The notes below the pieces were generated by a model that saw only the letters and a list, made by a program, of their open reading frames with translations, ran no database searches and was not told the DNA's origin. From the IMG/VR virus record IMGVR_UViG_3300045999_002215, positions 1 to 58,591 of that record: a stretch of DNA of 58,591 nucleotides; one strand, given 5' to 3'. A program made the position numbers and the translations under genes. This document shows positions 1 through 58,591 of the stretch, in pieces (the first letter of the stretch is position 1; the number at the start of each line of letters is the position of its first letter). The stretch comes from a virus (lineage: Duplodnaviria > Caudoviricetes).

Positions 1-1247
1 AGCCTATGCCGTTCAACCCGCCGAGCCCGGTGCTGTTCCAGCTCTTGGGCTTCTTAGTTGACGCGGGTAAGGGTGTGGTGCAGACCTCGTTTGAGAAGCT
101 GTCGGACCAGAACCCCAACCAGCCGGTCGGCACGACGATGGCGCTGATTGAGCAGGGCATGGTTGTGTTCAGCAGCATTCACTCCCGGCTGCACAGCGCG
201 ATGGCCCGGTGCTTCAAGATCCTGCACCGCATCAACTCGGCTTACCTGACCGAAGAAGACGTCGAGGCTCAGGCTTCTGGGCTTGAGATTGATCCGTCTG
301 ACTTTGACGGCCCGCTGGACGTCATCCCTGTCAGCGACCCGGCGATCTTCAGCGAGACGCAGCGTTTCGCTCAGGTTCAGGCAATCATGCAGCGGGCACA
401 GGCGATGCCCCAGCTATATGACCCGCGTAAGGTCGAGCAGATGTTCCTGCGCACTCTCAAGGTGCCGAGCGAGGAGGTACTTCAGCCTGAGCCGGCAAAC
501 GAAGATCTTGACCCCGTTAGCGAGAACGTCGCAGCCGCGATGAGCCGCCCCATCTACGTGCTACCGCAGCAAGACCACATGGCGCACATCATGGCGCATA
601 TGGCGTTCTTGAAGTCGCCTCTGCTGGGCTCTAACCCGGCAATCATGCCGTCTTGCATTTACGCGCTGTCCCAGCACCTAAAGGACCACGTGTTGAACTA
701 TTACTTGGTCGAGGCGCACAGCGCCGTAGACCGGGCGCAGAGTGAAGAGCTGATCCAGGATGATGCCGAGCAGCAGGTTAAGCTGATTATTCAGGTGCAG
801 CAGCTTATCGAACAGCAACTCGGTGGCTTCGGTGAGCAGCTCACAGAACTCACCAAGTTCGCCGAACAGTACAAGCCGCAACCACCTATGCCGCCAGACA
901 ACAGCATGCAGATTGCACAGCTCAATGCGCAGCTCCAGGGTCAGTCGTTGCAGGAGCGCGCTCAGTACAACCAGATGCGCGTCCAGCTGGACCAGCAGAA
1001 GCTGCAGCAAACTCAGCAGCTCGAAGCCGCGAAGCTGGCCGACCGTCAGCAGGACCGCGCAGAGAAGCTGCAGTCGGAGCAGATCAAGCAGATGGCCGAG
1101 AACGAGCGCACCGCTGCAGACCTCGCTGCCCGCGAGCGCATGAACAAGGCAGACAACGATACCGCGAAACTGCTCGCCGCAGCCGAGATGGCCACGGGCG
1201 AGAGAGTCGCAGTGAGTACTGGTTCAGGCATCAACCCCAACCCCTAA
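1..1247 (+). CDS. Portal protein, C-terminal part (continues from 57216 across the circular junction)
   Basis: In frame with 57216-58591. Motif 'PVGTTMALIEQG..VFSSIHSRLH' and Gln-rich coiled-coil tail are typical of P22-like portals. About 830 aa in total. Confidence 0.85.
   Translation, partial: PMPFNPPSPVLFQLLGFLVDAGKGVVQTSFEKLSDQNPNQPVGTTMALIEQGMVVFSSIHSRLHSAMARCFKILHRINSAYLTEEDVEAQASGLEIDPSDFDGPLDVIPVSDPAIFSETQRFAQVQAIMQRAQAMPQLYDPRKVEQMFLRTLKVPSEEVLQPEPANEDLDPVSENVAAAMSRPIYVLPQQDHMAHIMAHMAFLKSPLLGSNPAIMPSCIYALSQHLKDHVLNYYLVEAHSAVDRAQSEELIQDDAEQQVKLIIQVQQLIEQQLGGFGEQLTELTKFAEQYKPQPPMPPDNSMQIAQLNAQLQGQSLQERAQYNQMRVQLDQQKLQQTQQLEAAKLADRQQDRAEKLQSEQIKQMAENERTAADLAARERMNKADNDTAKLLAAAEMATGERVAVSTGSGINPNP
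2..127. repeat. Terminal overlap, identical to 58466-58591 (circular assembly)
   Basis: 126-bp exact direct repeat; base 1 (a) differs from 58465 (t). Length fits a k=127 assembly overlap. Confidence 0.95.
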
Positions 1248-1259
1248 AAGGAGAACGTC

Positions 1260-1400
1260 ATGAGCGACGACCCCAACACGTCCAAAGAAGTCCAGATGAA
1301 CAGCGCCATGGTTAAGCAAAAGCACCGCATGGCGGCAGGCGAGAAGGTCGACGGGCAGTCGCTGCCCCCGGCCCCCAAGCCTGAAAAGAACCAAGCGTGA
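1260..1400 (+). CDS. Small hypothetical protein (46 aa)
   Basis: AAGGAG RBS, ATG at 1260, stop overlaps the next GTG start; below the ORF-track size cut-off. Confidence 0.6.
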   Translation: MSDDPNTSKEVQMNSAMVKQKHRMAAGEKVDGQSLPPAPKPEKNQA

Positions 1401-1594
1401 GTATTGAAGCCAAACTTCTAAACCGTCTCAAGGCAGAACAACAGCAGTTCGCCGTTGACGCCTTGAGACGGCCCCAAGATCGCGATGCCTTTGAGTACGG
1501 GTATCGTGTGGGCGTGGTGGCCGGTTATGAAGCCGCCGTTAATGTACTCTTGAAACTTCTAGATGAGGAGAAACATAGTGACAACGACCTCTGA
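1397..1594 (+). CDS. Hypothetical head-module protein (65 aa)
   Basis: GTGA overlap; lies between portal and GroES-like gene. Confidence 0.65.
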   Translation: MSIEAKLLNRLKAEQQQFAVDALRRPQDRDAFEYGYRVGVVAGYEAAVNVLLKLLDEEKHSDNDL

Positions 1595-2003
1595 GAACGC
1601 AATGGAAAAGGCTTTCCCGGACGTGCATCCGGGCGTGCAGCCTTTCGGTAGCCGCGTTCTGGTTCAAATCCGCACCCCCAAGACCATGACGGCGGGCGGG
1701 CTAATTCTTCACAGCGAGTCGCGGGATACTGAGAAGTGGAACACGCAGGTGGCTAAGGTCATCAGCACGGGTCCGCTGGCCTTCAAGAACCGTAACACGC
1801 AGGAGAGCTGGCCCGAAGGTCAGTGGTGTAAACCCGGTGACTTCGTTCGTGTGCCCAAGTACGGCGGCGACCGTTGGGAAGTCCCTCTGGGTGAGCGCAC
1901 CGCGACCGGAGACATGGAATCTGCGATGTTTGTAATCTTTAACGACCTTGATATCATCGGGCAGGTGACCACTGACCCGCTGGCCATCAAGGCATTCATC
2001 TGA
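1578..2003 (+). CDS. GroES/Cpn10-like co-chaperonin
   Basis: 'QPFGSRVLVQ..TAGGLIL', 'AKVISTGP', 'CKPGDFV..PKYGG', 'FNDLDIIG' match the Cpn10 fold. GAGGAG RBS precedes GTG 1578. Confidence 0.85.
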   Translation: MTTTSENAMEKAFPDVHPGVQPFGSRVLVQIRTPKTMTAGGLILHSESRDTEKWNTQVAKVISTGPLAFKNRNTQESWPEGQWCKPGDFVRVPKYGGDRWEVPLGERTATGDMESAMFVIFNDLDIIGQVTTDPLAIKAFI

Positions 2004-2017
2004 AAAGGAGATGAACA

Positions 2018-2986
2018 ATGGCTGAAGCACTTCGCGAAGACGATGACAACGACGAAGATATCGTCATCATTGAAGACGAGAGCAAGCTCTCTCAGAACGT
2101 CGAAGACGACGATGATGATCAGGAAGACGACCCCGTTGCCCGGTCTGACGATGACGATGACGACAGCGGAGACGAACGCGAGGCGATTCGCGAGCGCCGT
2201 CGTCTTGAGAAACAAGAACGCAAGGTGCGCCGCGACGAGGCCATCAAGCGTGACAAACTTGAACTGGACTTCCTGCGCAAGCGCAACGACGACCTCGAGC
2301 GCCGCGTGTCGGCTCAAGAGCAGCGCACCCACAAGCTGGACCTGAGCGCGTTTGACGCTGAGATTGCTCAGGCGACAAAAGAAGCCGATATGGCTGAACG
2401 TGTCATTGCCAAGGCGGTGGCTGCGGGTAACGGCGAAGACGTCACCCAGGCCATGCGCTATCGCGACCAAGCGTTGGCTAAGATCCAGCAGCTGAACGCG
2501 CAGAAGACCCAAGTCGCAGCGCAGCGTCCTCAGTCTCAACCGCAGCAGATTGACGACATCACGATGAGCTACGCGAAAGAGTTCATCGCGGACCATCCCT
2601 GGTACGACGCACAGGGCCGCGACGAAGACTCCGCCATCGTCATCGCGATTGACCAGTCGCTCGCCAAAGACGGCTACGACCCGCGCTCCTCCGACTACTG
2701 GGACGAGCTGCGCCGTCGCGCCGCGCGCCGACTGCCGGAACGCTTTGCCCCCAAGACAAAGCGCCCCGCCAACACTGAAGAACGTAACGAACCGCGTCGC
2801 GAACCCAGGGGTGGACCTGCTGTGGGTTCGGGCCGTGAACATGCTCCTGCCAGCACTCGCAAGGAGATTTACGTCTCCCCGGAGCGCAAGCAGGCGTTGG
2901 TAGAGGCAGGAGTATGGGATGACCCCGTGCTGCGTGCCAAGTACGTCAAGCGTTATGCCGAGTACGATCGGCTGAACCGCGCGTGA
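2018..2986 (+). CDS. Putative capsid scaffolding protein
   Basis: Very acidic N-terminus, long coiled coil, short basic C-terminal helix; upstream of the capsid gene. Confidence 0.65.
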   Translation: MAEALREDDDNDEDIVIIEDESKLSQNVEDDDDDQEDDPVARSDDDDDDSGDEREAIRERRRLEKQERKVRRDEAIKRDKLELDFLRKRNDDLERRVSAQEQRTHKLDLSAFDAEIAQATKEADMAERVIAKAVAAGNGEDVTQAMRYRDQALAKIQQLNAQKTQVAAQRPQSQPQQIDDITMSYAKEFIADHPWYDAQGRDEDSAIVIAIDQSLAKDGYDPRSSDYWDELRRRAARRLPERFAPKTKRPANTEERNEPRREPRGGPAVGSGREHAPASTRKEIYVSPERKQALVEAGVWDDPVLRAKYVKRYAEYDRLNRA

Positions 2987-2992
2987 GAGGGC

Positions 2993-3021
2993 TTGCCTTT
3001 TCAACTTTTCCACCCTATACT
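2993..3021 (+). promoter_or_regulatory. Sigma70-like promoter TTGCCT-N17-TATACT
   Basis: Intergenic; same pattern recurs genome-wide. Confidence 0.7.
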
Positions 3022-3050
3022 TCAATCAATCGCTGGAAGGAGCGAGTAAC

Positions 3051-3581
3051 ATGACCGACGAACGCCTGAAGAAATCCGCTGGAGAAGGCCGCGAAAATAG
3101 AGCGATGCTAGATCGTTCTGTAACTGAGAATCGCGAAATTTCCGATGAAGAGCGGGTTGAAATGTTCCGTCAGCAGTTTTTTCAGTCCTCTCTACCGGAC
3201 TTGCCTAAAATCCCCGGCTGGCATATGTGCTGGCTGACTACCACTAACCCGCGCGACTCCATCCACATGCGGATGCGTCTGGGTTATGAACCCGTGAAGC
3301 CGGAAGACATTCCCGGCTGGGACTACGCCACGCTGAAGACCGGCGACTGGACGGGGTTCATTGGTGTTAATGAGATGCTCGCATTCAAGCTGCCGATTTC
3401 TCTCTATGAGAAGTACATGCTTGAGGCACATCACCATGCACCGTTGCGCGAGGAAGAGAAGCTCACCGACACGGCTGAGTTCTTGGAGCAGCAGGCGCGA
3501 TCCTCAAAGTCAAAGCTGCAGATTGGGGAAGGCAACTTGGAGATGGGACATGACCGAGAGGCCATGTTTGACCTCTCATGA
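3051..3581 (+). CDS. Conserved head-module hypothetical protein
   Basis: 176-aa ORF with AAGGAG RBS between scaffold and capsid genes. Confidence 0.7.
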   Translation: MTDERLKKSAGEGRENRAMLDRSVTENREISDEERVEMFRQQFFQSSLPDLPKIPGWHMCWLTTTNPRDSIHMRMRLGYEPVKPEDIPGWDYATLKTGDWTGFIGVNEMLAFKLPISLYEKYMLEAHHHAPLREEEKLTDTAEFLEQQARSSKSKLQIGEGNLEMGHDREAMFDLS

Positions 3582-3611
3582 CGCAACCCTTTGACCAAAT
3601 AGGAGGTCACT

Positions 3612-4205
3612 ATGTCTTCGACTAGCGCACCCTTTGGTTTTCGTCCGTCTTACCACAACAGTGGCCAGATGCGCCCGAAAGCCTATGTAATCGCTAGCAC
3701 TTATGCGGCCAACATTTTCTCGGGCGATCCCGTGAAGTTGACCGACAACGGTGTTATCCAGCTCGGCACCAGCGATGGTACCCGCTCCGGCACGACCGAC
3801 GGCATCACGCTGCTCGGCATCTTTGCCGGTTGCCAGTACCTCGACGCCTCGGGCAAGCCCACCATCAGCCCCTTCTGGCCTTCGGGCGCTACAGGCACGG
3901 AGATCGTTGCCTGGGTGTACGACGACCCGGAAACGCTGTACGACGTTCAGTACACCAACCCTTCGGCTGGCACCACGGTGCAAACCGCTGTCGGCGAAGA
4001 GTGCGACTGGACTGTGGCCTCGCCGGGTGGCTCGACCCAAACCGGTCTGAGCACCACCCAACTCACCGCGATCCAGTCGACTTCTGGCCAGTTCCAGATC
4101 ACCGGCTTCGCATACAACATCAACGACTCTTTGACTGATGCCTACGTCACGGTTACCGTTCGTCTGAACGAAGCCGCGTACAAGGCCGCTGTCAACAGCA
4201 TTTAA
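3612..4205 (+). CDS. Putative capsid cement/decoration protein
   Basis: 'APFGFRP', 'IFSGDPV', 'VYDDPETLY'; beta-rich; strong AGGAGG RBS; immediately before the MCP. Confidence 0.6.
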   Translation: MSSTSAPFGFRPSYHNSGQMRPKAYVIASTYAANIFSGDPVKLTDNGVIQLGTSDGTRSGTTDGITLLGIFAGCQYLDASGKPTISPFWPSGATGTEIVAWVYDDPETLYDVQYTNPSAGTTVQTAVGEECDWTVASPGGSTQTGLSTTQLTAIQSTSGQFQITGFAYNINDSLTDAYVTVTVRLNEAAYKAAVNSI

Positions 4206-4219
4206 GGAGGGCTTGAGTC

Positions 4220-5134
4220 ATGGCTACCCCTATGCGCAGTACTGACTTTCGGTCAGTAGTCGAGCCTATCCTTAACGAAGTGTTCGACGGCGTCTACAAC
4301 CAGCGCGCCGACGAATGGAACATGGTGTTCCGTGAGCAGAAAGGCATTCCGCGCAACTACCATGAAGAGCCCGTGCTCTATGGTTTTGGCGCAGCGCCCG
4401 AACTGCCCGACGGCATGGCTGTGTCCTACCAGTCCGGCGGCGTGCTGTTCCTGCAGCGCTACCTCTACAAGGTCTACGGTCTGGCATTCAGCTTGACCAA
4501 GGTTCTCGTCGAGGACGGCGATCACATTCGTATCGGTCAGACCTACGCCAAGCACTTGGCTCAGTCGCTGATCGAAACGAAGGAAACGCTGGGTGCCAAC
4601 ATCCTGAACCGCGCCTTCAACGCTGCCTACCCCGGCGGCGACGGTGTGGCTCTGGTGAGCAACTCGCACCCCATCGTCAACGGCACCTTCAGCAACCAGC
4701 TGACCACGCCTGCGGCTCTGTCGCAGACCTCGTTGGAGCAGTTGCTCATTCAGATCCGCAACGCTGTTGACAACAACGGCAAGCGTATCCGTCTGACGCC
4801 GAAGAAGATCGTGACTGGCCCGTCGAACGTCTTCCAAGCAGAAGTGCTGCTGAAGTCGGTTCTGCGTACCGGCACCGCCGACAACGACATCAACCCCGTG
4901 AAGTCCATGGGTCTGCTGTCGGACGGCCAAGCCAACCTGTCGCGTATCACCTCGACCACCGCTTGGTGGATTCAGACCGACGCTCCCGAAGGTCTGAAGC
5001 TGCTCATGCGTCGTGGCCTTGAAAAGTCGATGGAAGGTGACTTCGAAACCGACTCGATGCGCTACAAGGCAACCGAGCGTTACGTGTTCGGCTGGACCGA
5101 CCCGCGCGGCGTCTACGGCACCGCAGGCGTGTAA
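4220..5134 (+). CDS. Major capsid protein (HK97 fold, Mu gpT-like family)
   Basis: 304 aa, strong RBS, biased codons, C-terminal 'GDFETDSMRYKATERYVFGWTDPRGVYG', followed by a terminator. Confidence 0.85.
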   Translation: MATPMRSTDFRSVVEPILNEVFDGVYNQRADEWNMVFREQKGIPRNYHEEPVLYGFGAAPELPDGMAVSYQSGGVLFLQRYLYKVYGLAFSLTKVLVEDGDHIRIGQTYAKHLAQSLIETKETLGANILNRAFNAAYPGGDGVALVSNSHPIVNGTFSNQLTTPAALSQTSLEQLLIQIRNAVDNNGKRIRLTPKKIVTGPSNVFQAEVLLKSVLRTGTADNDINPVKSMGLLSDGQANLSRITSTTAWWIQTDAPEGLKLLMRRGLEKSMEGDFETDSMRYKATERYVFGWTDPRGVYGTAGV

Positions 5135-5142
5135 AACAGATC

Positions 5143-5168
5143 GGGGGAGCCTAGTGCTCCCCCTTTCT
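5143..5168 (+). terminator. Intrinsic terminator after the MCP
   Basis: GGGGGAGC-ctagt-GCTCCCCC followed by TTTCT. Confidence 0.7.
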
Positions 5169-5174
5169 ACAATC

Positions 5175-5246
5175 CCGAGGACCACTCGGTGTGTTAGACA
5201 GTCCTCGGCTGACGTCATGCAGACTAACGCACCACAACTCGCATGA
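5175..5246 (+). ncRNA. Double-pseudoknot structured RNA (candidate Mu-gpT-DE-like motif)
   Basis: Three interleaved helices: 5175-5182/5201-5208, 5188-5197/5224-5233, 5215-5220/5241-5246. Lies directly downstream of a gpT-like gene. Confidence 0.65.
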
Positions 5247-5258
5247 GAGGAATCTAAA

Positions 5259-5642
5259 ATGGCTTCGACTACTTTCTCCGGTCCCGTTACCTCGACCAAC
5301 GGCTTCATCGGCGCTATGACTGGCAACGTGACTGGCAACCTCACGGGTGACGTGTTTGCCTCGGTTCAATCCCTGTCCGGTGCTGGCGCTGTCAACGTGA
5401 CCGACATGCTGACCTCCCTGACCACCACCGGCGCGACGCAGGCTCTGACTCTCGCCAACGGCGGATCTGGCCAAATCAAGGTCATCGTTCACACCGTAGA
5501 TGGCGGCTCGGCTGTCCTGACCCCCACCACCAAGATTGGCTTCTCGACCATCACCTTCACGGGTGTCGGCGAGTCGGCCACGCTGATCTACACCGCTGCC
5601 GGATGGGCTATCATGGCTCTGAACGGCGCAGTAGCAGCCTAA
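5259..5642 (+). CDS. Putative virion (head fibre/decoration) protein
   Basis: 'MASTTFSGPV' start, G/T/A-rich beta protein, GAGAGGA RBS. Confidence 0.6.
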   Translation: MASTTFSGPVTSTNGFIGAMTGNVTGNLTGDVFASVQSLSGAGAVNVTDMLTSLTTTGATQALTLANGGSGQIKVIVHTVDGGSAVLTPTTKIGFSTITFTGVGESATLIYTAAGWAIMALNGAVAA

Positions 5643-5653
5643 TCGGTGAAACC

Positions 5654-5681
5654 GAGGGGGCCATGAGCGCCCCCTCTTTTT
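5654..5681 (+). terminator. Intrinsic terminator
   Basis: GAGGGGGC...GCCCCCTC followed by TTTTT. Confidence 0.75.
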
Positions 5682-5692
5682 AGGAGATAGGT

Positions 5693-6106
5693 ATGGCCGA
5701 CGCTGTTACTTCACAAACGATTCTTGACGGTGAGCGGTTGTTCATCGGAAAGTTCACCAACATCTCTGACGGAGGCGGTGAAACTGCGGTCGTGAAGATC
5801 GACGTTTCAACCCTGCAACCGAACGCTGCCGGAAACGCTTGCAACGGAGTCAAGATTAACAAAATTTGGTCTACGACGCATGGTCTAGAAATCAGAATTT
5901 TGTTCGACGCGACAACTGATGCGTTTGCTTGGATGATCCCGCAAAACTCAAATTACTTCATGGACTTTTCGTCGTTTGGCGGTCTGCCTAGCAACGCAGG
6001 TGCAGGGGTTACGGGAGATGTGGCGTTCACCACGCTTGACGCAAGCAACGGTGACATGTACAGCGTCGTTCTTGAGTGCATAAAGACTTACGGCACGCAG
6101 CCGTAA
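5693..6106 (+). CDS. Hypothetical structural protein
   Basis: 137-aa ORF, AGGAGA RBS, in the structural operon. Confidence 0.65.
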   Translation: MADAVTSQTILDGERLFIGKFTNISDGGGETAVVKIDVSTLQPNAAGNACNGVKINKIWSTTHGLEIRILFDATTDAFAWMIPQNSNYFMDFSSFGGLPSNAGAGVTGDVAFTTLDASNGDMYSVVLECIKTYGTQP

Positions 6107-6146
6107 AGCAATCGCATGACAAATATCACTCAGGTAGGAGCGTGAG

Positions 6147-6890
6147 ATGAGCAAGTCGTTAAAGTATGTGTCCGACTTCCAGTTCCCGACAGAATGCGGG
6201 TTTACTGGTTCGTCCGGCAAAACTATGGTCAAAGGTTATGCTCGCGGCGGTCACGCCGACGTAGCCCAAGACAAGGCAATGATGAAACAAATGGCTAAAG
6301 CCGACGTCACAAAAGACAAGGCTATGGTCAAAGCTGCCGTGCAAAAGCATGAAAAGAGCCTGCACAAGGGTGAGCCTCTCACCAAGATGGCGATGGGCGG
6401 TTATGCTGAAGGCGGCGCTAAGAAGGCGATGGCTAACGAGCGCGCAGAGATGTCCCGCATCAAGCAGGAAACCCGCAGCGAGCGTAAAGACGCTGGCGAG
6501 GAAATGTCGCGGGTCCGTAAGGAAATGCGCTACGACGAGGCCAAGCTGAAAAGCGACCGTCCGATGCGCAAGCAGTATCCGACAAACCGTAGCGAACCGA
6601 TGATCAAAGCAATGGCTGGCGGTATGATCAAAGACCGCAGCAAGCTGGGCATTGAGGGTAACAAGAACCCCGGTGAGACCAAAATGCACACCGCACCAGA
6701 CCTCCCCGGCCCGAAGACCATGATGAAGCGCGGCGGTATGACCCCGAAGCAAGAAGCCAAGGTCGGCAAGGTCATGGGCGAGTACAAGGCCGGTGAACTG
6801 CACTCGGGTAGCAAGTCTGGCCCGATGGTGAAGAGCCGTAAGCAGGCTGTCGCTATCGCGATGTCTGAGGCGGGCAAGAAAAGAAAGTGA
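6147..6890 (+). CDS. Basic Lys/Met-rich protein with C-terminal DUF6496-like domain and xGG repeats
   Basis: 'KVGKVMGEYKAGELHSG..VKSRKQAVAIAMSEAG'; motifs YARGG, MAMGG, YAEGG, MKRGG and variant AMAGG. Confidence 0.7.
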   Translation: MSKSLKYVSDFQFPTECGFTGSSGKTMVKGYARGGHADVAQDKAMMKQMAKADVTKDKAMVKAAVQKHEKSLHKGEPLTKMAMGGYAEGGAKKAMANERAEMSRIKQETRSERKDAGEEMSRVRKEMRYDEAKLKSDRPMRKQYPTNRSEPMIKAMAGGMIKDRSKLGIEGNKNPGETKMHTAPDLPGPKTMMKRGGMTPKQEAKVGKVMGEYKAGELHSGSKSGPMVKSRKQAVAIAMSEAGKKRK

Positions 6891-6891
6891 C

Positions 6892-6920
6892 TTGCTCTTT
6901 CATCGGTGTTGAGCTATAAT
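6892..6920 (+). promoter_or_regulatory. Sigma70-like promoter TTGCTC-N17-TATAAT
   Basis: Consensus -10, 17-bp spacer, intergenic. Confidence 0.75.
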
Positions 6921-6985
6921 TCACCGAAAGACCTCCACGGGCGTGCTGAACCAGCGGCCAGCTTTGATCACACAGCGGAGAAAGC

Positions 6986-7969
6986 ATGGCGTATTCTGGT
7001 AATGTGAGCGGCACGACGTTCAACGCTCTGAAGGTGGTAGATCACGCCTTCAGGCGTTGTCGCCTGCCCGCCCAAGCCATCACGGCGGAGATGCATGACT
7101 ACGCGCTTGATTCGCTGTATCTCATGCTCTCCGAGCTGGCTAACATCAAGACGCCGAGCTGGTGCATTGAACAGCTCATCCTTCCCATGTATGAGAACCA
7201 ACCGCTAATCACCCTGCCACCGGGCACAGTTGAGGTCCTGAACCTGAACTACCGGGTGCTGCAGCTCCTGAGCGGGGCTTCGGTCACCACTTCCACTAGC
7301 TATACCGTTAACTTCACGACGGCGACGGTGGTGAACACGGTTGGCATCAAGTGGTCTGCGGCTGCGGTTCCCGTCAACTTCCAAGTCAGTACTAACGGCT
7401 CTTCGTGGACGACCGTGGGAACATCAAGCGTGGCGGCGTCTGCCGGTGAGATTACGTGGACCGACATTAGCGGGGCGTTGGCCTATGCCTACTTCCGCAT
7501 CGTGGCTACCGCCGGAACCCTGAACTATTCGGCGATCACGCTGGGCAACCTGCCGCAGCAGATCCCGCTCGGGCAGTTGAACCGCGACTCGTACGTGAAC
7601 CAGTCGAACCTGCAGTTCCCCGGTCGCCCCAGCAACTACTACTTCCAGCGCGACCTGCCGGAGCCGGTTGTCAACTTGTGGCCCGCGCCGTTCTCTGCGG
7701 CAGAGCAAGCTCAGTTGATCTTGTGGCGCCACCGGCAGATCATGGACACCGAGAACCTCCAGCAAGAAGTTGAGGTGCCCCAGCGCTGGCTGCAAGCGAT
7801 CATCGACGGTCTGGCCAGCAAGGTCGCTGCCGAGACCCCACAGGTCGACATGAACCTCATGCCCCTGCTTGAACAGCGCGCTAACATAAGCATGCAACGT
7901 GCCTGGGACGGCGACAATGACGGCTCGCCGATTCAGATCAATCCCGGTATTTCGGCGTACACACGATGA
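6986..7969 (+). CDS. Putative head-tail adaptor / tail tubular protein
   Basis: 'HAFRRC', 'GRPSNYYFQR..P.VNLWPAP', 'VPQRW..AI..GLA' resemble podovirus adaptor proteins. Confidence 0.55.
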   Translation: MAYSGNVSGTTFNALKVVDHAFRRCRLPAQAITAEMHDYALDSLYLMLSELANIKTPSWCIEQLILPMYENQPLITLPPGTVEVLNLNYRVLQLLSGASVTTSTSYTVNFTTATVVNTVGIKWSAAAVPVNFQVSTNGSSWTTVGTSSVAASAGEITWTDISGALAYAYFRIVATAGTLNYSAITLGNLPQQIPLGQLNRDSYVNQSNLQFPGRPSNYYFQRDLPEPVVNLWPAPFSAAEQAQLILWRHRQIMDTENLQQEVEVPQRWLQAIIDGLASKVAAETPQVDMNLMPLLEQRANISMQRAWDGDNDGSPIQINPGISAYTR

Positions 7970-8274
7970 GCAGCACTCTGTACCTCGACCCTACTGGCCA
8001 ACCGACTTACGGTATCGGTATATGCGGTCGTTGCTCGCGCAAGATGTTCTTGTCCGAACTGCAACCCGATCCGAACTACCCCGGCCTCATGGTCTGCGAG
8101 GAAGACCGCGATCAATACGACCCCTACCGGCTCGCCCCGCGTCCGCCGGATAAGATCGTGCTTCCGTTTGTGCGTCCCGACACGCCGATCAACACTCGCC
8201 CTGCCGGTTTGATTCAAGAGCAGGGCAACGAGTTCATCATCACCGAAGATGGTGACGGATATTTGGAGCTTTGA
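7966..8274 (+). CDS. Small Zn-ribbon-like virion/assembly protein
   Basis: 'ICGRCSRK' and 'GLMVC' motifs; ATGA overlap. Confidence 0.6.
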   Translation: MSSTLYLDPTGQPTYGIGICGRCSRKMFLSELQPDPNYPGLMVCEEDRDQYDPYRLAPRPPDKIVLPFVRPDTPINTRPAGLIQEQGNEFIITEDGDGYLEL

Positions 8275-8277
8275 CGC

Positions 8278-10692
8278 ATGACCGACGTACCTAGCAACCT
8301 GATCCCGACTCGCGTCACGCAGCTTCCCGTCGCCCCGGTGGCCGATGAAAACTCGCTGATGATGATCGTCTACCAGGGCAACAACTACCAGATCCGGGTA
8401 GGTGACCTGTTGAGCGTGGCGGGTGTGCCGACTTCTCGGCAGGTGATTGCGGGCACCGGGCTGACCGGCGGCGGGCAACTGTCGTCAAACGTCACGCTGT
8501 CTATTGCCCCCGGCGGGGTAGGCTCTACTCAACTCGCCTCGTCAGGTGTGACGCCTGGGTCCTACGGCACCTCAACCGACATCCCGGTCTTCACTGTAGA
8601 CGTCACGGGCCGCGTCATGGCCGCCACAACGATCCCGGCTTCGGGTGGTGGGGGTGTGCCGACGAGCCGTCAGGTTATCGCGGGCACCGGCCTGAACGGT
8701 GGCGGCGCTCTCACGGGCAACGTCACACTGAACGCGAATCTTTCCAGCTCTACTCCGCTGTCTGTGAACACGAACGGCTCTGCGGGCTCTTCTACTGACA
8801 TTTCCCGCGCCGACCACACGCACCCCGCCATAGACCTTTCTGACGATGATCAGGTTGACAACATCCTCGGCCTAAGCAACGGCGGCACGGCGCGCAGTCT
8901 GGTGCCGAGCGCGGGCGCAATCATTTGGTCCGGTGCTGACGGTTTGTACGTTGGTCCGGTTGGCTCTTCCGGCCAGGTTCTGGTGTCTGGCGGTTCTAGC
9001 GCCCCAAGCTGGGGTTCAGCCCTCATCGTTAGCGACCAAGCTGCTAATGTTGTTTATGCGGGTCCTGTGAGCGGCACGGCTGCTCCCACGACCTTCCGCC
9101 TGCTAGACAACGCTGACATCCCGGCGGCGCTTTCAAGCAAGGCAATCACCGGCAGCACGATCAACAGCACGCCGATCGGCGGCACGACGCCTGCCAGCGG
9201 CGCGTTCACAACTGTTAACGCCACCGACGTAAACGCCACGACCCTTGACGCTACGAACCTTGAAGTCACGAACCTCAAGGCTAAAGACGGCACCGCTGCC
9301 GGTAGCATCGCCAATACGACGGGTGTCGTCACTCTAGGTTCGTCAGTGCTGACGACGGCGGACATTAATGGCGGCACGATTGACGGCACTACCATCGGTG
9401 GGACGACCCCGGCAGCAGTAACCGGAACCCTTGTCACCGCCACGACCCAGTTCTCTGGCCCCGGAACCGGGCTGACGGGAACAGGGTCTTCCTTTACGGC
9501 GGGTGCGGCGACTACCGCAGTCACTGCGACAAACATTGCTGGCGGCGCTGCGGGCTCTATCCCGTATCAGACCGGGTCTGGCGCCACGTCTCTGCTCGCC
9601 ACCGCGTCTGGGGTTCTCGTGGGTGGCTCTACCCCGAGCTACAGCACGGCTCCGGTTTTGACGGGAACCAACTTCACCGGCATTCCGAACGGCGCTCTCA
9701 GCAACAGCTCGCTAACCATCGGCAGCACTCTGGTGTCGCTTGGGGGAACCGCGACCGCGCTGGCGGGCCTCACTTCGGTCACGCTTACTCAAGACCCTTC
9801 CTCCGCTCTGCAGGCTGCGACTAAGCAGTATGTTGACACGCTCGTAGCGAGCGGTATTCACTTCCACCAGCCGGTTCGTGTAGAGTCGCCGGTCAACTTG
9901 AACGCGACGTATAACAACGGCACTGCCGGGGTTGGGGCCACGCTGACCAATGCGGGTGCGCAAGCCGCTCTCGTCATCGACGGTGTGACTGTCGCCACCA
10001 ACGACCGCGTTCTGGTGTACCAGCAGACCACCCAGACCCAGAACGGCATTTACGTTGTCACCAACACTGGCTCAGGCAGCACCAACTGGGTGCTGACTCG
10101 TTCTAGCGACGCCGACACTTACGTCATCAACAGCGCGAACGGTTTGAGCGAAGGTTCTACGGTCTTCGTACAGCAGGGTACGACGGGTGCGGGTGAGACC
10201 TACACCTGCAACACTTCTGGCGTCATCACGTTCGGTACTACGGCAATCACGTTTGCTCAAATTGCCAACACGCAGATTTACTCTGCCGGAACCGGCCTAA
10301 CGCTGTCAGGCACTCAGTTCTCGTTGACCACTCCGGTTTCCCCGACCAATGGCGGCACGGGTATTAGCGGCTACGCGACCGGCGACTTGATCTTCGCCAA
10401 TACGGCGTCTTCGCTTGACCGAATCCCGATCGGCGTCTCTAGCCGTATTCTAACTTCCAACGGGACTTCGCCAGTCTGGACCGACCCGGCCAGCGTCACT
10501 GTTGGTAACGCAACTGCGGCAACCAGCGCGACAACCGCCACTAACCTTGCGGGCGGTGCCGCCAGCCAGATTCCTTATCAAACGGGTTCGGGTGCTACGG
10601 CTTTCTTGGCTAACGGAACGGCGGGGCAAGTGCTGTTGTCTAACGGTTCAAGCGCGCCCAGCTGGAGTGGTCTGGACGGAGGGACGTTCTGA
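8278..10692 (+). CDS. Long tail fibre-like protein
   Basis: 804 aa, G/T/S/A-rich, internal repeats ('VPTSRQVIAGTGL', 'ATN[IL]AGGAA..IPYQTGSGAT'), 'AATKQYVD' fibre motif. Confidence 0.75.
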   Translation: MTDVPSNLIPTRVTQLPVAPVADENSLMMIVYQGNNYQIRVGDLLSVAGVPTSRQVIAGTGLTGGGQLSSNVTLSIAPGGVGSTQLASSGVTPGSYGTSTDIPVFTVDVTGRVMAATTIPASGGGGVPTSRQVIAGTGLNGGGALTGNVTLNANLSSSTPLSVNTNGSAGSSTDISRADHTHPAIDLSDDDQVDNILGLSNGGTARSLVPSAGAIIWSGADGLYVGPVGSSGQVLVSGGSSAPSWGSALIVSDQAANVVYAGPVSGTAAPTTFRLLDNADIPAALSSKAITGSTINSTPIGGTTPASGAFTTVNATDVNATTLDATNLEVTNLKAKDGTAAGSIANTTGVVTLGSSVLTTADINGGTIDGTTIGGTTPAAVTGTLVTATTQFSGPGTGLTGTGSSFTAGAATTAVTATNIAGGAAGSIPYQTGSGATSLLATASGVLVGGSTPSYSTAPVLTGTNFTGIPNGALSNSSLTIGSTLVSLGGTATALAGLTSVTLTQDPSSALQAATKQYVDTLVASGIHFHQPVRVESPVNLNATYNNGTAGVGATLTNAGAQAALVIDGVTVATNDRVLVYQQTTQTQNGIYVVTNTGSGSTNWVLTRSSDADTYVINSANGLSEGSTVFVQQGTTGAGETYTCNTSGVITFGTTAITFAQIANTQIYSAGTGLTLSGTQFSLTTPVSPTNGGTGISGYATGDLIFANTASSLDRIPIGVSSRILTSNGTSPVWTDPASVTVGNATAATSATTATNLAGGAASQIPYQTGSGATAFLANGTAGQVLLSNGSSAPSWSGLDGGTF

Positions 10693-10703
10693 TGAATAAC
10701 CAG

Positions 10704-10732
10704 TTGCCTTCCGTCCAATTCAAGGGTATAGT
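10704..10732 (+). promoter_or_regulatory. Sigma70-like promoter TTGCCT-N17-TATAGT
   Basis: Intergenic; matches the recurring pattern. Confidence 0.65.
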
Positions 10733-10765
10733 GTTCGTCAATAATCTGAGAAAGAGGTAAGAGCA

Positions 10766-11659
10766 ATGGCGCAGACCGGCTACACCCCGATTCAGCTGTA
10801 CCGCAGTACTACTGCTAGTGCAGTTCCGAGCGCGTCAGACCTGAACCCCGGCGAACTCGCTATCAACATTAATGACGCTGACATGGCGCTTTACGCAGAA
10901 AATGCGTCAGGTGCCGTTAAGCGCATTATGAACAACCCGGCGGGTCTCAAGTATCCGACCGCCGACGGCACCAGCGGTCAGGTCATGACGACTGACGGCG
11001 CGGGTAACGTCACATTCGGCTCGACCACCGCGCAAGCGGACGCTGTCAAAGTCACGACCTCTTCGACCTCAAGTGCGTTCAAGGTTCCGTTTGCGAACAC
11101 TACGGCTTCGACCACGGGTTACTACGGGCTGCTGCAAGATGACGCGGCCACGTTCACCTATAACCCGTCTACGAACACTGTGACCGCCGGGACGTTCGTG
11201 GGCGCGCTGACGGGCAACGCTTCAACGGCGATTAGCGCGAGCACCGCGACCACCCTTACGGGTCTCACGGCCACCATCACTGAGCTGAACTACAGCAGCG
11301 GTGTAACCTCTGCAATCCAGACGCAGCTCAACGCTAAGGTGGATGAGACCTCTTCGACGGGCTCTGCGGCTATTCCTGCGGGTACTCAAGCTCAGCGCGA
11401 TGGCTCTCCCGCTGCAGGTTACTTCCGCTTTAATAGCGACATCGCCAAGTTCGAGGGTTACAACGGCACAAGCTGGGGTAGCGTTGGTGGCGGTGCGACG
11501 GGCGGCGGCTCTGACGAAATCTTCATTGAGAACGGTCAGACGGTCACCACGAACTATTCAATCCCGTCAAGCAAAAACGCTATGTCAACCGGGCCGATCA
11601 CGATCAACTCGGGCGTTACGGTCACTGTCCCCTCTGGCTCTAACTGGGTGGTTTTGTAA
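10766..11659 (+). CDS. Tail fibre-associated protein
   Basis: 'GELAIN..D' N-terminal fibre motif; 'GYFRFN..KFEGYNG..WG' and 'NAMSTGPITI' modules. Confidence 0.7.
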   Translation: MAQTGYTPIQLYRSTTASAVPSASDLNPGELAININDADMALYAENASGAVKRIMNNPAGLKYPTADGTSGQVMTTDGAGNVTFGSTTAQADAVKVTTSSTSSAFKVPFANTTASTTGYYGLLQDDAATFTYNPSTNTVTAGTFVGALTGNASTAISASTATTLTGLTATITELNYSSGVTSAIQTQLNAKVDETSSTGSAAIPAGTQAQRDGSPAAGYFRFNSDIAKFEGYNGTSWGSVGGGATGGGSDEIFIENGQTVTTNYSIPSSKNAMSTGPITINSGVTVTVPSGSNWVVL

Positions 11660-11660
11660 G

Positions 11661-12836
11661 ATGTCGATCACAATTAGCGGAAGCACTGGAGTCGCGGGCA
11701 ACAACGGCAGTGCTGGCACTCCCGCGTATCAGGGCGAGGACACCAACACGGGGGTCTTTTTCCCGGCTGCGGATACCGTGGCTGTGGCCACGGCTGGCAC
11801 TGAGCGGGTCACGGTTACGTCTGTTGGTCGGGTTGGGGTTGGTACGAACAGCCCAAACCAGTTGGTTCATGTGTCTGGCGGTAATATCCGGGTGAGTAGC
11901 GCATCCGAAAACACCATCATTACCAACGGGGGCAATTTCACGACAGGTGCGGTCACGGACTCAGCCATTCTGTACGGCAGCGGGAGCCTTCTGTTTGGCA
12001 ACGGCTCCACCGAACGCATGCGCCTTGATGCGTCTGGCAACTTGGGGATCGGGACGACGACCCCGTCCGCAAAGCTGGAACTCCAAGGCAATAGCACGGT
12101 CGCAAGCATCAAGTATTTAGCGGATGGCGGGTCTGCGCTTCTTTCTTGGAAGAACTCCTCCGGCACAACACTTTGGTCGATTGGCGGCGGTATTGCGGCA
12201 GCTCAAGATGAGCTGGCCTTCGTCCGTCAAAGCACTCCGGTTGCTAGGTTCGACTCTAGCGGAAATTTTTTGGTGAATGCGACCAGTAATACCGAAAACG
12301 CGAAGATGTTCGTTCGCTTTAGCGGTGACGGCGTTAACGGCATGGCTCTAAGCAACACCGCGTCTTCTGGCGCACCGACCTTTTTTGCGTTTAATGATAC
12401 CGCGCAAGCCCTGAACAACACGCAGGTTGTCGCTAGATATACAGACACTAGCGCAACGCGCTGGGAGCTACGTAAAAACGGCGGTCTTGCTAACTATAGC
12501 GCCAATAACGTCAACCTGTCAGACGAGCGGGTAAAGACCGATGTTACCCCGCTGGGTTCCTACTGGGACAAGATCAAAGCGCTGCAAGTCGTCACCTACA
12601 AATATCTCGACCAGAGCCATGGTGACGATAACATCGGCGTGATTGCCCAGCAGGTCGAAAGCGTAGCACCTGAACTCGTCAGCAATGACGGCTTCGGTGA
12701 AACCCCGGTAGATGGTGTGCCGCTCAAGTCGATTTACGAGGCCGACCTGCACTATGCCGCCCTCAAGGCGCTGCAAGAGGCTATGGCCCGCATTGAAGAA
12801 CTCACCGCCCGCGTAGCAACCTTGGAGGCCAAATAA
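11661..12836 (+). CDS. Tail fibre 1 with C-terminal intramolecular chaperone (peptidase S74-like)
   Basis: 'ERMRLDASGNLGIGT' repeats; 'SDERVK...IGVIAQQV...LKALQE'. ATG 11661 is the more likely start than 11343. Confidence 0.85.
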   Translation: MSITISGSTGVAGNNGSAGTPAYQGEDTNTGVFFPAADTVAVATAGTERVTVTSVGRVGVGTNSPNQLVHVSGGNIRVSSASENTIITNGGNFTTGAVTDSAILYGSGSLLFGNGSTERMRLDASGNLGIGTTTPSAKLELQGNSTVASIKYLADGGSALLSWKNSSGTTLWSIGGGIAAAQDELAFVRQSTPVARFDSSGNFLVNATSNTENAKMFVRFSGDGVNGMALSNTASSGAPTFFAFNDTAQALNNTQVVARYTDTSATRWELRKNGGLANYSANNVNLSDERVKTDVTPLGSYWDKIKALQVVTYKYLDQSHGDDNIGVIAQQVESVAPELVSNDGFGETPVDGVPLKSIYEADLHYAALKALQEAMARIEELTARVATLEAK

Positions 12837-13915
12837 TGTCGCTCATCAGACTGCAAGGCAACGCCTCTGGCACTGGTGCGTTTACCATCGCTGCCCCCAA
12901 CGGCAACACGGACAGGACGCTTACGCTGCCGGATGCTACGGGGACGGTGAACGTCTCTGGCTTAGCTAACGAGGTTCCTGCGGGTAGCGCGGGCGCTCCG
13001 GCCATCTATCCGACAGGCGACAGCAACACGGGCATCTTCTTCCCTGCGGCTGATACCATCGCCTTCTCTGAGGGTGGCGTCGAGAGCATGCGGATCGATT
13101 CTGCAGGCAACGTGGGGATTGGGACGACAAGTCCGAGCAACAGGCTGCATGTTCAGAACGAAATCACGACTGCCTACAGCTCAGCTAACACGCTAGCCGC
13201 CGCCCCTCTCGCGTATTTCTACAACACGAACGGCTCAGTTGGTGGCGCTGGAACGATCCGTATTGATGGCGGCACATCCGGTGGGAACGGTGCGGTTACG
13301 ATTTCCGCTCTTCAAACGGCAAGCGGCTCTTCTGCGTTAACCTTCGGGACACGCAGCGGAGGCTCCGATGTCGCAGAACGCGCCCGCATCGACTCCAGCG
13401 GGGTGCTAACTGTAGGGCAAACTAGCAGTATAAACGTGTTCAGCGGCTCGGCAGATGGTTGTTCTATTGAAGGCGATGGTGCTATTTCACTGTCGCGAAA
13501 CCAGAACGCTTCTCTCTATATTAGACGTAGAGGCAACAACGGGGCTGTGGCTGCATTTCTTCGGGACACCACTCAAGTTGGTCGAATTGATGTAACCACC
13601 ACCGCCACGGCCTACGTCACATCCTCCGACTACCGCCTGAAAGAGAACGTCGCGCCGATGCAAAACGCATTGGACACTGTGGCGCAGCTTAACCCTGTGA
13701 CCTACACTTGGAAGGCTGACGGATCGGCGGGCCAAGGCTTCATCGCCCACGAACTGCAAGCTGTTGTCCCCGACTGCGTGACGGGTGAGAAAGACGCTGT
13801 GGATGAGACGGGCAACCCGCAGTATCAGGGTGTCGATACCAGCTTCTTGGTGGCAACGCTCGTCAAAGCCATTCAGGAACTCACCGCCCGCGTAGCAGAG
13901 TTGGAGGCCAACTAA
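12836..13915 (+). CDS. Tail fibre 2 with S74-like chaperone domain
   Basis: 'SSDYRLKEN...GFIAHELQ...LVKAIQEL'. Confidence 0.85.
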   Translation: MSLIRLQGNASGTGAFTIAAPNGNTDRTLTLPDATGTVNVSGLANEVPAGSAGAPAIYPTGDSNTGIFFPAADTIAFSEGGVESMRIDSAGNVGIGTTSPSNRLHVQNEITTAYSSANTLAAAPLAYFYNTNGSVGGAGTIRIDGGTSGGNGAVTISALQTASGSSALTFGTRSGGSDVAERARIDSSGVLTVGQTSSINVFSGSADGCSIEGDGAISLSRNQNASLYIRRRGNNGAVAAFLRDTTQVGRIDVTTTATAYVTSSDYRLKENVAPMQNALDTVAQLNPVTYTWKADGSAGQGFIAHELQAVVPDCVTGEKDAVDETGNPQYQGVDTSFLVATLVKAIQELTARVAELEAN

Positions 13916-15060
13916 TGTCCACGATCCAGACCAACACCATCACTGATGCCGCTGGAACGGGTGCGCCTGACTTCCCGAACGGGATCAATGCTGCGACCGC
14001 TCTGATCTCAAGGGTCAATGATACCGAACGCATGCGGATCGACTCCTCGGGCAACGTGGGGATTGGGACGACCAGCCCTACCGCAGACCTCTCCGTGGGT
14101 TCGGCCACGACTTCCTCTGGTGATGTGCATTTGCGGACAACCAAGACGACGTTTGAGTTGACCCCAAGCAACTCTGATGCTGGTGGCATGGACATAAACG
14201 TCGGGTTTGTCGCTGGAGGCCAAGGTCCGCTCAAGTTCAGCACGGGCAACACAGAACGCGTCCGCATTTCTTCTGTAGGATTTTTGGGTATCGGGACCAG
14301 TAACCCCGCAGTGGCCGTTCACGTTAGCGGGGGGACAACGGGCGCTGCTACTATTCGCACGCAAGCCTCCTCTGGGGGCGCTGGTCAGTTCCAAGCACAA
14401 ACCGACGGCTCTATCTTTACCATGCAAGCCGTAAGCGGCGGCGGTTTGAGATTTGTCCAAGAAGACGTTGCAGAACGCGCCCGCATCGACTCCAGCGGAA
14501 ACCTGTTGGTGGGAACGACGACGGGCAGCGACAAGCTACTCGTAAGAGGTGCCAGTGCAAGGCTTACGTCTGACGGGTTGACCAGCAATGCCACTCTCAC
14601 AGTGCAGGCCCACAACGGGGCTGGATACGATGCACAGCTCTATTTAGAATGCCCCGGTTCATTTGGCGGAGGTATGTTTGCGGCCCGAAGTGTTTCTCAG
14701 ATTAGGGTGTGGTGCGGCAATCAGGCTGCGGGCGTAAGTTTGGCAAACAGCGCAGCATCTTGGGGTTCCTACTCCGACGAGCGCATTAAAGACATCATCG
14801 AGCCGATTACTGACGCAGCCAATAAGGTGTCAAGCCTTCGGGCTGTTATCGGCAAATACAAGTCTGATGCTCCTGAAAAGAGACGCTCTTTCCTGATCGC
14901 TCAGGACGTTCAGGCGGTTCTTCCAGAGGCGGTGTATCAGAACAGCGAGGAAGACGATACTCTGAGCCTCGCATACACGGATGTGATCCCGCTGCTCGTC
15001 GCCGCCATTCAGGAACTCAAAGCAGAGGTTGACAGCCTCCGCGCACAACTTAACCCCTAA
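13915..15060 (+). CDS. Tail fibre 3 with S74-like chaperone domain
   Basis: 'SDERIKD...FLIAQDVQ...LVAAIQEL'. Confidence 0.85.
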   Translation: MSTIQTNTITDAAGTGAPDFPNGINAATALISRVNDTERMRIDSSGNVGIGTTSPTADLSVGSATTSSGDVHLRTTKTTFELTPSNSDAGGMDINVGFVAGGQGPLKFSTGNTERVRISSVGFLGIGTSNPAVAVHVSGGTTGAATIRTQASSGGAGQFQAQTDGSIFTMQAVSGGGLRFVQEDVAERARIDSSGNLLVGTTTGSDKLLVRGASARLTSDGLTSNATLTVQAHNGAGYDAQLYLECPGSFGGGMFAARSVSQIRVWCGNQAAGVSLANSAASWGSYSDERIKDIIEPITDAANKVSSLRAVIGKYKSDAPEKRRSFLIAQDVQAVLPEAVYQNSEEDDTLSLAYTDVIPLLVAAIQELKAEVDSLRAQLNP

Positions 15061-15077
15061 CCAGAAGGAGGATCACG

Positions 15078-15296
15078 ATGGCCGAGAAAAAACCAGTAAC
15101 CATCACGATCAACGATCAGGACTACACCGAGGACCAACTGACCGACGAGCAGAAGGTTCTCATCAACCATGTGGCAGACTTGGACCGCAAGATCGGTTCG
15201 ACGCGCTTCAACCTCGACCAGCTTCAAGTGGGCCGTGATGCCTTCATGAACATGCTGACCGCCTCGCTAAAGGTTCAAGATGCCCCCGCTGGATAA
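15078..15296 (+). CDS. Small coiled-coil protein after the fibres (possible chaperone)
   Basis: AGGAGG RBS, 72 aa. Confidence 0.65.
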   Translation: MAEKKPVTITINDQDYTEDQLTDEQKVLINHVADLDRKIGSTRFNLDQLQVGRDAFMNMLTASLKVQDAPAG

Positions 15297-15504
15297 ACAG
15301 GCACACTTCTGGGCAGGCATGGCTATCGCCTCGACGCTGGTGGTCTACGACACCGCAGCTTGGGCGGCTTTTGTTTTTGTCGCGATGATCGGCGCGGGCA
15401 AAGAAGTCTGGGATAAAGTGAGCGGCGCTGGCACAATGGACTTCTGGGACTTTGCGGCCACGGCGGCTGGCGCCGCTGTCGTTCTTCCGCGTGAGGTGAT
15501 CTGA
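15280..15504 (+). CDS. Small membrane protein ('DK..HF..G ... KE.WD' family)
   Basis: Hydrophobic helices with conserved-looking DKQAHF and GKEVWD motifs. Confidence 0.6.
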   Translation: MPPLDKQAHFWAGMAIASTLVVYDTAAWAAFVFVAMIGAGKEVWDKVSGAGTMDFWDFAATAAGAAVVLPREVI

Positions 15505-15734
15505 TGACCACGGAGATGATTATAAACTTCGGCCTGACCGCCATCCTCGGCATCTTCGGCTGGATACTCAAGAGTCACATGGACGAGGTAAAGCGGCTGC
15601 AAATCCTGCTCAACAGGACGCGCGAGGACTACGCTACGAAAGCTGACCTGCACTCTGACATCAACCGGGTATTGGCGCGGCTCGACCTCTTGGAGAAGAA
15701 GATCGACAGGCTGATTGAGAAGGGCGTCAAATGA
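15504..15734 (+). CDS. Holin-like protein (one TM plus coiled coil)
   Basis: N-terminal TM 'IINFGLTAILGIFGWIL'; opens the lysis cassette. Confidence 0.5.
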   Translation: MTTEMIINFGLTAILGIFGWILKSHMDEVKRLQILLNRTREDYATKADLHSDINRVLARLDLLEKKIDRLIEKGVK

Positions 15735-15946
15735 GGCTTGCCCTCCTTATCTTGGTTGCGGGCTGCGGCCCGGTCACCGTCTCCTCGGTGGCTTATACCA
15801 CCGCCTGCCCGAAAGGGGACGCGCAATGCGAAATTCGTCAGAACGCAGAAACCTTATATTACATGAGTCAAGAGGACGCGGCCAACGCGCTTCTCTGCTC
15901 TGGCGACACGCGGGACGTTATGGGTGCGCTGTGCTCTGTCTACTGA
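15731..15946 (+). CDS. Small lipoprotein
   Basis: Lipobox 'LLILVAG-C' plus four further Cys. Confidence 0.65.
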   Translation: MRLALLILVAGCGPVTVSSVAYTTACPKGDAQCEIRQNAETLYYMSQEDAANALLCSGDTRDVMGALCSVY

Positions 15947-16602
15947 CCGCAACCGCCAACGCCCAGGTAACAGGTGACCTGAACACCAACTCTGGCAACA
16001 CAAACTCTACTATTGGGTCAAACAACAACGACAGCACCACGAACTACAACGGTTCTGGGTCTGCGCCGTTCTCTACCCCAGTGCCGACAGCCGCAGCACC
16101 TACGGTCATGGGGGGTGGTGGCAACGACAGCTGCTTGATCCCGGTGCAACAGGCTTTTCAGATCAGCATCTTTGGTCGTGCCGAGGGGAGAATGGAGCAA
16201 GATCCCGAGTGCAACCGGCGCAAAGACGCCCGCCTGCTCGGCACCCCGCAAGAGGCTGGCGGTCTCGGCCTGCAAGTTTCTGGCATCTCGGTCATGTGCG
16301 ACAGCGCCGCGATCTTCAAAGCCATGGCGCTGGCCAGCACGCCCTGCCCAATCTACTCAATTGAGACGGGCAAGCTGTTGGTGGGGCGTGAAGGGTACTT
16401 GGCTATGCGCGGCAACCCTCACGCCTACGTAGTCGGGTACACTGATGATCAGCCCTTCTGGGACACATTCCTGATGATGGGAGAGGAGCTTCCTGATGTC
16501 CTACCTCAAGAAAACACTGGCCCTACTCTGTCTGAGCGCTTCCGCCGCTCACGCAGAACCAACGATGACGAACCTGCAGGGGTCGGCGCAGGCAATCCTT
16601 GA
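15826..16602 (+). CDS. Exported Cys-containing protein (start uncertain)
   Basis: Signal-peptide-like 'AVLCLLTATANA-Q', N/S/T-rich linker, 'SCL', 'ECNRRKDARLL', 'MC', 'TPCP'. Confidence 0.6.
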   Translation: MRNSSERRNLILHESRGRGQRASLLWRHAGRYGCAVLCLLTATANAQVTGDLNTNSGNTNSTIGSNNNDSTTNYNGSGSAPFSTPVPTAAAPTVMGGGGNDSCLIPVQQAFQISIFGRAEGRMEQDPECNRRKDARLLGTPQEAGGLGLQVSGISVMCDSAAIFKAMALASTPCPIYSIETGKLLVGREGYLAMRGNPHAYVVGYTDDQPFWDTFLMMGEELPDVLPQENTGPTLSERFRRSRRTNDDEPAGVGAGNP

Positions 16603-17245
16603 CCAGCTTACCGCCTCGCAAAGCCTGACGGCTGGTGCGATCTACAGCGCCAGCAACGGCGACATCCTCGCACCGGGTGTCATGCAGGATGCCGCTGTTA
16701 CCGAACAGATGCGCCTCGACTACAACTCCGATGTACAGGGGGTGATCGACGCGACGTACTATAACGCTGAGATTTTGTTTCAGGATCAGCACGAAGCAGC
16801 GATGGTCAATCTCTCTTCGGCTGTCGATAACCTCGTTGCCGCAACTGCGATTTTGATGGAGGTTCAGGCGGTGGCGAATATGGTCGCTAACGCCGACACC
16901 GTGACAGAGCAGATGGCCTTACAGACAATCTTGACCAACAGTGACATGACCATCTCCGCCGCCGATGTGAGCAACTACAACTCGGCTCTGGGCGCGGTGC
17001 AGGCTTACGCCCGCGATGCCGGTGCGTTCCTCGCTGCGTCTCGCAACGCGACCATGACCGGGACGGTGGACGCTTACGCTGCGAACAGCGGCACCAGCCT
17101 GTACGGCACCACGGTGACCTACTCGGCAACGGCTGACATTATGAACATCTCCGGCGCTGACGCCTTCGGCATCGGCTTGCAGGGCCTGCTACAGGCCAAC
17201 ATTGTTTCGGTCGAGGATGTCTACGCTGCGGGCTACGGTTCGTGA
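16496..17245 (+). CDS. Exported helical protein
   Basis: Signal peptide 'MSYLKKTLALLCLSASAAHA'; GAGGAG RBS. Confidence 0.7.
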   Translation: MSYLKKTLALLCLSASAAHAEPTMTNLQGSAQAILDQLTASQSLTAGAIYSASNGDILAPGVMQDAAVTEQMRLDYNSDVQGVIDATYYNAEILFQDQHEAAMVNLSSAVDNLVAATAILMEVQAVANMVANADTVTEQMALQTILTNSDMTISAADVSNYNSALGAVQAYARDAGAFLAASRNATMTGTVDAYAANSGTSLYGTTVTYSATADIMNISGADAFGIGLQGLLQANIVSVEDVYAAGYGS

Positions 17246-17673
17246 GCGAGGAAGCTGAAACCAACGGCCTGCGGATTGCTGGCTTTGACGTAAAGGGCTG
17301 GTGGCTTGCCGCCGCCCTGCCCGTACTGTCTGGTATCAGCGGCACGGTGTACGTCGGCTATGATACGGTCAACCGTTTCTGGGCTGTTGAAGAAAGTGTC
17401 GAGGGCGTGCTGGGTGTTGAGAGCCGGGTGCAAACTCTGGAGCAAGCGATACAGGACAATGACGTGCGCGGGCTTGCGCCCAAGCTGTCGGCTATCAGCA
17501 CCCAGATGGCGAGCATATTGGAACAGCAGAAAGAACTGATGGATCTTCGGTCGATGGTTGAGAAATCGGACAGCGTCAGCAGCGGCCTCGCTGGCAAGCT
17601 GGAGAAATACGACGCCGAGATCGAAGACCTCTGGAAAGCGATGGACGACCTGATAAGGAACCCGATGCAATGA
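17242..17673 (+). CDS. Membrane-anchored coiled-coil protein (i-spanin-like topology)
   Basis: One N-proximal TM followed by a long heptad region. Confidence 0.5.
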   Translation: MSEEAETNGLRIAGFDVKGWWLAAALPVLSGISGTVYVGYDTVNRFWAVEESVEGVLGVESRVQTLEQAIQDNDVRGLAPKLSAISTQMASILEQQKELMDLRSMVEKSDSVSSGLAGKLEKYDAEIEDLWKAMDDLIRNPMQ

Positions 17674-17861
17674 TGAAGATGGAAGCCTTAGTCTGGCTGG
17701 CGTTTTTGGCTACCGTCGCCGCGATCTTCTGGGTCAGCGGCGATGGTTTCTATCGCTACCCCTGCCAAGACCCTGAGAACTGGGCTGCGCTTGAATGCAC
17801 GCCCCCGATTTGCCTGCGTACTGGCATGTGCGCCACTGACCTGACAGGAGCCTCGCAATGA
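17670..17861 (+). CDS. Small membrane-anchored Cys-rich protein
   Basis: TM followed by 'YRYPCQDPENW...CTPPIC...C'. Confidence 0.65.
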   Translation: MMKMEALVWLAFLATVAAIFWVSGDGFYRYPCQDPENWAALECTPPICLRTGMCATDLTGASQ

Positions 17862-18142
17862 GCAAGAACGATCCAGAAATGATGGAAGCCAAGCTGCGGT
17901 ACTTCATCGGCTGCGCCTTGGTAGTGATCTTGGCCGGGACCATCTTCACTATCCTCTACAGCCTCGTCTTCGTGACCCAGCCTCTCGGCGAGTCGAGCGA
18001 AAACGACCGCAAGTTCTTCGAACTGCTGACGCCCATCGCCTCGTTCATCGTCGGCGCTCTCGGCGGCGTGATGGCGGCGGGCAACAACCGCAACAAGGGC
18101 GGCAATGATGAGCCTCCCGCCCCACAGGAGTACACCGAATGA
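17858..18142 (+). CDS. Two-TM membrane protein (holin candidate)
   Basis: Two hydrophobic helices and a charged C-terminus, upstream of the endolysin. Confidence 0.55.
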   Translation: MSKNDPEMMEAKLRYFIGCALVVILAGTIFTILYSLVFVTQPLGESSENDRKFFELLTPIASFIVGALGGVMAAGNNRNKGGNDEPPAPQEYTE

Positions 18143-18378
18143 TGGATTTTGGAGACGCACTCCGCGCCCTCAAGCAGGGCAAGCGCCTTTCGCGCACTGG
18201 ATGGAACGGCAAAGGCTTGTGGCTGGAATTGCAGGTTCCTGACGCTCATAGCAAAATGACATTGCCTTACGTTTACCTGAATTACCCCGACGACGCCCAG
18301 AACACTCCGGGCGCTCGGGTTCCGTGGCTTGCCAGCCAGACAGACATGCTGGCCGAAGATTGGGGGATTGCAGAATGA
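18139..18378 (+). CDS. DUF2829 / Tad2-like anti-defence nucleotide-sponge protein
   Basis: 'FGDALRALKQGKRLSRTGWNGKG' and 'VPWLASQTDMLAEDW' are DUF2829 signatures. Confidence 0.8.
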   Translation: MMDFGDALRALKQGKRLSRTGWNGKGLWLELQVPDAHSKMTLPYVYLNYPDDAQNTPGARVPWLASQTDMLAEDWGIAE

Positions 18379-18590
18379 TCGGACGCATGATTGGAATGCT
18401 CGTTGGCCGTAAGGTTAAAGAGAAAGCCGTGGACGCGGTGTTGGACAAAGTGAACCTGCCCGACCCAGTAGAAAACGCAATCAAAGTCGCCGCCACAGGC
18501 AACGTCGGTGACCTCCTCGGCGGTATGGGTAAAGACATGGCGAAGGAAGCCGTGCTCGGCGCAGTCATTAAGAAAGGCAAGAAGAAATGA
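18375..18590 (+). CDS. Small amphipathic protein
   Basis: ATGA-coupled on both sides. Confidence 0.6.
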   Translation: MIGRMIGMLVGRKVKEKAVDAVLDKVNLPDPVENAIKVAATGNVGDLLGGMGKDMAKEAVLGAVIKKGKKK

Positions 18591-19438
18591 GCCTGATCAC
18601 CGTAGACCAGTTACGGGCCATGATTCCCACCAATAAGGAGGTCGAGGCTTGGTGCGAGGAGCTGAATAAAGCTCTGCCGAAATACGATATCACGACCGAC
18701 CAGCGCATCGCCGGTTTCATCTCGCAGTGCGCCCATGAGAGCATGGACTTCAACGCTCTGTCTGAGAACCTGAACTACCGTGAGGAGACTTTGAACAAGG
18801 TGTTCTCCCGCTACTTCGGCCCCGGCAAACGTAATGCCGCCGAGTATGCCAAGAACCCCGAGAAGATCGCCAACTACGTCTACATGGACGAGTTCCGCAC
18901 CTCAAAGCTGGGCAACACGCAGCCCGGTGATGGATGGCGCTTCCGTGGTCGCGGTCTCAAGCAGCTCACTGGACGTGATAACTATACGCGCTTCGCCAAA
19001 GACTACGACATGACGGCGGAACAAGCTGCTGAGTGGCTTGAGACCAAAGAAGGTGCGCTCGCGTCTGCGCTGTGGTTCTGGAACACGAACAAGCTGAACG
19101 CAATCGCCGACACTGGCAACGTGGCCGCACTGACCAAGAAGATCAATGGCGGTGACATCGGCTTGGCGGACCGTCAAGCTCGCCACGCCCGCGCCATAGC
19201 GGCGCTCGGCGGTAAGATCACCGCCCCGGTGCCCACCGCGGTCGCGGCTTCTGGCGGCGCGCTGCGCCGTGGTTCTAAGGGTGACGACGTCAAGAAAATG
19301 CAAGCTAAACTCGGGCTTGCGGCTGACGGCGACTTTGGTCCGGGCACCGAGGCTGCGCTCAAAAAGTGGCAAGCCGCCAACGGTCTGACCGCCGACGGAG
19401 TTGCCGGCCCTAAGACATTGGCCAAGCTTCTCGGCTAA
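18587..19438 (+). CDS. Endolysin: glycoside hydrolase family 19 plus peptidoglycan-binding domain
   Basis: 'QCAHES', 'ENLNY', 'DGWRFRGRGLKQLTGRDNY', 'TKKINGG'; C-terminal 'ADGDFGPGTEAALKKWQ..GLTADGVAGPKT'. Confidence 0.92.
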   Translation: MSLITVDQLRAMIPTNKEVEAWCEELNKALPKYDITTDQRIAGFISQCAHESMDFNALSENLNYREETLNKVFSRYFGPGKRNAAEYAKNPEKIANYVYMDEFRTSKLGNTQPGDGWRFRGRGLKQLTGRDNYTRFAKDYDMTAEQAAEWLETKEGALASALWFWNTNKLNAIADTGNVAALTKKINGGDIGLADRQARHARAIAALGGKITAPVPTAVAASGGALRRGSKGDDVKKMQAKLGLAADGDFGPGTEAALKKWQAANGLTADGVAGPKTLAKLLG

Positions 19439-19483
19439 ATACTGAGGGCAACCCAGGTTAAATTCTGCTGACGCTGAATTGGG

Positions 19484-19513
19484 TTGCCTTCCGCCATCTT
19501 TCAAGGCTATAAT
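19484..19513 (+). promoter_or_regulatory. Sigma70-like promoter TTGCCT-N18-TATAAT
   Basis: The -35 box sits in the right arm of an inverted repeat (19447-19455/19480-19488). Confidence 0.65.
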
Positions 19514-19566
19514 TCATCACACGGGCGCATGCTGCAACAGCTGCGGAAACTAACTCCGGAGTCCGC

Positions 19567-20199
19567 ATGGCATACAGCATGACCTATGACAGCTTGTTAA
19601 CGGACGTGCGCCGTTATCTTGAGCGTGGTTTCACCGCCGAAAGCGACCAGATCGTCTATGAGCAGCTGCCCCGTTTGATCACGCTGGGCGAGCGCCGGAT
19701 TGCGCGCGAGCTGAAGATCCAAGGCTTCATCCGTGCCGTGCAGACTCCGCTGCAGGCGGGCGTGGCGGTTTACCTCAAACCCGACAGGTGGCGCGACACC
19801 ATCAGCATGACGGTCAACGGTTCGCCAATCTATGCCCGCTCATATGAATACTGCCGTAGCTACTGGCCTGATGAAGCCGAAACTGCTGCGCCGCAGTTCT
19901 ATGCTGACTACGACTATCAGCACTGGCTTATCACGCCAACGCCTGCAACCGTTCAGACGCTTGAGATTCTCTACTACGAACAGCCTCGCTTCTTGGACGA
20001 CGAGTTTCAAACAAACTGGCTCACTGAATACGCGCCTGACCTGCTGCTTTACGCAGCGCTGCTCGAAGCGGCCCCGTTCCTCAAGAGCGACGAGCGCATT
20101 CAGATCTGGCAAGGAATGTACGACCGTTCCGCTCAGGCTCTCAACGGAGAAGACTTGAAGCGCATCATGGATCGTTCAGCTAACAGGAGTGAAGCGTAA
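19567..20199 (+). CDS. Putative head-tail adaptor protein
   Basis: 'MTYDSL', 'PRLITLGERRIAREL', 'TNWLTEYAPDLLLYAALLEA.PFLK.D'. Confidence 0.6.
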   Translation: MAYSMTYDSLLTDVRRYLERGFTAESDQIVYEQLPRLITLGERRIARELKIQGFIRAVQTPLQAGVAVYLKPDRWRDTISMTVNGSPIYARSYEYCRSYWPDEAETAAPQFYADYDYQHWLITPTPATVQTLEILYYEQPRFLDDEFQTNWLTEYAPDLLLYAALLEAAPFLKSDERIQIWQGMYDRSAQALNGEDLKRIMDRSANRSEA

Positions 20200-21398
20200 T
20201 GCCTATTTACACAGATGTGTTCGGCGGCGCGAACATTTACCCTAGCGAGATCAGCTATAGCTCGGTCGCACTGTCTACAGACATCGTTCTCAGCTGGCCG
20301 GAGGAAACCTCCACCAACGTAAATCTTGCTACCCGGATTATGGACGTTACGCCGTCCACGTCCGGGCTGAGCATCACGCTGCCCGAGGCTAACAAGACCG
20401 GCACGGGTAACACGATCCTGTTCAACAACCGGGGCGCTCAAACCTTTACCGTTCGCAACTCGGCGGGTGTTCAGGTTATCACGGTCGCGGCTGGAACGCT
20501 GTGGCAAGTTTACCTGACGAACAACTCTACGGCTGCAGGAACTTGGCAGTCGTTGCAGTATGGCGCCACGACTTCAACCGCCAACGCTTCTGCGCTTGCA
20601 GGAACAGGTATTGTGGCTGTTGGCGCGCTGCTGAGCCAGTCTGTGCCGGTTACGTCCTTCAACTCTAACTTCACCACGTCGTTAGCTGACCGCGCTAAAA
20701 TGTTCAACTGGACTGGCGCTGGCGGCACTCTAACGCTGCCCACGCCAACCGTTGTTAACAACAACTGGTTCATCTACCTGCGCAACTCAGGTAGCGGTGC
20801 AATCTCTGCTGATGCGCCGGGAACAACCCTGATTGACGGCAACTCGTTCTTGAGCTTCCAGCCGGGTGAATCGGCAATCATCGCATGCGACGGTAGTGAC
20901 TTTTACACTATCGGCTTTGGTCAGTCGGCGACCTTTGCGTTTGACTACACGGTCATTGACGTCGCGGGCACGGGGAACTACGTTCTCACCGGCACGGAAC
21001 TCAACCGCGTGGCCTATCGGTTCACAGGCACCTTGACCGGCAACCGCAACATTATTGTGCCTGCCACGGTGCAGCAATACTGGGTAGACAACCGCACGAC
21101 CGGGCCGTACACGCTGACCGTTAAAACCCCGGCGGGCCTGGGTGTGGCCATAGCAACGAACCAGAGGGCTATCCTTTATTCTGACGGCACGGATGTTTTG
21201 AATGCCGACACCGGGGGTATCTCTGTTCCTCTGAACATCTCTCAGGGCGGCACCGGCGCGACCACGGCAGGTTCGGCACTCATTAACCTTGGCGGCACTT
21301 CTGTCGGCATCGGCGTGTTCACTGCTGTGGACCAGGCGGCTGCTTGGGCGGCGCTCGGCGTGGCTCCTGCGGGAACCGTTAACGGCGGGAGCTTCTGA
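20199..21398 (+). CDS. Tail/virion structural protein
   Basis: 399-aa beta-rich ORF with repeated 'ITLP...N' modules. Confidence 0.65.
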   Translation: MPIYTDVFGGANIYPSEISYSSVALSTDIVLSWPEETSTNVNLATRIMDVTPSTSGLSITLPEANKTGTGNTILFNNRGAQTFTVRNSAGVQVITVAAGTLWQVYLTNNSTAAGTWQSLQYGATTSTANASALAGTGIVAVGALLSQSVPVTSFNSNFTTSLADRAKMFNWTGAGGTLTLPTPTVVNNNWFIYLRNSGSGAISADAPGTTLIDGNSFLSFQPGESAIIACDGSDFYTIGFGQSATFAFDYTVIDVAGTGNYVLTGTELNRVAYRFTGTLTGNRNIIVPATVQQYWVDNRTTGPYTLTVKTPAGLGVAIATNQRAILYSDGTDVLNADTGGISVPLNISQGGTGATTAGSALINLGGTSVGIGVFTAVDQAAAWAALGVAPAGTVNGGSF

Positions 21399-23242
21399 TG
21401 CCCGACACCACTATCGTTCTCAAGTCTAACCCCGGCATCAAGCGGGACGGAACCAAATTTGAGGGCGACTTCTATGTGGATGGTCAGTGGGTGCGTTGGC
21501 AGCGAGCGTTGCCGCGCAAAGTTGGCGGGTACAGATCAACCCAGAAATATCTGACAGAAATCAGTCGCGGGTTCAGCACGTTTACGCAGCAGGGGTTTGT
21601 TTACTGTCATTCGGGCGGCGCTACGACGCTTGAACGCTTCACTATGGACTCCTCGTTGAACTCGTCAGTCGTCTCAGACCGGACCCCTGCAGCTGTCGCA
21701 GGAACCTGCACGGTCACCTTGACGGGCGGCGCTGCCGGGTCTGTCGGTAGCATCAAGATCAACGGTGTTGACATCATGTCTGGCGCGGTCGCGTTCATCA
21801 CTGACCTCGCCACAACGGCGACGGCGGTGGCCGCGAATATTACGGCATTCGCTTCAACTCCGAACTACACCGCAGCCGCTGTCGGCGCAGTCATCACGAT
21901 CACCGCATCGGTCGCTGGCTCGGCTTCTAATGGTGAAGTGGTTGTTACGGCGACCACCATCACCACGACCAAAACAGACATGGTCAACGGCTCTGACGCG
22001 CTTGTCAACAACGCAGAAAATTTGTGGATGTTTGACTATCAATACGATTCTTCCACGAATCAAAACTACATCATGGCGCACGTCTCGCCGAACATGGGTT
22101 GCATCTGCAACTCAACCGGCGGTCAGATCTTCTTTGGTGAAGTGCTCGGCACCGCCGACCTGCTCAGCGTGAACCTACCCCCTGACGCGAACGCCACTGG
22201 CGGTATCGTTTCGCTACACCCATACATGTTTTACTACGGCACTGACGGCATCATCGGCTGGTCTGTGCCCGGTGAGCCAACTAATCTGACCGACTTTACC
22301 AACGGGGCCGGACTGGCCCGCGTCTGGGGGCAGAAGATTATCAAAGGTCTACCCTTGCGCGCGGGCTCAGGCACCGCTCCTGCCGGTATCTTCTGGGCCT
22401 TTGACGCCGTCATCCGGGCCACGTTCACCGGCGGCGCTACGGTGTTTCAGTTTGACGTCGTCGCAACTGACACTTCAATTCTCTCGCCGGGTTGCGTCAT
22501 AGACTATGACGGCGTCTACTTCTGGGCCGGTGTTGACAGATTCTTGATGTTTAACGGCGTCGTGCGCGAAGTGCCGAACTCAATGAACCTGAACTACTTC
22601 TTTGACGGGCTCAACCGCCGGTACGCAACCAAAGTGTTTGCGTTCAAGGTTCCGCGCTACGGCGAAATCTGGTGGTGCTATCCGCGTGGCGAGGCTACTG
22701 AGTGCACGCACGCTGTGGTTTATAACGTCCGCGAGAACACCTGGTACGACACTGAACTGCCGAACGGCGGTCGCTCTGCTGGGCAGTTTAACAACTCCTT
22801 TGCCTCCCCGATCTTGACGGGTGTTCAAGGCTCTGGTGGCGACTACCGCGTTTGGGTTCACGAGCAGGGTGTTGATGAGATTGACGGGCCTAACATCAAC
22901 CCGATCCGCTCTTACTTTGAAACCGCAGATCTCTCGTCTCTGCCGCAGGGCAGGAACGAATACCTGCGCATCACGCGGATTGAACCTGACTTCGTGCAGA
23001 ACGGGCCGATGACCGTGCAGGTTACGGGTCGCGCCAACGCTCGTGCTCCTGAAGTCATCAGCAGCATTTTCACGTTCGTAGACCCCAAAGACGTCGTAGA
23101 GCCGCAACAGCAGATCGTCATGCTCAAAGAGCAGCGGCGCGAACTCCGCGTTCGCTTTGAAAGCAACGCGGTTTACGGCGATTATCAAATGGGTCAGATT
23201 ATCGGACACGTGTCTACCGGGGACAGGACGGTGCTGGGATGA
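21398..23242 (+). CDS. Tail hub/nozzle protein (P22 gp10-like)
   Basis: 'PGIKRDGT', 'YGEIWWCYP', 'VVYN..EN.WY', 'RIEPDF'; lies before the ejection proteins. Confidence 0.6.
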   Translation: MPDTTIVLKSNPGIKRDGTKFEGDFYVDGQWVRWQRALPRKVGGYRSTQKYLTEISRGFSTFTQQGFVYCHSGGATTLERFTMDSSLNSSVVSDRTPAAVAGTCTVTLTGGAAGSVGSIKINGVDIMSGAVAFITDLATTATAVAANITAFASTPNYTAAAVGAVITITASVAGSASNGEVVVTATTITTTKTDMVNGSDALVNNAENLWMFDYQYDSSTNQNYIMAHVSPNMGCICNSTGGQIFFGEVLGTADLLSVNLPPDANATGGIVSLHPYMFYYGTDGIIGWSVPGEPTNLTDFTNGAGLARVWGQKIIKGLPLRAGSGTAPAGIFWAFDAVIRATFTGGATVFQFDVVATDTSILSPGCVIDYDGVYFWAGVDRFLMFNGVVREVPNSMNLNYFFDGLNRRYATKVFAFKVPRYGEIWWCYPRGEATECTHAVVYNVRENTWYDTELPNGGRSAGQFNNSFASPILTGVQGSGGDYRVWVHEQGVDEIDGPNINPIRSYFETADLSSLPQGRNEYLRITRIEPDFVQNGPMTVQVTGRANARAPEVISSIFTFVDPKDVVEPQQQIVMLKEQRRELRVRFESNAVYGDYQMGQIIGHVSTGDRTVLG

Positions 23243-23472
23243 GCATTCAAGTTACTCTCCCTACGGGCATGGCGCTGCGGGACTGGGCTGACCAGATCGC
23301 CCTTGACCTCGACCCTTACGGAGCGTTCGGTCGCCTTGACGACGAGACGCAGTGGCAGAACTGGGCAATGCAGTTCTTGAACAACATGAGCCTGAAAGAG
23401 AACTTTCCGGTTCCCTACAACTTTACCGACTGGCGTGAATGGGCTGAACGATTCGTCCAGACGATAGCGTAA
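23239..23472 (+). CDS. Small Trp-rich virion protein
   Basis: ATGA-coupled 77-aa ORF. Confidence 0.6.
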   Translation: MSIQVTLPTGMALRDWADQIALDLDPYGAFGRLDDETQWQNWAMQFLNNMSLKENFPVPYNFTDWREWAERFVQTIA

Positions 23473-23485
23473 CGGAGCACGACAC

Positions 23486-25168
23486 ATGGAAATGCAGCAA
23501 CTGATTCAACAGGCGGCTCAAGACCCGCGCTTTCAGCAGGCTCTGCAGGTTGCTCAGGCTGAGCTGTCGGATGCATCGCCAGAGCAAGTTGAAGAATTGA
23601 TTCAGCTCTTTGAGCTGATGCTTCAGCGCCCAGAAGAGTATCAAGCGATCCTTGAAGCAGCTATTCTTGACGACATGGTCGAACCTGACGACATGCCGGC
23701 AGAGTATGACGCCACGGTCATCGCCTCGGCACTGGTCGTGCTCTACAAACTGCGTGAGGGTGGCGGCCAAGCCACTCAGATGTTTGCTCGGGGCGGTCTT
23801 GCGGGCATGCGGACGCTGGCCCGCCAGGGTCGCATGGGCGACACGATGATGGCTCACATCTCGCCAGAAGAAGCGGCGATGTTGAAGGCGCGGGGCGGCG
23901 CGGGCACAATCAACCCGAACACCGGATACCCGCAGTACTTCTCTCTGAAGAAGCTGTTCAAAGCTGTCCTGCCGATCGCCCTCAACTTCATCGCTCCGGG
24001 TCTGGGTTCAGCCATTGGCGGCGCTGTCGGCCTGAGCGGGGCGGCGGCTACGGCTTTTGGGGGAGCGGTCATCGGCGGGGCGTCATCGGCGCTCACCGGA
24101 GGCAACGCGCTGCAGGGCGCTCTCATGGGCGGCTTGGGCGGCGGCTTGGGCAACGTGGTTGGCGGCGCGGCCAACAAAATGCTCGGGATGAACTTGGGCC
24201 AAGGCGCTCAGGCTATTCTGGGTAGCGGGCTTGTTGGCGGGGTGGCTGGCGCGGCCACGGGCCAGGGCTTCTTAAAAGGCGTGGGACAAGGGGTGCTGGG
24301 CGGGGCGGTCGGACAGCTCACCGGCGGCATGTCTGGCCCGACTGCGTTCCAGCAGGGCGTTGGCGCTGCGGGCAAGACCTTCGGCCAAGCTCTTACGGCA
24401 GGTTACGACCCCAAGAGCGCATTGACGGCTGGCGCGCTTTCAGGACTCGCCACCGGCATCTCGTACAAACCCTCTAATGCGGCGGTAGAAGGACTCAAGA
24501 CTGGGCAGCAGCCTGCGGCAGAAACGCAACCTGCCGCTGCGGGCCAACCAGCAGCCGATGCAAAACCCGGCTTCTTGGAGAATATTTTTGGCGCTGGCGG
24601 TGGCGGCTCGTCTTCAATAGGCACTCTTGGGAAGCTCGCCATGGCGGGTTCGGCGCTGTCTGGGCTGGTTTCTGCCCCGGCGGCGGTTCAGCAGGCTGCG
24701 TCAACGCTCTCGCCGGAGCAGCAAGAGTATTTCAACCGTCCGAGCATCACTTGGGATTGGAACAAGCTGCAGAATGACGCGAGCGCATCCGGCATGAGCC
24801 TGAGTGACTATATGGCGCGTAACTGGAACAATATCGCGACCGGGCAGTATAACGCGGCGGCTCCGGCGGCTAACACAACCGCTCCGCCAGCAATGGCGAA
24901 CGGCGGTGCTCTGAGCGCAGTTGCCCGGTTTGCTCGCGGAGCCGGTACGGGCCGGTCAGATGAGATTGACGCCAAGCTCTCAGACGGCGAGTACGTTATA
25001 GACGCTGAGACCGTCGCGATGCTGGGCGACGGTTCTAGCAAGGCAGGCGCTGAGCACCTTGACCAAATGCGCAAACAAATCAGATCTCATAAAGGCAAGG
25101 CTCTGGCTAAAGGTAAATTCAGCCCGAACGCCAAGTCGCCGATGTCCTACATTAAAGGAGCCGCATGA
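23486..25168 (+). CDS. Putative ejection/pilot protein 1
   Basis: Gly-zipper hydrophobic segments; 'GTGRSDEIDAKLSDGEYVIDA' motif of tape-measure/ejection proteins. Confidence 0.65.
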   Translation: MEMQQLIQQAAQDPRFQQALQVAQAELSDASPEQVEELIQLFELMLQRPEEYQAILEAAILDDMVEPDDMPAEYDATVIASALVVLYKLREGGGQATQMFARGGLAGMRTLARQGRMGDTMMAHISPEEAAMLKARGGAGTINPNTGYPQYFSLKKLFKAVLPIALNFIAPGLGSAIGGAVGLSGAAATAFGGAVIGGASSALTGGNALQGALMGGLGGGLGNVVGGAANKMLGMNLGQGAQAILGSGLVGGVAGAATGQGFLKGVGQGVLGGAVGQLTGGMSGPTAFQQGVGAAGKTFGQALTAGYDPKSALTAGALSGLATGISYKPSNAAVEGLKTGQQPAAETQPAAAGQPAADAKPGFLENIFGAGGGGSSSIGTLGKLAMAGSALSGLVSAPAAVQQAASTLSPEQQEYFNRPSITWDWNKLQNDASASGMSLSDYMARNWNNIATGQYNAAAPAANTTAPPAMANGGALSAVARFARGAGTGRSDEIDAKLSDGEYVIDAETVAMLGDGSSKAGAEHLDQMRKQIRSHKGKALAKGKFSPNAKSPMSYIKGAA

Positions 25169-26403
25169 TGAGCCTTTTCCAAGGTAAGCCGCAAACGGCG
25201 ACATCTTACGCCACGTCTTCTTCGGAGACCCCGAAGTGGATGCAAGACGCTATCTACAACCAGATTCAGGTAGCGCAGAACATCGCTAACACGCCGTACC
25301 AGCCTTACAACCAGCCCACGGTTGCGGGGCTTTCCCCTCTGCAGCAGCAGGCTTACGCCAACGTCGTTGCTAACCAAGGCGCTTGGTCTCCAGCGATGCA
25401 GAAAGCGCAGCTCGGTATAGCGGACCTCGGCGGCAAAGGTACTGCTGACCAACTACAGCAACAGCAGAACCAGTATTTGCAGCCGAACTTGGCAAGCCAA
25501 GGATTGAACGCGGGACAGCAATTGTTCGGACAAGCGGGCCAGACAACCGCTCAAGCCATGTCTGAGCGCGCTCTGCAAGCCGCAAACCCTTACCTGCAGG
25601 CCGCTGGCCAGACCTCGGCCAGTCAGGTTGGCCAGTACATGTCGCCCTACCAAACGGGCGTTATGGACGTGATTGCTAAGCAAGGCGCGCGCAACCTCAC
25701 CGAAAACATCCTTCCGGGCGTTTCAGACGCCTTTATCAAAGCTGGTCAGTTTGGCTCTAGCCGTATGGGTGAGATGGGCTCGCGCGCGTTGCGTGACACC
25801 CAAGAGGCTATCTTGGCTCAGCAGTCTCAGGCGGCGCAGCAGGGCTACACGCAGGCGCTCGACGCCGCGCAGGCCGACTTGGCTCGGCAAGGTCAGTTGG
25901 CGGGCACGGTCGGCAGCATCAGTGGCGCAGACCTTTCCCGCATCCTGCAGGGCGGTTCGCAGTATGGCCAACTGGGCCAGATGCAGACGCAGGCTGGTCA
26001 GCAGCAACAGCAGTTCGGTCTCAATGCGGCACAGGCTGCTCAGGCGGCTCAGGCTGACGATTATCGTCGCCAGCTGAGCGCGCTGTCTCAAACGGCAGCA
26101 ATGGCTCAGCAGGAGCAGGGCATGCGTGCAGCAGATGTTGCTGCGCTTGAGACTGCCGGAACGGCTCAGCAGACTCAACTGCAGCGCCAACTTGACGATC
26201 AGCGAGCGCGGTTTCTCGAGGCGCAGCTTTATCCGAAACAGCAGATGGACTGGCTCAGCACGCAAATTCGCGGAATGGCGCCAATCACACCGCAGATACA
26301 AAATCAGTCCTCTACGACCACGGGTGCGACTTACGGGCCATCGCCGCTATCACAGCTGGCAACCGGCTTGTATACGTACAAAGGTCTGCAGGAAATGGGC
26401 TAA
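25165..26403 (+). CDS. Putative ejection protein 2
   Basis: Gln/Ala-rich helical protein with 'YMSPYQ' and 'AGQFGSSR' motifs. Confidence 0.65.
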   Translation: MMSLFQGKPQTATSYATSSSETPKWMQDAIYNQIQVAQNIANTPYQPYNQPTVAGLSPLQQQAYANVVANQGAWSPAMQKAQLGIADLGGKGTADQLQQQQNQYLQPNLASQGLNAGQQLFGQAGQTTAQAMSERALQAANPYLQAAGQTSASQVGQYMSPYQTGVMDVIAKQGARNLTENILPGVSDAFIKAGQFGSSRMGEMGSRALRDTQEAILAQQSQAAQQGYTQALDAAQADLARQGQLAGTVGSISGADLSRILQGGSQYGQLGQMQTQAGQQQQQFGLNAAQAAQAAQADDYRRQLSALSQTAAMAQQEQGMRAADVAALETAGTAQQTQLQRQLDDQRARFLEAQLYPKQQMDWLSTQIRGMAPITPQIQNQSSTTTGATYGPSPLSQLATGLYTYKGLQEMG

Positions 26404-26412
26404 GGAGCGGCT

Positions 26413-29031
26413 ATGGGACACGAACTCAATAAGCTTATGCAACGGTTTGGGGTTTCTACTCCGAGCGTGGCTAACCCCTACGGGAACTCGCAGCCGCAAA
26501 AAACTGTGGTTGCGCCCGCGTTGGCGACGATTGCCAACCAGCCGCACATGTTGGCATATATCAACGAGGATGAGCGCCGTCTGCTGAAAGACTTGGGCGG
26601 CGCAGATATCCCCGGCCCTGCGGGCATTCGTGCGTTTCCTCCGGCGGGCGCTGGCGGGGGAGGCACCAAGGGCGGGCAGACGGGAAGCTCTTCAAGCAAA
26701 GGCGCTAGCAAGGGCGCTGGAACGCCCGGTGGGGGCGGCGGAACTGGTGGCCCCGGAAACGTGGGCGGTGGTGGCGCTGCCGCAAACAAGCCGTCTCCTT
26801 CGGCGGGCGGCAGCAGTGGCGGTTCTGCCGCAAACAAACCCTCTCCTGCGGCAAACAAACCCTCTCCTGCTGCGAACAAGCCGTCTCCTGCGGCGGGCGG
26901 TAGCAGTGGTGGCTCCGCTGCTGCACAGGCCGCTGCAGCCGCAAAAGCCGCAGCTGACAAAGCCGCAGCTGATAAGGCCGCAGCTGCAAAAGCCGCAGCA
27001 GAGCGAGCGGTGCAAGAGAAAATCGCTGCCGCAGAAAGAGCCGCAGCTGCAGAAAAAGCCGCAGCCGAACGCGCTGCAGCAGAGCGAGCGATGCGAGCTC
27101 AAATTGCTGCTGCCGAGCGGGCCGCAGTTATCTCCGGAGGCGGCGGCTCCACGTCGTTGGCCGGGGCTGGCGGTGAGCTACCGAGCATGGTGAGCATCGC
27201 AACTCCTGCTGGCATCCAGATGGTGTCCCCTACTTCTTCTGCCGCGCAAATTGCAGCCGCAAATCCTAACCTGTCTATCACTTCCGCCCCTGCCATGGCG
27301 GCTGTTCAGCCAGTCGCGGCTTCGCCTTCGGCTCCAGCTGCGCCTGTTCGCTCTGAGGACATGCCCGCCGAGCGTAAAGGGATCCTTGGCGGATACATTA
27401 GCCTGGCTGACATGTTTGACGGCGGGGGTCCGGGGAAATCTGGGCCTACTTTCGAGGGCGCTTTGTCTGGGATTTCAAACACCCTTGGCATGAAACCTTC
27501 TGACGGTACTCCGGGCGGCGCTCTGCAAGCTTCGATGGGTAATGACCGAGATGGGCCTGACCGCGCAGTTTCACCTCTGACGCCGGTAGAACCTGAGGAG
27601 CCCGTGGTTCCTGCCGAAGAAGTTCTTCCGGTTATGCCTGCTTATGTTCCCCCTACCCCGTTTCTGATGCCCAACGCCCCCACTTACGACCAGGCGCAAT
27701 TCAGCGCGATCAGGGCCAACGTCCCGAGCTTCACGACGTTCTCTCCTGGGCAAAACGCTGCGGTCGTACCTCCGGCATCTATGGACCTGCAAGAGGCTTT
27801 GGCACGCTACGGAATCACCGGGACGCAGTCATTTGCTCAAGGCGGGGCGGTGAAAGGTTATCGGCGAGGCGGGCCTCCCGAAGCCACCTACGGCGGCGCT
27901 GGCGATGACGTGATGATGGGCGGCTCCGAAGAAGACACGCTGCCTCCCGTTGCCGAGGATCCGCAAGACCCGCTAATGGCCATGTATGAGCGTTACGCTC
28001 AGAAGCCCGTTGACTACAGCGGGCAAATCGCAGCCGCGACCGAGCGCAGAGACGCAGAGCAGAAAGCGTTTGAAAAGCTGCTGCTCGGGCAGCTGGATGC
28101 GCAAGACAGTGCGCCGCAGTCGAAGGCTGAGATGTATTTCCGGTTGGCAGCAGCCTTTGGCGCTCCAACGCAGACCGGAAACTTCTCTGAGAACCTGGCC
28201 TTGGTCGGAAGCACGGTGGCAGACCAGCTGTCTGAGAAAGCCAAACGCGAGCGTGAAGCCCGCGATGCTAGACTGGGCGTCCAGACCGAACTGCAGAAAA
28301 TGCGGATGGAGGCGGCTGGCGGAGAGCTGGAGACGTTGCGGGGCCTGCAGGAAGGCGAGACGCAGTACGGTCGCGAGATGGCCAAAGATATGCTTGATAA
28401 GTACATCACCTCGGGCAAGCCGCAGTCTGAGGCAGGCAAGATCGCAGTGGACATGGGCCTCAAGCCCGGTACGCCTGAGTATAACGAAAAGGTCGCCGAG
28501 ATAACGGAGCTGAAGATCCAGCGCGAGATGGCCGCCATTGAAGCATCGCTTGCGTCGACTCAGGCCACTATAGATCGCGGTAACCAATTGAGTTCAACCG
28601 AGATTAAGCTTCGGGCTGAGACCGAAGACAGACTCGCCGGTGTTGAGCGCGCGTTGAACGATGTGGCCGAGGCGTATCGTTTGAATCCGAACAGCTACGC
28701 AGGTAGTTGGTTGGATAGGGGTGCTCGCTTCCTTTATGAAGGCGCAGGCTCAGACGATCCGAAAATTGTCAACACGCGCCGTATTGACAACCTCCTCGGT
28801 TCGCAGGCTTTGGAATCTCTCAAAGCGGTCTTTGGGGGAGCGCCGACAGAAGGCGAACGCGCGATCTTGCTTGATCTTCAGGGTATCGGGGCCAAGTCTT
28901 TGGAAGAGCGCGCTGAAATCATGTTGCGTGCTTATGAGGTGCTGCAAGATCGTCAAGCTCGTGACACCAAGCGGCTAGAAGATATTTTGAGCGGCTCATA
29001 TCGAAACGCTCAACCTATTGATGGAGAATAA
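26413..29031 (+). CDS. Putative ejection protein 3 with low-complexity repeats
   Basis: 872 aa; AANKPSP and AAAE[RK] repeats; helical C-terminal half. Confidence 0.6.
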   Translation: MGHELNKLMQRFGVSTPSVANPYGNSQPQKTVVAPALATIANQPHMLAYINEDERRLLKDLGGADIPGPAGIRAFPPAGAGGGGTKGGQTGSSSSKGASKGAGTPGGGGGTGGPGNVGGGGAAANKPSPSAGGSSGGSAANKPSPAANKPSPAANKPSPAAGGSSGGSAAAQAAAAAKAAADKAAADKAAAAKAAAERAVQEKIAAAERAAAAEKAAAERAAAERAMRAQIAAAERAAVISGGGGSTSLAGAGGELPSMVSIATPAGIQMVSPTSSAAQIAAANPNLSITSAPAMAAVQPVAASPSAPAAPVRSEDMPAERKGILGGYISLADMFDGGGPGKSGPTFEGALSGISNTLGMKPSDGTPGGALQASMGNDRDGPDRAVSPLTPVEPEEPVVPAEEVLPVMPAYVPPTPFLMPNAPTYDQAQFSAIRANVPSFTTFSPGQNAAVVPPASMDLQEALARYGITGTQSFAQGGAVKGYRRGGPPEATYGGAGDDVMMGGSEEDTLPPVAEDPQDPLMAMYERYAQKPVDYSGQIAAATERRDAEQKAFEKLLLGQLDAQDSAPQSKAEMYFRLAAAFGAPTQTGNFSENLALVGSTVADQLSEKAKREREARDARLGVQTELQKMRMEAAGGELETLRGLQEGETQYGREMAKDMLDKYITSGKPQSEAGKIAVDMGLKPGTPEYNEKVAEITELKIQREMAAIEASLASTQATIDRGNQLSSTEIKLRAETEDRLAGVERALNDVAEAYRLNPNSYAGSWLDRGARFLYEGAGSDDPKIVNTRRIDNLLGSQALESLKAVFGGAPTEGERAILLDLQGIGAKSLEERAEIMLRAYEVLQDRQARDTKRLEDILSGSYRNAQPIDGE
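26777..27120 (+). repeat. Coding tandem repeats (AANKPSP x4; AAADK/AAAER)
   Basis: 21-bp and 15-bp degenerate units inside the CDS. Confidence 0.8.
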
Positions 29032-29034
29032 ATA

Positions 29035-31131
29035 ATGGCGAGCGATGCAGCAAACTTTACACGCGCCTTGCTCGGCCAAGGCCTCCTTATGGGTTGGGGA
29101 GACGAAGCCGAGGCCTGGCTGCGGTCAAAGATCGGCGAGAAAACTTATGAAGACGAGCTGGCAGACATCAACCGTGAGTATGGTGAGTTCGCAAAGCGCC
29201 GACCCATCGCCTCGCTGGCAACTGAGTTCGCCGGTGGCGCTGTGCCCACCGTCTTGGCTCTGACAGCCGCGCCGTTCACGGGCGGGGCCACTGCCCCCGC
29301 TGCCGCTGCCGCCGGTGCTAGGGCGACCGGGGTGCTCGCTCGCTTGGCGAACAACCCTGTGGTGCGCGGCGCGGTGACCGGGGCCACCACCGGCGCTGTC
29401 TCTGGCGCTGGTGCTGCTCAGCCCGGAGAGCGCGGCGAGGGAGCACTTACAGGTGCGCAGATCGGCGGGGTGCTCGGTGCTGCCGCACCGCTCGTCATCC
29501 GTGGCGGTGGCGCAGGCTACGAGTGGCTCAGGGACCGCGTGGCACCCTCTGCAGATGTTGTCATGCAGAACGCGACCCGCCGGATCAACCGCGCGCTCTC
29601 TGAGGCTCGAGAGGGCCGAGGCATGACCCCGGCAGACGCCGAAGTGATGATGATTGAAGATCGTCTTCGCGGCATTCCGTCCACCTTTGCCAACGTCGAC
29701 CCGGCACTGGTTGACTTGGCAGAGACTGCTGCCCAGCGTAGCGGCGCGAGCGCCCGGATTGTTGAGGGTACTCTCGGCAGGCAGACCGCCGGTGCCCGTG
29801 AGCGTGTCTACGGTCGCGCCAAGTCTGAACTGGGCGGCGGTAATTATTATGACGACGAAGCTCGCATGGTAGAAGACCTGCGCAATAAAGCGTCCACGCT
29901 CTACGACGACGCCTACGCTTTTGGCAGCGTCATGGACCCGCGCATCATGTCAGCTCTTAAGAACACCAAATTCAAGGGCTTCTACGACAAGGCCCGTGAG
30001 ATTGCTGAAACTGAAAAGATGGCCGCGAAACTGCGCGGAGAAGATACGTCGAAGTTTGAGCTTGAAGAGCTTTATAAATTCGACAAAGAGGGTAACATCG
30101 TCGGCGTCAACGTCCCGGACGTCCGCACGTTGGACTATATCAAGCGCGGGATTGACGCCACGATTGACAGTGGTTTCAGAGGCCAAGGCATGAGCACCGC
30201 CGAGGCCAACGCGCTCAAAGATCTCCGCAAGCAATTTGTCAATGCTCTTGACGAGGCAACCGTTGATCCGCAGACCGGCAGATCGGCCTACAAAACTGCG
30301 CGCAAGGTTTACGCAGGTGACATGGAGGTCTTGGACGCCATGCGCATGGGTCGTGACAAATTCAACAGTATGGACAGCGAAGAAATCGCCAAAGCGTTTG
30401 ATGAGATGGGCCAAGCTGAGCGCGATGCTTTCCAGACCGGCGCGATCCGCAGCATTTACGACGTCGTGATGAAGTCTCCCAACAACATCAACGCGGCTCA
30501 GAAGCTGATCGGTTCTCCTGAGTATTCGGCCAAACTGAAAGAGATTTTTGACTCACCTGCGCAGTTTGACCTGTTCAAGGCGGCTCTTGAGCGGGAAGCC
30601 CAACTGTTCGCGCAGTCCAACCGCATCTTGGGGGGATCAGCTACTGCTCGCCGCACTGCGGCACGGGAGGCATTTGAAGAAGGGTCGCCGGTCGGTGGCG
30701 TTGTGGCAGACACGCTTACAACCGGATTCGGCAACTCCATGGCCAACCTCGTTGCGCGTATCGCACGCAGCGCGACCATGACTGACGACACGGCGAAGGA
30801 AGTCTCACGCATGCTGATGTCCAGCGATCCAACCGAAGTCGCGGCAGCTGTGAAGCTGCTGGAGGACTACGGCGCGCGGGCCGTTAAGAGCGAGCAAAAG
30901 CTCGGCGCGCGTGAAGCCGGGGCCATCGTTGGCGCCACCACAGCAGTTCCTCCGCCCCCGGCAACAGAAGAATCTCCGAACATCAAAGCTCGTATTCAGG
31001 CTGATCGTGAAACGGCGGGAACGCAGGGTGGGCCTAGCATTGAAGAAGCTGTCCGCGAGCGCAAGAAGAAGCGGGAAGAGGGTCTCAACATAACTATTGA
31101 CAGCCCTGCTGACGGCATACCTCTTCCGTAA
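29035..31131 (+). CDS. Putative ejection protein 4
   Basis: 'QGLLMGWGDEAEA' start, Gly/Ala hydrophobic stretch, 'LDYIKRGID'; last gene of the + arm. Confidence 0.6.
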   Translation: MASDAANFTRALLGQGLLMGWGDEAEAWLRSKIGEKTYEDELADINREYGEFAKRRPIASLATEFAGGAVPTVLALTAAPFTGGATAPAAAAAGARATGVLARLANNPVVRGAVTGATTGAVSGAGAAQPGERGEGALTGAQIGGVLGAAAPLVIRGGGAGYEWLRDRVAPSADVVMQNATRRINRALSEAREGRGMTPADAEVMMIEDRLRGIPSTFANVDPALVDLAETAAQRSGASARIVEGTLGRQTAGARERVYGRAKSELGGGNYYDDEARMVEDLRNKASTLYDDAYAFGSVMDPRIMSALKNTKFKGFYDKAREIAETEKMAAKLRGEDTSKFELEELYKFDKEGNIVGVNVPDVRTLDYIKRGIDATIDSGFRGQGMSTAEANALKDLRKQFVNALDEATVDPQTGRSAYKTARKVYAGDMEVLDAMRMGRDKFNSMDSEEIAKAFDEMGQAERDAFQTGAIRSIYDVVMKSPNNINAAQKLIGSPEYSAKLKEIFDSPAQFDLFKAALEREAQLFAQSNRILGGSATARRTAAREAFEEGSPVGGVVADTLTTGFGNSMANLVARIARSATMTDDTAKEVSRMLMSSDPTEVAAAVKLLEDYGARAVKSEQKLGAREAGAIVGATTAVPPPPATEESPNIKARIQADRETAGTQGGPSIEEAVRERKKKREEGLNITIDSPADGIPLP

Positions 31132-31149
31132 TTCTCCCTCGGAAGAACT

Positions 31150-31182
31150 AACCCCGGCCTGATGAGGGCCGGGGTTTTCTTT
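31150..31182. terminator. Terminator between the convergent arms
   Basis: AACCCCGGCC-tgatgag-GGCCGGGGTT followed by TTCTTT. Confidence 0.8.
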
Positions 31183-31363
31183 ATTGGTTCGCGTAGAACT
31201 TGAGCAGCAGCGGGGCGAGATCCTCGGTCTTGACCTCTCTTCCGCCGCCACTTTCCACCTCACCGATCCAGACGGTGCCGGAGTTCACGCGCATACCTGG
31301 CGCGATAAACAGCTCGCCGATCTGGATGTGCCACGGGCACGCAGGTTCAAACTTCTCCATCAT
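31181..31363 (-). CDS. Small hypothetical protein
   Basis: ATGA-coupled to the resolvase gene. Confidence 0.55.
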   Translation of the reverse strand: MMEKFEPACPWHIQIGELFIAPGMRVNSGTVWIGEVESGGGREVKTEDLAPLLLKFYANQ

Positions 31364-31836
31364 CCGCCTCGCGTTTCATACAGCCACCGCGCCATGAGAA
31401 GTGCCTCTGCGCGGTCAACGTGCTTTTTCAGATTCAGAGGTGCCTCAGGGAACGTGCGGATTGCTAGCGCCCTGCCCATCTCCTTGTCGCTGGTCAACTT
31501 GAAGTGCTTCTTCCACTGCACCGGGGTCACGTAAACCGTCTCAAACCGGCAGGCGGCGATTGCAGACCGAGCGCACCCGAATGAGTCCCCGATGCTGAAG
31601 ATTGAAGAAGACCCCTGCCCAGGCATCGCGTTCACCCTCTCCAGAGCGACGCAGATTGCCTCGCCCGCCGGAGCGTGTTGCCTGAGCAGGGTGATGAGCC
31701 CCGCAGGGTCAACTTCACTCTTGACCGAGCCTGAGCCTTTTGCCACAATCGGCATGTCTAAGACGGCCGCGTAGGAACCGTCCTTGAGCACACCGATGGC
31801 TCCTCCTAGTCCCGGATCAATGCCGATCGTGATCAT
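31360..31836 (-). CDS. RuvC-like Holliday junction resolvase
   Basis: 'IGIDPG', 'LERV', 'P..WKK', 'DRAEALL'. Confidence 0.85.
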   Translation of the reverse strand: MITIGIDPGLGGAIGVLKDGSYAAVLDMPIVAKGSGSVKSEVDPAGLITLLRQHAPAGEAICVALERVNAMPGQGSSSIFSIGDSFGCARSAIAACRFETVYVTPVQWKKHFKLTSDKEMGRALAIRTFPEAPLNLKKHVDRAEALLMARWLYETRGG

Positions 31837-31837
31837 C

Positions 31838-32674
31838 TCATAACCCCTCGTAATGTTCGCAGCCGAGCCGTTGCCGGTCTATGCTGAGCGTGTCTTTGTT
31901 GAGTTCACAGACCCACTTGCCCTCTGCTCCCGGTGTGCACATGGTGCACGTGCGGCAGTGTCTTAGCGGTTCTGCTTCTTTAACGCACACCGCCTTCATG
32001 CTGCAGAACTTGCAGCCGAAGCTAGAGCCGTCATCACTGATGCCTGCGGGGCGCAACCGCGCCTCGGTCAGCTTGGTGATCTTGGCCTTCAGCTTCTCCT
32101 GCGCGGCTTCATCCGCACGCACACGCTCTACGTAGAACTGCTCGTCATCCTTACAGAGAGCCACGTAGAGCGCGCGAGTGAAGCCACCCAGCAGCATGCT
32201 GATCTGAACCTGGGCGTAATGCAACGGCTTGGCCTCCTGCACGCCCTTTTTAAGGAGCGAGCTGAAGCTGTTTTTGTTGTGCGTCTTGATTTCGAGCACA
32301 TGCGGCTTTTCGTTTTCCGGGACATCTTTGATGATGCCATCCACCTTAGTGATGAAGTGGCCCGTCAGGTCGCTAAACTCAAATTGGCGACCGTCATCTC
32401 TCTTGTCCCAGACCGCGAAACCTGCGCGGCGCAGATCTTCAACGATCCGCGCTTCCTGCAAGTGCCCCGTCTCAAACAGGCGAAGCATGCGCCCCTCAAA
32501 CTGTTCACGGGCGAAACCTCGCCAGCTGAGCCAGATTTGACGAACGCATTCTTCGCCTATGAAAGACGAGCCAAGCCGCCCGAGGTACAGATCGGAATCT
32601 GCCCTCTCTTTCTGAATGGCAGCGTAGATCCGATTGATGATCTGCTGCTCAGGCTTGGGCGGAATGGCTACCAT
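31838..32674 (-). CDS. Cas4-like PD-(D/E)XK exonuclease
   Basis: 'LGSS.IG.EC.R', 'G...E', 'VDG', 'LEIKT', 'HYAQVQ', C-terminal Cys cluster. Confidence 0.8.
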   Translation of the reverse strand: MVAIPPKPEQQIINRIYAAIQKERADSDLYLGRLGSSFIGEECVRQIWLSWRGFAREQFEGRMLRLFETGHLQEARIVEDLRRAGFAVWDKRDDGRQFEFSDLTGHFITKVDGIIKDVPENEKPHVLEIKTHNKNSFSSLLKKGVQEAKPLHYAQVQISMLLGGFTRALYVALCKDDEQFYVERVRADEAAQEKLKAKITKLTEARLRPAGISDDGSSFGCKFCSMKAVCVKEAEPLRHCRTCTMCTPGAEGKWVCELNKDTLSIDRQRLGCEHYEGL

Positions 32675-32678
32675 CTCA

Positions 32679-33164
32679 TCAGTCCCACGGGTTGCCGGAC
32701 TTGGGGGCCGGTGCCGAAGTCTTGGCGGGCGGAGCCTTCGGAGTCGGAGCGTCCGAGGTCTCGAACAGGAACGCTTTGATGCGGTTGCTGTCCGCGTAAC
32801 CGCCGGTGCCCTTCTCAATGGTCACGTCTGCGCGGAACGGCTTCTCCAAGAGCTTGTCGGTGTCATCAGCCTCGGGCTTACCGCAGGCCGTGGCCCAAGC
32901 AACCAGCTGCTGACGACCAATGCGCTGCGCCTTCTCGCTCGGGTTGTTGATGTTGAAGTTCTGCCAAAGCAGGCGACCGTTGAACTCGCCGCGCGCAACT
33001 TCAAACTTCACCGAGATGTACGAGCCCGTGCCCGCCTTGGTGGACTTCTCTTCGGCTTCTACCGCCTTGAGGACGTACTCACCCTCGGGGATGGGATCGT
33101 ACGAACCGCCAGCTGCGCCGGTGTCGGGGGTGACGTCCGAGACGTCAAATCCAAATTTTGCCAT
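32679..33164 (-). CDS. ssDNA-binding protein (DUF669-like)
   Basis: 'YDPIPEGEY', OB-like core, flexible tail ending 'NPWD'. Confidence 0.75.
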   Translation of the reverse strand: MAKFGFDVSDVTPDTGAAGGSYDPIPEGEYVLKAVEAEEKSTKAGTGSYISVKFEVARGEFNGRLLWQNFNINNPSEKAQRIGRQQLVAWATACGKPEADDTDKLLEKPFRADVTIEKGTGGYADSNRIKAFLFETSDAPTPKAPPAKTSAPAPKSGNPWD

Positions 33165-33181
33165 AGTGTCTCTCCTTGAGG

Positions 33182-33937
33182 TTATTTGGCGATCGGGATG
33201 AGTTTTTCAAGATTGACGATAGACATCTCAATCTCGTCGGGGCAGTTGTAACGGTTCTTCGCGGCATAGGCCGGATTCTCGATGAAGTGCAGCAGCCGTT
33301 CGCCGGTCGTTACGCCGCGAGTCTTCTGGTTGTTGAAGCCAGTGTCAGACTTGCGGATGATGACCTTGAACGCGGCGAACGTGATAACGTCAGCCCACTC
33401 CTGCAGCAGAGCGTTACAGCGGTTCGGGAGCTTGGGCTGGTAACGGTCGTAAGGCTCCGTGCGAGGGTCTTCAAACTTGACCACTGCCGCGTGAGCAATG
33501 AGCACGACGTTCATACCGCGCTTGAGGCGTAGCACGTCCAGCCCCTGCAGGATCTCGCGAAACTCTTCAGCGACGAGCATCTGACCTTTGCCGTACGCGA
33601 GGTCTTTGGCCTCGTGCGACGACTCTACGTTGCTCACGATGAGCGGCTCAATCAGCCAGTCAACCGAGTCAATGACCACGGTCTTGAACGCATGGTCTTC
33701 TTTGATGAGGGTCTTGATGCTCTCAACCACGTCGTTAATGTGGTTTGCGCGCGGGAAGCTCGTGACGTCGAGCGAGTCCAGACCGTCTTCAGTGCTGATG
33801 AAGATCGGGTTCGGGAACTGGCTGGCGAGCGTTGACTTGCCGATACCGTGCCCGCCGTAAATTACCAGACGAGGCGGCACAGCCTGTTTCCCCTTTCGCA
33901 AAGTGTCTTGCCACGATGGCGCGTTCTCTTTTGACAT
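33182..33937 (-). CDS. Sak4-like AAA ATPase / ssDNA annealing protein
   Basis: Walker A 'GGHGIGKS', 'TVVIDS.DW', 'LIAH', 'AKNRY'. Confidence 0.85.
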   Translation of the reverse strand: MSKENAPSWQDTLRKGKQAVPPRLVIYGGHGIGKSTLASQFPNPIFISTEDGLDSLDVTSFPRANHINDVVESIKTLIKEDHAFKTVVIDSVDWLIEPLIVSNVESSHEAKDLAYGKGQMLVAEEFREILQGLDVLRLKRGMNVVLIAHAAVVKFEDPRTEPYDRYQPKLPNRCNALLQEWADVITFAAFKVIIRKSDTGFNNQKTRGVTTGERLLHFIENPAYAAKNRYNCPDEIEMSIVNLEKLIPIAK

Positions 33938-33965
33938 TTTGTTCTCCTTTCACGGGTTGAGGCGG

Positions 33966-34325
33966 TTAGTCGTCCGCCGTTTCGAAATCGTCGAAGTCCA
34001 TGCCCAGCTGACCGAAGTCCCACTTCTGAGCAGTGTACTGAAAGCTGTCTCGGTCCCAGCTGAGAACATTGATGATGTCCTCTTGCTCACCGATGATAGT
34101 CATGCAAACCGCGCAGAGCGTAGGGTCGCCGATCATCAAGAGGTGGTCTCCGGGATGCCAGTCTGCGAGTATGCGGCGAGCCTTAGCGATCATGCTGGGC
34201 TTGTCGTACGGTTTGCGAGGCTTACCGAACACCCCCTGCAACCGACCATAACGCCGCGCGTCAGACAGGTCTTTATTGTTGTCAACTTGAACGACAAACA
34301 CTGTTTGTGTATTAGCGTTTTGCAT
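33966..34325 (-). CDS. Hypothetical protein
   Basis: ATG 34325 overlaps the polymerase stop; 'GDHLLMIGDP' motif. Confidence 0.6.
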   Translation of the reverse strand: MQNANTQTVFVVQVDNNKDLSDARRYGRLQGVFGKPRKPYDKPSMIAKARRILADWHPGDHLLMIGDPTLCAVCMTIIGEQEDIINVLSWDRDSFQYTAQKWDFGQLGMDFDDFETADD

Positions 34326-36156
34326 TTTTGCTCTTCCTAGGGGCTTTGGGTGGCGGGGCAGCGAGTGCGTGCTCTTCTGCGGTGAGGTAAGCCGAGCACC
34401 CCACAGCAATGGCAATCTTGATAGCCTCTTTACGATACCATGCGTAGTCAAGGTCCGCCGGGTGGGTAACCTTGTCAAGCATCGTCATACAGGCCCGAGC
34501 ACCCTCGGTCTTGGGAACCTTGTTACCGTTCTTCACGTACCTAAGGGGCTCAAGGCCAACGTCGTTTGACTGATACCAGCGCACGACCTTGCCCAAGTAT
34601 TGCCCCATCTGCTCTCCCCCGCCAGTCACGTTACGCGCCGAAATGAAGTCACAGAACGGCGCAGCAGTGATGGTCTGCTGGAACGGTATCCCGTTGGCCA
34701 ACCATTGCCCCACAGCGTCGGAGCAGACCTGCGCCGTGGGGTTCTTCCGGAGCGAGAGAGGAGCGTAGATACCCTTCACCTTGAGTTCGCGATCAGGCTT
34801 AACCGCGATGTAGTTGTTCACGTCCTTCATAGCGAGAGCGCGATAGGGCGTGAACTCAAAGCTAAACCGTGACACCTCACTGAACTTGCTGACCACGCGC
34901 TGGATCAGCTCGTCCTTACCGCGCGGGTAACGGATAGCGATGCCGTCGGTGTTGGCTGACAGAGTTTCAGCCCCGGCGCGCTCAAGCCACTCAATCAGCA
35001 TGAGCAGCGTGAACTGGCCGGTGAGCGTCACCGCCAGCATTAGGTCAGGCGAGTACAACACCGAGTACTTGCTTGCCAGCTTGCCGAACGTGCCGTTCAG
35101 AGAGATCTTGAGCGTGGCGTCGGTGGTCTTGTCACCGGACCGCTTGGCTTCAAGGCGGCGACTGTAGATCTTGCGATACTCCCGAACGAAGTCCGATCCC
35201 AAGCTAGCAGGAACGAAACCGCACTCAAGAATGATGCTCGGGTAGAAGCTGGCTGCGTCAATATCGCACATGACGTAGTCCTCCCCGGCCACGTAGCAGA
35301 CCTGCTTGTCATGAACGCTGTGAATGCCGCCCACGCCGAGCTGATATTCACCGGTGCCGAACTTTACAGTCTGCAGCCCCAAGAAGTCTGGCAGCTGGAC
35401 GTGGCCCGTAACCCGGTTCATGTTGAACGTGTGAACCGCCACGCGGTCAAGCAACGCCTGAAGTTCGGCGTCCATGAACTTGAGGAAGCTCGGCGGGGTG
35501 TAGGTTACGGTCTTCGGCACCTCGTTGTCTTTGCGCTTGAGGCCCATGCTGGTGATGTACGCCTGCTCAGCCATTTGCGAGTCTGACTTGCTGCGCATGT
35601 CAACCCCGTAGCGACGGCTCATTTCAACGCGCAGCACGACCTCTTTCTCCAGCTGATTCAGCAGTTCGGCGGTCGTCTCTACGTCGTTGCGGCAATACTC
35701 CACCAGCATGGGCTCTTGCTCAACTGAGATCATTGCATCATGTGCTAGCGGCATGTCCTGCAGCTTGGGCATGTGCATCCGAGCGCCGTAGGCTTTCAAA
35801 CCCACGAACGAGGGAGCGACCTCAATTAAGTCAATGTCATCAGTCATCACGTCTCGCAGACTGAACTTACGCATCGCGGCCCAAGGCGCAACGCGGTTGG
35901 TAATGACGTCGTCTGCGATGCGCTTGATCTCGATCTCCGTGCGGCCAAGACAGAACGCGGACACAACGATGTTGTCAAACGACTTGCTGTTGAAGCCGAT
36001 GAACGTCGCGTCCGGTTGCTGCAAGAACCGCGTGAGCCGAGCCGGGGCATCATTTTCATGACGCCACAGCTCGAACCACTCCCCTGTTTCTACGTCTTTG
36101 GCGCAGAACAGGGTGCGGTTTGGCAGGGTCTCAGTGTCAAACACCCAAGTACTCAC
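34312..36156 (-). CDS. DNA polymerase, family B-like, with 3'-5' exonuclease
   Basis: ExoI 'FDTE', ExoII 'GFNSKSFD', ExoIII 'YCRND'; motif A 'DAASFYPS', B 'KISLNGTFGK', C 'NTDG'. Confidence 0.88.
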   Translation of the reverse strand: MSTWVFDTETLPNRTLFCAKDVETGEWFELWRHENDAPARLTRFLQQPDATFIGFNSKSFDNIVVSAFCLGRTEIEIKRIADDVITNRVAPWAAMRKFSLRDVMTDDIDLIEVAPSFVGLKAYGARMHMPKLQDMPLAHDAMISVEQEPMLVEYCRNDVETTAELLNQLEKEVVLRVEMSRRYGVDMRSKSDSQMAEQAYITSMGLKRKDNEVPKTVTYTPPSFLKFMDAELQALLDRVAVHTFNMNRVTGHVQLPDFLGLQTVKFGTGEYQLGVGGIHSVHDKQVCYVAGEDYVMCDIDAASFYPSIILECGFVPASLGSDFVREYRKIYSRRLEAKRSGDKTTDATLKISLNGTFGKLASKYSVLYSPDLMLAVTLTGQFTLLMLIEWLERAGAETLSANTDGIAIRYPRGKDELIQRVVSKFSEVSRFSFEFTPYRALAMKDVNNYIAVKPDRELKVKGIYAPLSLRKNPTAQVCSDAVGQWLANGIPFQQTITAAPFCDFISARNVTGGGEQMGQYLGKVVRWYQSNDVGLEPLRYVKNGNKVPKTEGARACMTMLDKVTHPADLDYAWYRKEAIKIAIAVGCSAYLTAEEHALAAPPPKAPRKSKNAKR

Positions 36157-36452
36157 AGCTTATCCGGGTTGCTAAAGCGCAGGTCTCCACGAGGCAGAGA
36201 TCTGGGCTCAGGTTGGCTCTTGTTGAGTTCGGCGTAGATCATCTCACGCTTCTTCTCAAGGCAGTGAATGGCCTTTTCAAGATCCTCAAGATCTTTCTCA
36301 AGACCGCCCTTCTTGCCGAGGCGCGCCATGTACTTGCTGGCATAACCGAGCAGGTAGTCGCCCCCGAAAATCATGTACACCAAGTCCCAATGCTGGAGGC
36401 CCGATTCGTTCTTGTAGTGGGTGCCGCCCACCTGCTTGTCATTCGCACTCAT
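36153..36452 (-). CDS. DUF3310 (T7 gp1.7/SaV-like) protein, possible nucleotide kinase
   Basis: 'QVGGTHYK', 'KYMAR..KKGG..DL...EKA'. Confidence 0.7.
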   Translation of the reverse strand: MSANDKQVGGTHYKNESGLQHWDLVYMIFGGDYLLGYASKYMARLGKKGGLEKDLEDLEKAIHCLEKKREMIYAELNKSQPEPRSLPRGDLRFSNPDKL

Positions 36453-36936
36453 GGCGCATCTCCTCGATCAGGTTGAACAGATGTTCTGCCGAGCCGGTCG
36501 GCTCGAGCTTCTTTGCGTAGCTGATGTAGGTGTCGTACACCGCCCGCATACGGCGATTGCCTAGGCTCATCTCGCGCAGGCAAAATAACGCCCCGTGGGC
36601 GATGTCGGCAAATTTGAGGGTGCGCGCGTCTTCCGGGCTAAGCTCAGGGAAGATGATGCCAGATTCAAGCATGAGCCGAAGCTCCAGCTTTTCAACCTGC
36701 TCGCCGATGCCGTATTCGCGCTTGGCCGGAGAGGGGATGTCCCCAGTCCGGTGCTCTGCCAGATCATGAAGCAGCGCGGCAATCAGCAGGGGGCTTGAGG
36801 CGCTCTGGTCAAGCATGAGCACCAAGCAGGCGACCCCGTGAGAGTGGTGACCCACCGTCTCATTTTGAAGGGTCGTGTAGGTGTGGAAGCGAGTTACCTC
36901 GGCACCAGCAAGTATGAAGTCAAGCACGTTCCGCAT
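36439..36936 (-). CDS. HD-domain 5'-deoxynucleotidase (YfbR-like)
   Basis: 'R.H', 'ETVGHHS', 'ALLHDLAE..TGDIPSP.K', 'KFAD'. Confidence 0.85.
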   Translation of the reverse strand: MRNVLDFILAGAEVTRFHTYTTLQNETVGHHSHGVACLVLMLDQSASSPLLIAALLHDLAEHRTGDIPSPAKREYGIGEQVEKLELRLMLESGIIFPELSPEDARTLKFADIAHGALFCLREMSLGNRRMRAVYDTYISYAKKLEPTGSAEHLFNLIEEMRHECE

Positions 36937-36968
36937 TAGCAGTTCTCCAGTTAGAAGTTATAAGGCCA

Positions 36969-36998
36969 ATTATAGCGCGGGTGTTTTGCAAAAGGCAA
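36969..36998 (-). promoter_or_regulatory. Sigma70-like promoter TTGCCT-N18-TATAAT
   Basis: Read on the - strand upstream of the HD/polymerase genes. Confidence 0.65.
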
Positions 36999-36999
36999 G

Positions 37000-38007
37000 T
37001 CATTTCTTTCCCATAGTTTTCATCAGCTTACGTTTCTCACGGCGGTCGATCCAGTCAAACACCGCCTTGCGCCAATCATCAGCTCGGATCTGCTGAGCGT
37101 AGTAGCGTCCGTCACCGGACTGTGTCTTACGCGCTCGGCTGACCAGAGCCATCGGGCGAGCTGCGTAGTCAAAGAACGGGCTGGCGTAGCGGGTGCGCTC
37201 GTCAAACGGGTTTTCGCAGAACGCCTCGCACTCTTCAAGGAACCGCTCATAATCGCTGTCAATCATCAGCGGAGACGGCACTACCGCGCCCCGAGAGTAA
37301 TGGTCGTATTCTTCTGAGACAGGCGGACTCAGGAGGTACGGAGTGGCGTCGTACAGCTCCGTATACAGGTGAAGGTTATTGCTCACCTGACGGTAGACGC
37401 CGACCGGATGGCCTGTCGCCGCTGCCACGAACTCCTGCAACACGCTAAAGTGCACCGCGTTGGCCCCGTATGCGCCCCACCAGATGTCATTGCTGCGGTT
37501 GAACACGGTCATGTTCAAGCGACCTTTACGCACGTCAAACACAATCTGCGTGTTGCACGCCTTGTCCTTCGTGTTCTTGGCGAGGTCGGCGCTGTCCCAG
37601 ATTTGAATAACCGCCTGCCGCGTAGCGTGGTCGCGACGTAGCAGCCTGATAACTTCGGTAAGCTGGTCGCGCCCAAAGTGGTTACGCCAGCGATGGCCGT
37701 AAGCCGCGTTGAAGTTTGCGCCGTCGTCGCTAAAGTCACCCATGCGCGAGTTGAACTGCGTCAGGAACGCGACGTCCTTACGCCCTGCCAGCATCCAGAC
37801 GGACTCCATGAGGTGAAAGATCGGGTTTGCGTCTCGCCCCTCATGAAACAGAACCCTCTCTGTTGGTCGGGTGTAGACCGTGGTCACCATCTCCGGGTGC
37901 ACGATTGCCGGCCCGTTGCGAGTGTGCTCAGGCTCGAGGTTCAGCACCTTGAGCTTCCAGAATATCTCGCTGAACGCTTGGTTCACGTTACGAACTACAA
38001 GTTCCAT
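37000..38007 (-). CDS. Thymidylate-synthase-family dUMP hydroxymethyltransferase
   Basis: 'AAYGHRWR', 'DQL', 'TRQAV', catalytic Cys in 'KACN', 'NRSND', Asn in 'GANAVHF' (dUMP-type); clustered with hypermodification genes. Confidence 0.85.
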   Translation of the reverse strand: MELVVRNVNQAFSEIFWKLKVLNLEPEHTRNGPAIVHPEMVTTVYTRPTERVLFHEGRDANPIFHLMESVWMLAGRKDVAFLTQFNSRMGDFSDDGANFNAAYGHRWRNHFGRDQLTEVIRLLRRDHATRQAVIQIWDSADLAKNTKDKACNTQIVFDVRKGRLNMTVFNRSNDIWWGAYGANAVHFSVLQEFVAAATGHPVGVYRQVSNNLHLYTELYDATPYLLSPPVSEEYDHYSRGAVVPSPLMIDSDYERFLEECEAFCENPFDERTRYASPFFDYAARPMALVSRARKTQSGDGRYYAQQIRADDWRKAVFDWIDRREKRKLMKTMGKK

Positions 38008-38009
38008 AC

Positions 38010-38930
38010 TTAAAACTCCGTTTCAGGAATGTAGGTTGTTTTGGGTTTGCCTTCGCCTAGGACGGTGCGGCAATACTTGCTGAACTCACACATGCAGTTC
38101 TGAACGTCGTGCAGCGTGAGGTCGTCAATCTCAAGCTCATCTATCACCGCATCGCGGATCTTGACAAGCTCATAGTTGAAGTTGTCCTGCGTCCATCCGG
38201 CGCTCGGGCTGCGGTTGAGCAGGTAATTCAGCCCGCGACTGCTGCCGGGGCCGATGGGCGCGTAAGTGTTCAGGTCTGCCGCAGAACCGAGCTGAGTGCA
38301 ATAGGTGAGGTCGGCGGCGACCTGCCCTGCCATGAACGTGCTGATGCCAAAACTACCCGACAGCTCTTTGACAAAGTCAGAGATCAAAGGCAGCGTCCTG
38401 AATATTGCGTAGTCAATCTCATCACCGATGTTGAGCGCCGGGGCGATGATGTGCTTTGCCACGGCGAGAGACTTGACTCCGCCGGGGTCCATCTTGGTTG
38501 GGTAAACCATGTACGCGCCGGAGTAGACTTTGTTGCCTTCACCTTTGAGCCGCTCTACCGACTCTGAGAAGTCTTGCGGGTCAAAGTCACCGGCTGCGCG
38601 GAACAGAATGCCGTCGTCAATCAGCCTTTGCAGCGTCGGTGGCCAGTTGATGAGCCGCGTGATGAGCAGTATGAACCAGAGGTCTTGGCGGTTCTCGTTC
38701 GGTCTGATAATGCGCTCGATGATCCACTTGGTCACGCGGTCGTCGCGACGGCGGATGTTAGTGAACTTGTATTTGTCAAGCACCGGGTCTTTGGTGTACG
38801 GGCGCTCTCCCCCACCCTCACGGACGATGCGGATCACTTCACGTTCCCAGATGAAGTAGAGGAGCGCGGGCATTGAGCACACGGTGGTCGGGTTGGGCAT
38901 GGGGTAGGGAGCGGTGTTACGCATTTTCAT
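38010..38930 (-). CDS. aGPT-Pplase1 family protein (5-hmdU DNA kinase helical component)
   Basis: 'DPVL..YKFTNIRR.DDR', 'FMAGQVAADL', 'GPGS.RGL', 'DVQNCMCEFSKY'. Confidence 0.82.
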   Translation of the reverse strand: MKMRNTAPYPMPNPTTVCSMPALLYFIWEREVIRIVREGGGERPYTKDPVLDKYKFTNIRRRDDRVTKWIIERIIRPNENRQDLWFILLITRLINWPPTLQRLIDDGILFRAAGDFDPQDFSESVERLKGEGNKVYSGAYMVYPTKMDPGGVKSLAVAKHIIAPALNIGDEIDYAIFRTLPLISDFVKELSGSFGISTFMAGQVAADLTYCTQLGSAADLNTYAPIGPGSSRGLNYLLNRSPSAGWTQDNFNYELVKIRDAVIDELEIDDLTLHDVQNCMCEFSKYCRTVLGEGKPKTTYIPETEF

Positions 38931-39498
38931 ATTCCCGGATGATTTCAAGTAGCGCGGGGTGAGTGTTTTTGTGGTCGATCAGGCGCACGTCGTAGCCGCC
39001 TTCTTTGCGCAGGTTCTTGTAGCAGTTGACCACAGACTCAAACTTGTCAATCAAGTTCTTGGGGTCAAACGCTTTCTCGTTACCGGCTTCCAAGCGCCGA
39101 CCCTTCACCCTCTCAATGCAGAGGTCCTGCGGGGTGTCGAGGAACGCATAAGCGTCACAGCCTGTGGGGTGGATGGTTTGCGTTACCTGCCCTGCGAGAC
39201 CGCTCGCTGAGACCAAAGCGCCTTCATACAGCACGTGACCTAGCGGGTGCGCCTTCATGATCTTCTCGGCAATCTCCGCCTGCGTCTTGATGGCGTCTGT
39301 GCCGCCGCAAGTGTTGTCGTATTTGCCCACGACGAACACCGGAGCCGTGACACCCGCCGTGGTCAGGTCCAGCCGGTAACCCGCGATCTTGTTACCGCTC
39401 ATCAGCATCTGGTTGGGGTAGCCGTTCAGGAACTCCCGCATAGCGGTCGTCTTGCCCGAGCCGAACGTGCCCGCGATTCTGAGTATGACGTGTTTCAT
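38917..39498 (-). CDS. P-loop 5-hmdU DNA kinase
   Basis: 'GTFGSGKTT', 'GKY...CGGTD', 'VLYEG', 'LDTP...C..RV..RR'. Confidence 0.8.
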   Translation of the reverse strand: MKHVILRIAGTFGSGKTTAMREFLNGYPNQMLMSGNKIAGYRLDLTTAGVTAPVFVVGKYDNTCGGTDAIKTQAEIAEKIMKAHPLGHVLYEGALVSASGLAGQVTQTIHPTGCDAYAFLDTPQDLCIERVKGRRLEAGNEKAFDPKNLIDKFESVVNCYKNLRKEGGYDVRLIDHKNTHPALLEIIREYENA

Positions 39499-40499
39499 AG
39501 GAAGTGTTCCCCTCTGAACGGCATCCCCGTCTCCGGGAACAGCGCCGCCTTTTGCTTGATCGTGAGTCGCGGACCCTTGGCGCACTCGTCGCGCAACCAT
39601 TCGGGCAGCAACTCGCTGCGGATGTCTTTGAACGTCTCGGTATACTTTGACTGGCCGCGAGACTCAGCCCACTCAATCCGCTCCCAGGCCATGTCGGCGT
39701 AAACGCCGGGGTAGCGGCGACCGAAGAAGTGGTTCTTGAACGTGCACAGGTTGCTCTCCATGGTGAACTTGCTGACGTCGGGAACGCCGGTGTGCATCGT
39801 TTTGAACGCCCCCAGAAAGATGTCAGCCCTCTCGTTGAGAAAGCCGCACATCTTCTTGAAGTTCTCGTAGTTGCCGTCAAACCCGTTGTTGGCGCGCTTG
39901 TCCCATACGAGATTATCAAACCCGAGCAGGAACAGCATGCCGTTGCGGTGCGACTTGCTGCCTGACTTGTCTTCAAAGAGAAGGTCGTCGCAGTCGGCCC
40001 CAAAGCCGTTCAGGAACACGTACTCCAAATAGGAGAAAGATGACAAGCGCCCAAACGAGTAGTAGCGGTTGCGCACGAGCTTCCAAAGCTCTTCGTACGT
40101 CTTACCCGTGAGCATGGCCTCTTGAGAGCCGTGTTCCTCCACCAGCCGAGCGTAAACCCTGATGGCTTCAACGGTGTCGCGCTTTTGGTAACGGCGGTCA
40201 GTGTCAAACTGCAGGGTGTCCCACTCAGCATTGAACCAGTCTTCAAACCGCTTGAGAGTTGCGCTCGCCGGGGGAACCGACGGGAGCTGATCAAACAGGC
40301 GGAGCGACGTGATGGGGTTCTGCGTCATGCCGTTCAAGAAGGCGAACCACAGCCGCTGCTCGGCATCCCAGTTGTTGCGAGTGGCAAGCTCAGGCATGTA
40401 AAGGTAAACCAGCCCCGGCATGACCCCGTGGCTCAAGTTCAGGTCGTACAGCTTGTAGAAGTAACTCCCGCGCGTGTCTACGGTGCGATAGTCAATCAT
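39495..40499 (-). CDS. aGPT-Pplase2 / amino acid:DNA transferase
   Basis: HhH-like 'FGRLSSFSYLEY', 'FDTDRRYQK', 'ESNLCTFK', 'RRYPGVY'. Confidence 0.8.
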   Translation of the reverse strand: MIDYRTVDTRGSYFYKLYDLNLSHGVMPGLVYLYMPELATRNNWDAEQRLWFAFLNGMTQNPITSLRLFDQLPSVPPASATLKRFEDWFNAEWDTLQFDTDRRYQKRDTVEAIRVYARLVEEHGSQEAMLTGKTYEELWKLVRNRYYSFGRLSSFSYLEYVFLNGFGADCDDLLFEDKSGSKSHRNGMLFLLGFDNLVWDKRANNGFDGNYENFKKMCGFLNERADIFLGAFKTMHTGVPDVSKFTMESNLCTFKNHFFGRRYPGVYADMAWERIEWAESRGQSKYTETFKDIRSELLPEWLRDECAKGPRLTIKQKAALFPETGMPFRGEHFL

Positions 40500-40680
40500 C
40501 TTGATACTCCTCGTTATCCAGTTTCTTTATCAGAGCGGGAACTTTGCGCCACTTGTATATGCTCGCGGTCGAGACGCTATAAAGAGCTGCAGCGTTTTTC
40601 ACACCAAAACGCTCGGCAGAGCGCAAAGCCCCAATACGAAGGTCGTCGGTAAGCCCGTAGTCAGGATGTAACCCGGTCAT
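40492..40680 (-). CDS. Small HTH protein
   Basis: 'GVKNAAALYSVSTASIYKWR' HTH pattern. Confidence 0.6.
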   Translation of the reverse strand: MTGLHPDYGLTDDLRIGALRSAERFGVKNAAALYSVSTASIYKWRKVPALIKKLDNEEYQDD

Positions 40681-40847
40681 TTCACGCAACTCCCCTGCAC
40701 CCACTGCTTGTCGGCGGCGATGCACTGTTCGTAGCGCAACTGACTTTTCTCCGTCTCATCGAAGATCACCTGACCCAGCCCGTAGATGAAGAACGCAAGG
40801 CAGGCGATGCCCGCCAGCGGCACGATGTTGTCCCAGAAGTCTCTCAT
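40677..40847 (-). CDS. Small membrane protein
   Basis: N-terminal TM and a C-terminal Cys pair. Confidence 0.55.
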   Translation of the reverse strand: MRDFWDNIVPLAGIACLAFFIYGLGQVIFDETEKSQLRYEQCIAADKQWVQGSCVK

Positions 40848-41092
40848 CTGCGCCCCCTGTTCCAAGCCAGCCGCGATATTTTGTTCGCCAGATCGTCGAG
40901 CTCCTCAACGCTAATATCGCGATTGTCAAGCAGTGCCGTATAGATCGCCGCCGTCAACCGCTTGCTGGGCAACACCGCCGACCCTTGAATTATCGCAGCT
41001 ACCGCCTCTGACTGCACGTCACGTACCGGCATCAGCCTCTCTTGTTTACGTCCGAATATCATCGTCATTATCTCCTTCAGATAACTGTTCAT
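40844..41092 (-). CDS. Hypothetical protein
   Basis: ATGA-coupled 82-aa ORF. Confidence 0.55.
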   Translation of the reverse strand: MNSYLKEIMTMIFGRKQERLMPVRDVQSEAVAAIIQGSAVLPSKRLTAAIYTALLDNRDISVEELDDLANKISRLAWNRGRR

Positions 41093-43221
41093 AGTCCGTA
41101 TTTGCCCCGCTCGGTCGCCTCCACCACAGCCTCGTTCACACGCAGGTAATGGTTAGCGCGGCCTTGCGGTTTTTCAAGCTCTACCCGCTCTAGCGAGCCG
41201 TCATTGAGCAGCGACTCGATGGCGCGCTCTTTGCGCTCCTGCGAGCATTTGACACCGCCCTTGAGCACCGGGAGCCGTTCGTAGTACGAGCGGGACTTGC
41301 CGGGGTCGCGGCGCACAAGTTCAATCAGGTCGTTGCAGATGCGCGACCACTGCTCTTGCTCCTTCTGTTCCTTGCGGTCTTCCTTAAGCTGCACTCGTTC
41401 TCCGGGCTTGAGCGGGCGAGCCACCGAGTGAGAGAACCAGATCTCTTTGTCGTAGCCCAACACATCCTTATGCACCTGCTTGTTTGACACGAGGTCAAAG
41501 GTAAGCTCTGAGAACTCGACCGGGAAGCGAACCTTGGTTGCCTTGAGCACACGCGGCGCTTCTTGGTCCTCGCCATCTTTGAACACCGTGTACACGCCCT
41601 GCGCGTCACCTGTCCAGGCCGAAGCCCCGCGCGGTGACAAGTAGTCCGACTCGCCGGAGCCGAGCGCCTTGGCGGTGTGGCTGACGATGATGATTGGGAA
41701 CGCGCTGAAAGCCTGCTTTATGTAAGCCATCGCGCGACCAACTTCTGCGTTGTCGTTTTCATTCTCAAGGTCAAACACCGCGTTCGCGGTATCAAACACG
41801 ACCAGCGGGAGAGCCTCATAAGCTGTGCCGTCCGCCTTCTCGTTACCTACCGTCCACTCCTTGTACTCCTCAGCAACCTGCGCGACTATCTTCGGGTCCA
41901 TCCTCTGGGCGCTGATGACGCGAACCCTCTCGTCAAAGTCAGACACGTGCATCCCGGTGTAGCCCCAAGAGTAGAGCGAGTAGATGACGCGCTGAACCTG
42001 CACAACAGACTCAGTGATGATGATAACATTGCGCCGCACTGCGGGCTTGAGAGCGTAGTCGTGCGGGCAGAGGTGCGCTGTGGCAAGGGCCATGGGCACG
42101 ATGAGCGTAGTCTTACCGACACCGGGCGCACCAGCAACCACGTTCACGCCGGTGCTCATAAAGTCGTCGTAGATGTATTCAAAGACCGTGACCTGCCCCG
42201 CGCCGGACAACACTGAACGCTTGAGGCTGAGGGGATGTTCATCGCCGGAGGGTGCGGTCTCCCCGCTGGCAACGGTGGAGGCAGGCGTGTTGCCCGACCA
42301 TCCGTTGTCGATAGCCATGCGGAAGATGCTGCGGTAAGTGATTGAGTGGGGCCGGTCAATGTCGCGCTCCCACTTGCGCCTCTGAGCTGCGGCATCAAAC
42401 TTGTCGCTGGTTGCTGCCCACTCAGTCCAGATCTTGTAACCGTTCTCGCCGTAAGGCTTGAGTACCATGCCCACATTGACCCACGTTGTGTAGTCGTCGG
42501 CGTCTACGTGCTTCAGCGCCGAGCGCAGGTCGTCAAAGGTTTGCGCCGTGGCGACCGGAACACCTCCCCGCTCGGTCAGTGAGTAATTCACCGGAGCTCG
42601 AGCCTTGTCAGCAATCAGAGTGGGCAGCGGAGAGGGTCGCGCCGGTGACGACTGGCTGAGCGGGGAGCGGCCCTGGGCCCAACGGTAGTCGCCCGACGGT
42701 CCCAGCGTGGGCGCAACGCAGATATAACCCTGATGCTTGAGGTCTAGTCCCTTGCCGAGTGTGCCGGGGTAGGTCATCGCCGCGTCAGCCCGGAACAGCC
42801 GGTGCTCTCCTCCGCCCTGCGTGATTGCCGTGCAGTCCGAGTGCAACACCCCGTGCTCAGCTTCTATTGCCGACAGAGACTCCTGTCCGCCGTTCTGCGG
42901 GTCAATGTCTAGCGCCAACAGCCCGGAGTCTGCGAGGCTGATGCCTATGCCCGCCTCGGGGTCCGTGGCCCACCAGTCCCGGATAGTCTGTTCGTTAATG
43001 CTCGCGTCTTGGTGTCCGTGCGGCACAAGGCTTGACTGCGGGTGCTTACCCGGCTTGTGGCCCTTCTCATTATTGGGTCGCCCGCAGCGACACTGACCTT
43101 GTTCGTCAACTGACCATACCGGCAACACGTGCCAGCCGAGCCGCGCATACGCCAGTGCGTAATCGAGAGGCTTGGGCTGTTCGTTTACGGCCCAGATGTG
43201 TTTGGGCGGCTTACTGCTCAT
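41089..43221 (-). CDS. Primase-polymerase (Prim-Pol) + PriCT-2 + RecA-like helicase + C-terminal domain
   Basis: 'LDIDP', 'TQGGGEH', 'DLK..GY'; 'DDYTTWVNVGM.L'; Walker A 'GAPGVGKT', 'VVFDT', 'PRGASAW'. Confidence 0.88.
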   Translation of the reverse strand: MSSKPPKHIWAVNEQPKPLDYALAYARLGWHVLPVWSVDEQGQCRCGRPNNEKGHKPGKHPQSSLVPHGHQDASINEQTIRDWWATDPEAGIGISLADSGLLALDIDPQNGGQESLSAIEAEHGVLHSDCTAITQGGGEHRLFRADAAMTYPGTLGKGLDLKHQGYICVAPTLGPSGDYRWAQGRSPLSQSSPARPSPLPTLIADKARAPVNYSLTERGGVPVATAQTFDDLRSALKHVDADDYTTWVNVGMVLKPYGENGYKIWTEWAATSDKFDAAAQRRKWERDIDRPHSITYRSIFRMAIDNGWSGNTPASTVASGETAPSGDEHPLSLKRSVLSGAGQVTVFEYIYDDFMSTGVNVVAGAPGVGKTTLIVPMALATAHLCPHDYALKPAVRRNVIIITESVVQVQRVIYSLYSWGYTGMHVSDFDERVRVISAQRMDPKIVAQVAEEYKEWTVGNEKADGTAYEALPLVVFDTANAVFDLENENDNAEVGRAMAYIKQAFSAFPIIIVSHTAKALGSGESDYLSPRGASAWTGDAQGVYTVFKDGEDQEAPRVLKATKVRFPVEFSELTFDLVSNKQVHKDVLGYDKEIWFSHSVARPLKPGERVQLKEDRKEQKEQEQWSRICNDLIELVRRDPGKSRSYYERLPVLKGGVKCSQERKERAIESLLNDGSLERVELEKPQGRANHYLRVNEAVVEATERGKYGL

Positions 43222-44759
43222 TGGGTATCTCCAAAGTGCTCCTCAATCACATTCCAATAGCGTCCGGACTTGCGCACTGTGACCGCGTAGGGTTGACGAG
43301 CGCCTTTCATCTGCCACGATAGTGAACGGGCGGGGGAAGGTAGATTTACGGCCAACGCGCGACTGTTGAAGAACTCCAGCGTGGCGCGGTTGGGGGACTC
43401 GGTGTTGATGAACTGAGAGGCGTCGATGCGTGCGCCTTCGGGGGTGGTGCAGGTGTACTGCACGAGCAGCACCGGGGCGTCGGGTGCGCGCCGGGTAGGT
43501 ATCGCCACGCTGTTGACTGCGTGAACCTGAGCGATTATGGCGGAGCCCTCGGTGGCCTCCTTGCCGGTCATGGGGTCGATGGGGGCGAGGGTGCGCACAC
43601 CGGGGTAAATCTTGCGCTCGCGCCGGACGTAAGGCTTACTCGGCACAGCCTCAACTTCAACGCGACCCTGCTCGCGGTAGAACGTCTCGTACATGTCTAC
43701 GCCGCCGAGCCGGATGAGGTTGCCCACGTAGTCAAGCACGAGGCAGTTCTTTTTGCTCGGGTGTAGGCGTGTGCCGCGACCCTGAATCTGAACCCACAGA
43801 GACGATGAAAGCGTGGGGCGGAGGCAAACAATGCAGTCGAGCGCCGGGAAGTCGAAGCCCGTGGTGATCATGTCAACCGAGCACAGGACCCGGACCTCTC
43901 CCGAGCCGAACCGGGCGAACGCTGCGTCGCGCTGGTCTTGGCGGAGACCGCCGTGCAAGACCTCGGTTGTCCAGCCGGTCACATCATTGATGATCTGCGC
44001 TGTGCGCTGAGCTGCGGCCACGGTGGGGCAGTAAACGGCGACGTGGTTGCGCTTCCCGGCCAGAGAGACCATCGACTCAGCCACGGCATGCAACCAGTTC
44101 TCGGTCTGCATCTCTTCTACTTCAGACTGCGTGAAGTCGCCCTGCACTGTGACTTCGTCAACGTCGAGCTGAATGGCCGTCTCAACACCGACCAACGGGC
44201 AGAGCCATCCGTCTGCCACAGCGCGAGGCACAGTGTAGTTGTAGGCGAGCTTGTCGAACCAGAACTGCTCTCCGTCGCCGTAAATGGTTCCGTTGTCCAT
44301 TCGCCAAGGCGTGGCGGTCATAGCTACGCGCTGGGCCTGGGGGTAACGGCGGAGGATCGTCTCGTAGAGCGTGGGTTCACCCTCGTTGTGCGGCACACGG
44401 TGCGCCTCGTCGATGATGACGAGGTCCGGCGCTTTGAGTTCCGGCAGCATACCCATCATGCTCTGGATGGTGCCGAACGTAACCCCGCCGAACGTGTCTT
44501 TGCGGTTCAAACCTGCGCAAACTATGGCGGGTTCCATGCCTGTGTAACGGGTGTATGTGGCCGCGTTCTGACCCACGAGCTGTTGAACGTGCGTGAGAGC
44601 CCAAGCCTGTTTGCCGGCAAGGCGGCAGTGCTCAGCGAGGTCTGCAATGATGAGCGACTTACCCGTGCCGGTGGCAAGCTGCAAAACAGGATTAGCGCCC
44701 CGGCCCAATGATTTTAGGGCGGCGGTGACAGCTTCTTGTTGGTAGGGGCGCAGTTGCAT
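43218..44759 (-). CDS. Superfamily 2 DEAH helicase
   Basis: 'LRPYQ', 'ATGTGKS', 'DEAH', 'TATP', 'TGFDFP', 'QIQGRGTR'. Confidence 0.92.
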   Translation of the reverse strand: MQLRPYQQEAVTAALKSLGRGANPVLQLATGTGKSLIIADLAEHCRLAGKQAWALTHVQQLVGQNAATYTRYTGMEPAIVCAGLNRKDTFGGVTFGTIQSMMGMLPELKAPDLVIIDEAHRVPHNEGEPTLYETILRRYPQAQRVAMTATPWRMDNGTIYGDGEQFWFDKLAYNYTVPRAVADGWLCPLVGVETAIQLDVDEVTVQGDFTQSEVEEMQTENWLHAVAESMVSLAGKRNHVAVYCPTVAAAQRTAQIINDVTGWTTEVLHGGLRQDQRDAAFARFGSGEVRVLCSVDMITTGFDFPALDCIVCLRPTLSSSLWVQIQGRGTRLHPSKKNCLVLDYVGNLIRLGGVDMYETFYREQGRVEVEAVPSKPYVRRERKIYPGVRTLAPIDPMTGKEATEGSAIIAQVHAVNSVAIPTRRAPDAPVLLVQYTCTTPEGARIDASQFINTESPNRATLEFFNSRALAVNLPSPARSLSWQMKGARQPYAVTVRKSGRYWNVIEEHFGDTQ

Positions 44760-44787
44760 ACGGTCTCCAGTTATACGTTATCCGGTG

Positions 44788-44883
44788 ATTATGGGCGCGA
44801 TTTTCTCAAAAGGCAAGCGGAAAAACTTTTTTGGCTTAAAAGCAAAAATAACGCTTGCCTTCCACGTTGAATGAAACTATAGT
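44788..44883. promoter_or_regulatory. Back-to-back divergent promoters
   Basis: - strand TTGCCT(44816-44811)-N17-CATAAT; + strand TTGCCT(44855)-N17-TATAGT; A/T-tract spacer between them. Confidence 0.75.
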
Positions 44884-44933
44884 CATTCCATGGCCCACAG
44901 GGGTCGGATAACTCGATAACTGGAGACACGCAC

Positions 44934-45191
44934 ATGGCCGCTCAAACCTTCGCCCAGATCGCAAACGTAGCTAACGCGCTGCCCGTTGGTCGTCCCGAAG
45001 ACCTCGCTGACCGCGTCAAGTACATGGTTTATTGCGCCGAGCTGAACGCTAACGAAACGATCCACTTGGACAAAGCCGCCAGCGAAGCCGACTTCGACGT
45101 CCTGGCTCTCGCCTCGTTGGAAAGCAACCTCTGCTTCTGCGAAGACTATGAAGTCTGCAAGTGGTTCGCCGAGAACGACGTCGCATTCTGA
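44934..45191 (+). CDS. Early hypothetical protein
   Basis: Preceded by the ATAACTGGAGA RBS motif. Confidence 0.7.
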   Translation: MAAQTFAQIANVANALPVGRPEDLADRVKYMVYCAELNANETIHLDKAASEADFDVLALASLESNLCFCEDYEVCKWFAENDVAF

Positions 45192-45218
45192 ACTTAACCC
45201 GATAACTGGAGAACTGAC

Positions 45219-45446
45219 ATGGCCCTTCGCCAAATCACCATGGACCTCGACAGCCCCTACGTCAAGACCTACAAGACCGAGCAGAACCTGATGAAGCGTA
45301 TTGAAGAAGAACGCGACATGTACCCCGACACCGACGACCGCTTCATAGTCGTGTGCACCCCGAAAGGTCGCTGGACCGCCATCGTGGTCCTTGACAAAGC
45401 GAAGGGCGGGTACATTGGCCGCTACGAATCGTTCATGAAGGTGTGA
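45219..45446 (+). CDS. Early hypothetical protein
   Basis: Preceded by ATAACTGGAGA. Confidence 0.7.
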   Translation: MALRQITMDLDSPYVKTYKTEQNLMKRIEEERDMYPDTDDRFIVVCTPKGRWTAIVVLDKAKGGYIGRYESFMKV

Positions 45447-45516
45447 CCTTCCGGTAACCAGCCCTGCGGGGCTGGCATCCAGAAGGCCAACCCTATAACT
45501 GGAGAAGGAGACTCCC

Positions 45517-45774
45517 ATGGCTTACCGTTTCCCTAAAGCTGGCACCTCTACTGCCAAAATGGTCACCCCGGAGACCCTGGTGCTTCTGGCCAACCCTGGC
45601 CGCGCGCCAACCCTGAGCGAAGCCCGCGCACATGCGCGCAACTGGCTCCGCTCCTCTACCTCGGGAGCCACCGGCCTCTACTCGGTCTGCCTGCTCGCAG
45701 ACGACGACCTCGCGATCGTCTTCTTTGGCATCCGGCGCGCTCAGCGCATCGTCTGGAACTTCGGGAAGGCATGA
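45517..45774 (+). CDS. Early hypothetical protein
   Basis: Preceded by ATAACTGGAGA. Confidence 0.7.
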   Translation: MAYRFPKAGTSTAKMVTPETLVLLANPGRAPTLSEARAHARNWLRSSTSGATGLYSVCLLADDDLAIVFFGIRRAQRIVWNFGKA

Positions 45775-45786
45775 GCCGACCCCTGC

Positions 45787-45837
45787 AGGGGGCGTGGAAA
45801 ATGCCCCCTTTACTTTCTTGAAAGACCGCCCTATACT
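45787..45837 (+). promoter_or_regulatory. Terminator hairpin overlapping promoter TTTACT-N17-TATACT
   Basis: AGGGGGC/GCCCCCT stem whose T-rich tail supplies the -35 box. Confidence 0.55.
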
Positions 45838-45870
45838 CCACTTCAATAACTCGATAACTGGAGAACTCCG

Positions 45871-46770
45871 ATGACTGCATCCACAACCATCAACGACATC
45901 TTCGGCGACCTGCCCGATGACGAGCCGCCGATGCGCTTCAAACTGTCGCGCACTGCTGACGGCGCTACCACCATGCGCCGCGTGTACCGTGAGACCTGCT
46001 CTAAGTGTGGCGGGGACGGCATGTGGCATGGGCACGGTGACTGCACCGGCGACGGACGCTGCACCATGTGTGATGGCGTCGGCTACAAGGTGTTCAAGAC
46101 CTCTCCCGAATCCCGCGCAAAGTCTCGCGACGCTGCCGCTGCAAAGCGCAACGCCAAAGAAACTGAGGTCCGCGCAGCTTACGAGGCTTGGCTGGCCGCT
46201 AACCCGGCAGAAGCCGAGTGGCTGCGTGAAGCCGCTGGTCGTGGTCTTGAGTTCGCCGCGTCTCTCCTCGAGAGCCTGCGCACCTACGGCAGCTTTACCG
46301 AGCGTCAGGAAGTCGCTGTGCGCAATGCTACCGAGCGGTCTCAGGCTCGCAAGGCTGAATGGGCTGCTGAAAAGGCCGCGCGTGAGTCCGCAGCTCCCGC
46401 CGTAGATGCCGCTCGTCTTGAGCAGTCGTTTCTCAAGGCCAAGGCCAACGGCCTGAAATGGCCGCGCATCACCCTGGGCGACATGGTTATCAAGCCCGCC
46501 GGTGACACCAGCAAGAACCCTGGCGCGCTCTACGTCACTGAGTCCGGCCAGTACTTGGGTAAGGTCATGGGTGGTCGGTTCTTCAAGGTCCGCGAATGCG
46601 ACTCCGCGCAGGAAGGCATTGTGGTAAACCTCATCAACGACCCCGTGGGTGCGGCTGAGGCTTACGGTCACCTGACCGGCCACTGCTGCATCTGCAATCG
46701 CGAACTGACCAACCCCGAGTCTGTGGATCGCGGCATCGGACCCATCTGCGCCGACAAGTTCGGCTGGTAA
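45871..46770 (+). CDS. Zn-finger protein with C-terminal DUF6011-like domain
   Basis: CxxCxGxG repeats; 'CCICNRELTNPESVDRGIGPIC'. Confidence 0.75.
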   Translation: MTASTTINDIFGDLPDDEPPMRFKLSRTADGATTMRRVYRETCSKCGGDGMWHGHGDCTGDGRCTMCDGVGYKVFKTSPESRAKSRDAAAAKRNAKETEVRAAYEAWLAANPAEAEWLREAAGRGLEFAASLLESLRTYGSFTERQEVAVRNATERSQARKAEWAAEKAARESAAPAVDAARLEQSFLKAKANGLKWPRITLGDMVIKPAGDTSKNPGALYVTESGQYLGKVMGGRFFKVRECDSAQEGIVVNLINDPVGAAEAYGHLTGHCCICNRELTNPESVDRGIGPICADKFGW

Positions 46771-46784
46771 CAGGAGAACCAAAA

Positions 46785-46889
46785 ATGAAATACCGCATTC
46801 GTGACATCCTCGCTGACCTGATTGCCTGCATCGCAATCTTCGCCATCGGCTACGGGTTGTTCTTCATCGGCCACGGTCTCGGCTGGTGA
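46785..46889 (+). CDS. 34-aa membrane peptide
   Basis: CAGGAGA RBS; MKYRIRDILADLIACIAIFAIGYGLFFIGHGLGW. Confidence 0.55.
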   Translation: MKYRIRDILADLIACIAIFAIGYGLFFIGHGLGW

Positions 46890-46919
46890 CCTCAGAAACT
46901 TATCGCTTGGAGAATACCA

Positions 46920-47315
46920 ATGAAGAGGCTAAACTTCTCAGCCATGACGACCCCGCAGTTGGTGTCGTTCTACAATGAACACAGCCCTAAGCCGGTGACT
47001 CGGTTTAGCGACCGCAAGACTGCCGAACGGAGGTGCGCGGAGTTGTTTTGCAGTATGAAGCCCGCAGACGTTCTTAGTCGCCCCAACATGCAGACCTCGC
47101 TCAAACTCGACCGCACCATTACCTGCGTCGAGACCGGCGAGACCTGGAAGAACGCTCACCAGATGTGGGTCGCCCACCCTGACTGGATGAACAGCGGCCA
47201 ACAAGACCGCATGACCTCTCAACTATACGCTGCGGCCAAGGCTTGCGTTCAGCGCCGGGTCGCTGTCAACGGTCGCACATTCATGCTCGTCAACGTGCCG
47301 GAGAAAACTCAATGA
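46920..47315 (+). CDS. Hypothetical DNA-binding-like protein
   Basis: GGAGA RBS; 'RFSDRKTAERR' and 'ITCVETGETW' segments. Confidence 0.6.
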   Translation: MKRLNFSAMTTPQLVSFYNEHSPKPVTRFSDRKTAERRCAELFCSMKPADVLSRPNMQTSLKLDRTITCVETGETWKNAHQMWVAHPDWMNSGQQDRMTSQLYAAAKACVQRRVAVNGRTFMLVNVPEKTQ

Positions 47316-47548
47316 CCTCTGGCGAACCCATAAATGAAGACCCGGAACTGCTTGAGGTGATCTGGTTCACCAACAGCCGAGGTTCTGTAGGTATTGCGGC
47401 TGTCAAGACCGCGTATAGCGGTGTCAAGTTCTACGTAAGCCCGGTTGACGGCTTTAACGAGGCCGTGGACTCCAACCTCATCATGAACCTGGGCGCTCGG
47501 TTTCCTGACGCTGCAGGGCACGCTCTTTTCAACGGAAGGTACGCATGA
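47312..47548 (+). CDS. Hypothetical protein
   Basis: ATGA-coupled on both sides. Confidence 0.55.
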   Translation: MTSGEPINEDPELLEVIWFTNSRGSVGIAAVKTAYSGVKFYVSPVDGFNEAVDSNLIMNLGARFPDAAGHALFNGRYA

Positions 47549-48504
47549 CCAACACCATATTCCCCGTTCACTCGCTTGACCGTAACGTCATTGAGTGGGA
47601 AAGCTACCTGGGCGCAATGACGCCATGGGAGAACCGCAGTGGTCTCTGGTTCAAACGCGACGACTACTTCGCGCCGCTCGGCTACGGTGGTCCTAACGGC
47701 TCCAAGATGCGCCAACTCATCTGGTACGTAAACAAGTTTCGCGCAGGCAAGTCTCACATCGTCACCGGGGCGAGCATCCAGTCTCCGCAACTGAGCATGA
47801 GCGCGATCGTCGGGCAGCACTACGGTTTGCCGGCTCGGCAGGTCGTGTACAGCAAACCCGACACCGTCCTGCGTCATGAGAACCCGCGCATCGCCTACGG
47901 CTTCGGCGCAGAGTTTGAATACGCCAATGGCCCCTATAACCCGATCATCCAGCGCCGCGTGGCCGACCTCACCCAAGACAAGTCTCTCGTGGTTGAGTAC
48001 GGCATCACGGTTCCGCATGACAGGTACGACCCCGAAGCTGTACGCAAGTTCCACGAGGTCGGCGCGAACCAGCTGAGCAACATCCCCGATGACGTGCGTC
48101 GGCTCATCATGCCTGCGGGTTCATGCAACTCCCTGACCAGCGTCATGCTCGGTCTGCTGCGCGACCCGAAGAACGTAGAAGAGCTGTTCACTGTCGGCAT
48201 CGGGCCGGACAAGCTGCCCTGGGTGCGTGCTCGCCTGCAGTACATCGGCCTGGACGTAGACCATCTGCCGTTCAAATGGCGGCATTACAGCCTGCACGAC
48301 AGCGGGTTCAGCAAGTACTCCGACCACTTCAAAGGCGAGCAGTATGACGGCATCAACTTCCACCCGACTTACGAGGCGAAGATGTGGCGCTGGCTCACCC
48401 AGAACGATCAGCTCGACTACGACGACAGCACTGCGTTCTGGGTTGTGGGCTCAGCGCCCAACCCCAAGGTGATTGAACCGTTCTACACGAGGAGAGCAGC
48501 ATGA
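47545..48504 (+). CDS. PLP-dependent enzyme (fold type II), probable DNA-base decarboxylase
   Basis: 'LWFKRDD...NGSKMRQ' (Schiff-base Lys), 'PAGSCNS' loop, 'HPTYEAK'. Confidence 0.8.
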   Translation: MTNTIFPVHSLDRNVIEWESYLGAMTPWENRSGLWFKRDDYFAPLGYGGPNGSKMRQLIWYVNKFRAGKSHIVTGASIQSPQLSMSAIVGQHYGLPARQVVYSKPDTVLRHENPRIAYGFGAEFEYANGPYNPIIQRRVADLTQDKSLVVEYGITVPHDRYDPEAVRKFHEVGANQLSNIPDDVRRLIMPAGSCNSLTSVMLGLLRDPKNVEELFTVGIGPDKLPWVRARLQYIGLDVDHLPFKWRHYSLHDSGFSKYSDHFKGEQYDGINFHPTYEAKMWRWLTQNDQLDYDDSTAFWVVGSAPNPKVIEPFYTRRAA

Positions 48505-48683
48505 CACCTACCAAGACCTGCCCCGAGTGCGGCGGAACCGGAACTCAGACTTACGAGAGGGTTATCCGCGCCTCTTTCTCTAACCCGCAAGGTTACATCG
48601 AGGAGTATGAAGACGACTGCGATAACTGCGGCGGTGTGGGCATTGTTGATGACGATGACTTCGATGATGAGGAGGATGAATAA
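48501..48683 (+). CDS. Small DnaJ-type Zn-finger protein
   Basis: 'CPECGGTG' and 'CDNCGGVG', acidic tail. Confidence 0.65.
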   Translation: MTPTKTCPECGGTGTQTYERVIRASFSNPQGYIEEYEDDCDNCGGVGIVDDDDFDDEEDE

Positions 48684-48880
48684 TGGCCGTCAGACTTGGA
48701 GCAATGGACACGCACATCGTGCTGACGGCGCTGTGGGATTATCGTGAGACGCTGACCAACATTCCTGGAGATCAGCCGAGCCCGCACATTCAGGTCAGGG
48801 ACAAAATTGAGCGCGTGGACCGCCTCATCAAGCACTACAGGAAATCATACTTCGCTCTGGACAGATTGGGGATCATGTGA
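48683..48880 (+). CDS. Hypothetical protein
   Basis: TAATG coupling, GAGGA RBS. Confidence 0.6.
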   Translation: MAVRLGAMDTHIVLTALWDYRETLTNIPGDQPSPHIQVRDKIERVDRLIKHYRKSYFALDRLGIM

Positions 48881-49053
48881 TGACTGACCGCACCCTGACT
48901 CCCGAGGTCTACGGCGACTTTGGCCTGTTCATGGAACAGATGGGCCTGCGCCCTAAACAACCTGAAAACACCAACCCGCCCCCACAACTCAAAGAGCATC
49001 CCAAAGCGGAAACGAGCGACTGGTACAAACAAGGCAAGGAGTGCCCGTTTTGA
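48880..49053 (+). CDS. Hypothetical protein (57 aa)
   Basis: TGATG coupling; not in the ORF track. Confidence 0.5.
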   Translation: MTDRTLTPEVYGDFGLFMEQMGLRPKQPENTNPPPQLKEHPKAETSDWYKQGKECPF

Positions 49054-49325
49054 CTAAGAACATCTCACCAAACATGACGCCAAATAAGCTCGACGAGATC
49101 ATGGCTGCGCTGCCGGATAACATGGACGAGGGGGAGCTTTGCGCTCTTACCTTGACCATCCACGCGGCCTATGCAGAAAACCCGACAGACATCATAACCA
49201 ACCTGATTGCTACTATATACTCTTACGGCATGTCTATAGGTATCAGCCATGATTCGATCTCGGAGGGGCTGCGACACACGGCGGACGCGCAAGACGAGAG
49301 TTATCGTAATAATGTGCGGCACTGA
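49050..49325 (+). CDS. Hypothetical protein
   Basis: AAGGAG before TTG 49050 (alternative ATG at 49074). Confidence 0.55.
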   Translation: MTKNISPNMTPNKLDEIMAALPDNMDEGELCALTLTIHAAYAENPTDIITNLIATIYSYGMSIGISHDSISEGLRHTADAQDESYRNNVRH

Positions 49326-49334
49326 GAGGAAAAC

Positions 49335-49517
49335 ATGACAACCTACATGACGATCCTCTGGATCACAATACACAGCGGCCCGATGGCGGGCGAGACGTTT
49401 GGCATACCTTATGCTTTAAACGAGACCTGTCAAGCCGCCATGAAACCCGTGGGCGACACGTTAGACTACGACTACTCTATGAACTGTGAGAAGCTGCCTT
49501 TGGAGGTGACGGAATGA
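49335..49517 (+). CDS. Hypothetical protein
   Basis: GAGAGGA RBS. Confidence 0.55.
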   Translation: MTTYMTILWITIHSGPMAGETFGIPYALNETCQAAMKPVGDTLDYDYSMNCEKLPLEVTE

Positions 49518-49714
49518 CCAGCGATTACAACGTATACAGCGGCAAGTTTTATGACAGCAGCGACATCGTGCTGAGCACGGGTCCGACACCACAGGCCGCG
49601 TGGTCCTTTGACCCAAACTTCTACGTCCGCTTCGAGGTGGGCCACAAGAAGCCGCACCTCGTCGCCCGCACCTTGCAGCGTTGGCTCTTGGGCATCTACT
49701 GGAGGGACGCATGA
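49514..49714 (+). CDS. Hypothetical protein
   Basis: GGAGGT RBS, ATGA coupling. Confidence 0.55.
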   Translation: MTSDYNVYSGKFYDSSDIVLSTGPTPQAAWSFDPNFYVRFEVGHKKPHLVARTLQRWLLGIYWRDA

Positions 49715-50157
49715 TGACTGACGCACCAGAACGGATTTGGATTGCTCCTTGGCGGGAAGGCGATTGGAGCGAGGGCGATTGGGACGACAACGAGGGCAAG
49801 ACGCTGAACGATAAGCCTTGCATCGAATACGTCCGCGCCGACCGCATCGAAGCCCTGACCGAGCAGCTTGCCGCCGCACGTCAGGACGCCAAGTTTGCGG
49901 AGGATGAGTTGGAAATGCAGGAGCAAGAAGCCTGCATGATGGAGAACGACTACATCAAGCTTGAGAAGGAGCGGGATGCCCTTGAAGCCAAGCTGGCGAA
50001 GGCGGAAGCTGGGCTGCTCGCCATTGCTAAGCGCGATGAGCAAATGATCTGGGGCGAAGACTATGAGGTGGAAGAAGCATTCAAAGATATGCGCGACATC
50101 GCCCTCGCCACCCTCGCAGAGATCAAAAAGGAGACACCCCATGATCCTACAACTTAA
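49711..50157 (+). CDS. Coiled-coil hypothetical protein
   Basis: 'APERIW...IEYVRAD' start; GGAGG RBS. Confidence 0.6.
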   Translation: MMTDAPERIWIAPWREGDWSEGDWDDNEGKTLNDKPCIEYVRADRIEALTEQLAAARQDAKFAEDELEMQEQEACMMENDYIKLEKERDALEAKLAKAEAGLLAIAKRDEQMIWGEDYEVEEAFKDMRDIALATLAEIKKETPHDPTT

Positions 50158-50353
50158 CCCCCCGATCCCGCTGGACACGCCCAAGGGTCCAGCTCTGGCG
50201 CACCTCGTCATCGACTATGGGCCGGAGCACAACCTCTTCTGGGTCTGCTTTGGCGACCGCGACGGCGAGTGCTGGACGTGGGACAACTCCAAGGTCCGAG
50301 GCCAGAAGAACATCACCCACGGCAGGCTGGTAAAGGATGTGCCACATGAATGA
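50141..50353 (+). CDS. Hypothetical protein
   Basis: AAGGAG RBS; 'LQLNPPIPLDTPKG...IDYG.EH'. Confidence 0.6.
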   Translation: MILQLNPPIPLDTPKGPALAHLVIDYGPEHNLFWVCFGDRDGECWTWDNSKVRGQKNITHGRLVKDVPHE

Positions 50354-50546
50354 CGAGCTGAACGAGCTGTACAAAGAGCGGGCGGAGTACGCAGACATGG
50401 AAAGCTCCTGCCAAGACGCCAAGAAGTACACGCGGCACGGTGGTCTGTGGTGGCGGCTGTTCGATTTGCTTGAGCGGTTCGCCGTGGCGAGCAGGCAACA
50501 AGTCAACGAGGACATCGCAGAAGTCAAAGGAGAGAGACATGAATGA
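50337..50546 (+). CDS. Hypothetical protein
   Basis: Part of the overlap-coupled early array. Confidence 0.5.
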   Translation: MCHMNDELNELYKERAEYADMESSCQDAKKYTRHGGLWWRLFDLLERFAVASRQQVNEDIAEVKGERHE

Positions 50547-50712
50547 CATTCGCATCTTCAAGGGCGATGGCAAGCGGGCCGAGGACGTGACCGGGGAGCT
50601 GGGTGATCGGATCAAGGCTCTGGTCTATGAGTATAGTGGGCGAATGCCCCTCGCTGCTGCCGTTGGTGTTCTGCATCTCGTAGCTTACGAAATAATAACG
50701 GACAGCGACTGA
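50539..50712 (+). CDS. Hypothetical protein
   Basis: AAGGAG RBS. Confidence 0.5.
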   Translation: MNDIRIFKGDGKRAEDVTGELGDRIKALVYEYSGRMPLAAAVGVLHLVAYEIITDSD

Positions 50713-50903
50713 TGAAGCCCTGCCCAACTTGCGGTAAACCGCCTTACGTCGAGGTTCACGCGCCGGAATGGTATGAGTTCACCGGCTCATGCCGGATACA
50801 CTGCTGCGGCCACTACGTATGCGCCGACGACATGCGGGACGCCCTGCGCGCGTGGTCCGAGCAGCCCCAACCGCGCTACATAGGGGAGATAACATCGCTA
50901 TGA
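50712..50903 (+). CDS. Small Cys-rich (Lar-like Zn ribbon) protein
   Basis: 'MKPCPTCG', 'CRIHCC', 'A..AW'. Confidence 0.5.
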   Translation: MKPCPTCGKPPYVEVHAPEWYEFTGSCRIHCCGHYVCADDMRDALRAWSEQPQPRYIGEITSL

Positions 50904-51085
50904 CCCGCCCCGCCAGCGACAGCCCCGGTGCCCGCGCTCTACGCGCTGCGGGTTACGTTAAACTACCCGGCTGGTGGGTTACCGAGGAACAGTTCGAGCT
51001 TATCAAATACATGGCAGAAAAGAACCTGCCAGAAGTCAACACTATCAAGGAGAGAGCCTATGATTGGCCGCAGAAGAATTACTAA
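50900..51085 (+). CDS. Hypothetical protein
   Basis: GGAG RBS, ATGA coupling. Confidence 0.5.
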   Translation: MTRPASDSPGARALRAAGYVKLPGWWVTEEQFELIKYMAEKNLPEVNTIKERAYDWPQKNY

Positions 51086-51326
51086 AGACATGCTCGAGGC
51101 AGCAGAACGTAAAGGCTGGAACAGCGCCCAAACCGCGCGGCACTACCAAACCCACAGCGCAGTCATCGACGACGCCTGCGAACGCTTTAGTGTTGTGCTA
51201 CCCGAACACGGCGCAGCACCCGCCCCACCTAAGAAGAAACCCAGCGCCGCGTGGTCTGCGGGTCCCGAGGCCATCAAACGTGCTCTTGAGAAAATGCAAC
51301 CCGCGTCCGGTGGGGCGAAAAGGTAA
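51060..51326 (+). CDS. HTH-like hypothetical protein
   Basis: AAGGAG RBS; 'WNSAQTARHY' segment. Confidence 0.5.
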   Translation: MIGRRRITKDMLEAAERKGWNSAQTARHYQTHSAVIDDACERFSVVLPEHGAAPAPPKKKPSAAWSAGPEAIKRALEKMQPASGGAKR

Positions 51327-51850
51327 TTTCAGGTACACCCTTGTAGCTTTTTGATGCTTGCGTTCGGAGTGAACGTTCGGGACTTACGTTCGAACGTTTA
51401 CCCGAACGTAAGCCCGTCGCTTTTCAACCGGCTTGCTGCGGGTGCCTGTGTTTTTGCGAGCCTCAACCGCGTCCGCAATGCACTTTGGGAGAGTGCGAGA
51501 AGGTAATTTCGGGTATACCCTTGTAGCTTTTCGTGGTTAACGTTCGGAGTTAACGTTCGGAGTGATCGTTCGAACGTTTACCCGAACGTTTACTCCGAAC
51601 GTTTACCCAGCCCGACCAATGCCGAATCGCTCGATCGTCGGAGGAGAGGGACATTCGTCCTCTCTCCGGAGCCGATCAGCAGGTTCACCGAACGTACGTA
51701 AGTGCTTGTTTCTGCTGCGTTGTTTGGAGCTTGTGTTGGTTGCACTTGATGTGTTTCTGGCTTGGATACGTAAGTGCATGTTTTTGTTGGCTTAGTCTTT
51801 GGTCGTTCAGAGTTAACGTTCAGTGGCTCCTCTCGAAGAGAGCGAACGTT
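51315..51850. repeat. Non-coding repeat region, candidate replication origin or pac region
   Basis: Two ~95-bp units 180 bp apart (51315-51409, 51495-51589), about nine AACGTT palindromes, T-rich flank. Confidence 0.7.
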
Positions 51851-51956
51851 CAAATCGACGATTAAAATTTGGGCTTTTCAAAACAGAGAAAATGCTGTAT
51901 AGTGCGGGTTGTGTGAGGTTTGGGCAAACCGGAGCGAACGAGAGAAAGGTTCCAAC

Positions 51957-52310
51957 ATGGAGATATTCAAAGAGGTGTTCCCTCAAGACAGCGACGTGGT
52001 CGTGCGTAAGACGCCCCAAGGGTTGCTGGTGTCTGTGAGGACGCCGAGGCCTCATCCGGTTTGGGCACCTCGTACGCCGTTCAAAGTGGCCGAGGCTGAG
52101 CTTAAAGATTGGCTGCTCGGAGCGGTGCGCTCAGACCCCGGTCGCGGTGCCTCGCATTACGCACGAGTGCCAAAGACTCACGGTGGGCCGGGAGCCTCTC
52201 AAGAGCGTAAAGAGAAGATGCTCAAACAGCTCCAGATCGAGGGGCTCTTGGTCTGCCGTGAAGAGCCAAAGCGCGTGGGTCGTAAACTGGGAGGCCTTTA
52301 CCCAGCATGA
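51957..52310 (+). CDS. Stand-alone paralogue of the primase-helicase C-terminal domain
   Basis: GAAAGG RBS; ungapped similarity to the C-terminus of 41089-43221. Confidence 0.75.
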   Translation: MEIFKEVFPQDSDVVVRKTPQGLLVSVRTPRPHPVWAPRTPFKVAEAELKDWLLGAVRSDPGRGASHYARVPKTHGGPGASQERKEKMLKQLQIEGLLVCREEPKRVGRKLGGLYPA

Positions 52311-52316
52311 CGGGGC

Positions 52317-52345
52317 TTGGCTTTTTGCGGCGGAGGAGCTATAAT
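52317..52345 (+). promoter_or_regulatory. Promoter TTGGCT-N17-TATAAT for terS
   Basis: Consensus -10, ending 7 nt before ATG 52353. Confidence 0.7.
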
Positions 52346-52352
52346 GGGCGGT

Positions 52353-52940
52353 ATGGCCACACAACCCAAACCCCAAGCCAAGACCGGAGCGCCGCGCAAG
52401 TACGACCGCGAGGTGGTGGGGCAGTACGTCTGCTCGCAACTCAAAGCTGGGCGCTCTCTCGACTCCATCTGTAAAGACGAAGGCATGCCGAGCATCTCCT
52501 CGTTCCTTACCTGGGTCGAGGAAGACAGCCCCGAGGGGCTTGCTGAGCACTACGCGCAGGCGCGCAAAATCGGCTACTCCCTGCTCGCCGACGAGATTAT
52601 CGCTCTGTCCGACAAGACGCACGAGTGGGTGACCATTCAGGAGCTCGACGGGGACGGGAAGCCGCTCTTCGACGCCAAAGGCGTACCCCGCCTAAAGCAG
52701 GTGCTACTCCCGCTCAACAGTGACGTCGTTGCGCATAAGCGCGTTCAAATTGACACGCGTAAGTGGATGCTCAGCAAGATGCTGCCGAAGGTATACGGCG
52801 ACAAAGTGACGCAGGAGCACACCGGCGCAGACGGCGGACCCATCGCGGTCGCAGCCGTAGACCTGAAGAACCTCAGCGACGAAGAACTGGAGGCAATGAA
52901 CCGCCTCATGCTCAAGGCGCGAGGTGCTGCTGGTAAATGA
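52353..52940 (+). CDS. terS: Terminase small subunit (Sf6-like)
   Basis: 'GRSLDSICKDEGMPS', 'YAQAR', 'LADEII', 'IDTRKW.LSK..PK.YGDK'. Confidence 0.88.
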   Translation: MATQPKPQAKTGAPRKYDREVVGQYVCSQLKAGRSLDSICKDEGMPSISSFLTWVEEDSPEGLAEHYAQARKIGYSLLADEIIALSDKTHEWVTIQELDGDGKPLFDAKGVPRLKQVLLPLNSDVVAHKRVQIDTRKWMLSKMLPKVYGDKVTQEHTGADGGPIAVAAVDLKNLSDEELEAMNRLMLKARGAAGK

Positions 52941-54508
52941 CCGCTCTGCCCAGCCCCGAGGTGATGTTGGACATGATCCGCAACGAGAAGGAGCGCAGAG
53001 CCGCTTCTGCCTCGTTGTATGAGTTCGTGCGGCAAGCGTGGCATGTGGTGGAGCCTGGCGTCCCGTTCATCCCCTCGTGGCACATCCGGGAGATCTGTGA
53101 GCACCTTGAAGCTGTGAGCGCCGGTGAGATACACCGCCTGCTCGTTAACATCCCGCCTCGCCACTCCAAGTCGACCATCGTCAGCGTCATGTGGCCGATG
53201 TGGGAGTGGCTGACAGACCCTGCTCAGAAGTTTCTGGCCGCGTCCTACTCAGGCAACCTGTCCATTCGTGACAACTTGAAAGCCCGACGCCTCATTCAAT
53301 CGCCCTGGTATCAAGAGCGTTGGGGGCAGATGTTCAAGCTGGCAGGCGACCAGAACGCCAAGCAGCGATTCGAGAACGACAAGACCGGCTACCGGCTCGC
53401 GACGTCGGTGGGTGGTACGGCAACGGGTGAAGGCGGCTCGCGCCTCATCCTGGACGACCCTCACGGCGCGCAGGACGCGCAGTCAGAGGCGATGCGCGAG
53501 TCTGCCCTTGAGTGGTTCGATCAAGTCTGGTCAACCCGACTCAACAACCCGAAGACCGACGCCATGGTCACGGTCATGCAGCGTCTGCACGAGCGGGACA
53601 TTAGCGGGCACATCATCGAGGACATCGGCGGCTGGGAGCACGTCTGCATCCCCGCCGAGTGGGACGGTAAGCGCCGCCATACCGTGCTGGGTCCGTACGA
53701 CCCGCGCAAGAAGATCGGTGAGCTGATTTGCCCCGAGCGGTTCGGTGACAAAGAGATCACCGCTCTCAAGCAGCTGCTCGGCGAGTACGGCACAGCAGGC
53801 CAGCTGCAGCAGGACCCCACCCCGACTGGCGGCGGTATTCTCAAGACCGTTCACTTCCAGCTGTGGCCTGCTGACAAGGGTCTGCCTCAGTTTGAATACA
53901 TCCTCCAGTCCTACGACTGCGCGTTCACCGAGAAGACGACCGGCGACCCCACTGCCTGCTCGGTATGGGCCATCTTCACGCACAACGGCGAGCGCAACGC
54001 GATGCTCATCGACGCGTGGGACGAGCACCTGTCCTACCCAGACCTGCGCACTCGCGCCATCAAGGAGTGGGGCACGGAGTACGGAGGCACCACAGTCAAA
54101 GACGGCATCCGCCGTCCGCGTCGTCCGGACCGCATCCTGGTCGAAGCCAAGGCCAGCGGACAATCGCTGCTGCAAGATTTGCGCTTGGCGAAAGTGCCTG
54201 CCGTCGGCTATAACCCTGGCATGGCCGACAAGGTGAGCCGCGCACACCAAGCCGCGCCGACCTTGGAGCTGGGTCTGTTGTGGGTGCCAGAGAGTGGGAA
54301 GAACCGGGGACAAGCGGTGAGCTGGGCGCAGCCGTTCATCAAGCAGCTGACCAAGTTCCCGGTAGCAGAGCATGACGACTACGTAGACACGTTCACTCAG
54401 GCAATCCTGTTCCTGAAGAACGACGGATGGTTTGAACTGCCGCAGGCTCGCGACCGTGATGAGCCCAAGCAGTATAAGCGCGAGAGGGTGAACCCATATG
54501 CCGTCTAA
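52937..54508 (+). CDS. terL: Terminase large subunit
   Basis: 'NIPPRHSKS', Walker B 'LILDDPH', 'MQRLH', nuclease 'SYDCA', 'HDDYVD'. Confidence 0.93.
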   Translation: MTALPSPEVMLDMIRNEKERRAASASLYEFVRQAWHVVEPGVPFIPSWHIREICEHLEAVSAGEIHRLLVNIPPRHSKSTIVSVMWPMWEWLTDPAQKFLAASYSGNLSIRDNLKARRLIQSPWYQERWGQMFKLAGDQNAKQRFENDKTGYRLATSVGGTATGEGGSRLILDDPHGAQDAQSEAMRESALEWFDQVWSTRLNNPKTDAMVTVMQRLHERDISGHIIEDIGGWEHVCIPAEWDGKRRHTVLGPYDPRKKIGELICPERFGDKEITALKQLLGEYGTAGQLQQDPTPTGGGILKTVHFQLWPADKGLPQFEYILQSYDCAFTEKTTGDPTACSVWAIFTHNGERNAMLIDAWDEHLSYPDLRTRAIKEWGTEYGGTTVKDGIRRPRRPDRILVEAKASGQSLLQDLRLAKVPAVGYNPGMADKVSRAHQAAPTLELGLLWVPESGKNRGQAVSWAQPFIKQLTKFPVAEHDDYVDTFTQAILFLKNDGWFELPQARDRDEPKQYKRERVNPYAV

Positions 54509-54665
54509 AGAGAAGCCCGTCTGGGACAAGAAGCGTCCGAAGTCTCTTGGCGAGAGCAAACCGCTCTCCGACGCCAAGAAGGCCACCGCCAAGAGCATGG
54601 CTGAGAAGGCCGGTCGCCCTTACCCCAACCTCGTTGACAACATGCGAGCCGCGAGGAAGAAATGA
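54498..54665 (+). CDS. Small basic protein (55 aa)
   Basis: MPSKEKPVWDKKRPK...AGRPYPNLVDNMRAARKK; overlaps both neighbours; not in the ORF track. Confidence 0.65.
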   Translation: MPSKEKPVWDKKRPKSLGESKPLSDAKKATAKSMAEKAGRPYPNLVDNMRAARKK

Positions 54666-57223
54666 TCGACAAGGACAGCCTGCCCCTTGACAAGCCGCGA
54701 CGCACACCCGACCACCCGACCAAGTCGCACGTGGTTAAGACGCGCGTCGACGGCAAAGAGAAGATCATTCGCTTCGGGGAGCAGGGTGCCAGCACGGCAG
54801 GTAAGCCCAAGGCTGGCGAGTCCGACCGCATGAAGCAGAAGCGCGCCTCGTTCAAGGCTCGCCACGCAAAGAACATCGCCAAGGGTAAGAGCAGCCCTGC
54901 CTACTGGGCCAACAAGGTCAAGTGGAAGACTGGGGGCGCGGTGGGGCTTGAGGCACTGGACGAGAAGTACGAGGGCATCAAGAAGCCCGACTTCGCGCTG
55001 CTTGACTCATTCAAAGATCTCATCAGGACGCTGCAGAGCAAAGCTGCAGACGCTGGTGAACAAGAGTTTGACGCGGTGCGCGCGCTAGGGCGTAGCGGTG
55101 CCGGGAGCAGCTTGGAAGATCTTTACGAGACTTACACTGGGGAGACCGCGCCACACGCAGCAAGAGCTGAGGCAAAGGGCAACGTCAACCCTGACCGCGC
55201 CAAGTCGGCTAAGATGGTGTTTGACTCTTTCAAGAACGCTGGGTTCTCCGACGCTCAAGCTCGTGCGCTTACGGCTGAGATCAACCGCGAGAACGTCTTC
55301 AACCCGAAGTACCTGTACGGCACGCACACCGACGCCGCAAACCGCGCAACCAACGTGGGTATGCTGAGCTGGCAGGGTGGCCGGGCCAATCGCCTGCTCT
55401 CGTTCATGGCTGACCGAGGGTTGGTTGACGCTGCCGGGGGTATTCTGCCGGGGCAGGACGCCTTGAACGCGCAGGCTGAGTACCTGCGTTGGGAGATGGA
55501 GAACGATCCGAGCTACGCCAAGACCCGTGAGACGTTCTTGAGCAACCCTGACATCGACTCGGCCACAGCTCACGACATCTTAGGCAAGAACTTCATCCGC
55601 TGGCGCATTGATGACCCCAAGTATCGGGGTAGCGGCTTTGAGCGCATCGGCGAAGGCTATGACATCCTCAACATGGCTCAAGGCTACAAAGAGGGTGGCA
55701 AGGTCAAGAAGGATGAGCTGGCCGAGGCTGAGCGTCTGCGCGACCTTCAGCTGATGGCTGAGGAGCAGAACCCCAACGCTGTCGCACCGCGCAAGCCGAG
55801 CATTGCCGACCTGCCCGGAGGCATCTCCGAGCGTCTGGCGCTGATCAACAAGTACCTTAACCCGGTTGAAGCGATCGGCGAATCTATGCGCGCTGGGTCT
55901 CGTTTGACGTCTGCGGATGCGTCTGGGTACGACCGCTTGGCTGCCTTGGGCGACATGCTCTCGGGCGTCGCTGGTGTTGCTGGCCCTGCAGCCATTGCCA
56001 AGCGTGTGGGCGCACCAGCTGCCACGGCTCTGATGGAAAGCCTGCTCGGGGCATCGCCCACCAGCGAGGCTGTGGCCGACATGGCTCGCAAGTATGCCGT
56101 CGATGAGTATGGCGGCGTGCCTGTCGGAAGAGGTGCGGGTCTTGATGTATCACGACGTGACGCATCAAACATTTTTGGTGAAGGCTCTGAGCGGGTCAGA
56201 TACACCGATCCGCGAAGCGGCGGCACCATTGAGGTTGTCGTGCGACCAGATGGCAGCGCATCGGTCCTTGAGTTGGAGGTGCCAGAGGCATCTCGCGGCC
56301 AAGGCATAGGCCAGGCGCTGCAAGAGCGCGTGATGCAAGACTTCCCGGTAATGGGCGGTCAGGTGTCGTCCAAAGCAGCAGCAACGACAGCATATCGCCT
56401 TGGGCGCAGGCCGCCGGGCAAGCCAGACGCGACCCTTGAAGAAGTATTCGCAGACATCGATGACATGTCATCCGTCAACATGGTTTCTCCAAGAATGCAG
56501 GAGCGACTTGCGCCATCAGCGCCTGCTGCCAACGCAGCACCATTCGGTAAAGACTGGTCGGATGTTTACCACTGGTCCAGATCGCCTGATGACTTCTCGG
56601 AGTTTGACTTGAGCCAGTCGAAGTCGGCCATGAGCCAGCTCGGCCCGCATGTCGGGACGCCGCAAGCTGCCGAGGCACGCTACATGGGCTTTGCAAAGCC
56701 TGAGGGCGTGCCGCCAGCCATGGGCTTCACGCTCCCGATGAAGGCTGACTTGTCCAAGCCGTTCATGAATCCCGCAACTGGAAAACCTTGGACAGAGATG
56801 GAACTAGAGATGTTTATCTCTGACGTGGCGGATGAGAACGGTGTTGAGCGTCGCCTCATCGCGCCGATCATGCGAGAGCGTCTCGCAAAAGAGGGCTACA
56901 CCTCTATACCGTACTTGAACGATGTTGAGGACGCGGGGAGTGTCAGCAACATCATGCTGGCTGATCGTCCGGCAGGCAGCGACGCCGTCTTGCGCTCGCG
57001 CTTTGCCAAGTTTGACCCGGCGATGCGCGCCTCAAAAAACATCAGCGCAGGCGCGGCTGTCGGGGCTGCGGGCCTTGGCGCATCTCAGTACGATCCGGAC
57101 GCAATCGAAGCCCGCGTCAGCAAGGCTGGCAAAAATGAGTTTGCGGCTGGCGGCGCTGTCAAATACGATCCCGCTGCAGTAGACAGCATCATCAACAAAC
57201 TTCGCGAGGTCAATCGTGGCTGA
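54662..57223 (+). CDS. Multidomain polyvalent protein: basic N-domain, tail-lysozyme-like, GNAT-like, ART-like
   Basis: 'GFSDAQARALTAEINRENVFNP..GMLSWQG.R..AQAEYL..EM'; 'LEVPEASRGQGIGQAL'; 'VYH..FSEFD..L.KEGY..I.Y.N..E..LRSRFAKFDP'. Confidence 0.6.
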   Translation: MIDKDSLPLDKPRRTPDHPTKSHVVKTRVDGKEKIIRFGEQGASTAGKPKAGESDRMKQKRASFKARHAKNIAKGKSSPAYWANKVKWKTGGAVGLEALDEKYEGIKKPDFALLDSFKDLIRTLQSKAADAGEQEFDAVRALGRSGAGSSLEDLYETYTGETAPHAARAEAKGNVNPDRAKSAKMVFDSFKNAGFSDAQARALTAEINRENVFNPKYLYGTHTDAANRATNVGMLSWQGGRANRLLSFMADRGLVDAAGGILPGQDALNAQAEYLRWEMENDPSYAKTRETFLSNPDIDSATAHDILGKNFIRWRIDDPKYRGSGFERIGEGYDILNMAQGYKEGGKVKKDELAEAERLRDLQLMAEEQNPNAVAPRKPSIADLPGGISERLALINKYLNPVEAIGESMRAGSRLTSADASGYDRLAALGDMLSGVAGVAGPAAIAKRVGAPAATALMESLLGASPTSEAVADMARKYAVDEYGGVPVGRGAGLDVSRRDASNIFGEGSERVRYTDPRSGGTIEVVVRPDGSASVLELEVPEASRGQGIGQALQERVMQDFPVMGGQVSSKAAATTAYRLGRRPPGKPDATLEEVFADIDDMSSVNMVSPRMQERLAPSAPAANAAPFGKDWSDVYHWSRSPDDFSEFDLSQSKSAMSQLGPHVGTPQAAEARYMGFAKPEGVPPAMGFTLPMKADLSKPFMNPATGKPWTEMELEMFISDVADENGVERRLIAPIMRERLAKEGYTSIPYLNDVEDAGSVSNIMLADRPAGSDAVLRSRFAKFDPAMRASKNISAGAAVGAAGLGASQYDPDAIEARVSKAGKNEFAAGGAVKYDPAAVDSIINKLREVNRG

Positions 57224-58591
57224 TATGGATGAAAACGACGACCTGCTTGAAGGCGAGATGGTCGAGCTGATGGACGAGACCTCCGAGGTCGAGGACACCG
57301 AGGACGGTGGCGCTATCATTCGTCTTGAGAACGAAGAGGACGAGCGCAAGAGCCTTGAGCACTTCGCCAACATCGTTGACGAGGTTGACCCCACGCAGCT
57401 CAAGACGGCTGTTCAAGACCTGCTTGAGAAGATCGACCGCGACAAAGAAGCTCGCGAAAAGCGCGACAAGCTCTACGAGGAAGGCTTGCGCCGCACCGGC
57501 CTAGGCGACGACGCTCCCGGTGGCGCGCAGTTCAACGGCGCGAACAAGGTCGTACACCCGATGCTGGTTGAGGCATGTGTTGACTTCTCCGCACGGTTCA
57601 TGAAGGAGGTGTTCCCTCCTACCGGCCCCGTCAAGAGCAAGATCTACGGCGAGTCGGACAAGGCCAAGGTAGAGAAGGCTCAGCGCAAGACCACGTTCAT
57701 GAACTGGCAGGCCACTGAGCAGATGACCGAGTTCCGTGGTGAGCTTGAGCAGCTCAGCACCCAGCTACCCCTCGGCGGTGGCCAGTACATGAAGTTCATG
57801 TGGAACCCGCAGCACCGTCGTCCGTGCAGCGAGTTCATCCCGATCGACGACGTGTACCTGCCGTTCGCCGCGACGAACTTCTACACCGCCGAGCGCAAGA
57901 CGCACGTTCAGTACATCACCAAGATGGAGTATCAGAAGCGCGTCAAGTCGGGCATGTACCGCGACGTTGACATCGGCATGCCTGAAGACCCGGACTTCAG
58001 CAAGGCCAGCCAAGCCAACGACAAGATTGAAGGCCGCAAGGCGACCAGCTACAACGAGGACGGTCTGCGTACCGTCTTTGAGGTCTACACCTACCTTGAG
58101 TTTGATGACGGCGAACTGAGCCCGTACATCCTGAGCGTTGACAAGTCGAGCGGTCAGGCGCTGTCGCTTTACCGCAACTGGGAACCCGAGGACACGTACC
58201 GCAAGGAACTTGACTGGATTGTTGAGTTCCCGTTCGTGCCGTGGCGCGGGGCATACCCGATCGGCCTGACGCACATGATCGGCGGTCTGAGCGGTGCGGC
58301 CACTGGCGCACTCCGCGCGCTGATGGACTCCGCTCACATTCAGAACATGCCCACCCTGCTCAAGCTGAAGGGCGGGCCTAACGGCCAAACAATCAACCTG
58401 CAGCCGACCGAGGTCGTAGAGATGGAGGGTGGCGCGCTGATCGACGACGTGCGCAAGCTCGCTATGCCTATGCCGTTCAACCCGCCGAGCCCGGTGCTGT
58501 TCCAGCTCTTGGGCTTCTTAGTTGACGCGGGTAAGGGTGTGGTGCAGACCTCGTTTGAGAAGCTGTCGGACCAGAACCCCAACCAGCCGGT
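57216..58591 (+). CDS. Portal protein, N-terminal part (open at the window end, joins 1-1247)
   Basis: GAGGT RBS before GTG 57216; 'HPMLVEACVDF', 'FPPTGPVK', 'YPIGLTHMIGGL'. Absent from the ORF track because there is no stop in the window. Confidence 0.85.
   Translation, partial: MADMDENDDLLEGEMVELMDETSEVEDTEDGGAIIRLENEEDERKSLEHFANIVDEVDPTQLKTAVQDLLEKIDRDKEAREKRDKLYEEGLRRTGLGDDAPGGAQFNGANKVVHPMLVEACVDFSARFMKEVFPPTGPVKSKIYGESDKAKVEKAQRKTTFMNWQATEQMTEFRGELEQLSTQLPLGGGQYMKFMWNPQHRRPCSEFIPIDDVYLPFAATNFYTAERKTHVQYITKMEYQKRVKSGMYRDVDIGMPEDPDFSKASQANDKIEGRKATSYNEDGLRTVFEVYTYLEFDDGELSPYILSVDKSSGQALSLYRNWEPEDTYRKELDWIVEFPFVPWRGAYPIGLTHMIGGLSGAATGALRALMDSAHIQNMPTLLKLKGGPNGQTINLQPTEVVEMEGGALIDDVRKLAMPMPFNPPSPVLFQLLGFLVDAGKGVVQTSFEKLSDQNPNQP
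58466..58591. repeat. Terminal overlap, identical to 2-127
   Basis: Direct sequence comparison. Confidence 0.95.

Follow-up and report, generated by a model that had tools for sequence, protein, structure and literature searches.

Short conserved peptides at the termini of unrelated cargo proteins are known from the T4 capsid targeting sequence and from the cargo-loading peptides of encapsulins. In T4, a protease also cleaves off this peptide, and loading and cutting can therefore be combined in one element. The sites of the adenovirus protease, ASFV pS273R and the C39 peptidases have Gly-Gly after a hydrophobic residue, at virion precursor junctions. For polyvalent proteins, MuF is a usual companion domain.

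Polyvalent proteins contain lysozyme, ART-PolyVal, PcfJ, SLT and CHAP effector domains for which proteolytic release was proposed, and some peptidase domains, a zincin-like MPTase among others, were described as embedded in them (PMC5512222). The words "linker" and "glycine" have 0 occurrences each in the available text of that paper (PMC5512222). The lambda tape-measure protein gpH is cut to gpH* and gpHC; a structural study from 2025, in which gpH residues ~690-817 were unresolved, describes both the site and the catalyst of this cut as unknown (PMC12617516). The cut in T5 pb2 was put after R1127 by one mass-spectrometry study (PMC10038345), but this site is disputed, with V1148±1 given in earlier work and R1127 being also a trypsin site (PMC11937520). 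In Tal of TP901-1, proteolytic processing takes place at a junction rich in glycine (PMC11409707).

The window analyzed here, a whole stretch of DNA of 58,591 nucleotides, is a complete podovirus-like phage genome. An earlier note on its sequence had described a recurring [YFWM]-[AKR]-x-G-G motif in four probable capsid-internal proteins, a location predicted from gene order and weak family matches. An adaptor gene (PF24175) is followed by genes for two virion proteins and then by a four-gene ejection block. The four carriers and the context proteins are as follows:

6147..6890, plus strand: lysine-rich head-module protein, 247 aa, four motifs and one degenerate copy, C-terminal DUF6496
23486..25168, plus strand: 560-aa protein encoded first in the four-gene ejection-like block
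25165..26403, plus strand: motif-free protein of the ejection block, 412 aa, assigned by PHROG to "DNA ejection protein"
26413..29031, plus strand: 872-aa protein, low-complexity N-terminal half, all-helical conserved C-terminal domain after the motifs
29035..31131, plus strand: 698-aa ejection-block protein, without the motif
54662..57223, plus strand: polyvalent protein, 853 aa, between large terminase and portal
57216..58591, continuing at 3-1247 across the circular junction, plus strand: portal gene, without the motif, overlapping the end of the polyvalent gene

Motif copies, consensus and chance controls

Translation of the four ORFs recovered all 11 motifs and the AMAGG variant listed in the earlier note:

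6237-6251, plus strand: YARGG, residues 31-35 of the 6147..6890 protein (ORF translation)
6387-6401, plus strand: MAMGG, residues 81-85 of the 6147..6890 protein
6402-6416, plus strand: YAEGG, residues 86-90 of the 6147..6890 protein
6609-6623, plus strand: AMAGG (degenerate variant), residues 155-159 of the 6147..6890 protein
6723-6737, plus strand: MKRGG, residues 193-197 of the 6147..6890 protein
23783-23797, plus strand: FARGG, residues 100-104 of the 23486..25168 protein
24893-24907, plus strand: MANGG, residues 470-474 of the 23486..25168 protein
27832-27846, plus strand: FAQGG, residues 474-478 of the 26413..29031 protein
27859-27873, plus strand: YRRGG, residues 483-487 of the 26413..29031 protein
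54923-54937, plus strand: WKTGG, residues 88-92 of the 54662..57223 protein
55685-55699, plus strand: YKEGG, residues 342-346 of the 54662..57223 protein
57140-57154, plus strand: FAAGG, residues 827-831 of the 54662..57223 protein

The pattern [YFWM][AKR]xGG occurred 12 times in the window gene set (83 ORFs, 18,735 aa), 11 times in the four proteins and once in a doubtful 53-aa ORF (33862-34023, minus strand). Full shuffles of the gene set gave 3.1 expected copies (P=0.0004), and shuffles with every Gly fixed gave 4.0 (P=0.002). The four proteins were expected to hold 0.9 (full) or 1.3 (Gly-fixed) copies and none of 5000 shuffles gave as many as 11, a figure inflated because the four were chosen post hoc. 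The claim that many copies are followed by x-V/L held for 5 of the 11 window copies and failed for the others.

Relatives were compared as non-redundant sequences with Gly-fixed shuffles, observed versus expected. The motif was far above the shuffled null in all four families, with 110 versus 10.4 in the 6147 family, 114 versus 21.0 in the 23486 family, 80 versus 13.7 in the 26413 family and 120 versus 9.5 in the 54662 family, bearing out the enrichment at issue in the earlier note. The remaining families pooled (1585 proteins) had 34 motifs versus 76 expected; this apparent depletion was set aside, as control patterns there span 0.18x to 2.05x. The forward pattern reached 7.7x expectation in the four families, and the controls were close to or below expectation when reversed (0.73x), one residue longer (0.87x), with an aliphatic first position (0.72x), or one residue shorter (0.98x). 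The last, the two-residue register [YFWM][AKR]GG, is the one needed by adenain/C39-type sites, and its lack of enrichment does not fit the cleavage code of this type that had been considered. Among 515 distinct [YFWM]xxGG instances, position +1 was Ala in 60%, position -1 was G or K in 50%, and position +6 was Val in 44% (77% in the polyvalent family), giving the refined consensus (G/K)-[YFMW]-A-x-G-G-x-V. Synonymous variation was seen in the codons for the motif residues A, G, G and V. Selection acts on the protein, and a DNA-level recombination joint was rejected because the codons of the conserved residues vary in this way.

These controls also bear on whether the motif is without function, an artefact of common descent and of a low-complexity composition rich in glycine. 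Gly makes up 9-16% of the four proteins, the regular expression was set post hoc, and the counts in relatives are non-independent events. However, the observed counts were never reached by Gly-fixed shuffles, enrichment is seen in no other register and only with an aromatic residue or Met in first place, and positions outside the regular expression are strongly biased. In addition, neighboring proteins of similar GG density have no copies, and the motif recurs at different positions beside unrelated modules. The shuffle, register and neighbor controls thus contradict the artefact reading, which we consider barely credible.

The earlier note had not noticed the motif in replication proteins, and it is absent from those of the window, but among relatives a conserved single match occurred in the Cas4-like nuclease family (42% of 26) and the DUF3310 family (60% of 20), neither of which has one in the window. 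A description of the motif was not found in the searchable literature, where none of the matches listed concerned phage proteins, and megablast of nucleotides 20000-31200 against named phages gave no match.

Module boundaries and the C-terminal unit of polyvalent proteins

The 54662..57223 protein consists of an 88-aa basic domain (phrog_7595), WKTGG, a lysozyme-like domain (PF18013, phrog_6922), YKEGG, more modules, and FAAGG, which opens the C-terminal unit FAAGGAVKYDPAAVDSIINKLREVNRG. The motifs were indeed located at its junctions, exactly at residue 88, at 342 after the lysozyme-like domain, and at 827 where the C-terminal unit starts. Its relatives carry ART-PolyVal, PcfJ, SLT and CHAP; a search against solved-structure sequences gave nothing at E<=1.

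The 88-aa domain was found in 73 copies in 80 loci, and 66 of the 73 are stand-alone proteins ending ...KVKW. In all seven fused copies, the W is directly followed by [ASN][ED]GGx[VL]. Internal copies read ..GYAEGG|SVDKDS...KVKW|AEGG|EV, and the window protein begins MIDKDS, exactly the residue past the GG of the internal copies. In locus L190, the 88-aa domain and the remainder are split between two neighboring genes, without the connector. Where other phages encode the module as a gene of its own, its last residue is exactly the aromatic one, and it begins exactly past GG.

In the polyvalent proteins, a conserved C-terminal unit, [YF]AxGGxV..YDPxx[VI]DxIxNQ, begins with the last motif. Used as a profile, it matched 426 representative protein clusters (E<=0.001) among 1.84 billion proteins. 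Among the best 150 of the 426, the proteins are 29-2333 aa long, and the unit starts <=35 residues from the C-terminus in 136. Polyvalent proteins contain up to 12 motif copies. Varied effector domains were detected in 22 of the 53 carriers scanned with Pfam (PcfJ 11, ART-PolyVal 7, SLT 2, CHAP 2, lysozyme 2). Of 59 distinct ORFs lying immediately ahead of the portal gene, 46 had the motif in their last 45 aa, and in most polyvalent tails 23-31 residues separate the last motif from the C-terminus. The terminal sequence of gp065 from Caulobacter phage GB2A is ..RYMDGGRV.

All of these features of the unit are consistent with an uncleaved docking or loading element, in which the motif, alone or with the YDP-helix, would bind a putative common partner in the assembling particle or the DNA-delivery conduit. 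The carriers would then enter the particle, stay in it and leave it as a group, with avidity gained from having several copies. The 6147 family, with the motif in 41 of 41 non-redundant relatives and 2.7 copies per protein, fits such avidity, as do the polyvalent proteins. Portal, capsid, scaffold-like and terminase proteins essentially lack the motif (0/77 portal relatives), as also expected for docking. Here the protein at 2018-2986, between the portal and capsid genes, resembles an acidic scaffold; against solved-structure sequences it had two non-significant matches, both SidE chains (best E 0.1). The terminal motif positions in polyvalent tails, GB2A gp065 and the short forms of the 26413 family fit a docking tag better than a cutting site.

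However, the stand-alone 88-aa domain loses the motif (66/73), which is odd for a loading tag of that module. Two proteins of the same ejection block are without it, 25165..26403 (0/70 relatives) and 29035..31131 (1/81 relatives), also a point against the earlier reading, and the T7 and P22 ejection proteins examined lack it as well. Tape-measure proteins with the motif belong to the tail, so that no single capsid receptor fits, and for this reason the capsid-only loading code proposed before is too narrow. A predicted complex of the full-length portal (locus L174) with the 64-residue C-terminal tail scored 0.00 without controls, which is neutral on binding. We regard docking as a possible explanation, to be kept in view.

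The tape-measure parallel and a putative processing site

In the 26413..29031 protein, FAQGG and YRRGG are 9 residues apart within a predicted disordered stretch; residues 469-518 had pLDDT <50 in the AlphaFold model, ahead of the folded domain. The strict motif occurs in 71% of 80 relatives, and the short forms of this family begin ~10-15 residues ahead of it. Tandem copies with a 9-residue period, e.g., YRKGGQVRAYAEGGAVKGYQDGG, and the 9-8-9 GG spacing in the window could point to a purely structural role, in which Gly-Gly would make a tight turn between the aromatic residue and Val and so form a small hairpin. The tandem repeats would then form a short beta-roll-like or sticker segment, aiding oligomerisation or membrane-interface seating in a trans-envelope channel. 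The carriers do include channel-forming types (tape-measure proteins and the glycine-zipper ejection protein), and a sub-threshold match to the RTX nonapeptide repeat lies just downstream (PF00353, E 0.0018). This match scored 18.6 bits versus a cut-off of 23 and lies solely past the motif, which lacks the RTX-defining Asp, and an RTX assignment was rejected. Furthermore, the AlphaFold monomer gives the region no structure, and a structural role leaves unexplained both the motif at the boundaries of unrelated modules and its loss in split genes. We consider this role improbable.

The 23486..25168 protein has a helical N-terminal part, FARGG, a hydrophobic glycine-zipper middle (residues ~160-300), and MANGG at 470, which opens a conserved C-terminal module with LSDGEYVIDAETVAMLG. 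It matches the tape-measure family phrog_6090 (E 5.8e-7), and 96% of 67 relatives have the motif. An ESM Atlas search gave unnamed viral clusters only. The motif was also present in the C-terminal regions of tape-measure proteins, as the earlier note had stated, in lambda gpH and six others. G-YAxGG-xVG is kept in seven of seven diverse siphophage proteins, and F[AS]xGGYTG in six of seven (lambda and five of the six others), past a hydrophobic Gly-rich segment. The gpH motif lies in the region where gpH is cut, and a hypothetical cut at F733|A734 would give 79.8 and 12.5 kDa (computed). The T5 pb2 sequence at R1127 is ...FVPR|AEGGMM, and from P22 gp7, per its record, 20 residues are removed by host OpdA at ..SYPE|KGGKGG.

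A G-E-[FY]-V element 10-25 residues past the motif of 23486..25168 is invariant in 37 relatives. hhalign aligned KLSDGEYVIDAETVAMLG of the 23486 family with IVHRGEFVFTKEATSRIG of the lambda-type alignment, a weak match over 18 columns (P 0.0056, probability 6.5%). BLASTP of the 23486..25168 C-terminus against the lambda gpH C-terminus found nothing significant, and a homologue search with gpH 690-853 found near-identical E. coli prophage copies only, among 120 matches listed.

We tentatively favor a processing or connector site over docking. The motif would be a short linear connector between independently evolving modules of proteins predicted to exit with the DNA, i.e., the tape-measure-like ejection protein, the second ejection-block protein, the basic head-module protein and the polyvalent effector protein. 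It would serve as a recognition site where the modules are severed from one another or, at the least, given a hinge. The enzyme would come from the host, or from the phage if one has so far been missed, and the scissile bond would lie next to the A-x-G-G core. The products would be those that other phages encode by separate genes, and the last copy would split the cargo from a putative C-terminal anchor helix (YDPxxVDxIxNQ). For this phage group's proteins, cleavage is suggested by the coincidence of module boundaries with natural gene boundaries, by a strictly defined motif between unrelated flanking modules, by its position in predicted disorder ahead of a folded domain, and by the tape-measure parallel, with P22 gp7 and TP901-1 Tal as precedents.

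Other observations count against processing. Many copies are placed so that cutting frees almost nothing, and the P1 residue in T5 pb2 is Arg rather than aromatic. No protease was found by Pfam and PHROGs among 50 window ORFs, in agreement with the earlier note. The conserved 176-aa protein at 3051-3581 has a moderate predicted fold (pLDDT 66); Foldseek against the PDB gave no match at E<=0.001, and with so weak a model it could still be a protease.

A bolder proposal, which we consider unlikely, is that [aromatic]-A-x-G-G determines tape-measure maturation (gpH to gpH* at or near F733-A734) and that the same code operates in "beads-on-a-string" effector polyproteins of a large group of aquatic podoviruses. 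The C-terminal anchor helix would load these polyproteins, an enzyme, probably of the host, would cut them into modules, and fused and split genes would thus be interchangeable.

The earlier interpretation stands as to a conserved element at module boundaries, without the adenain/C39 register and the capsid-only scope. The motif offers a concrete, testable site for the lambda gpH cut (PMC12617516), and links tape-measure proteins of long-tailed phages to podovirus-group ejection proteins via a common module. It also gives a simple sequence rule for the module boundaries and C-terminal tag of polyvalent effectors, which would help to dissect the injected content of abundant aquatic phages and perhaps to load foreign cargo.

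Comparison with known systems

Tal (TP901-1/Tuc2009) likewise has a glycine-rich motif joining the structural and catalytic domains of a processed virion protein, but its NGGGNSGGGD is without aromatic-Ala or Val flanks and is a single site in a single family (PMC11409707). In the polyvalent proteins of Iyer et al. (2017), as in 54662..57223, large virion-module chains of unrelated effector domains are found (PMC5512222), whereas in the window protein Pfam detected no embedded peptidase or MuF domain (E<=0.001). At adenain/C39 sites, the hydrophobic residue lies two residues before GG, as opposed to the aromatic/Met residue three before it here, and no cysteine protease was found among the window ORFs searched. 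Like the T4 and encapsulin peptides, the C-terminal unit is short, conserved and found at the ends of many different cargo proteins. It differs from them in sequence, the window motif is also internal, and binding of the unit to a shell or core protein is hypothetical.

Another likeness is to the part of siphophage tape-measure proteins in which C-terminal processing takes place (lambda gpH, T5 pb2). The window genome differs in having a podovirus-type adaptor, with no tail-tube or tape-measure chaperone genes matched among 50 ORFs (Pfam, PHROGs), and in having the motif in three other protein kinds as well. The order of elements appears to be the same, with a hydrophobic Gly-rich segment, [FM]AxGG, a spacing of ~15-25 residues and h-x-x-G-E-[FY]-V...G, and a second [Y]AxGG downstream is common to tape-measure proteins and GB2A gp065.

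Genome layout and relatives

The assembly is a single contig of 58,591 bases, all of which lies in the window. Its ends (1-120 and 58470-58591) overlap by ~120 bases; the genome is therefore complete and circularly permuted, and the arbitrary record start splits the portal gene, which crosses the junction (57216-58591, then 3-1247). Pfam and PHROGs run on 50 ORFs gave the layout below, with the replication and thymidine-hypermodification genes on the opposite strand.

Layout of the genome
52317, small terminase (Pfam/PHROGs)
52937, large terminase (Pfam/PHROGs)
54662-57223, +, 853-aa multi-domain (polyvalent) protein, after the terminases and before the portal
1563-2003, +, GroES/Cpn10-like gene (PF00166, E 7e-7)
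2018-2986, acidic scaffold-like protein
4220-5134, major capsid protein
6147-6890, +, lysine-rich 247-aa protein
between the 247-aa protein and the adaptor, tail fibres, then endolysin
11343-15060, +, three consecutive tail-fibre paralogues, each with a terminal S74 intramolecular-chaperone domain (PF13884)
19567-20199, SU10-type adaptor
23486-31131, four large proteins (ejection block), one matching the PHROG 'DNA ejection protein'
37000-40499, -, thymidine-hypermodification set: thymidylate-synthase-like enzyme, 5-hmdU DNA kinase domain (PF18723), amino acid:DNA transferase (PF18724)

The DNA of this phage probably contains modified thymidines; a second 5-hmdU DNA kinase hit in the set (PF18748) was weaker and sub-threshold. 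The GroES/Cpn10-like gene lies in the head module, with the portal on one side and the scaffold-like gene on the other, and is kept in 103 non-redundant relatives. A 176-aa protein (3051-3581, +) between the scaffold-like and capsid genes has 43 invariant columns in 45 sequences, a single, nearly invariant Cys and several His, and gave no family or solved-fold match. Small, very basic proteins or modules occur in the packaging and head modules, namely the 55-aa ORF ahead of the polyvalent gene (54498-54665), the DUF6496 region that ends the 247-aa protein and the first 88 residues of the polyvalent protein, and these may be DNA-associated internal proteins. The nearest cultured relatives are Caulobacter phages RW, RLK, KcrB and GB2A (portal 58% identical), and the remoter ones are roseophages CRP-901/902 and pelagiphages HTVC023P/027P. 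In GB2A, nothing corresponds to the 247-aa protein, no polyvalent gene precedes the portal, and the large terminase is annotated as two parts separated by a DNA methyltransferase gene (L333, 2445-5248).

Enrichment and distribution of the motif

The earlier note had listed motifs in the proteins starting at 6147, 23486, 26413 and 54662, and translation of the four ORFs recovered them all. The pattern [YFWM][AKR]xGG occurred 12 times in the 83-ORF gene set, 11 times in these proteins and once in a doubtful 53-aa ORF. Proteome-wide, 12 matches compare with 3.1 expected on full shuffling (P=0.0004) and 4.0 with every Gly held in place (P=0.002). For the four proteins, which were picked post hoc, 11 were observed against 0.9 (full shuffle) or 1.3 (Gly-fixed), and 11 was reached in 0 of 5000 shuffles.

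Relatives were collected as 327 loci from four scans of viral contigs, with ORFs called and assigned to the window proteins by BLASTP. The comparison with a shuffled null across relatives, suggested earlier, showed the motif over-represented in all four families under Gly-fixed shuffling (110, 114, 80 and 120 observed; 10.4, 21.0, 13.7 and 9.5 expected). The forward pattern was enriched 7.7x, compared with 0.73x when reversed, 0.98x when one residue shorter, 0.87x when one longer and 0.72x with an aliphatic first position; enrichment is thus restricted to the exact register and residue class. That the motif is an artefact of composition is very improbable, far behind the processing and docking roles considered below.

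Strict motif in families of relatives
23486 family: 96% of 67
26413 family: 71% of 80
6147 family: 41/41 non-redundant
54662 family: 34/44, the remaining 10 being stand-alone copies of the first domain
Portal: 0/77
Capsid: 0/96
Scaffold-like: 0/106
3051-3581 protein: 0/97
Large terminase: 0/39
25165-26403 (ejection block): 0/70
29035-31131 (ejection block): 1/81

One conserved match, lacking in the window copies, was also seen in each of two further families, the Cas4-like nuclease (42% of 26 relatives) and the DUF3310 protein (60% of 20), which counts against a clean restriction to the four families. The virion and ejection proteins of T7 and P22 lack the motif, so not all podoviruses have it.

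Among 515 distinct instances selected by [YFWM]xxGG alone, Ala directly followed the aromatic residue in 60%, Val stood two places past GG in 44% (77% in the polyvalent family), and G or K preceded the first position in 50%, giving the consensus (G/K)-[YFMW]-A-x-G-G-x-V. Synonymous codon choice was free at the A, G, G and V positions, indicating selection at the protein level. A word search of the part available of the polyvalent-protein paper (PMC5512222) found no such connector, with 0 occurrences each of 'linker' and 'glycine'. The literature matches listed for the motif strings, from a search outside subscription journals and alignment figures, included nothing on phages; this does not prove the motif unpublished.

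The motif at module boundaries

The claim that the motif sits at domain junctions of the polyvalent protein held for the end of the 88-aa domain. In roseophages and cyanophages, residues 1-88 correspond to a protein of ~90 aa in its own right, which terminates exactly at ...KVKW. Of 73 copies in 80 loci, 66 were stand-alone, and all seven fused copies ran on as W-[ASN]-[ED]-G-G-x-[VL]. Inside longer proteins the domain reads ..GYAEGG-SVDKDS...KVKW-AEGG-EV, and the window protein starts MIDKDS, so its Met stands where the residue after GG would be. These alignments define A-x-G-G as a four-residue connector, the aromatic being the last conserved residue of the preceding module and Val the first of the following one. 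Where the domain and the remainder are neighbouring separate genes (locus L190), the connector is gone.

Polyvalent proteins carry 2 to 12 copies adjoining unrelated modules. The last copy starts a unit, [YF]AxGGxV(x)YDPxx[VI]DxIxNQ[FI].., with one or two occurrences at the extreme C-terminus. Of the 59 distinct ORFs located immediately before the portal gene, 46 had the motif in the last 45 residues and 44 the YD unit. A profile of this unit matched 426 representatives at E<=0.001 among 1.84 billion proteins (128 at E<=1e-10); in the best 150 of the 426, the unit started <=35 residues from the C-terminus in 136, and protein length ranged from 29 to 2333 residues. A Pfam scan of 53 of these 150, selected by length, gave PcfJ in 11, ART-PolyVal in 7, and SLT, CHAP and phage lysozyme in 2 each, with no named domain in 31. 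An uncleaved docking element would account for why copies are multiple and can be terminal, and why variable cargo bears a conserved unit; it is a distinct possibility, second in likelihood to a processing or connector site.

In the 26413 family, the motif separates a variable half of low complexity from a helical domain that is conserved. It is often present in two or three copies with 9-residue spacing, and short forms begin 10-15 residues ahead of it. In the AlphaFold model of the 26413 protein (70 sequences), residues 469-518, holding both copies, had pLDDT <50 and no secondary structure, with long helices after them. GG pairs in this protein succeed one another 9-8-9 residues apart, and GGAGDDVMMGGSEEDT (27889-27942; residues 493-510), right after the motif pair, gave a sub-threshold RTX nonapeptide match (PF00353, E 0.0018). 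A purely structural role is rather unlikely, less so than the artefact and more so than processing or docking.

In the 23486 family, the N-terminal helical part is succeeded by the first copy, G[FY]ARGGL. The second, which often has K or L in place of an aromatic at its first position, starts a strongly conserved module at the C-terminus, [MK]AxGGALSAVARFAxGxGSGRxDxIxAKLSDGEYV.DAETVA.LGDGS. Another conserved element, GDTMMAHISPEEAAMLKARGGAGTINPNTGYPQYF (residues ~118-150; ~23837-23935), also occurs in the DSL-LC04 'tape measure', and tblastn over this region matched Methylophilales phage Venkman and two uncultured phages.

Possible roles and comparison with known virion proteins

Processing/connector and docking each fit most of the data and are mutually compatible. 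We tentatively favour a processing or connector site, which would explain why the connector is present exactly at fused modules and lost at split ones, and why a short element is strictly kept between unrelated modules, in disorder. The first-position preference (Y>F>M>W) would suit a protease cutting after large hydrophobic residues. Like the earlier note, we found no protease, using Pfam and PHROGs on 50 ORFs, solved-structure searches and the 3051-3581 fold; this weighs against processing, and cleavage in this phage group is putative.

The motif does occur in tape-measure C-termini, as had been remarked: in seven diverse siphophage proteins, G-Y-A-x-G-G-x-V-G was invariant (7/7), with F[AS]xGG ahead of it in six. 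The 23486 C-terminus matched a tape-measure PHROG (E 5.8e-7), and its GB2A and DSL-LC04 homologues bear a tape-measure annotation, although they belong to the equivalent four-gene block of podovirus-like genomes. Since the hhalign pairing of KLSDGEYVIDAETVAMLG with IVHRGEFVFTKEATSRIG is weak (18 columns, P 0.0056, probability 6.5%), the sequences suggest a shared module and not family membership.

The part available of one study places the T5 pb2 cut after R1127 (PMC10038345), which in the sequence reads FVPR|AEGGMM, with A-E-G-G immediately after. A later reply, in its available part, disputes this site, citing V1148+-1 from older work and noting that R1127 is also tryptic (PMC11937520); both candidates fall within the conserved module. 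For TP901-1 Tal, the available part of its report (PMC11409707) describes processing at a junction between domains that is rich in glycine. The host enzyme OpdA cleaves P22 gp7 at SYPE|KGGKGG, as stated in the GenBank note of the latter. In lambda gpH, a Gly-rich hydrophobic segment is followed by KFHFATGGFTGTGGKYEPAGIVHRGEFVFTKEATSRIGVGNLYRLMRGYATGGYVG, and the stretch 745-789 has matches in 1044 phage records; a hypothetical cut at F733|A734 would yield 79.8 and 12.5 kDa. Processing at the motif would also fit the cut in tape-measure proteins, for which there is as yet no explanation. The two roles could also be combined, with the tail helix as an anchor and the motif as a link cut later, for which the T4 targeting peptide is a precedent. 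We would class the motif with the known peptides that serve as junctions or targeting signals in virion proteins, and it offers a specific lead on the cutting of lambda gpH.

Follow-up and report, generated by a model that had tools for sequence, protein, structure and literature searches.

A mosaic gene cassette predicted to hypermodify thymidine in an uncultured podovirus-like phage

Does an uncultured phage with a compact set of thymidine-modifying genes place a hypermodified base in its DNA, and if so, from which amino acid would that base derive? The question is raised by a 58,591-nt stretch of uncultured phage DNA (IMGVR_UViG_3300045999_002215; the whole stretch is referred to here as the window), in which a compact minus-strand operon at 37000-40499 encodes an aGPT-Pplase2 transferase (AADT, amino-acid:DNA transferase), a P-loop 5-hydroxymethyl-dU (5-hmdU) DNA kinase, aGPT-Pplase1 and a thymidylate synthase (TS)-family dUMP hydroxymethylase, followed by genes for an HD phosphohydrolase, a DUF3310 protein and then the DNA polymerase (Table 1).

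Table 1. Predicted features of the modification cassette in the window
Feature	Coordinates	Strand	Remarks
AADT (amino-acid:DNA transferase; aGPT-Pplase2 / PF18724)	39495..40499	-	334 aa; Pfam 64.4 bits
5-hmdU DNA kinase (P-loop)	38917..39498	-	ORF open to 39600, 227 aa; PaMx11 gp49 homologue
aGPT-Pplase1 / HMUDK_hel, accessory helical protein	38010..38948	-	312 aa; PF18723
dUMP hydroxymethylase (thymidylate synthase superfamily)	37000..38007	-	335 aa; phrog_5131
HD-domain phosphohydrolase	36439..36936	-	PF12917 YfbR-like 36.9 bits
DUF3310 protein	36153..36452	-	PF11753 27.5 bits
DNA polymerase, last large operon gene	34312..36156	-	phrog_1252 E 2e-160
Fold-type II PLP enzyme, ViI gp226 homologue	47545..48504	+	319 aa; 35% identity, E 4e-68
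orf131, conserved small gene heading the cassette	46920..47315	+	phrog_4730 E 8.5e-8
Block inverted relative to most relatives	41089..48504		primase, helicase, orf211, orf447, orf131, PLP

Gene set and nucleotide supply

The original prediction had named five pathway genes, four adjacent and a PLP enzyme gene at 47545, as a complete 5-hmdU-based set for thymidine hypermodification. ORF calls, profiles and pairwise matches recovered all five at these places, and hydroxymethylase, kinase, Pplase1, Pplase2 and PLP enzyme are indeed the enzyme classes of phage ViI. In the HMM searches, PF18723 and PF18724 scored above their cut-offs, and PF18748 scored below (24.1 bits against 27). Since 71 of the 72 related contigs with enough downstream sequence carry this operon too, with the kinase, Pplase1 and TS genes co-directional and catalytic residues invariant, its occurrence is not due to chance. 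As judged from sequence, the phage is predicted to have all the genes needed to substitute a bulky base, derived from an amino acid, for thymine.

The kinase shares 31% identity with the 5-hmdU DNA kinase gp49 of PaMx11 (E 1e-18) and has the Walker A motif GTFGSGKT; its score of 24.1 bits is that against PF18748 (HMUDK_HMUD1), and a comparison with the ViI kinase gp243 gave no similarity (E 0.62). The relatives align to the open kinase reading frame only from residue ~30-36 onward, and translation probably begins at position 39498, where an ATG overlaps the stop codon of AADT. Pplase1 scores 134.4 bits (cut-off 25) with PF18723 (HMUDK_hel, formerly aGPT-Pplase1), and is 28% identical to PaMx11 gp50 (E 4e-23).

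The TS homologue (Thymidylat_synt in Pfam, 76.5 bits; phrog_5131, E 7.6e-106) is 45% identical over its full length to YuA gp17, which is annotated as a putative deoxyuridylate hydroxymethyltransferase (E 7e-91). The best matches among solved relatives were CMP 5-hydroxymethylases (E 5e-19), with true thymidylate synthases scoring lower (E 4e-14). A uracil-type Asn, as in thymidylate synthase, stands where the CMP enzyme has Asp, and the tryptophans of the thymidylate synthase IWDEW motif are replaced by M and F in the alignment. At the level of homology, the enzyme is thus a predicted dUMP hydroxymethylase supplying 5-hmdU. No TET or JBP gene was matched in the window, and a TET/JBP route to the hydroxymethylated base was rejected.

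The neighbouring genes are candidates for adjusting the nucleotide pool. The HD protein is 32% identical to YuA gp18 (E 4e-12), occupies the position of PaMx11 gp52, and may serve to deplete thymidine nucleotides. The DUF3310 protein, with 41% identity to PaMx11 gp53 and 47% to YuA gp20, weakly resembles the T7 gp1.7 nucleotide kinase at that enzyme's C-terminus (E 8e-4) and is a candidate nucleotide-kinase-like accessory. The DNA polymerase, which is at most 40% identical to any polymerase of a cultured phage, would be expected to incorporate 5-hmdUTP. No dCMP deaminase was found in the window, unlike in PaMx11, YuA and 15599.

Transferase and PLP enzyme

AADT matches PF18724 (ADDT, formerly aGPT-Pplase2) with 64.4 bits against the Pfam cut-off of 26.2. 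It is 28% identical to the serine transferase gp247 of ViI (E 2e-29) and 36% identical to MONT_42 of phage Montesquieu (E 7e-53), and its sequence similarity to PaMx11 gp46 is not significant (E 0.24). The PF18724 model in turn found no match in the Montesquieu homologue at E<=0.01, which shows the divergence of this clade. As a sequence search of solved structures with AADT gave no significant match, a fold search was needed: the AF2 model (pLDDT 89.7) best matched PaMx11 gp46 among solved folds, with Z 15.6 and an rmsd of 4.0 A over 247 residues, the next match having Z 9.5.

The metal-binding and catalytic-Cys motif defined for the transferase family (PMC13458397) is present in AADT as E248-S249-x-x-C252-T253...R262-Y263-P264, without variation among 74 relatives, and corresponds to E243-T244-x-x-C247-K248...Y257 of YuA. 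The YuA Tyr binds the donor carboxylate (PMC13458397), and its retention in AADT argues for a carboxylate-bearing donor. The residue following the catalytic Cys, which specifies the donor in YuA and phage 15599, is Thr in AADT and apparently Trp in ViI, where the motif is offset by one residue of register relative to that of AADT. In this family, swapping two pocket residues suffices to change the donor, and many clusters of the sequence-similarity network are uncharacterised (PMC13458397).

The original prediction had looked to transferase phylogeny to place the enzyme relative to donor-specific clades, and here serine orthology did not bear out. In a tree of 29 sequences, AADT groups with uncultured relatives in a clade of its own, apart from the four Ackermannviridae-type sequences of the serine-specific ViI clade, which form their own node (SH-aLRT 100); the branching order of the AADT, ViI and actinophage clades is not settled by this tree. 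The sole characterised member of the superclade is the ViI serine transferase. Because AADT lies outside the serine clade and differs in the residue after the Cys, 5-aminoethoxymethyl-dU (5-NeOmdU), the product of the serine route, is a best guess that is not based on orthology.

The PLP enzyme scores 17.7 bits against Pfam PALP, below the cut-off of 35, and aligns over nearly its full length with ViI gp226 (35% identity, E 4e-68), which decarboxylates O-SerT in DNA (PMC8989533). Its Lys54, kept in 12/12 sequences (the window and 11 relatives), aligns with K92, the aldimine lysine of gp226 (PMC8989533). It is 32% identical to MONT_41 of Montesquieu (E 2e-35) and only marginally similar to YuA gp11 of the YuA/M6 type (E 0.002), being far nearer to gp226. 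The AF2 model (pLDDT 77.5) has as its top Foldseek match 1j0a, an ACC deaminase homologue (E 3.8e-11), which Lee et al. also named as a template for gp226. By alignment, the window protein is a predicted gp226-like decarboxylase with its aldimine lysine. Such decarboxylases require a free alpha-amine (PMC8989533), which fits a side-chain linkage of the adduct, as with serine; the enzyme does not fix the donor, because the adducts on which gp226 relatives act differ between M6 and ViI.

The original remark that no radical-SAM or flavin gene is seen held: in six-frame searches neither PF04055 nor PF01266 found a match at E<=1, and tblastn of YuA gp12, PaMx11 gp47 and PaMx11 gp48 against the window gave none at E<=0.1. 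As no radical-SAM or DAO-type flavin gene, no GNAT gene above the cut-off and no homologue of these three proteins was found, a pathway of the M6/PaMx11 type was rejected. A GNAT domain hidden in the 853-aa gene was likewise rejected (PF00583, 12.9 bits against a cut-off of 20.7), since Pfam finds only a tail-lysozyme domain there. The orf447 product (45493-46836) matched no Pfam or PHROG family and had no Atlas match >=0.9. The product of orf131 weakly matches PaMx11 gp45 (E 0.001), and in relatives its gene immediately precedes the PLP gene, or the AADT gene where the PLP gene is lost.

Relatives of the cassette and of the phage

The same cassette was found on at least 80 IMG/VR contigs. In 53 of the 66 assessable relatives, the PLP gene is co-directional with the AADT gene and just upstream of it, whereas in the window an inverted block separates the two (Table 1), as seen from gene order and strands in comparison with five relatives (L006, L014, L015, L020 and L025). 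A 21-nt inverted repeat (40493-40513 and 48599-48619, 86% complementary) lies at both edges of the block, and could be there by chance, since the region holds 10 such pairs in all. The PLP gene is not universal: it was unmatched in two of the three probed relative records estimated to be at least 90% complete, a 26-residue remnant of it persists in another relative, and forms with and without it are joined within one 101.8 kb assembly record. Complete relatives lacking the gene imply that the product of the transferase alone is viable. In L060, a relative lacking the PLP gene, the interval between primase and transferase has no ORF longer than 171 aa and no evident replacement enzyme, and a search for extra tailoring genes in the long PLP-transferase gaps of L033 and L080 yielded only a weak DHH match, a DUF932 protein and a helicase.

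Compared with known systems, the cassette is, by sequence similarity, a mosaic: the PaMx11/YuA type is represented by the kinase, Pplase1, hydroxymethylase and HD protein as well as by the gene order, and the ViI/Montesquieu type by the transferase and PLP enzyme. The 5-NeOmdU pathway of ViI comprises the kinases gp67 and gp243, Pplase1 gp160, the serine:DNA transferase gp247 and the PLP decarboxylase gp226 (PMC5889632, PMC8989533). The window shares these enzyme classes, without an extra tailoring enzyme, and homology to ViI is recognisable in its transferase and in its PLP enzyme, the latter with the aldimine Lys kept. However, its kinase is unrelated in sequence to gp243, its transferase falls outside the ViI clade, and its genes form one compact operon of PaMx11 order in a podovirus-like genome of ~58 kb, whereas those of ViI are dispersed in a 157 kb myovirus. 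PaMx11, YuA and M6 share with it the order AADT, kinase, Pplase1, TS homologue, HD, DUF3310 and polymerase, with identities of 31% (kinase), 28% (Pplase1), 45% (TS homologue) and 32% (HD). They differ in having a glycine transferase, to which (as gp46) AADT shows no significant similarity, together with FAD and acetyltransferase or PLP and radical-SAM enzymes; the window has no radical-SAM, FAD, acetyltransferase or dCMP deaminase gene, and its PLP enzyme resembles YuA gp11 only marginally.

Among cultured phages, Glutamicibacter phage Montesquieu has adjacent Pplase2 and PLP enzyme genes, P-loop proteins, a TS/hydroxymethylase and Pplase1, and its transferase has the same ES-x-L-C-T motif, but it is an actinobacterial phage with another gene order and a DNA polymerase I; our literature search on its cluster found no characterisation of DNA modification. 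Mycobacterium Coopervirus phages (for example Lolalove genes 2-4) encode the nearest cultured transferase (tblastn 36%, E 2e-48) and an adjoining P-loop kinase, although a 'hydroxylase' replaces the TS homologue and no Mycobacterium phage is among the PLP-enzyme matches listed, which name 10 genera. The putrescine transferase of PhiW-14 and the diaminopropane transferase of SH-Ab 15599 (PMC13458397) share the family, the catalytic Cys and the logic of the metal-binding motif, but belong to the other superclade, use free diamines and need no PLP step. That 5-HMUDK, Pplase2 and a PLP enzyme occur together on IMG/VR contigs has already been reported in general terms (PMC8989533).

The virion module had been called P22-like, but nothing P22-specific was found among the structural proteins. 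Its nearest cultured relatives are the Caulobacter phages RW, RLK, KcrB and GB2A (Riverwalk cluster), with 81% identity in the major capsid protein, 58% and 45% in the portal and 56% in the adaptor. An SU10-type adaptor (94.1 bits), the sole family-level tail clue and of podovirus type, and a match to a 'DNA ejection protein' PHROG in the structural module suggest a short-tailed, podovirus-like virion. Tape-measure matches were weak and partial (E 2e-5, 5.8e-7 and 4e-4, none spanning more than ~165 residues), and no tail-tube or sheath family was matched among the structural ORFs scanned. The expectation of a new lineage was borne out, as no close cultured relative of the phage was found; nucleotide searches for one returned only short thymidylate synthase matches and one uncultured record.

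Proposed pathway, alternatives and significance

We propose that thymine is replaced via 5-hmdU, and that part of these bases would then be hypermodified after replication by chemistry of the ViI type. The HD phosphohydrolase would lower the thymidine nucleotide pool, the TS homologue would convert dUMP into 5-hmdUMP, the DUF3310 protein and/or host kinases would bring this to the triphosphate, and the phage polymerase would build 5-hmdUTP into DNA. The P-loop kinase would then convert 5-hmdU in DNA into 5-PmdU, from which the transferase, via Cys252 and a metal at E248/S249, would both eliminate phosphate and attach an amino acid by its side chain, with serine, giving O-SerT, as the leading candidate. 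Finally, the gp226-like PLP enzyme would decarboxylate the adduct to 5-aminoethoxymethyl-dU or a close analogue. In the ViI route, the adduct masses are 345 u before and 301 u after the PLP step (PMC8989533). We put the probability of the general course, from hmdU through kinase and transferase to the PLP step, at about 85%, and consider the specific serine/5-NeOmdU outcome tentative, at somewhat less than an even chance. The sub-threshold PF18748 score of the kinase and the missing dCMP deaminase also count against the proposed route. The original prediction of a ViI-like aminoethoxymethyl-U or an undescribed decarboxylated adduct stands in part: the ViI enzyme classes favour it, and the placement of the transferase outside the serine clade weakens the case for serine.

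The same enzymology may operate with a donor other than serine, such as threonine, homoserine, cysteine or a diamino acid linked by its side-chain amine, in which case the DNA would bear an undescribed thymidine adduct after decarboxylation. We regard this as a possible but doubtful reading, for which the separate clade of AADT, its 28% identity to gp247, its different residue after the Cys, the switching of donors by two pocket residues and the many uncharacterised network clusters (PMC13458397) all speak; however, no evidence points to a particular alternative, and both the superclade's sole characterised enzyme and the nearest characterised PLP partner act on serine. A more far-reaching scenario joins an undescribed donor specificity in this widespread clade to a chemical difference between sister phages, in which those with the PLP gene would make an amine adduct and those without it a zwitterionic adduct of the intact amino acid. 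This combined scenario, which we think unlikely, would amount to a natural on/off switch for tailoring inside a single phage population, and host defences able to recognise one of the two DNA forms would be a plausible driver.

That the PLP enzyme instead performs another fold-type II reaction, elimination or deamination, or supplies the donor from a free metabolite, leaving the intact adduct or another derivative as the base, appears improbable. Its nearest solved folds are indeed ACC deaminase and D-cysteine desulfhydrase, and complete relatives dispense with the gene, but the near full-length similarity to the O-SerT decarboxylase, the naming of 1j0a as a template for gp226 too, and the tight operon linkage to the transferase in relatives argue for decarboxylation. 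We give very little credence to an ordinary dTMP synthase or an inactive cassette, with canonical thymine in the virion DNA: although sequence alone cannot separate hydroxymethylase from synthase with certainty, the TS homologue is similar to its YuA-type counterpart in phages whose DNA is known to carry modifications, lies nearer to the solved hydroxymethylases and has M and F in place of the IWDEW tryptophans, and its operon is conserved with invariant catalytic residues.

Hypermodified thymidine makes DNA resistant to many restriction enzymes and other nucleases, and is a known anti-restriction strategy. Since the enzyme classes and their logic are already established, the gain here is one of breadth, together with a candidate enzyme for specificity studies, and no new principle. 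The predicted pathway would extend to an uncultured, podovirus-like lineage abundant in metagenomes, and the joining of a PaMx11-type core operon to a ViI-type transferase and decarboxylase shows that the cassette is modular. The natural pairs with and without the PLP gene could serve to test the contribution of decarboxylation, and each new transferase specificity would mean a new DNA chemistry.

Enzymes of the predicted modification cassette

We compared the products of the operon, whose genes are tightly packed on the minus strand, and of the separate PLP gene with protein families and with characterised phage enzymes. The original prediction of neighbouring Pplase1, kinase and Pplase2 genes was upheld, since both Pplases matched their HMMs and the kinase, although under the PF18748 cut-off, resembles the 5-hmdU DNA kinase gp49 of PaMx11 (31% identity, E 1e-18) and contains the Walker A motif GSGKT. 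The kinase probably starts at the ATG at 39498, overlapping the transferase stop codon, and homologous kinases in relatives align from about this residue onward; no sequence similarity to ViI gp243 was detected. Pplase1 shares 28% identity with PaMx11 gp50, the HD protein 32% with YuA gp18, and the DUF3310 protein 41-47% with PaMx11 gp53 and YuA gp20. A Pam3_gp32-like protein (PF23992, 63.5 bits; 33966-34478, minus strand) adjoins the polymerase, and the top nucleotide match of the thymidylate synthase (TS) homologue is Pseudanabaena phage Pam3.

Operon genes and the PLP enzyme, with their family matches
Feature	Position	Strand	Match or place
Amino-acid:DNA transferase (formerly aGPT-Pplase2)	39495-40499	-	PF18724, 64.4 bits (cut-off 26.2)
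P-loop kinase	38917-39600	-	PF18748, 24.1 bits (below cut-off 27)
aGPT-Pplase1 (now HMUDK_hel)	38010-38948	-	PF18723, 134.4 bits
Thymidylate synthase superfamily protein	37000-38007	-	Pfam, 76.5 bits; phrog_5131, E 7.6e-106
HD phosphohydrolase	36439-36936	-	next after TS homologue in operon
DUF3310 protein	36153-36452	-	after HD phosphohydrolase
DNA polymerase	34312-36156	-	after DUF3310 protein
PLP enzyme	47545-48504		Pfam PALP, 17.7 bits (below cut-off 35)

The TS homologue aligns over its full length with YuA gp17 (45% identity, E 7e-91), whose record is annotated as a putative deoxyuridylate hydroxymethyltransferase, and among solved structures CMP 5-hydroxymethylases were its best matches (E 5e-19), with genuine thymidylate synthases ranking behind them (E 4e-14). 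In these structure-hit alignments it carries Asn in the column occupied by Asp in the CMP enzyme and by Asn in thymidylate synthase, and both tryptophans of the IWDEW stretch of thymidylate synthase are replaced, by M and F.

The PLP enzyme aligns with ViI gp226 over nearly its full length (35% identity, E 4e-68), pairing Lys54 with ViI K92, the probable aldimine lysine according to Lee et al. (PMC8989533). The top structural match of its AlphaFold2 model (pLDDT 77.5) is 1j0a, an ACC deaminase homologue (E 3.8e-11), which Lee et al. likewise mention as a template for gp226. In family searches of the window, radical-SAM, DAO-type flavin, TET/JBP and dCMP deaminase genes gave no matches, and homologues of YuA gp12, PaMx11 gp47, gp48 and gp56, and ViI gp243 were not found there either, in agreement with the earlier claim that radical-SAM and flavin genes are lacking. 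The single GNAT match was below the cut-off, and a Pfam scan of that gene gave it no support. We infer all pathway steps through homology to enzymes whose characterisation is described in PMC8989533, PMC5889632 and PMC13458397.

The transferase and its candidate donor

The transferase shows 28% identity to the ViI serine transferase gp247 (E 2e-29), 36% to MONT_42 of Glutamicibacter phage Montesquieu (E 7e-53) and roughly 36% to the gene 3 product in mycobacteriophages of Coopervirus, and its sequence similarity to PaMx11 gp46 is not significant (E 0.24). PaMx11 gp46 was the best match of its AlphaFold2 model (pLDDT 89.7, pTM 0.88), both in Foldseek (E 0.027, TM 0.53/0.61) and in VIA-align (Z 15.6, rmsd 4.0 A over 247 residues; runner-up Z 9.5).

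According to PMC13458397, in the diamine-using Pplase2 of phage 15599 the metal is bound by E222 and T223, C226 is catalytic, and G227 and D238 set donor choice, their YuA counterparts K248 and Y257 binding the glycine carboxylate. The YuA gp10 motif reads E243-T244-V-L-C247-K248...Y257, and that of the window transferase E248-S249-N-L-C252-T253...R262-Y263-P264, invariant across 74 relatives. With its catalytic residues conserved, and also the Tyr that binds the carboxylate, the motif favours an amino acid over a diamine as the likely donor. The first donor position is Thr, where the glycine enzymes have Lys and 15599 has Gly; the ViI transferase apparently has Trp there, with the register shifted by one residue.

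A quick maximum-likelihood analysis covered 29 transferases: the window, 19 uncultured relatives hand-picked from 74 that were full-length, ViI and three further sequences of Ackermannviridae type, and those of Montesquieu, Lolalove, YuA, PaMx11 and PhiW-14; the tool flags long branches in the resulting tree. PhiW-14, YuA and PaMx11 were split from all others (SH-aLRT 99), and the second group formed an unresolved trichotomy in which the uncultured clade has support 85, the ViI clade has support 100 but a long branch, and the two actinophage sequences make up the third part. The window transferase thus has kinship with the serine enzyme yet lies outside the ViI clade.

Serine would be the leading candidate donor. 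The sole characterised member of the transferase superclade is the serine transferase of ViI, the PLP partner resembles an orthologue of gp226, and the carboxylate-binding Tyr is retained; furthermore, a gp226-type decarboxylase requires a free alpha-amine, which implies that the donor would be linked through its side chain. Against serine, however, count the separate clade of the transferase and the different residue at the donor position.

Record topology and virion module

The window spans an entire IMG/VR virus record (58,591 bases), which has a CheckV completeness of 100%. Bases 2-127 are identical to 58466-58591 (126 bases; over 1-127 the first base alone mismatches), and because its ends overlap in this way the record, though labelled linear, is a closed circular assembly with an overlap of about 126 nt and about 58,465 unique bases. 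The portal gene spans the junction, with halves at 57216-58589 and 6-1247, and becomes intact once the circle is closed. GC ranges from 0.56 to 0.62 across the window. ARAGORN called a 92-nt tRNA-Ala(ggc) at 9252-9343 (minus strand), antisense within an 804-aa structural ORF, which is probably a false positive.

Nothing specific to P22 was found in the virion module, which the original prediction called P22-like. The closest cultured relatives of this module are Caulobacter RW-cluster phages, and one of them, RLK, is matched by 15 of the 31 structural ORFs tested (major capsid protein 81% identity, portal halves 58% and 45%, adaptor 56%). The head module includes a Cpn10 protein of GroES-like type (Pfam 29.6 bits; 1563-2003, plus strand), 60% identical to its RLK counterpart. 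Three features favour a virion with a short tail: an SU10-type adaptor (Pfam 94.1 bits), a 'DNA ejection protein' PHROG, and homologues that carry the annotation tail tubular protein A in other phages. Among the ORFs scanned, tail-tube and sheath families had no match, and tape-measure matches were weak and partial, confined to the ORFs of 853 and 560 aa (E 2e-5 to 4e-4). The 853-aa gene (54662-57223, plus strand) is unusually placed, flanked by the large terminase and portal genes; it resembles parts of very large virion proteins, and its residues 182-302 form a phage tail lysozyme domain.

Neither the transferase nor the TS homologue was found in RLK, indicating that the modification/replication module is not common to the closest structural relatives. 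Several small cultured phages, among them Rhodoferax phage P26218 and Rhizobium and Bordetella phages, have Pplase2 homologues of the PhiW-14 type; P26218 is a podovirus, so that genes of this kind in a short-tailed phage would have a precedent.

The PLP gene among relatives, and known systems

Scanning IMG/VR confirmed 84 relatives, 80 of them retained, with transferases 56-75% identical to that of the window. In the 72 loci that extend 3.2 kb or more downstream, the kinase, Pplase1 and TS homologue genes were co-directional in all but one, L072. In the 66 loci that extend 1.3 kb or more upstream of the transferase, the PLP gene lay on the same strand within 400 nt upstream in 36 and 0.5-3 kb upstream in a further 17, on the opposite strand in one, and was absent from 12. 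In the window it lies 7 kb away on the opposite strand, because the block from the primase to the PLP gene is inverted relative to the relatives; a 21-nt imperfect inverted repeat at each edge of the block may be due to chance. The helicase is separated from the PLP block by orf211 and orf447 (44883-46836, minus strand), which had no match in Pfam, PHROG or Atlas, show lower GC3 than their neighbours, and have only partial homologues, in four relatives; an alternative 299-aa ORF runs on the opposite strand of this stretch (45871-46770).

Five PLP-less records were probed over their full length. Three yielded no PLP gene, two of them with a completeness rating of 100% (57.5 and 60.8 kb) and the third with one of 81%, and another PLP-less record keeps a 26-residue C-terminal PLP remnant directly upstream of the transferase. 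A 101.8 kb record holds a PLP-minus cassette and a second copy with the PLP gene, and for this reason is probably two related genomes joined. Since the PLP-less transferases are nested among PLP-bearing ones in the tree, the absence is a secondary loss; no replacement enzyme is visible.

The gene order of the operon is identical to PaMx11 gp46-gp55, minus the FAD and acetyltransferase genes of PaMx11. Because its core enzymes resemble those of YuA/PaMx11 whereas its transferase and PLP enzyme resemble those of ViI/Montesquieu, the cassette is a mosaic of the two types. In Coopervirus mycobacteriophages (Mycobacterium phage Lolalove, 785-3462), hydroxylase, Pplase2 and P-loop kinase genes adjoin the terminase. 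This stretch has no TS homologue, and no such phage was among the PLP matches named, a pattern suggesting that T may be oxidised in situ on the way to an adduct not yet described.

Lee et al. (PMC8989533) already described IMG/VR contigs with 5-HMUDK and Pplase2 that also have PLP enzymes, in many combinations, Li et al. (PMC13458397) refer to many uncharacterised Pplase2 clusters, and a 2025 note describes a system of five genes from a Rhodococcus phage. A literature search over article text found no paper on this lineage. The window contributes an uncharacterised transferase clade, together with natural PLP-plus and PLP-minus variation.

Follow-up and report, generated by a model that had tools for sequence, protein, structure and literature searches.

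An optional winged-helix gene in the terminase block of a freshwater tailed phage, paralogous to the C-terminal domain of its primase-helicase

Organisation of the locus

The window analysed here, 58,591 nt long, is an entire virus record of IMG/VR (IMGVR_UViG_3300045999_002215; Duplodnaviria, Caudoviricetes), rated complete, with structural genes on the plus strand and a replication module on the minus strand. By terL, the nearest cultured phage is Roseobacter phage CRP-901, at 46% identity; none of the phage records covers at least 80% of the primase, and metagenomes of lakes and other fresh waters, from 19 studies in all, contain near-identical DNA. At both ends (1-1247 and 57216-58591) the record breaks off inside an open frame, so that it is cut within a gene, which fits a circularly permuted or arbitrarily opened assembly and not true ends. 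The genes and the domain that concern us are the following:

51957..52310, plus strand: small gene, 117 aa, an open frame from the ATG at 51957 to the TGA at 52308-52310
52353..52940, plus strand: terS, Sf6-type small terminase (Sf6_terminase, E 3.6e-28)
52937..54508, plus strand: terL, large terminase
41089..43221, minus strand: gene of a PrimPol / PriCT_2 / AAA_25 primase-helicase, 710 aa
41113..41388, minus strand: paralogous winged-helix domain at the primase C-terminus (about residues 612-703), assigned by sequence and profile matches

A purine-rich sequence, GAGAGAAAGG, lies 7 nt 5' of the small gene's ATG. For terS, the N-termini of relatives indicate ATG 52353 (MATQ...) as the probable start, with ATG 52344 also possible. 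The replication module of the window (41089-46836, minus strand) is inverted and about 9 kb from terS, which places the small gene 8.7 kb from the primase gene and on the other strand; the repeats described below remain beside terS. Farther upstream, a 63-aa ORF at 50712-50903 gives a weak, sub-threshold match to the Lar restriction-alleviation family (E 7.9e-4 in Pfam, short of the curated cut-off; E 2.8e-4 for PHROG 599). Contigs from other lake metagenomes are deepest at 50968-51135, where run X5 reaches up to 35 compared with about 6 in the vicinity; loose ends occur there at 51021 and 51082, and many other phages share a short piece of the small ORF at this place.

The small protein is a winged-helix paralogue of the primase-helicase C-terminus

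An earlier note on this DNA, made from the letters alone, had aligned the small protein without gaps to the primase C-terminus. This alignment is recovered by BLASTP, which in a single comparison pairs residues 69-125 of the small protein with residues 632-688 of the primase, gapless, with 25/57 identities, E 1e-9 and the SQERKE stretch intact. A six-frame search of the whole 58,591-nt record finds the second copy at 41158-41331 (minus strand, E 6.8e-9) and no third copy of the domain. At the profile level, an HMM of the small-protein family matches the primase C-terminus at 4e-27, and hhalign of the two family alignments returns a probability of 99.7% and E 2.8e-26 over 83 columns. On the strength of these three matches (1e-9, 4e-27 and 2.8e-26), the paralogy is beyond chance. 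The hhalign match covers the winged helix only, leaving the N-terminal 45 residues of the small protein unaligned; a derivation of its N-terminal β-hairpin as a copy of the last hairpin of the helicase domain was considered and rejected, as hhalign does not align the two.

The winged-helix fold attributed to the small protein by the earlier note is likewise supported by an AlphaFold2 model built from a 39-row alignment (pLDDT 86.7). In this model an N-terminal β-hairpin (residues 13-28) is followed by a weaker linker and then by three helices and a β-hairpin wing, the defining arrangement of the fold: helices at 46-59 and 65-69, the recognition helix at 82-95, which opens with SQERKE, and strands at 98-107 and 110-116, the wing thus spanning 98-116. 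With residues 45-117 as the query, VIA-align matches the DNA-binding winged helices of MecI, SAMD1 (a WH-DNA complex), Nur and BlcR at Z 8.0-8.5 and rmsd 1.7-2.9 Å over 63-69 residues. A wide VIA-align search and one of the ESM Atlas return generic winged helices only. Foldseek against the PDB gives no match at E <= 0.001, its matches being of the PadR/MarR/ArsR types, all at E > 0.01. Further, the profiles of the small protein and of the primase domain hit the sequences of solved structures only by chance (antibody frameworks, Csm2), and the small protein matches no family in Pfam (E up to 1) or PHROG (E up to 0.01). For the primase C-terminal 180 aa, AlphaFold2 with an 8-row alignment reaches a pLDDT of 48, too low for structural comparison, and a complex prediction of the small protein with primase residues 85-180 (alignment A3), which scored 0.00 with controls not run, speaks neither for nor against pairing.

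An exhaustive HMMER search of 1.84 billion cluster representatives defines a small-protein family of 38 representatives at E <= 0.001, 17 of them at <= 1e-10; these are mostly 115-140 aa long and their alignment begins at the first residue. A word-indexed search yielded three relatives among 18 candidates, and tblastn against 50,697 phage records gave no match. One of the 38 (P0036) is placed by the tree described below as a primase fragment, and tandem winged helices with a degenerate first copy occur in four representatives and four loci. Inspection of the family alignment shows that P61, G62 and Y68 are invariant and that G76, G77, R84, K85, G96 and R109 are nearly so. The first three positions of the recognition helix vary (SQE, HYE, SRD, LQA and others) ahead of a nearly invariant RKE, a pattern that would be expected of residues conferring specificity. 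Scans with three representatives (P0016, P0024, P0027) for the genomic contexts of such variant recognition helices found none. Between the window and its 95% identical relative L003, the small gene carries a single, synonymous change, and the 640 nt preceding it carry 23.

A tree of the 74-column domain, comprising 60 primase domains and the small proteins, unites the 60 primase domains and P0036 in one clade with short branches (SH-aLRT 85). The small proteins fall outside this clade on long branches (0.4-1.0, against 0-0.3 for the primase domains), which indicates that the duplication is old, and the degenerate first copies of the tandem proteins form a clade of their own. The tree gives no instance of a resident primase domain recently copied into a small gene. 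The small proteins evolve fast, without sign of re-copying from the resident primase. Taken together, these results make the ORF at 51957..52310 a genuine gene, whose product is a winged-helix paralogue of the initiator's C-terminal domain.

Gene neighbourhood and distribution in relatives

Loci of relatives were gathered by terL, by the primase C-terminus, by the small protein and by a metagenome scan, and were passed through one annotation pipeline; distributions were counted over the 86 distinct loci that contain terS together with 700 nt or more of the DNA preceding it. The small gene is present in nine of these. It is missing, and not degraded, in the other 77; absence from relatives is a condition that the earlier note had named as refuting its proposal. 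Its position between the repeats and terS, by contrast, recurs in every relative that has the gene: it lies directly 5' of terS in all ten contexts with the downstream gene visible (the window, L003, L004, L005, L006, L032, L108, L110, L122 and L135), at a distance ranging from a 4-nt overlap to a 42-nt gap, with the repeats and a stem-loop preceding it and its frame intact in every one. An eleventh copy, in L165, is on a contig that ends before any terS. Hence, the small gene is an optional module, the first gene of the terS-terL block.

In 49 of the 86 relatives the primase gene precedes terS on the strand that terS occupies and ends 132-4038 nt ahead of it; six of these have both genes and 43 the primase only. 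These counts give the usual order as primase, none to a few small genes, repeats and stem-loop, the optional small gene, terS and terL. A scan of metagenome contigs added 43 loci, 42 with only the primase C-terminus and one (L165) with the small gene as well; a scan of genome contigs gave one match, a primase-type copy on a MAG contig. One X7 contig joins 51695 to 52395 with sides of 20 nt and probably represents a relative lacking the small gene, on weak evidence. As for the terminase genes themselves, terL is 81-93% identical across 80 relatives, and terS carries at least three unrelated types of N-terminal domain on a conserved C-terminal part (loci L008-L086); this variation is classic mosaic exchange.

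The cis region upstream of terS

The region between the upstream ORFs and terS contains the following elements:

51361..51415: repeat array 1, GTGAACGTTCGG / CGAACGTTTACC units at 13-nt spacing, forward then inverted around ACGTTCGAACGT
51528..51608: repeat array 2, with three units forward and three inverted (GTTAACGTTCGG / CCGAACGTTTAC)
51633..51680, plus strand: conserved stem-loop, with a core GGAGGAGAGGGAC-ATTC-GTCCTCTCTCCG at 51640-51668 and an outer GATCG/CGATC stem
51804..51852: another pair of units, AGAGTTAACGTTCA and AGAGCGAACGTTCA, at a distance of 30 nt, on either side of a short CTCTC-GAA-GAGAG hairpin, 23 nt 5' of the promoter-like site
51875..51903, plus strand: sigma-70-like promoter candidate for the small gene, TTTTCA-17-TATAGT, 9/12, a consensus match only
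52317..52345, plus strand: sigma-70-like promoter candidate between the small gene and terS, TTGGCT-17-TATAAT, 10/12, a consensus match only

As repeats, the iterons of the earlier note are real. The two arrays belong to a tandem duplication with 95-nt copies (51315-51409 and 51495-51589, 83% identical, 180 nt apart), and their six and four copies, in both orientations at 13-nt spacing, are regularly repeated units in the sense of iterons. All eight matches to AACGTTCG in the window fall within 51372-51850, against 2.3 expected over the whole window. The 180-nt tandem duplication also takes in the 3' end of the ORF at 50928..51326 along with one whole repeat array. Relatives have comparable arrays of 12-13-nt units 5' of terS or the small gene, at 13-nt spacing and running forward then inverted around a central palindrome, and they additionally share the stem-loop core GGAGGAGAGGG...CCTCTCTCC, further units and a TTGnCT-17-TATAAT element.

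The stem-loop shows compensatory changes at seven of its 15 predicted pairs across 21 distinct aligned variants, with its G-U pairs falling on the plus strand. Its strict pattern is present in 24 of the 85 sequences of the first batch, examples upstream of terS being L054 8466-8494, L007 3503-3531 and L032 2222-2250. No T-run follows it, and Rfam returns nothing for it, the only match being a sub-threshold one of mir-629 to the inverted repeat array. The stem-loop could be an origin element of the kind proposed for pRN1 and BIP-1, or an RNA 3'-end or processing element. Because of that proposal and of the binding of origin repeats by P4 alpha (PMC4234260; see below), an origin is the most natural reading of the region, and its fixed place beside the terS promoter candidate also allows a role in late transcription. 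The stem-loop with flanking repeats beside terS is an undescribed cis element.

An element matching the promoter candidate at 52317..52345 also precedes terS in relatives lacking the small gene. The ATG of terS (MAT...) stands 7 nt after the TATAAT in the window (52340-52355), in L007 (about 3668-3685) and in L080 (about 9385-9401). This suggests a leaderless or very short-leader terS mRNA, made from a candidate promoter that persisted despite the insertion of the small gene upstream. A 23-nt sequence occurs twice between the stem-loop and the promoter candidate of the small gene (51695-51717 and 51767-51789; 87% identical, 72 nt apart), and no such duplicate was seen in the relatives read.

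Candidate readers of the repeats

At least three copies of ATCGTTCG are found in 44 of the 51 distinct loci whose primase has an SQ(E/D)R(K/R)E recognition helix and in none of the five whose primase helix begins with GRD, SRD, SDE or AQE. The notion that the primase domain reads the canonical units gains from this comparison, but it is weakened by the seven exceptions, which combine a canonical primase helix with other units; four of them (L006, L032, L110 and L122) carry the small gene. The fit between the repeats and the recognition helix of the primase is therefore a loose one.

The link between the small protein and the repeats that the earlier note had drawn stands to the extent that carriers mostly have altered units. 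The canonical repeat set is lacking in six of seven carriers as against six of 53 non-carriers (Fisher p 1.2e-4; 60 distinct loci, window counted), and four carriers have AACGTTCG / ACGTTCGA units in its place. On the primase tree, however, the carriers require seven gains or losses for seven occurrences, and the well-supported, phylogenetically independent pairs number four, three changing in the same direction, none in the opposite and one unchanged; with only four pairs, the sign test cannot reach significance (p >= 0.25), which is where that claim falls short. Individual loci are instructive in this regard. L032 and L071 do not differ in the primase C-terminus (115 aa) or in the upstream DNA, and divergence begins exactly at the first repeat; from there on L032, unlike L071, shows new units and a variant of the stem-loop, carries the small gene and has a different terS N-domain. 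L108 deviates in three respects at once, namely in its units, in its primase helix (SRDRKE) and in the helix of its small protein (HYERKE). L135, on the other hand, has a tandem version of the small gene with canonical repeats, and L147, L161 and L174 have changed repeats with an SQERKE primase and no small gene, so that repeat change does not require the small gene; units are also changed without it in L046, L063, L031 and L026. The altered repeats of the carriers would point to a private reader rather than to simple competition over one set of sites.

A separate candidate, terS as the reader of the repeats in the manner of a pac site, was rejected on two grounds. First, the canonical unit GTAATCGTTCGG occurs with three unrelated terS N-terminal domains. 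Second, L046 and L063 have near-identical terS proteins (six differences in the 140 residues compared) and an otherwise similar backbone, and their repeat units differ. In these two loci (L046 6990-7400 and L063 340-720) the units are TCGAAAGCCCGG and TCGAATGCGCG, respectively, at every position, the stem-loop shows compensated changes, and an AT-rich stretch lies next to these elements.

Functional implications

The function best supported by these comparisons of sequence and context is most likely the sequence-specific reading of the origin-like and late-promoter region. The comparisons establish the homology, the fold, the gene order, the accessory distribution and the statistical association with altered repeats; DNA binding by the small protein, its target and the direction of its effect are what we infer from them. 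The small gene is a free-standing paralogue, of old origin and fast evolution, of the PrimPol-helicase's C-terminal domain, which is of the origin-binding type, and it appears to be transcribed from the sigma-70-like promoter candidate abutting the repeats and stem-loop. We consider it quite possible, if short of probable, that its product binds the repeats in their own variant form, AACGTTCGG in the window as against GTAATCGTTCGG in most relatives, and that the bound protein takes over or blocks the sites which the primase domain would read in relatives without the gene. As to the consequence, the likely effects are a block to renewed initiation at the origin-like region after the packaging operon has come on, control of the adjacent promoter or promoters, at a slightly lower probability, or both together; taken singly, each of the two has a low probability. 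The putative replication-to-packaging switch of the earlier note, in which the small protein would shut off initiation or hand DNA to terminase, may be one version of this reading. It cannot, however, be a core switch of the phage group, given the absence of the small gene from 77 of the 86 relatives.

If the small protein does read the repeats, these uncultured freshwater phages offer a natural experiment, in which a conserved primase-helicase and terminase occur with and without a detachable initiator DNA-binding domain and matching repeat changes. Two matters could then be put to the test, the means by which tailed phages halt the firing of an origin or time their packaging operon and the way in which relatives exchange origin specificity. 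A more far-reaching proposal, which we hold to be improbable as a whole, would make the small winged helix, together with the rewritten repeats, a portable specificity cassette. In phages that take it up, this would re-address the region to a private reader, uncoupled from the primase domain and from the initiators of relatives, with late-expressed silencing of initiator access at the start of packaging as well as incompatibility or exclusion among lake phages.

The invariable placement of the small gene directly 5' of terS, often with a 4-nt overlap, might instead point to a packaging factor, which would mark the packaging start near terS and recruit the small terminase. Repeats, small gene and terS N-domain would then constitute a packaging-specificity module, as might be read from their exchange as one block between L032 and L071. 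However, the repeat region is also present in the 77 relatives without the small gene, and the sharing of the canonical unit by three unrelated terS N-domains indicates that it is not read by terS; we accordingly regard a packaging factor as improbable.

The paralogy of the two domains permits a further alternative, in which the small winged helix pairs with that of the primase C-terminus and alters its origin binding, with no need of a DNA site of its own. P4 Cnr, acting on the origin-binding domain of alpha, is a precedent, and a primase with the domain is present in all seven carriers with the primase in view (the window, L006, L032, L108, L110, L122 and L135). Such a Cnr-like regulator would predict no association with changed repeats, however. 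Nor would one expect an obligate partner to evolve far faster than the primase domain without following it, as the small proteins do. With the gene additionally placed in the packaging block and not in a replication operon, we think this mode of action quite improbable.

The sporadic distribution of the small gene, with as many gains or losses as occurrences on the primase tree, its fast evolution and its tendency to travel with altered repeats would also be compatible with competition between phages, many closely related members of the group co-occurring in lake metagenomes. A decoy or private reader together with rewritten repeats would then insulate a phage's own region from the initiators of co-infecting relatives, or block theirs. 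This is pure inference, and with L135 keeping canonical repeats it seems to us decidedly unlikely. Finally, that the gene is a neutral leftover, a functionless partial duplication of the primase 3' end, might be read from its position 139-315 nt downstream of the primase gene in L006 and L165 and its dispensability in most relatives, but it is scarcely credible in view of the conserved N-terminal extension absent from the primase, the core residues kept across 38 representatives, the intact frames in 10/10 loci, the old split and the sole change relative to L003 being synonymous.

Comparison with known systems

A limited literature search brought up no description of the small-protein family, of its constant position ahead of terS, of its association with rewritten repeats or of a free-standing initiator domain beside terS; on that search the family, which is without Pfam or PHROG models, is undescribed. 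The earlier note went further in holding that there was no described equivalent, a statement that has to be given up since P4 Cnr and HSV-1 OBPC are analogues. Another comparison is with the RinA- and ArpU-type late-operon regulators, which are encoded just upstream of terS in Gram-positive phages. The small gene is like theirs in specifying a small, here predicted, DNA-binding protein immediately upstream of terS; it differs in that its product matches no Pfam (E up to 1) or PHROG (E up to 0.01) family. Further, it often overlaps terS, so that in those loci there is no room for a regulated promoter between the two.

Cnr of P4 is said, in work by Yeo and colleagues from 2002, to act on the origin-binding domain of alpha, with regulation by homo- and heterodimerisation of winged-helix proteins, and Cnr has itself been modelled as a winged helix. 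One source describes alpha as a primase-helicase with a C-terminal winged helix that binds the origin repeats (PMC4234260), and another describes cnr as controlling copy number (PMC8628076). The phage studied here resembles P4 in that its primase-helicase, too, ends in a winged helix and is accompanied by a small free-standing protein. However, alpha has a Toprim primase and the phage a combination of PrimPol, PriCT_2 and AAA_25; neither of our profiles matches any solved chain, P4-OBD included; and cnr lies in the replication operon upstream of alpha, whereas the small gene lies in the terS-terL block. Additionally, the paralogy between the small protein and the initiator domain is here demonstrable by sequence.

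For pRN1 ORF904 and its counterpart in Bordetella phage BIP-1, PMC4234260 proposes that these proteins, composed of PrimPol, helicase and winged helix, assemble at a stem-loop situated downstream of the gene that encodes them. The domain order is the same here, and BIP-1 also has PriCT_2. A free-standing copy of the winged helix is not described in the part of that paper covered here. pRN1 has no iterons, whereas here repeats at 13-bp spacing flank the stem-loop on both sides. The covarying stem-loop downstream of the primase gene in 49 of the 86 relatives is a further likeness to these systems; the helicase, by contrast, matches AAA_25 and not an SF3 model.

HSV-1 OBPC comprises the DNA-binding C-terminal portion of UL9, the origin-binding protein, and is produced separately with delayed-early timing; it has been proposed to antagonise origin-dependent initiation. 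It is thus likewise a stand-alone DNA-binding portion of a viral initiator-helicase, and it is made later than the initiator. OBPC, however, is specified in frame by the gene of the initiator itself and belongs to a eukaryotic virus, whereas the small protein of this tailed phage has a gene of its own next to terS, a diverged paralogue that includes an N-terminal extension.
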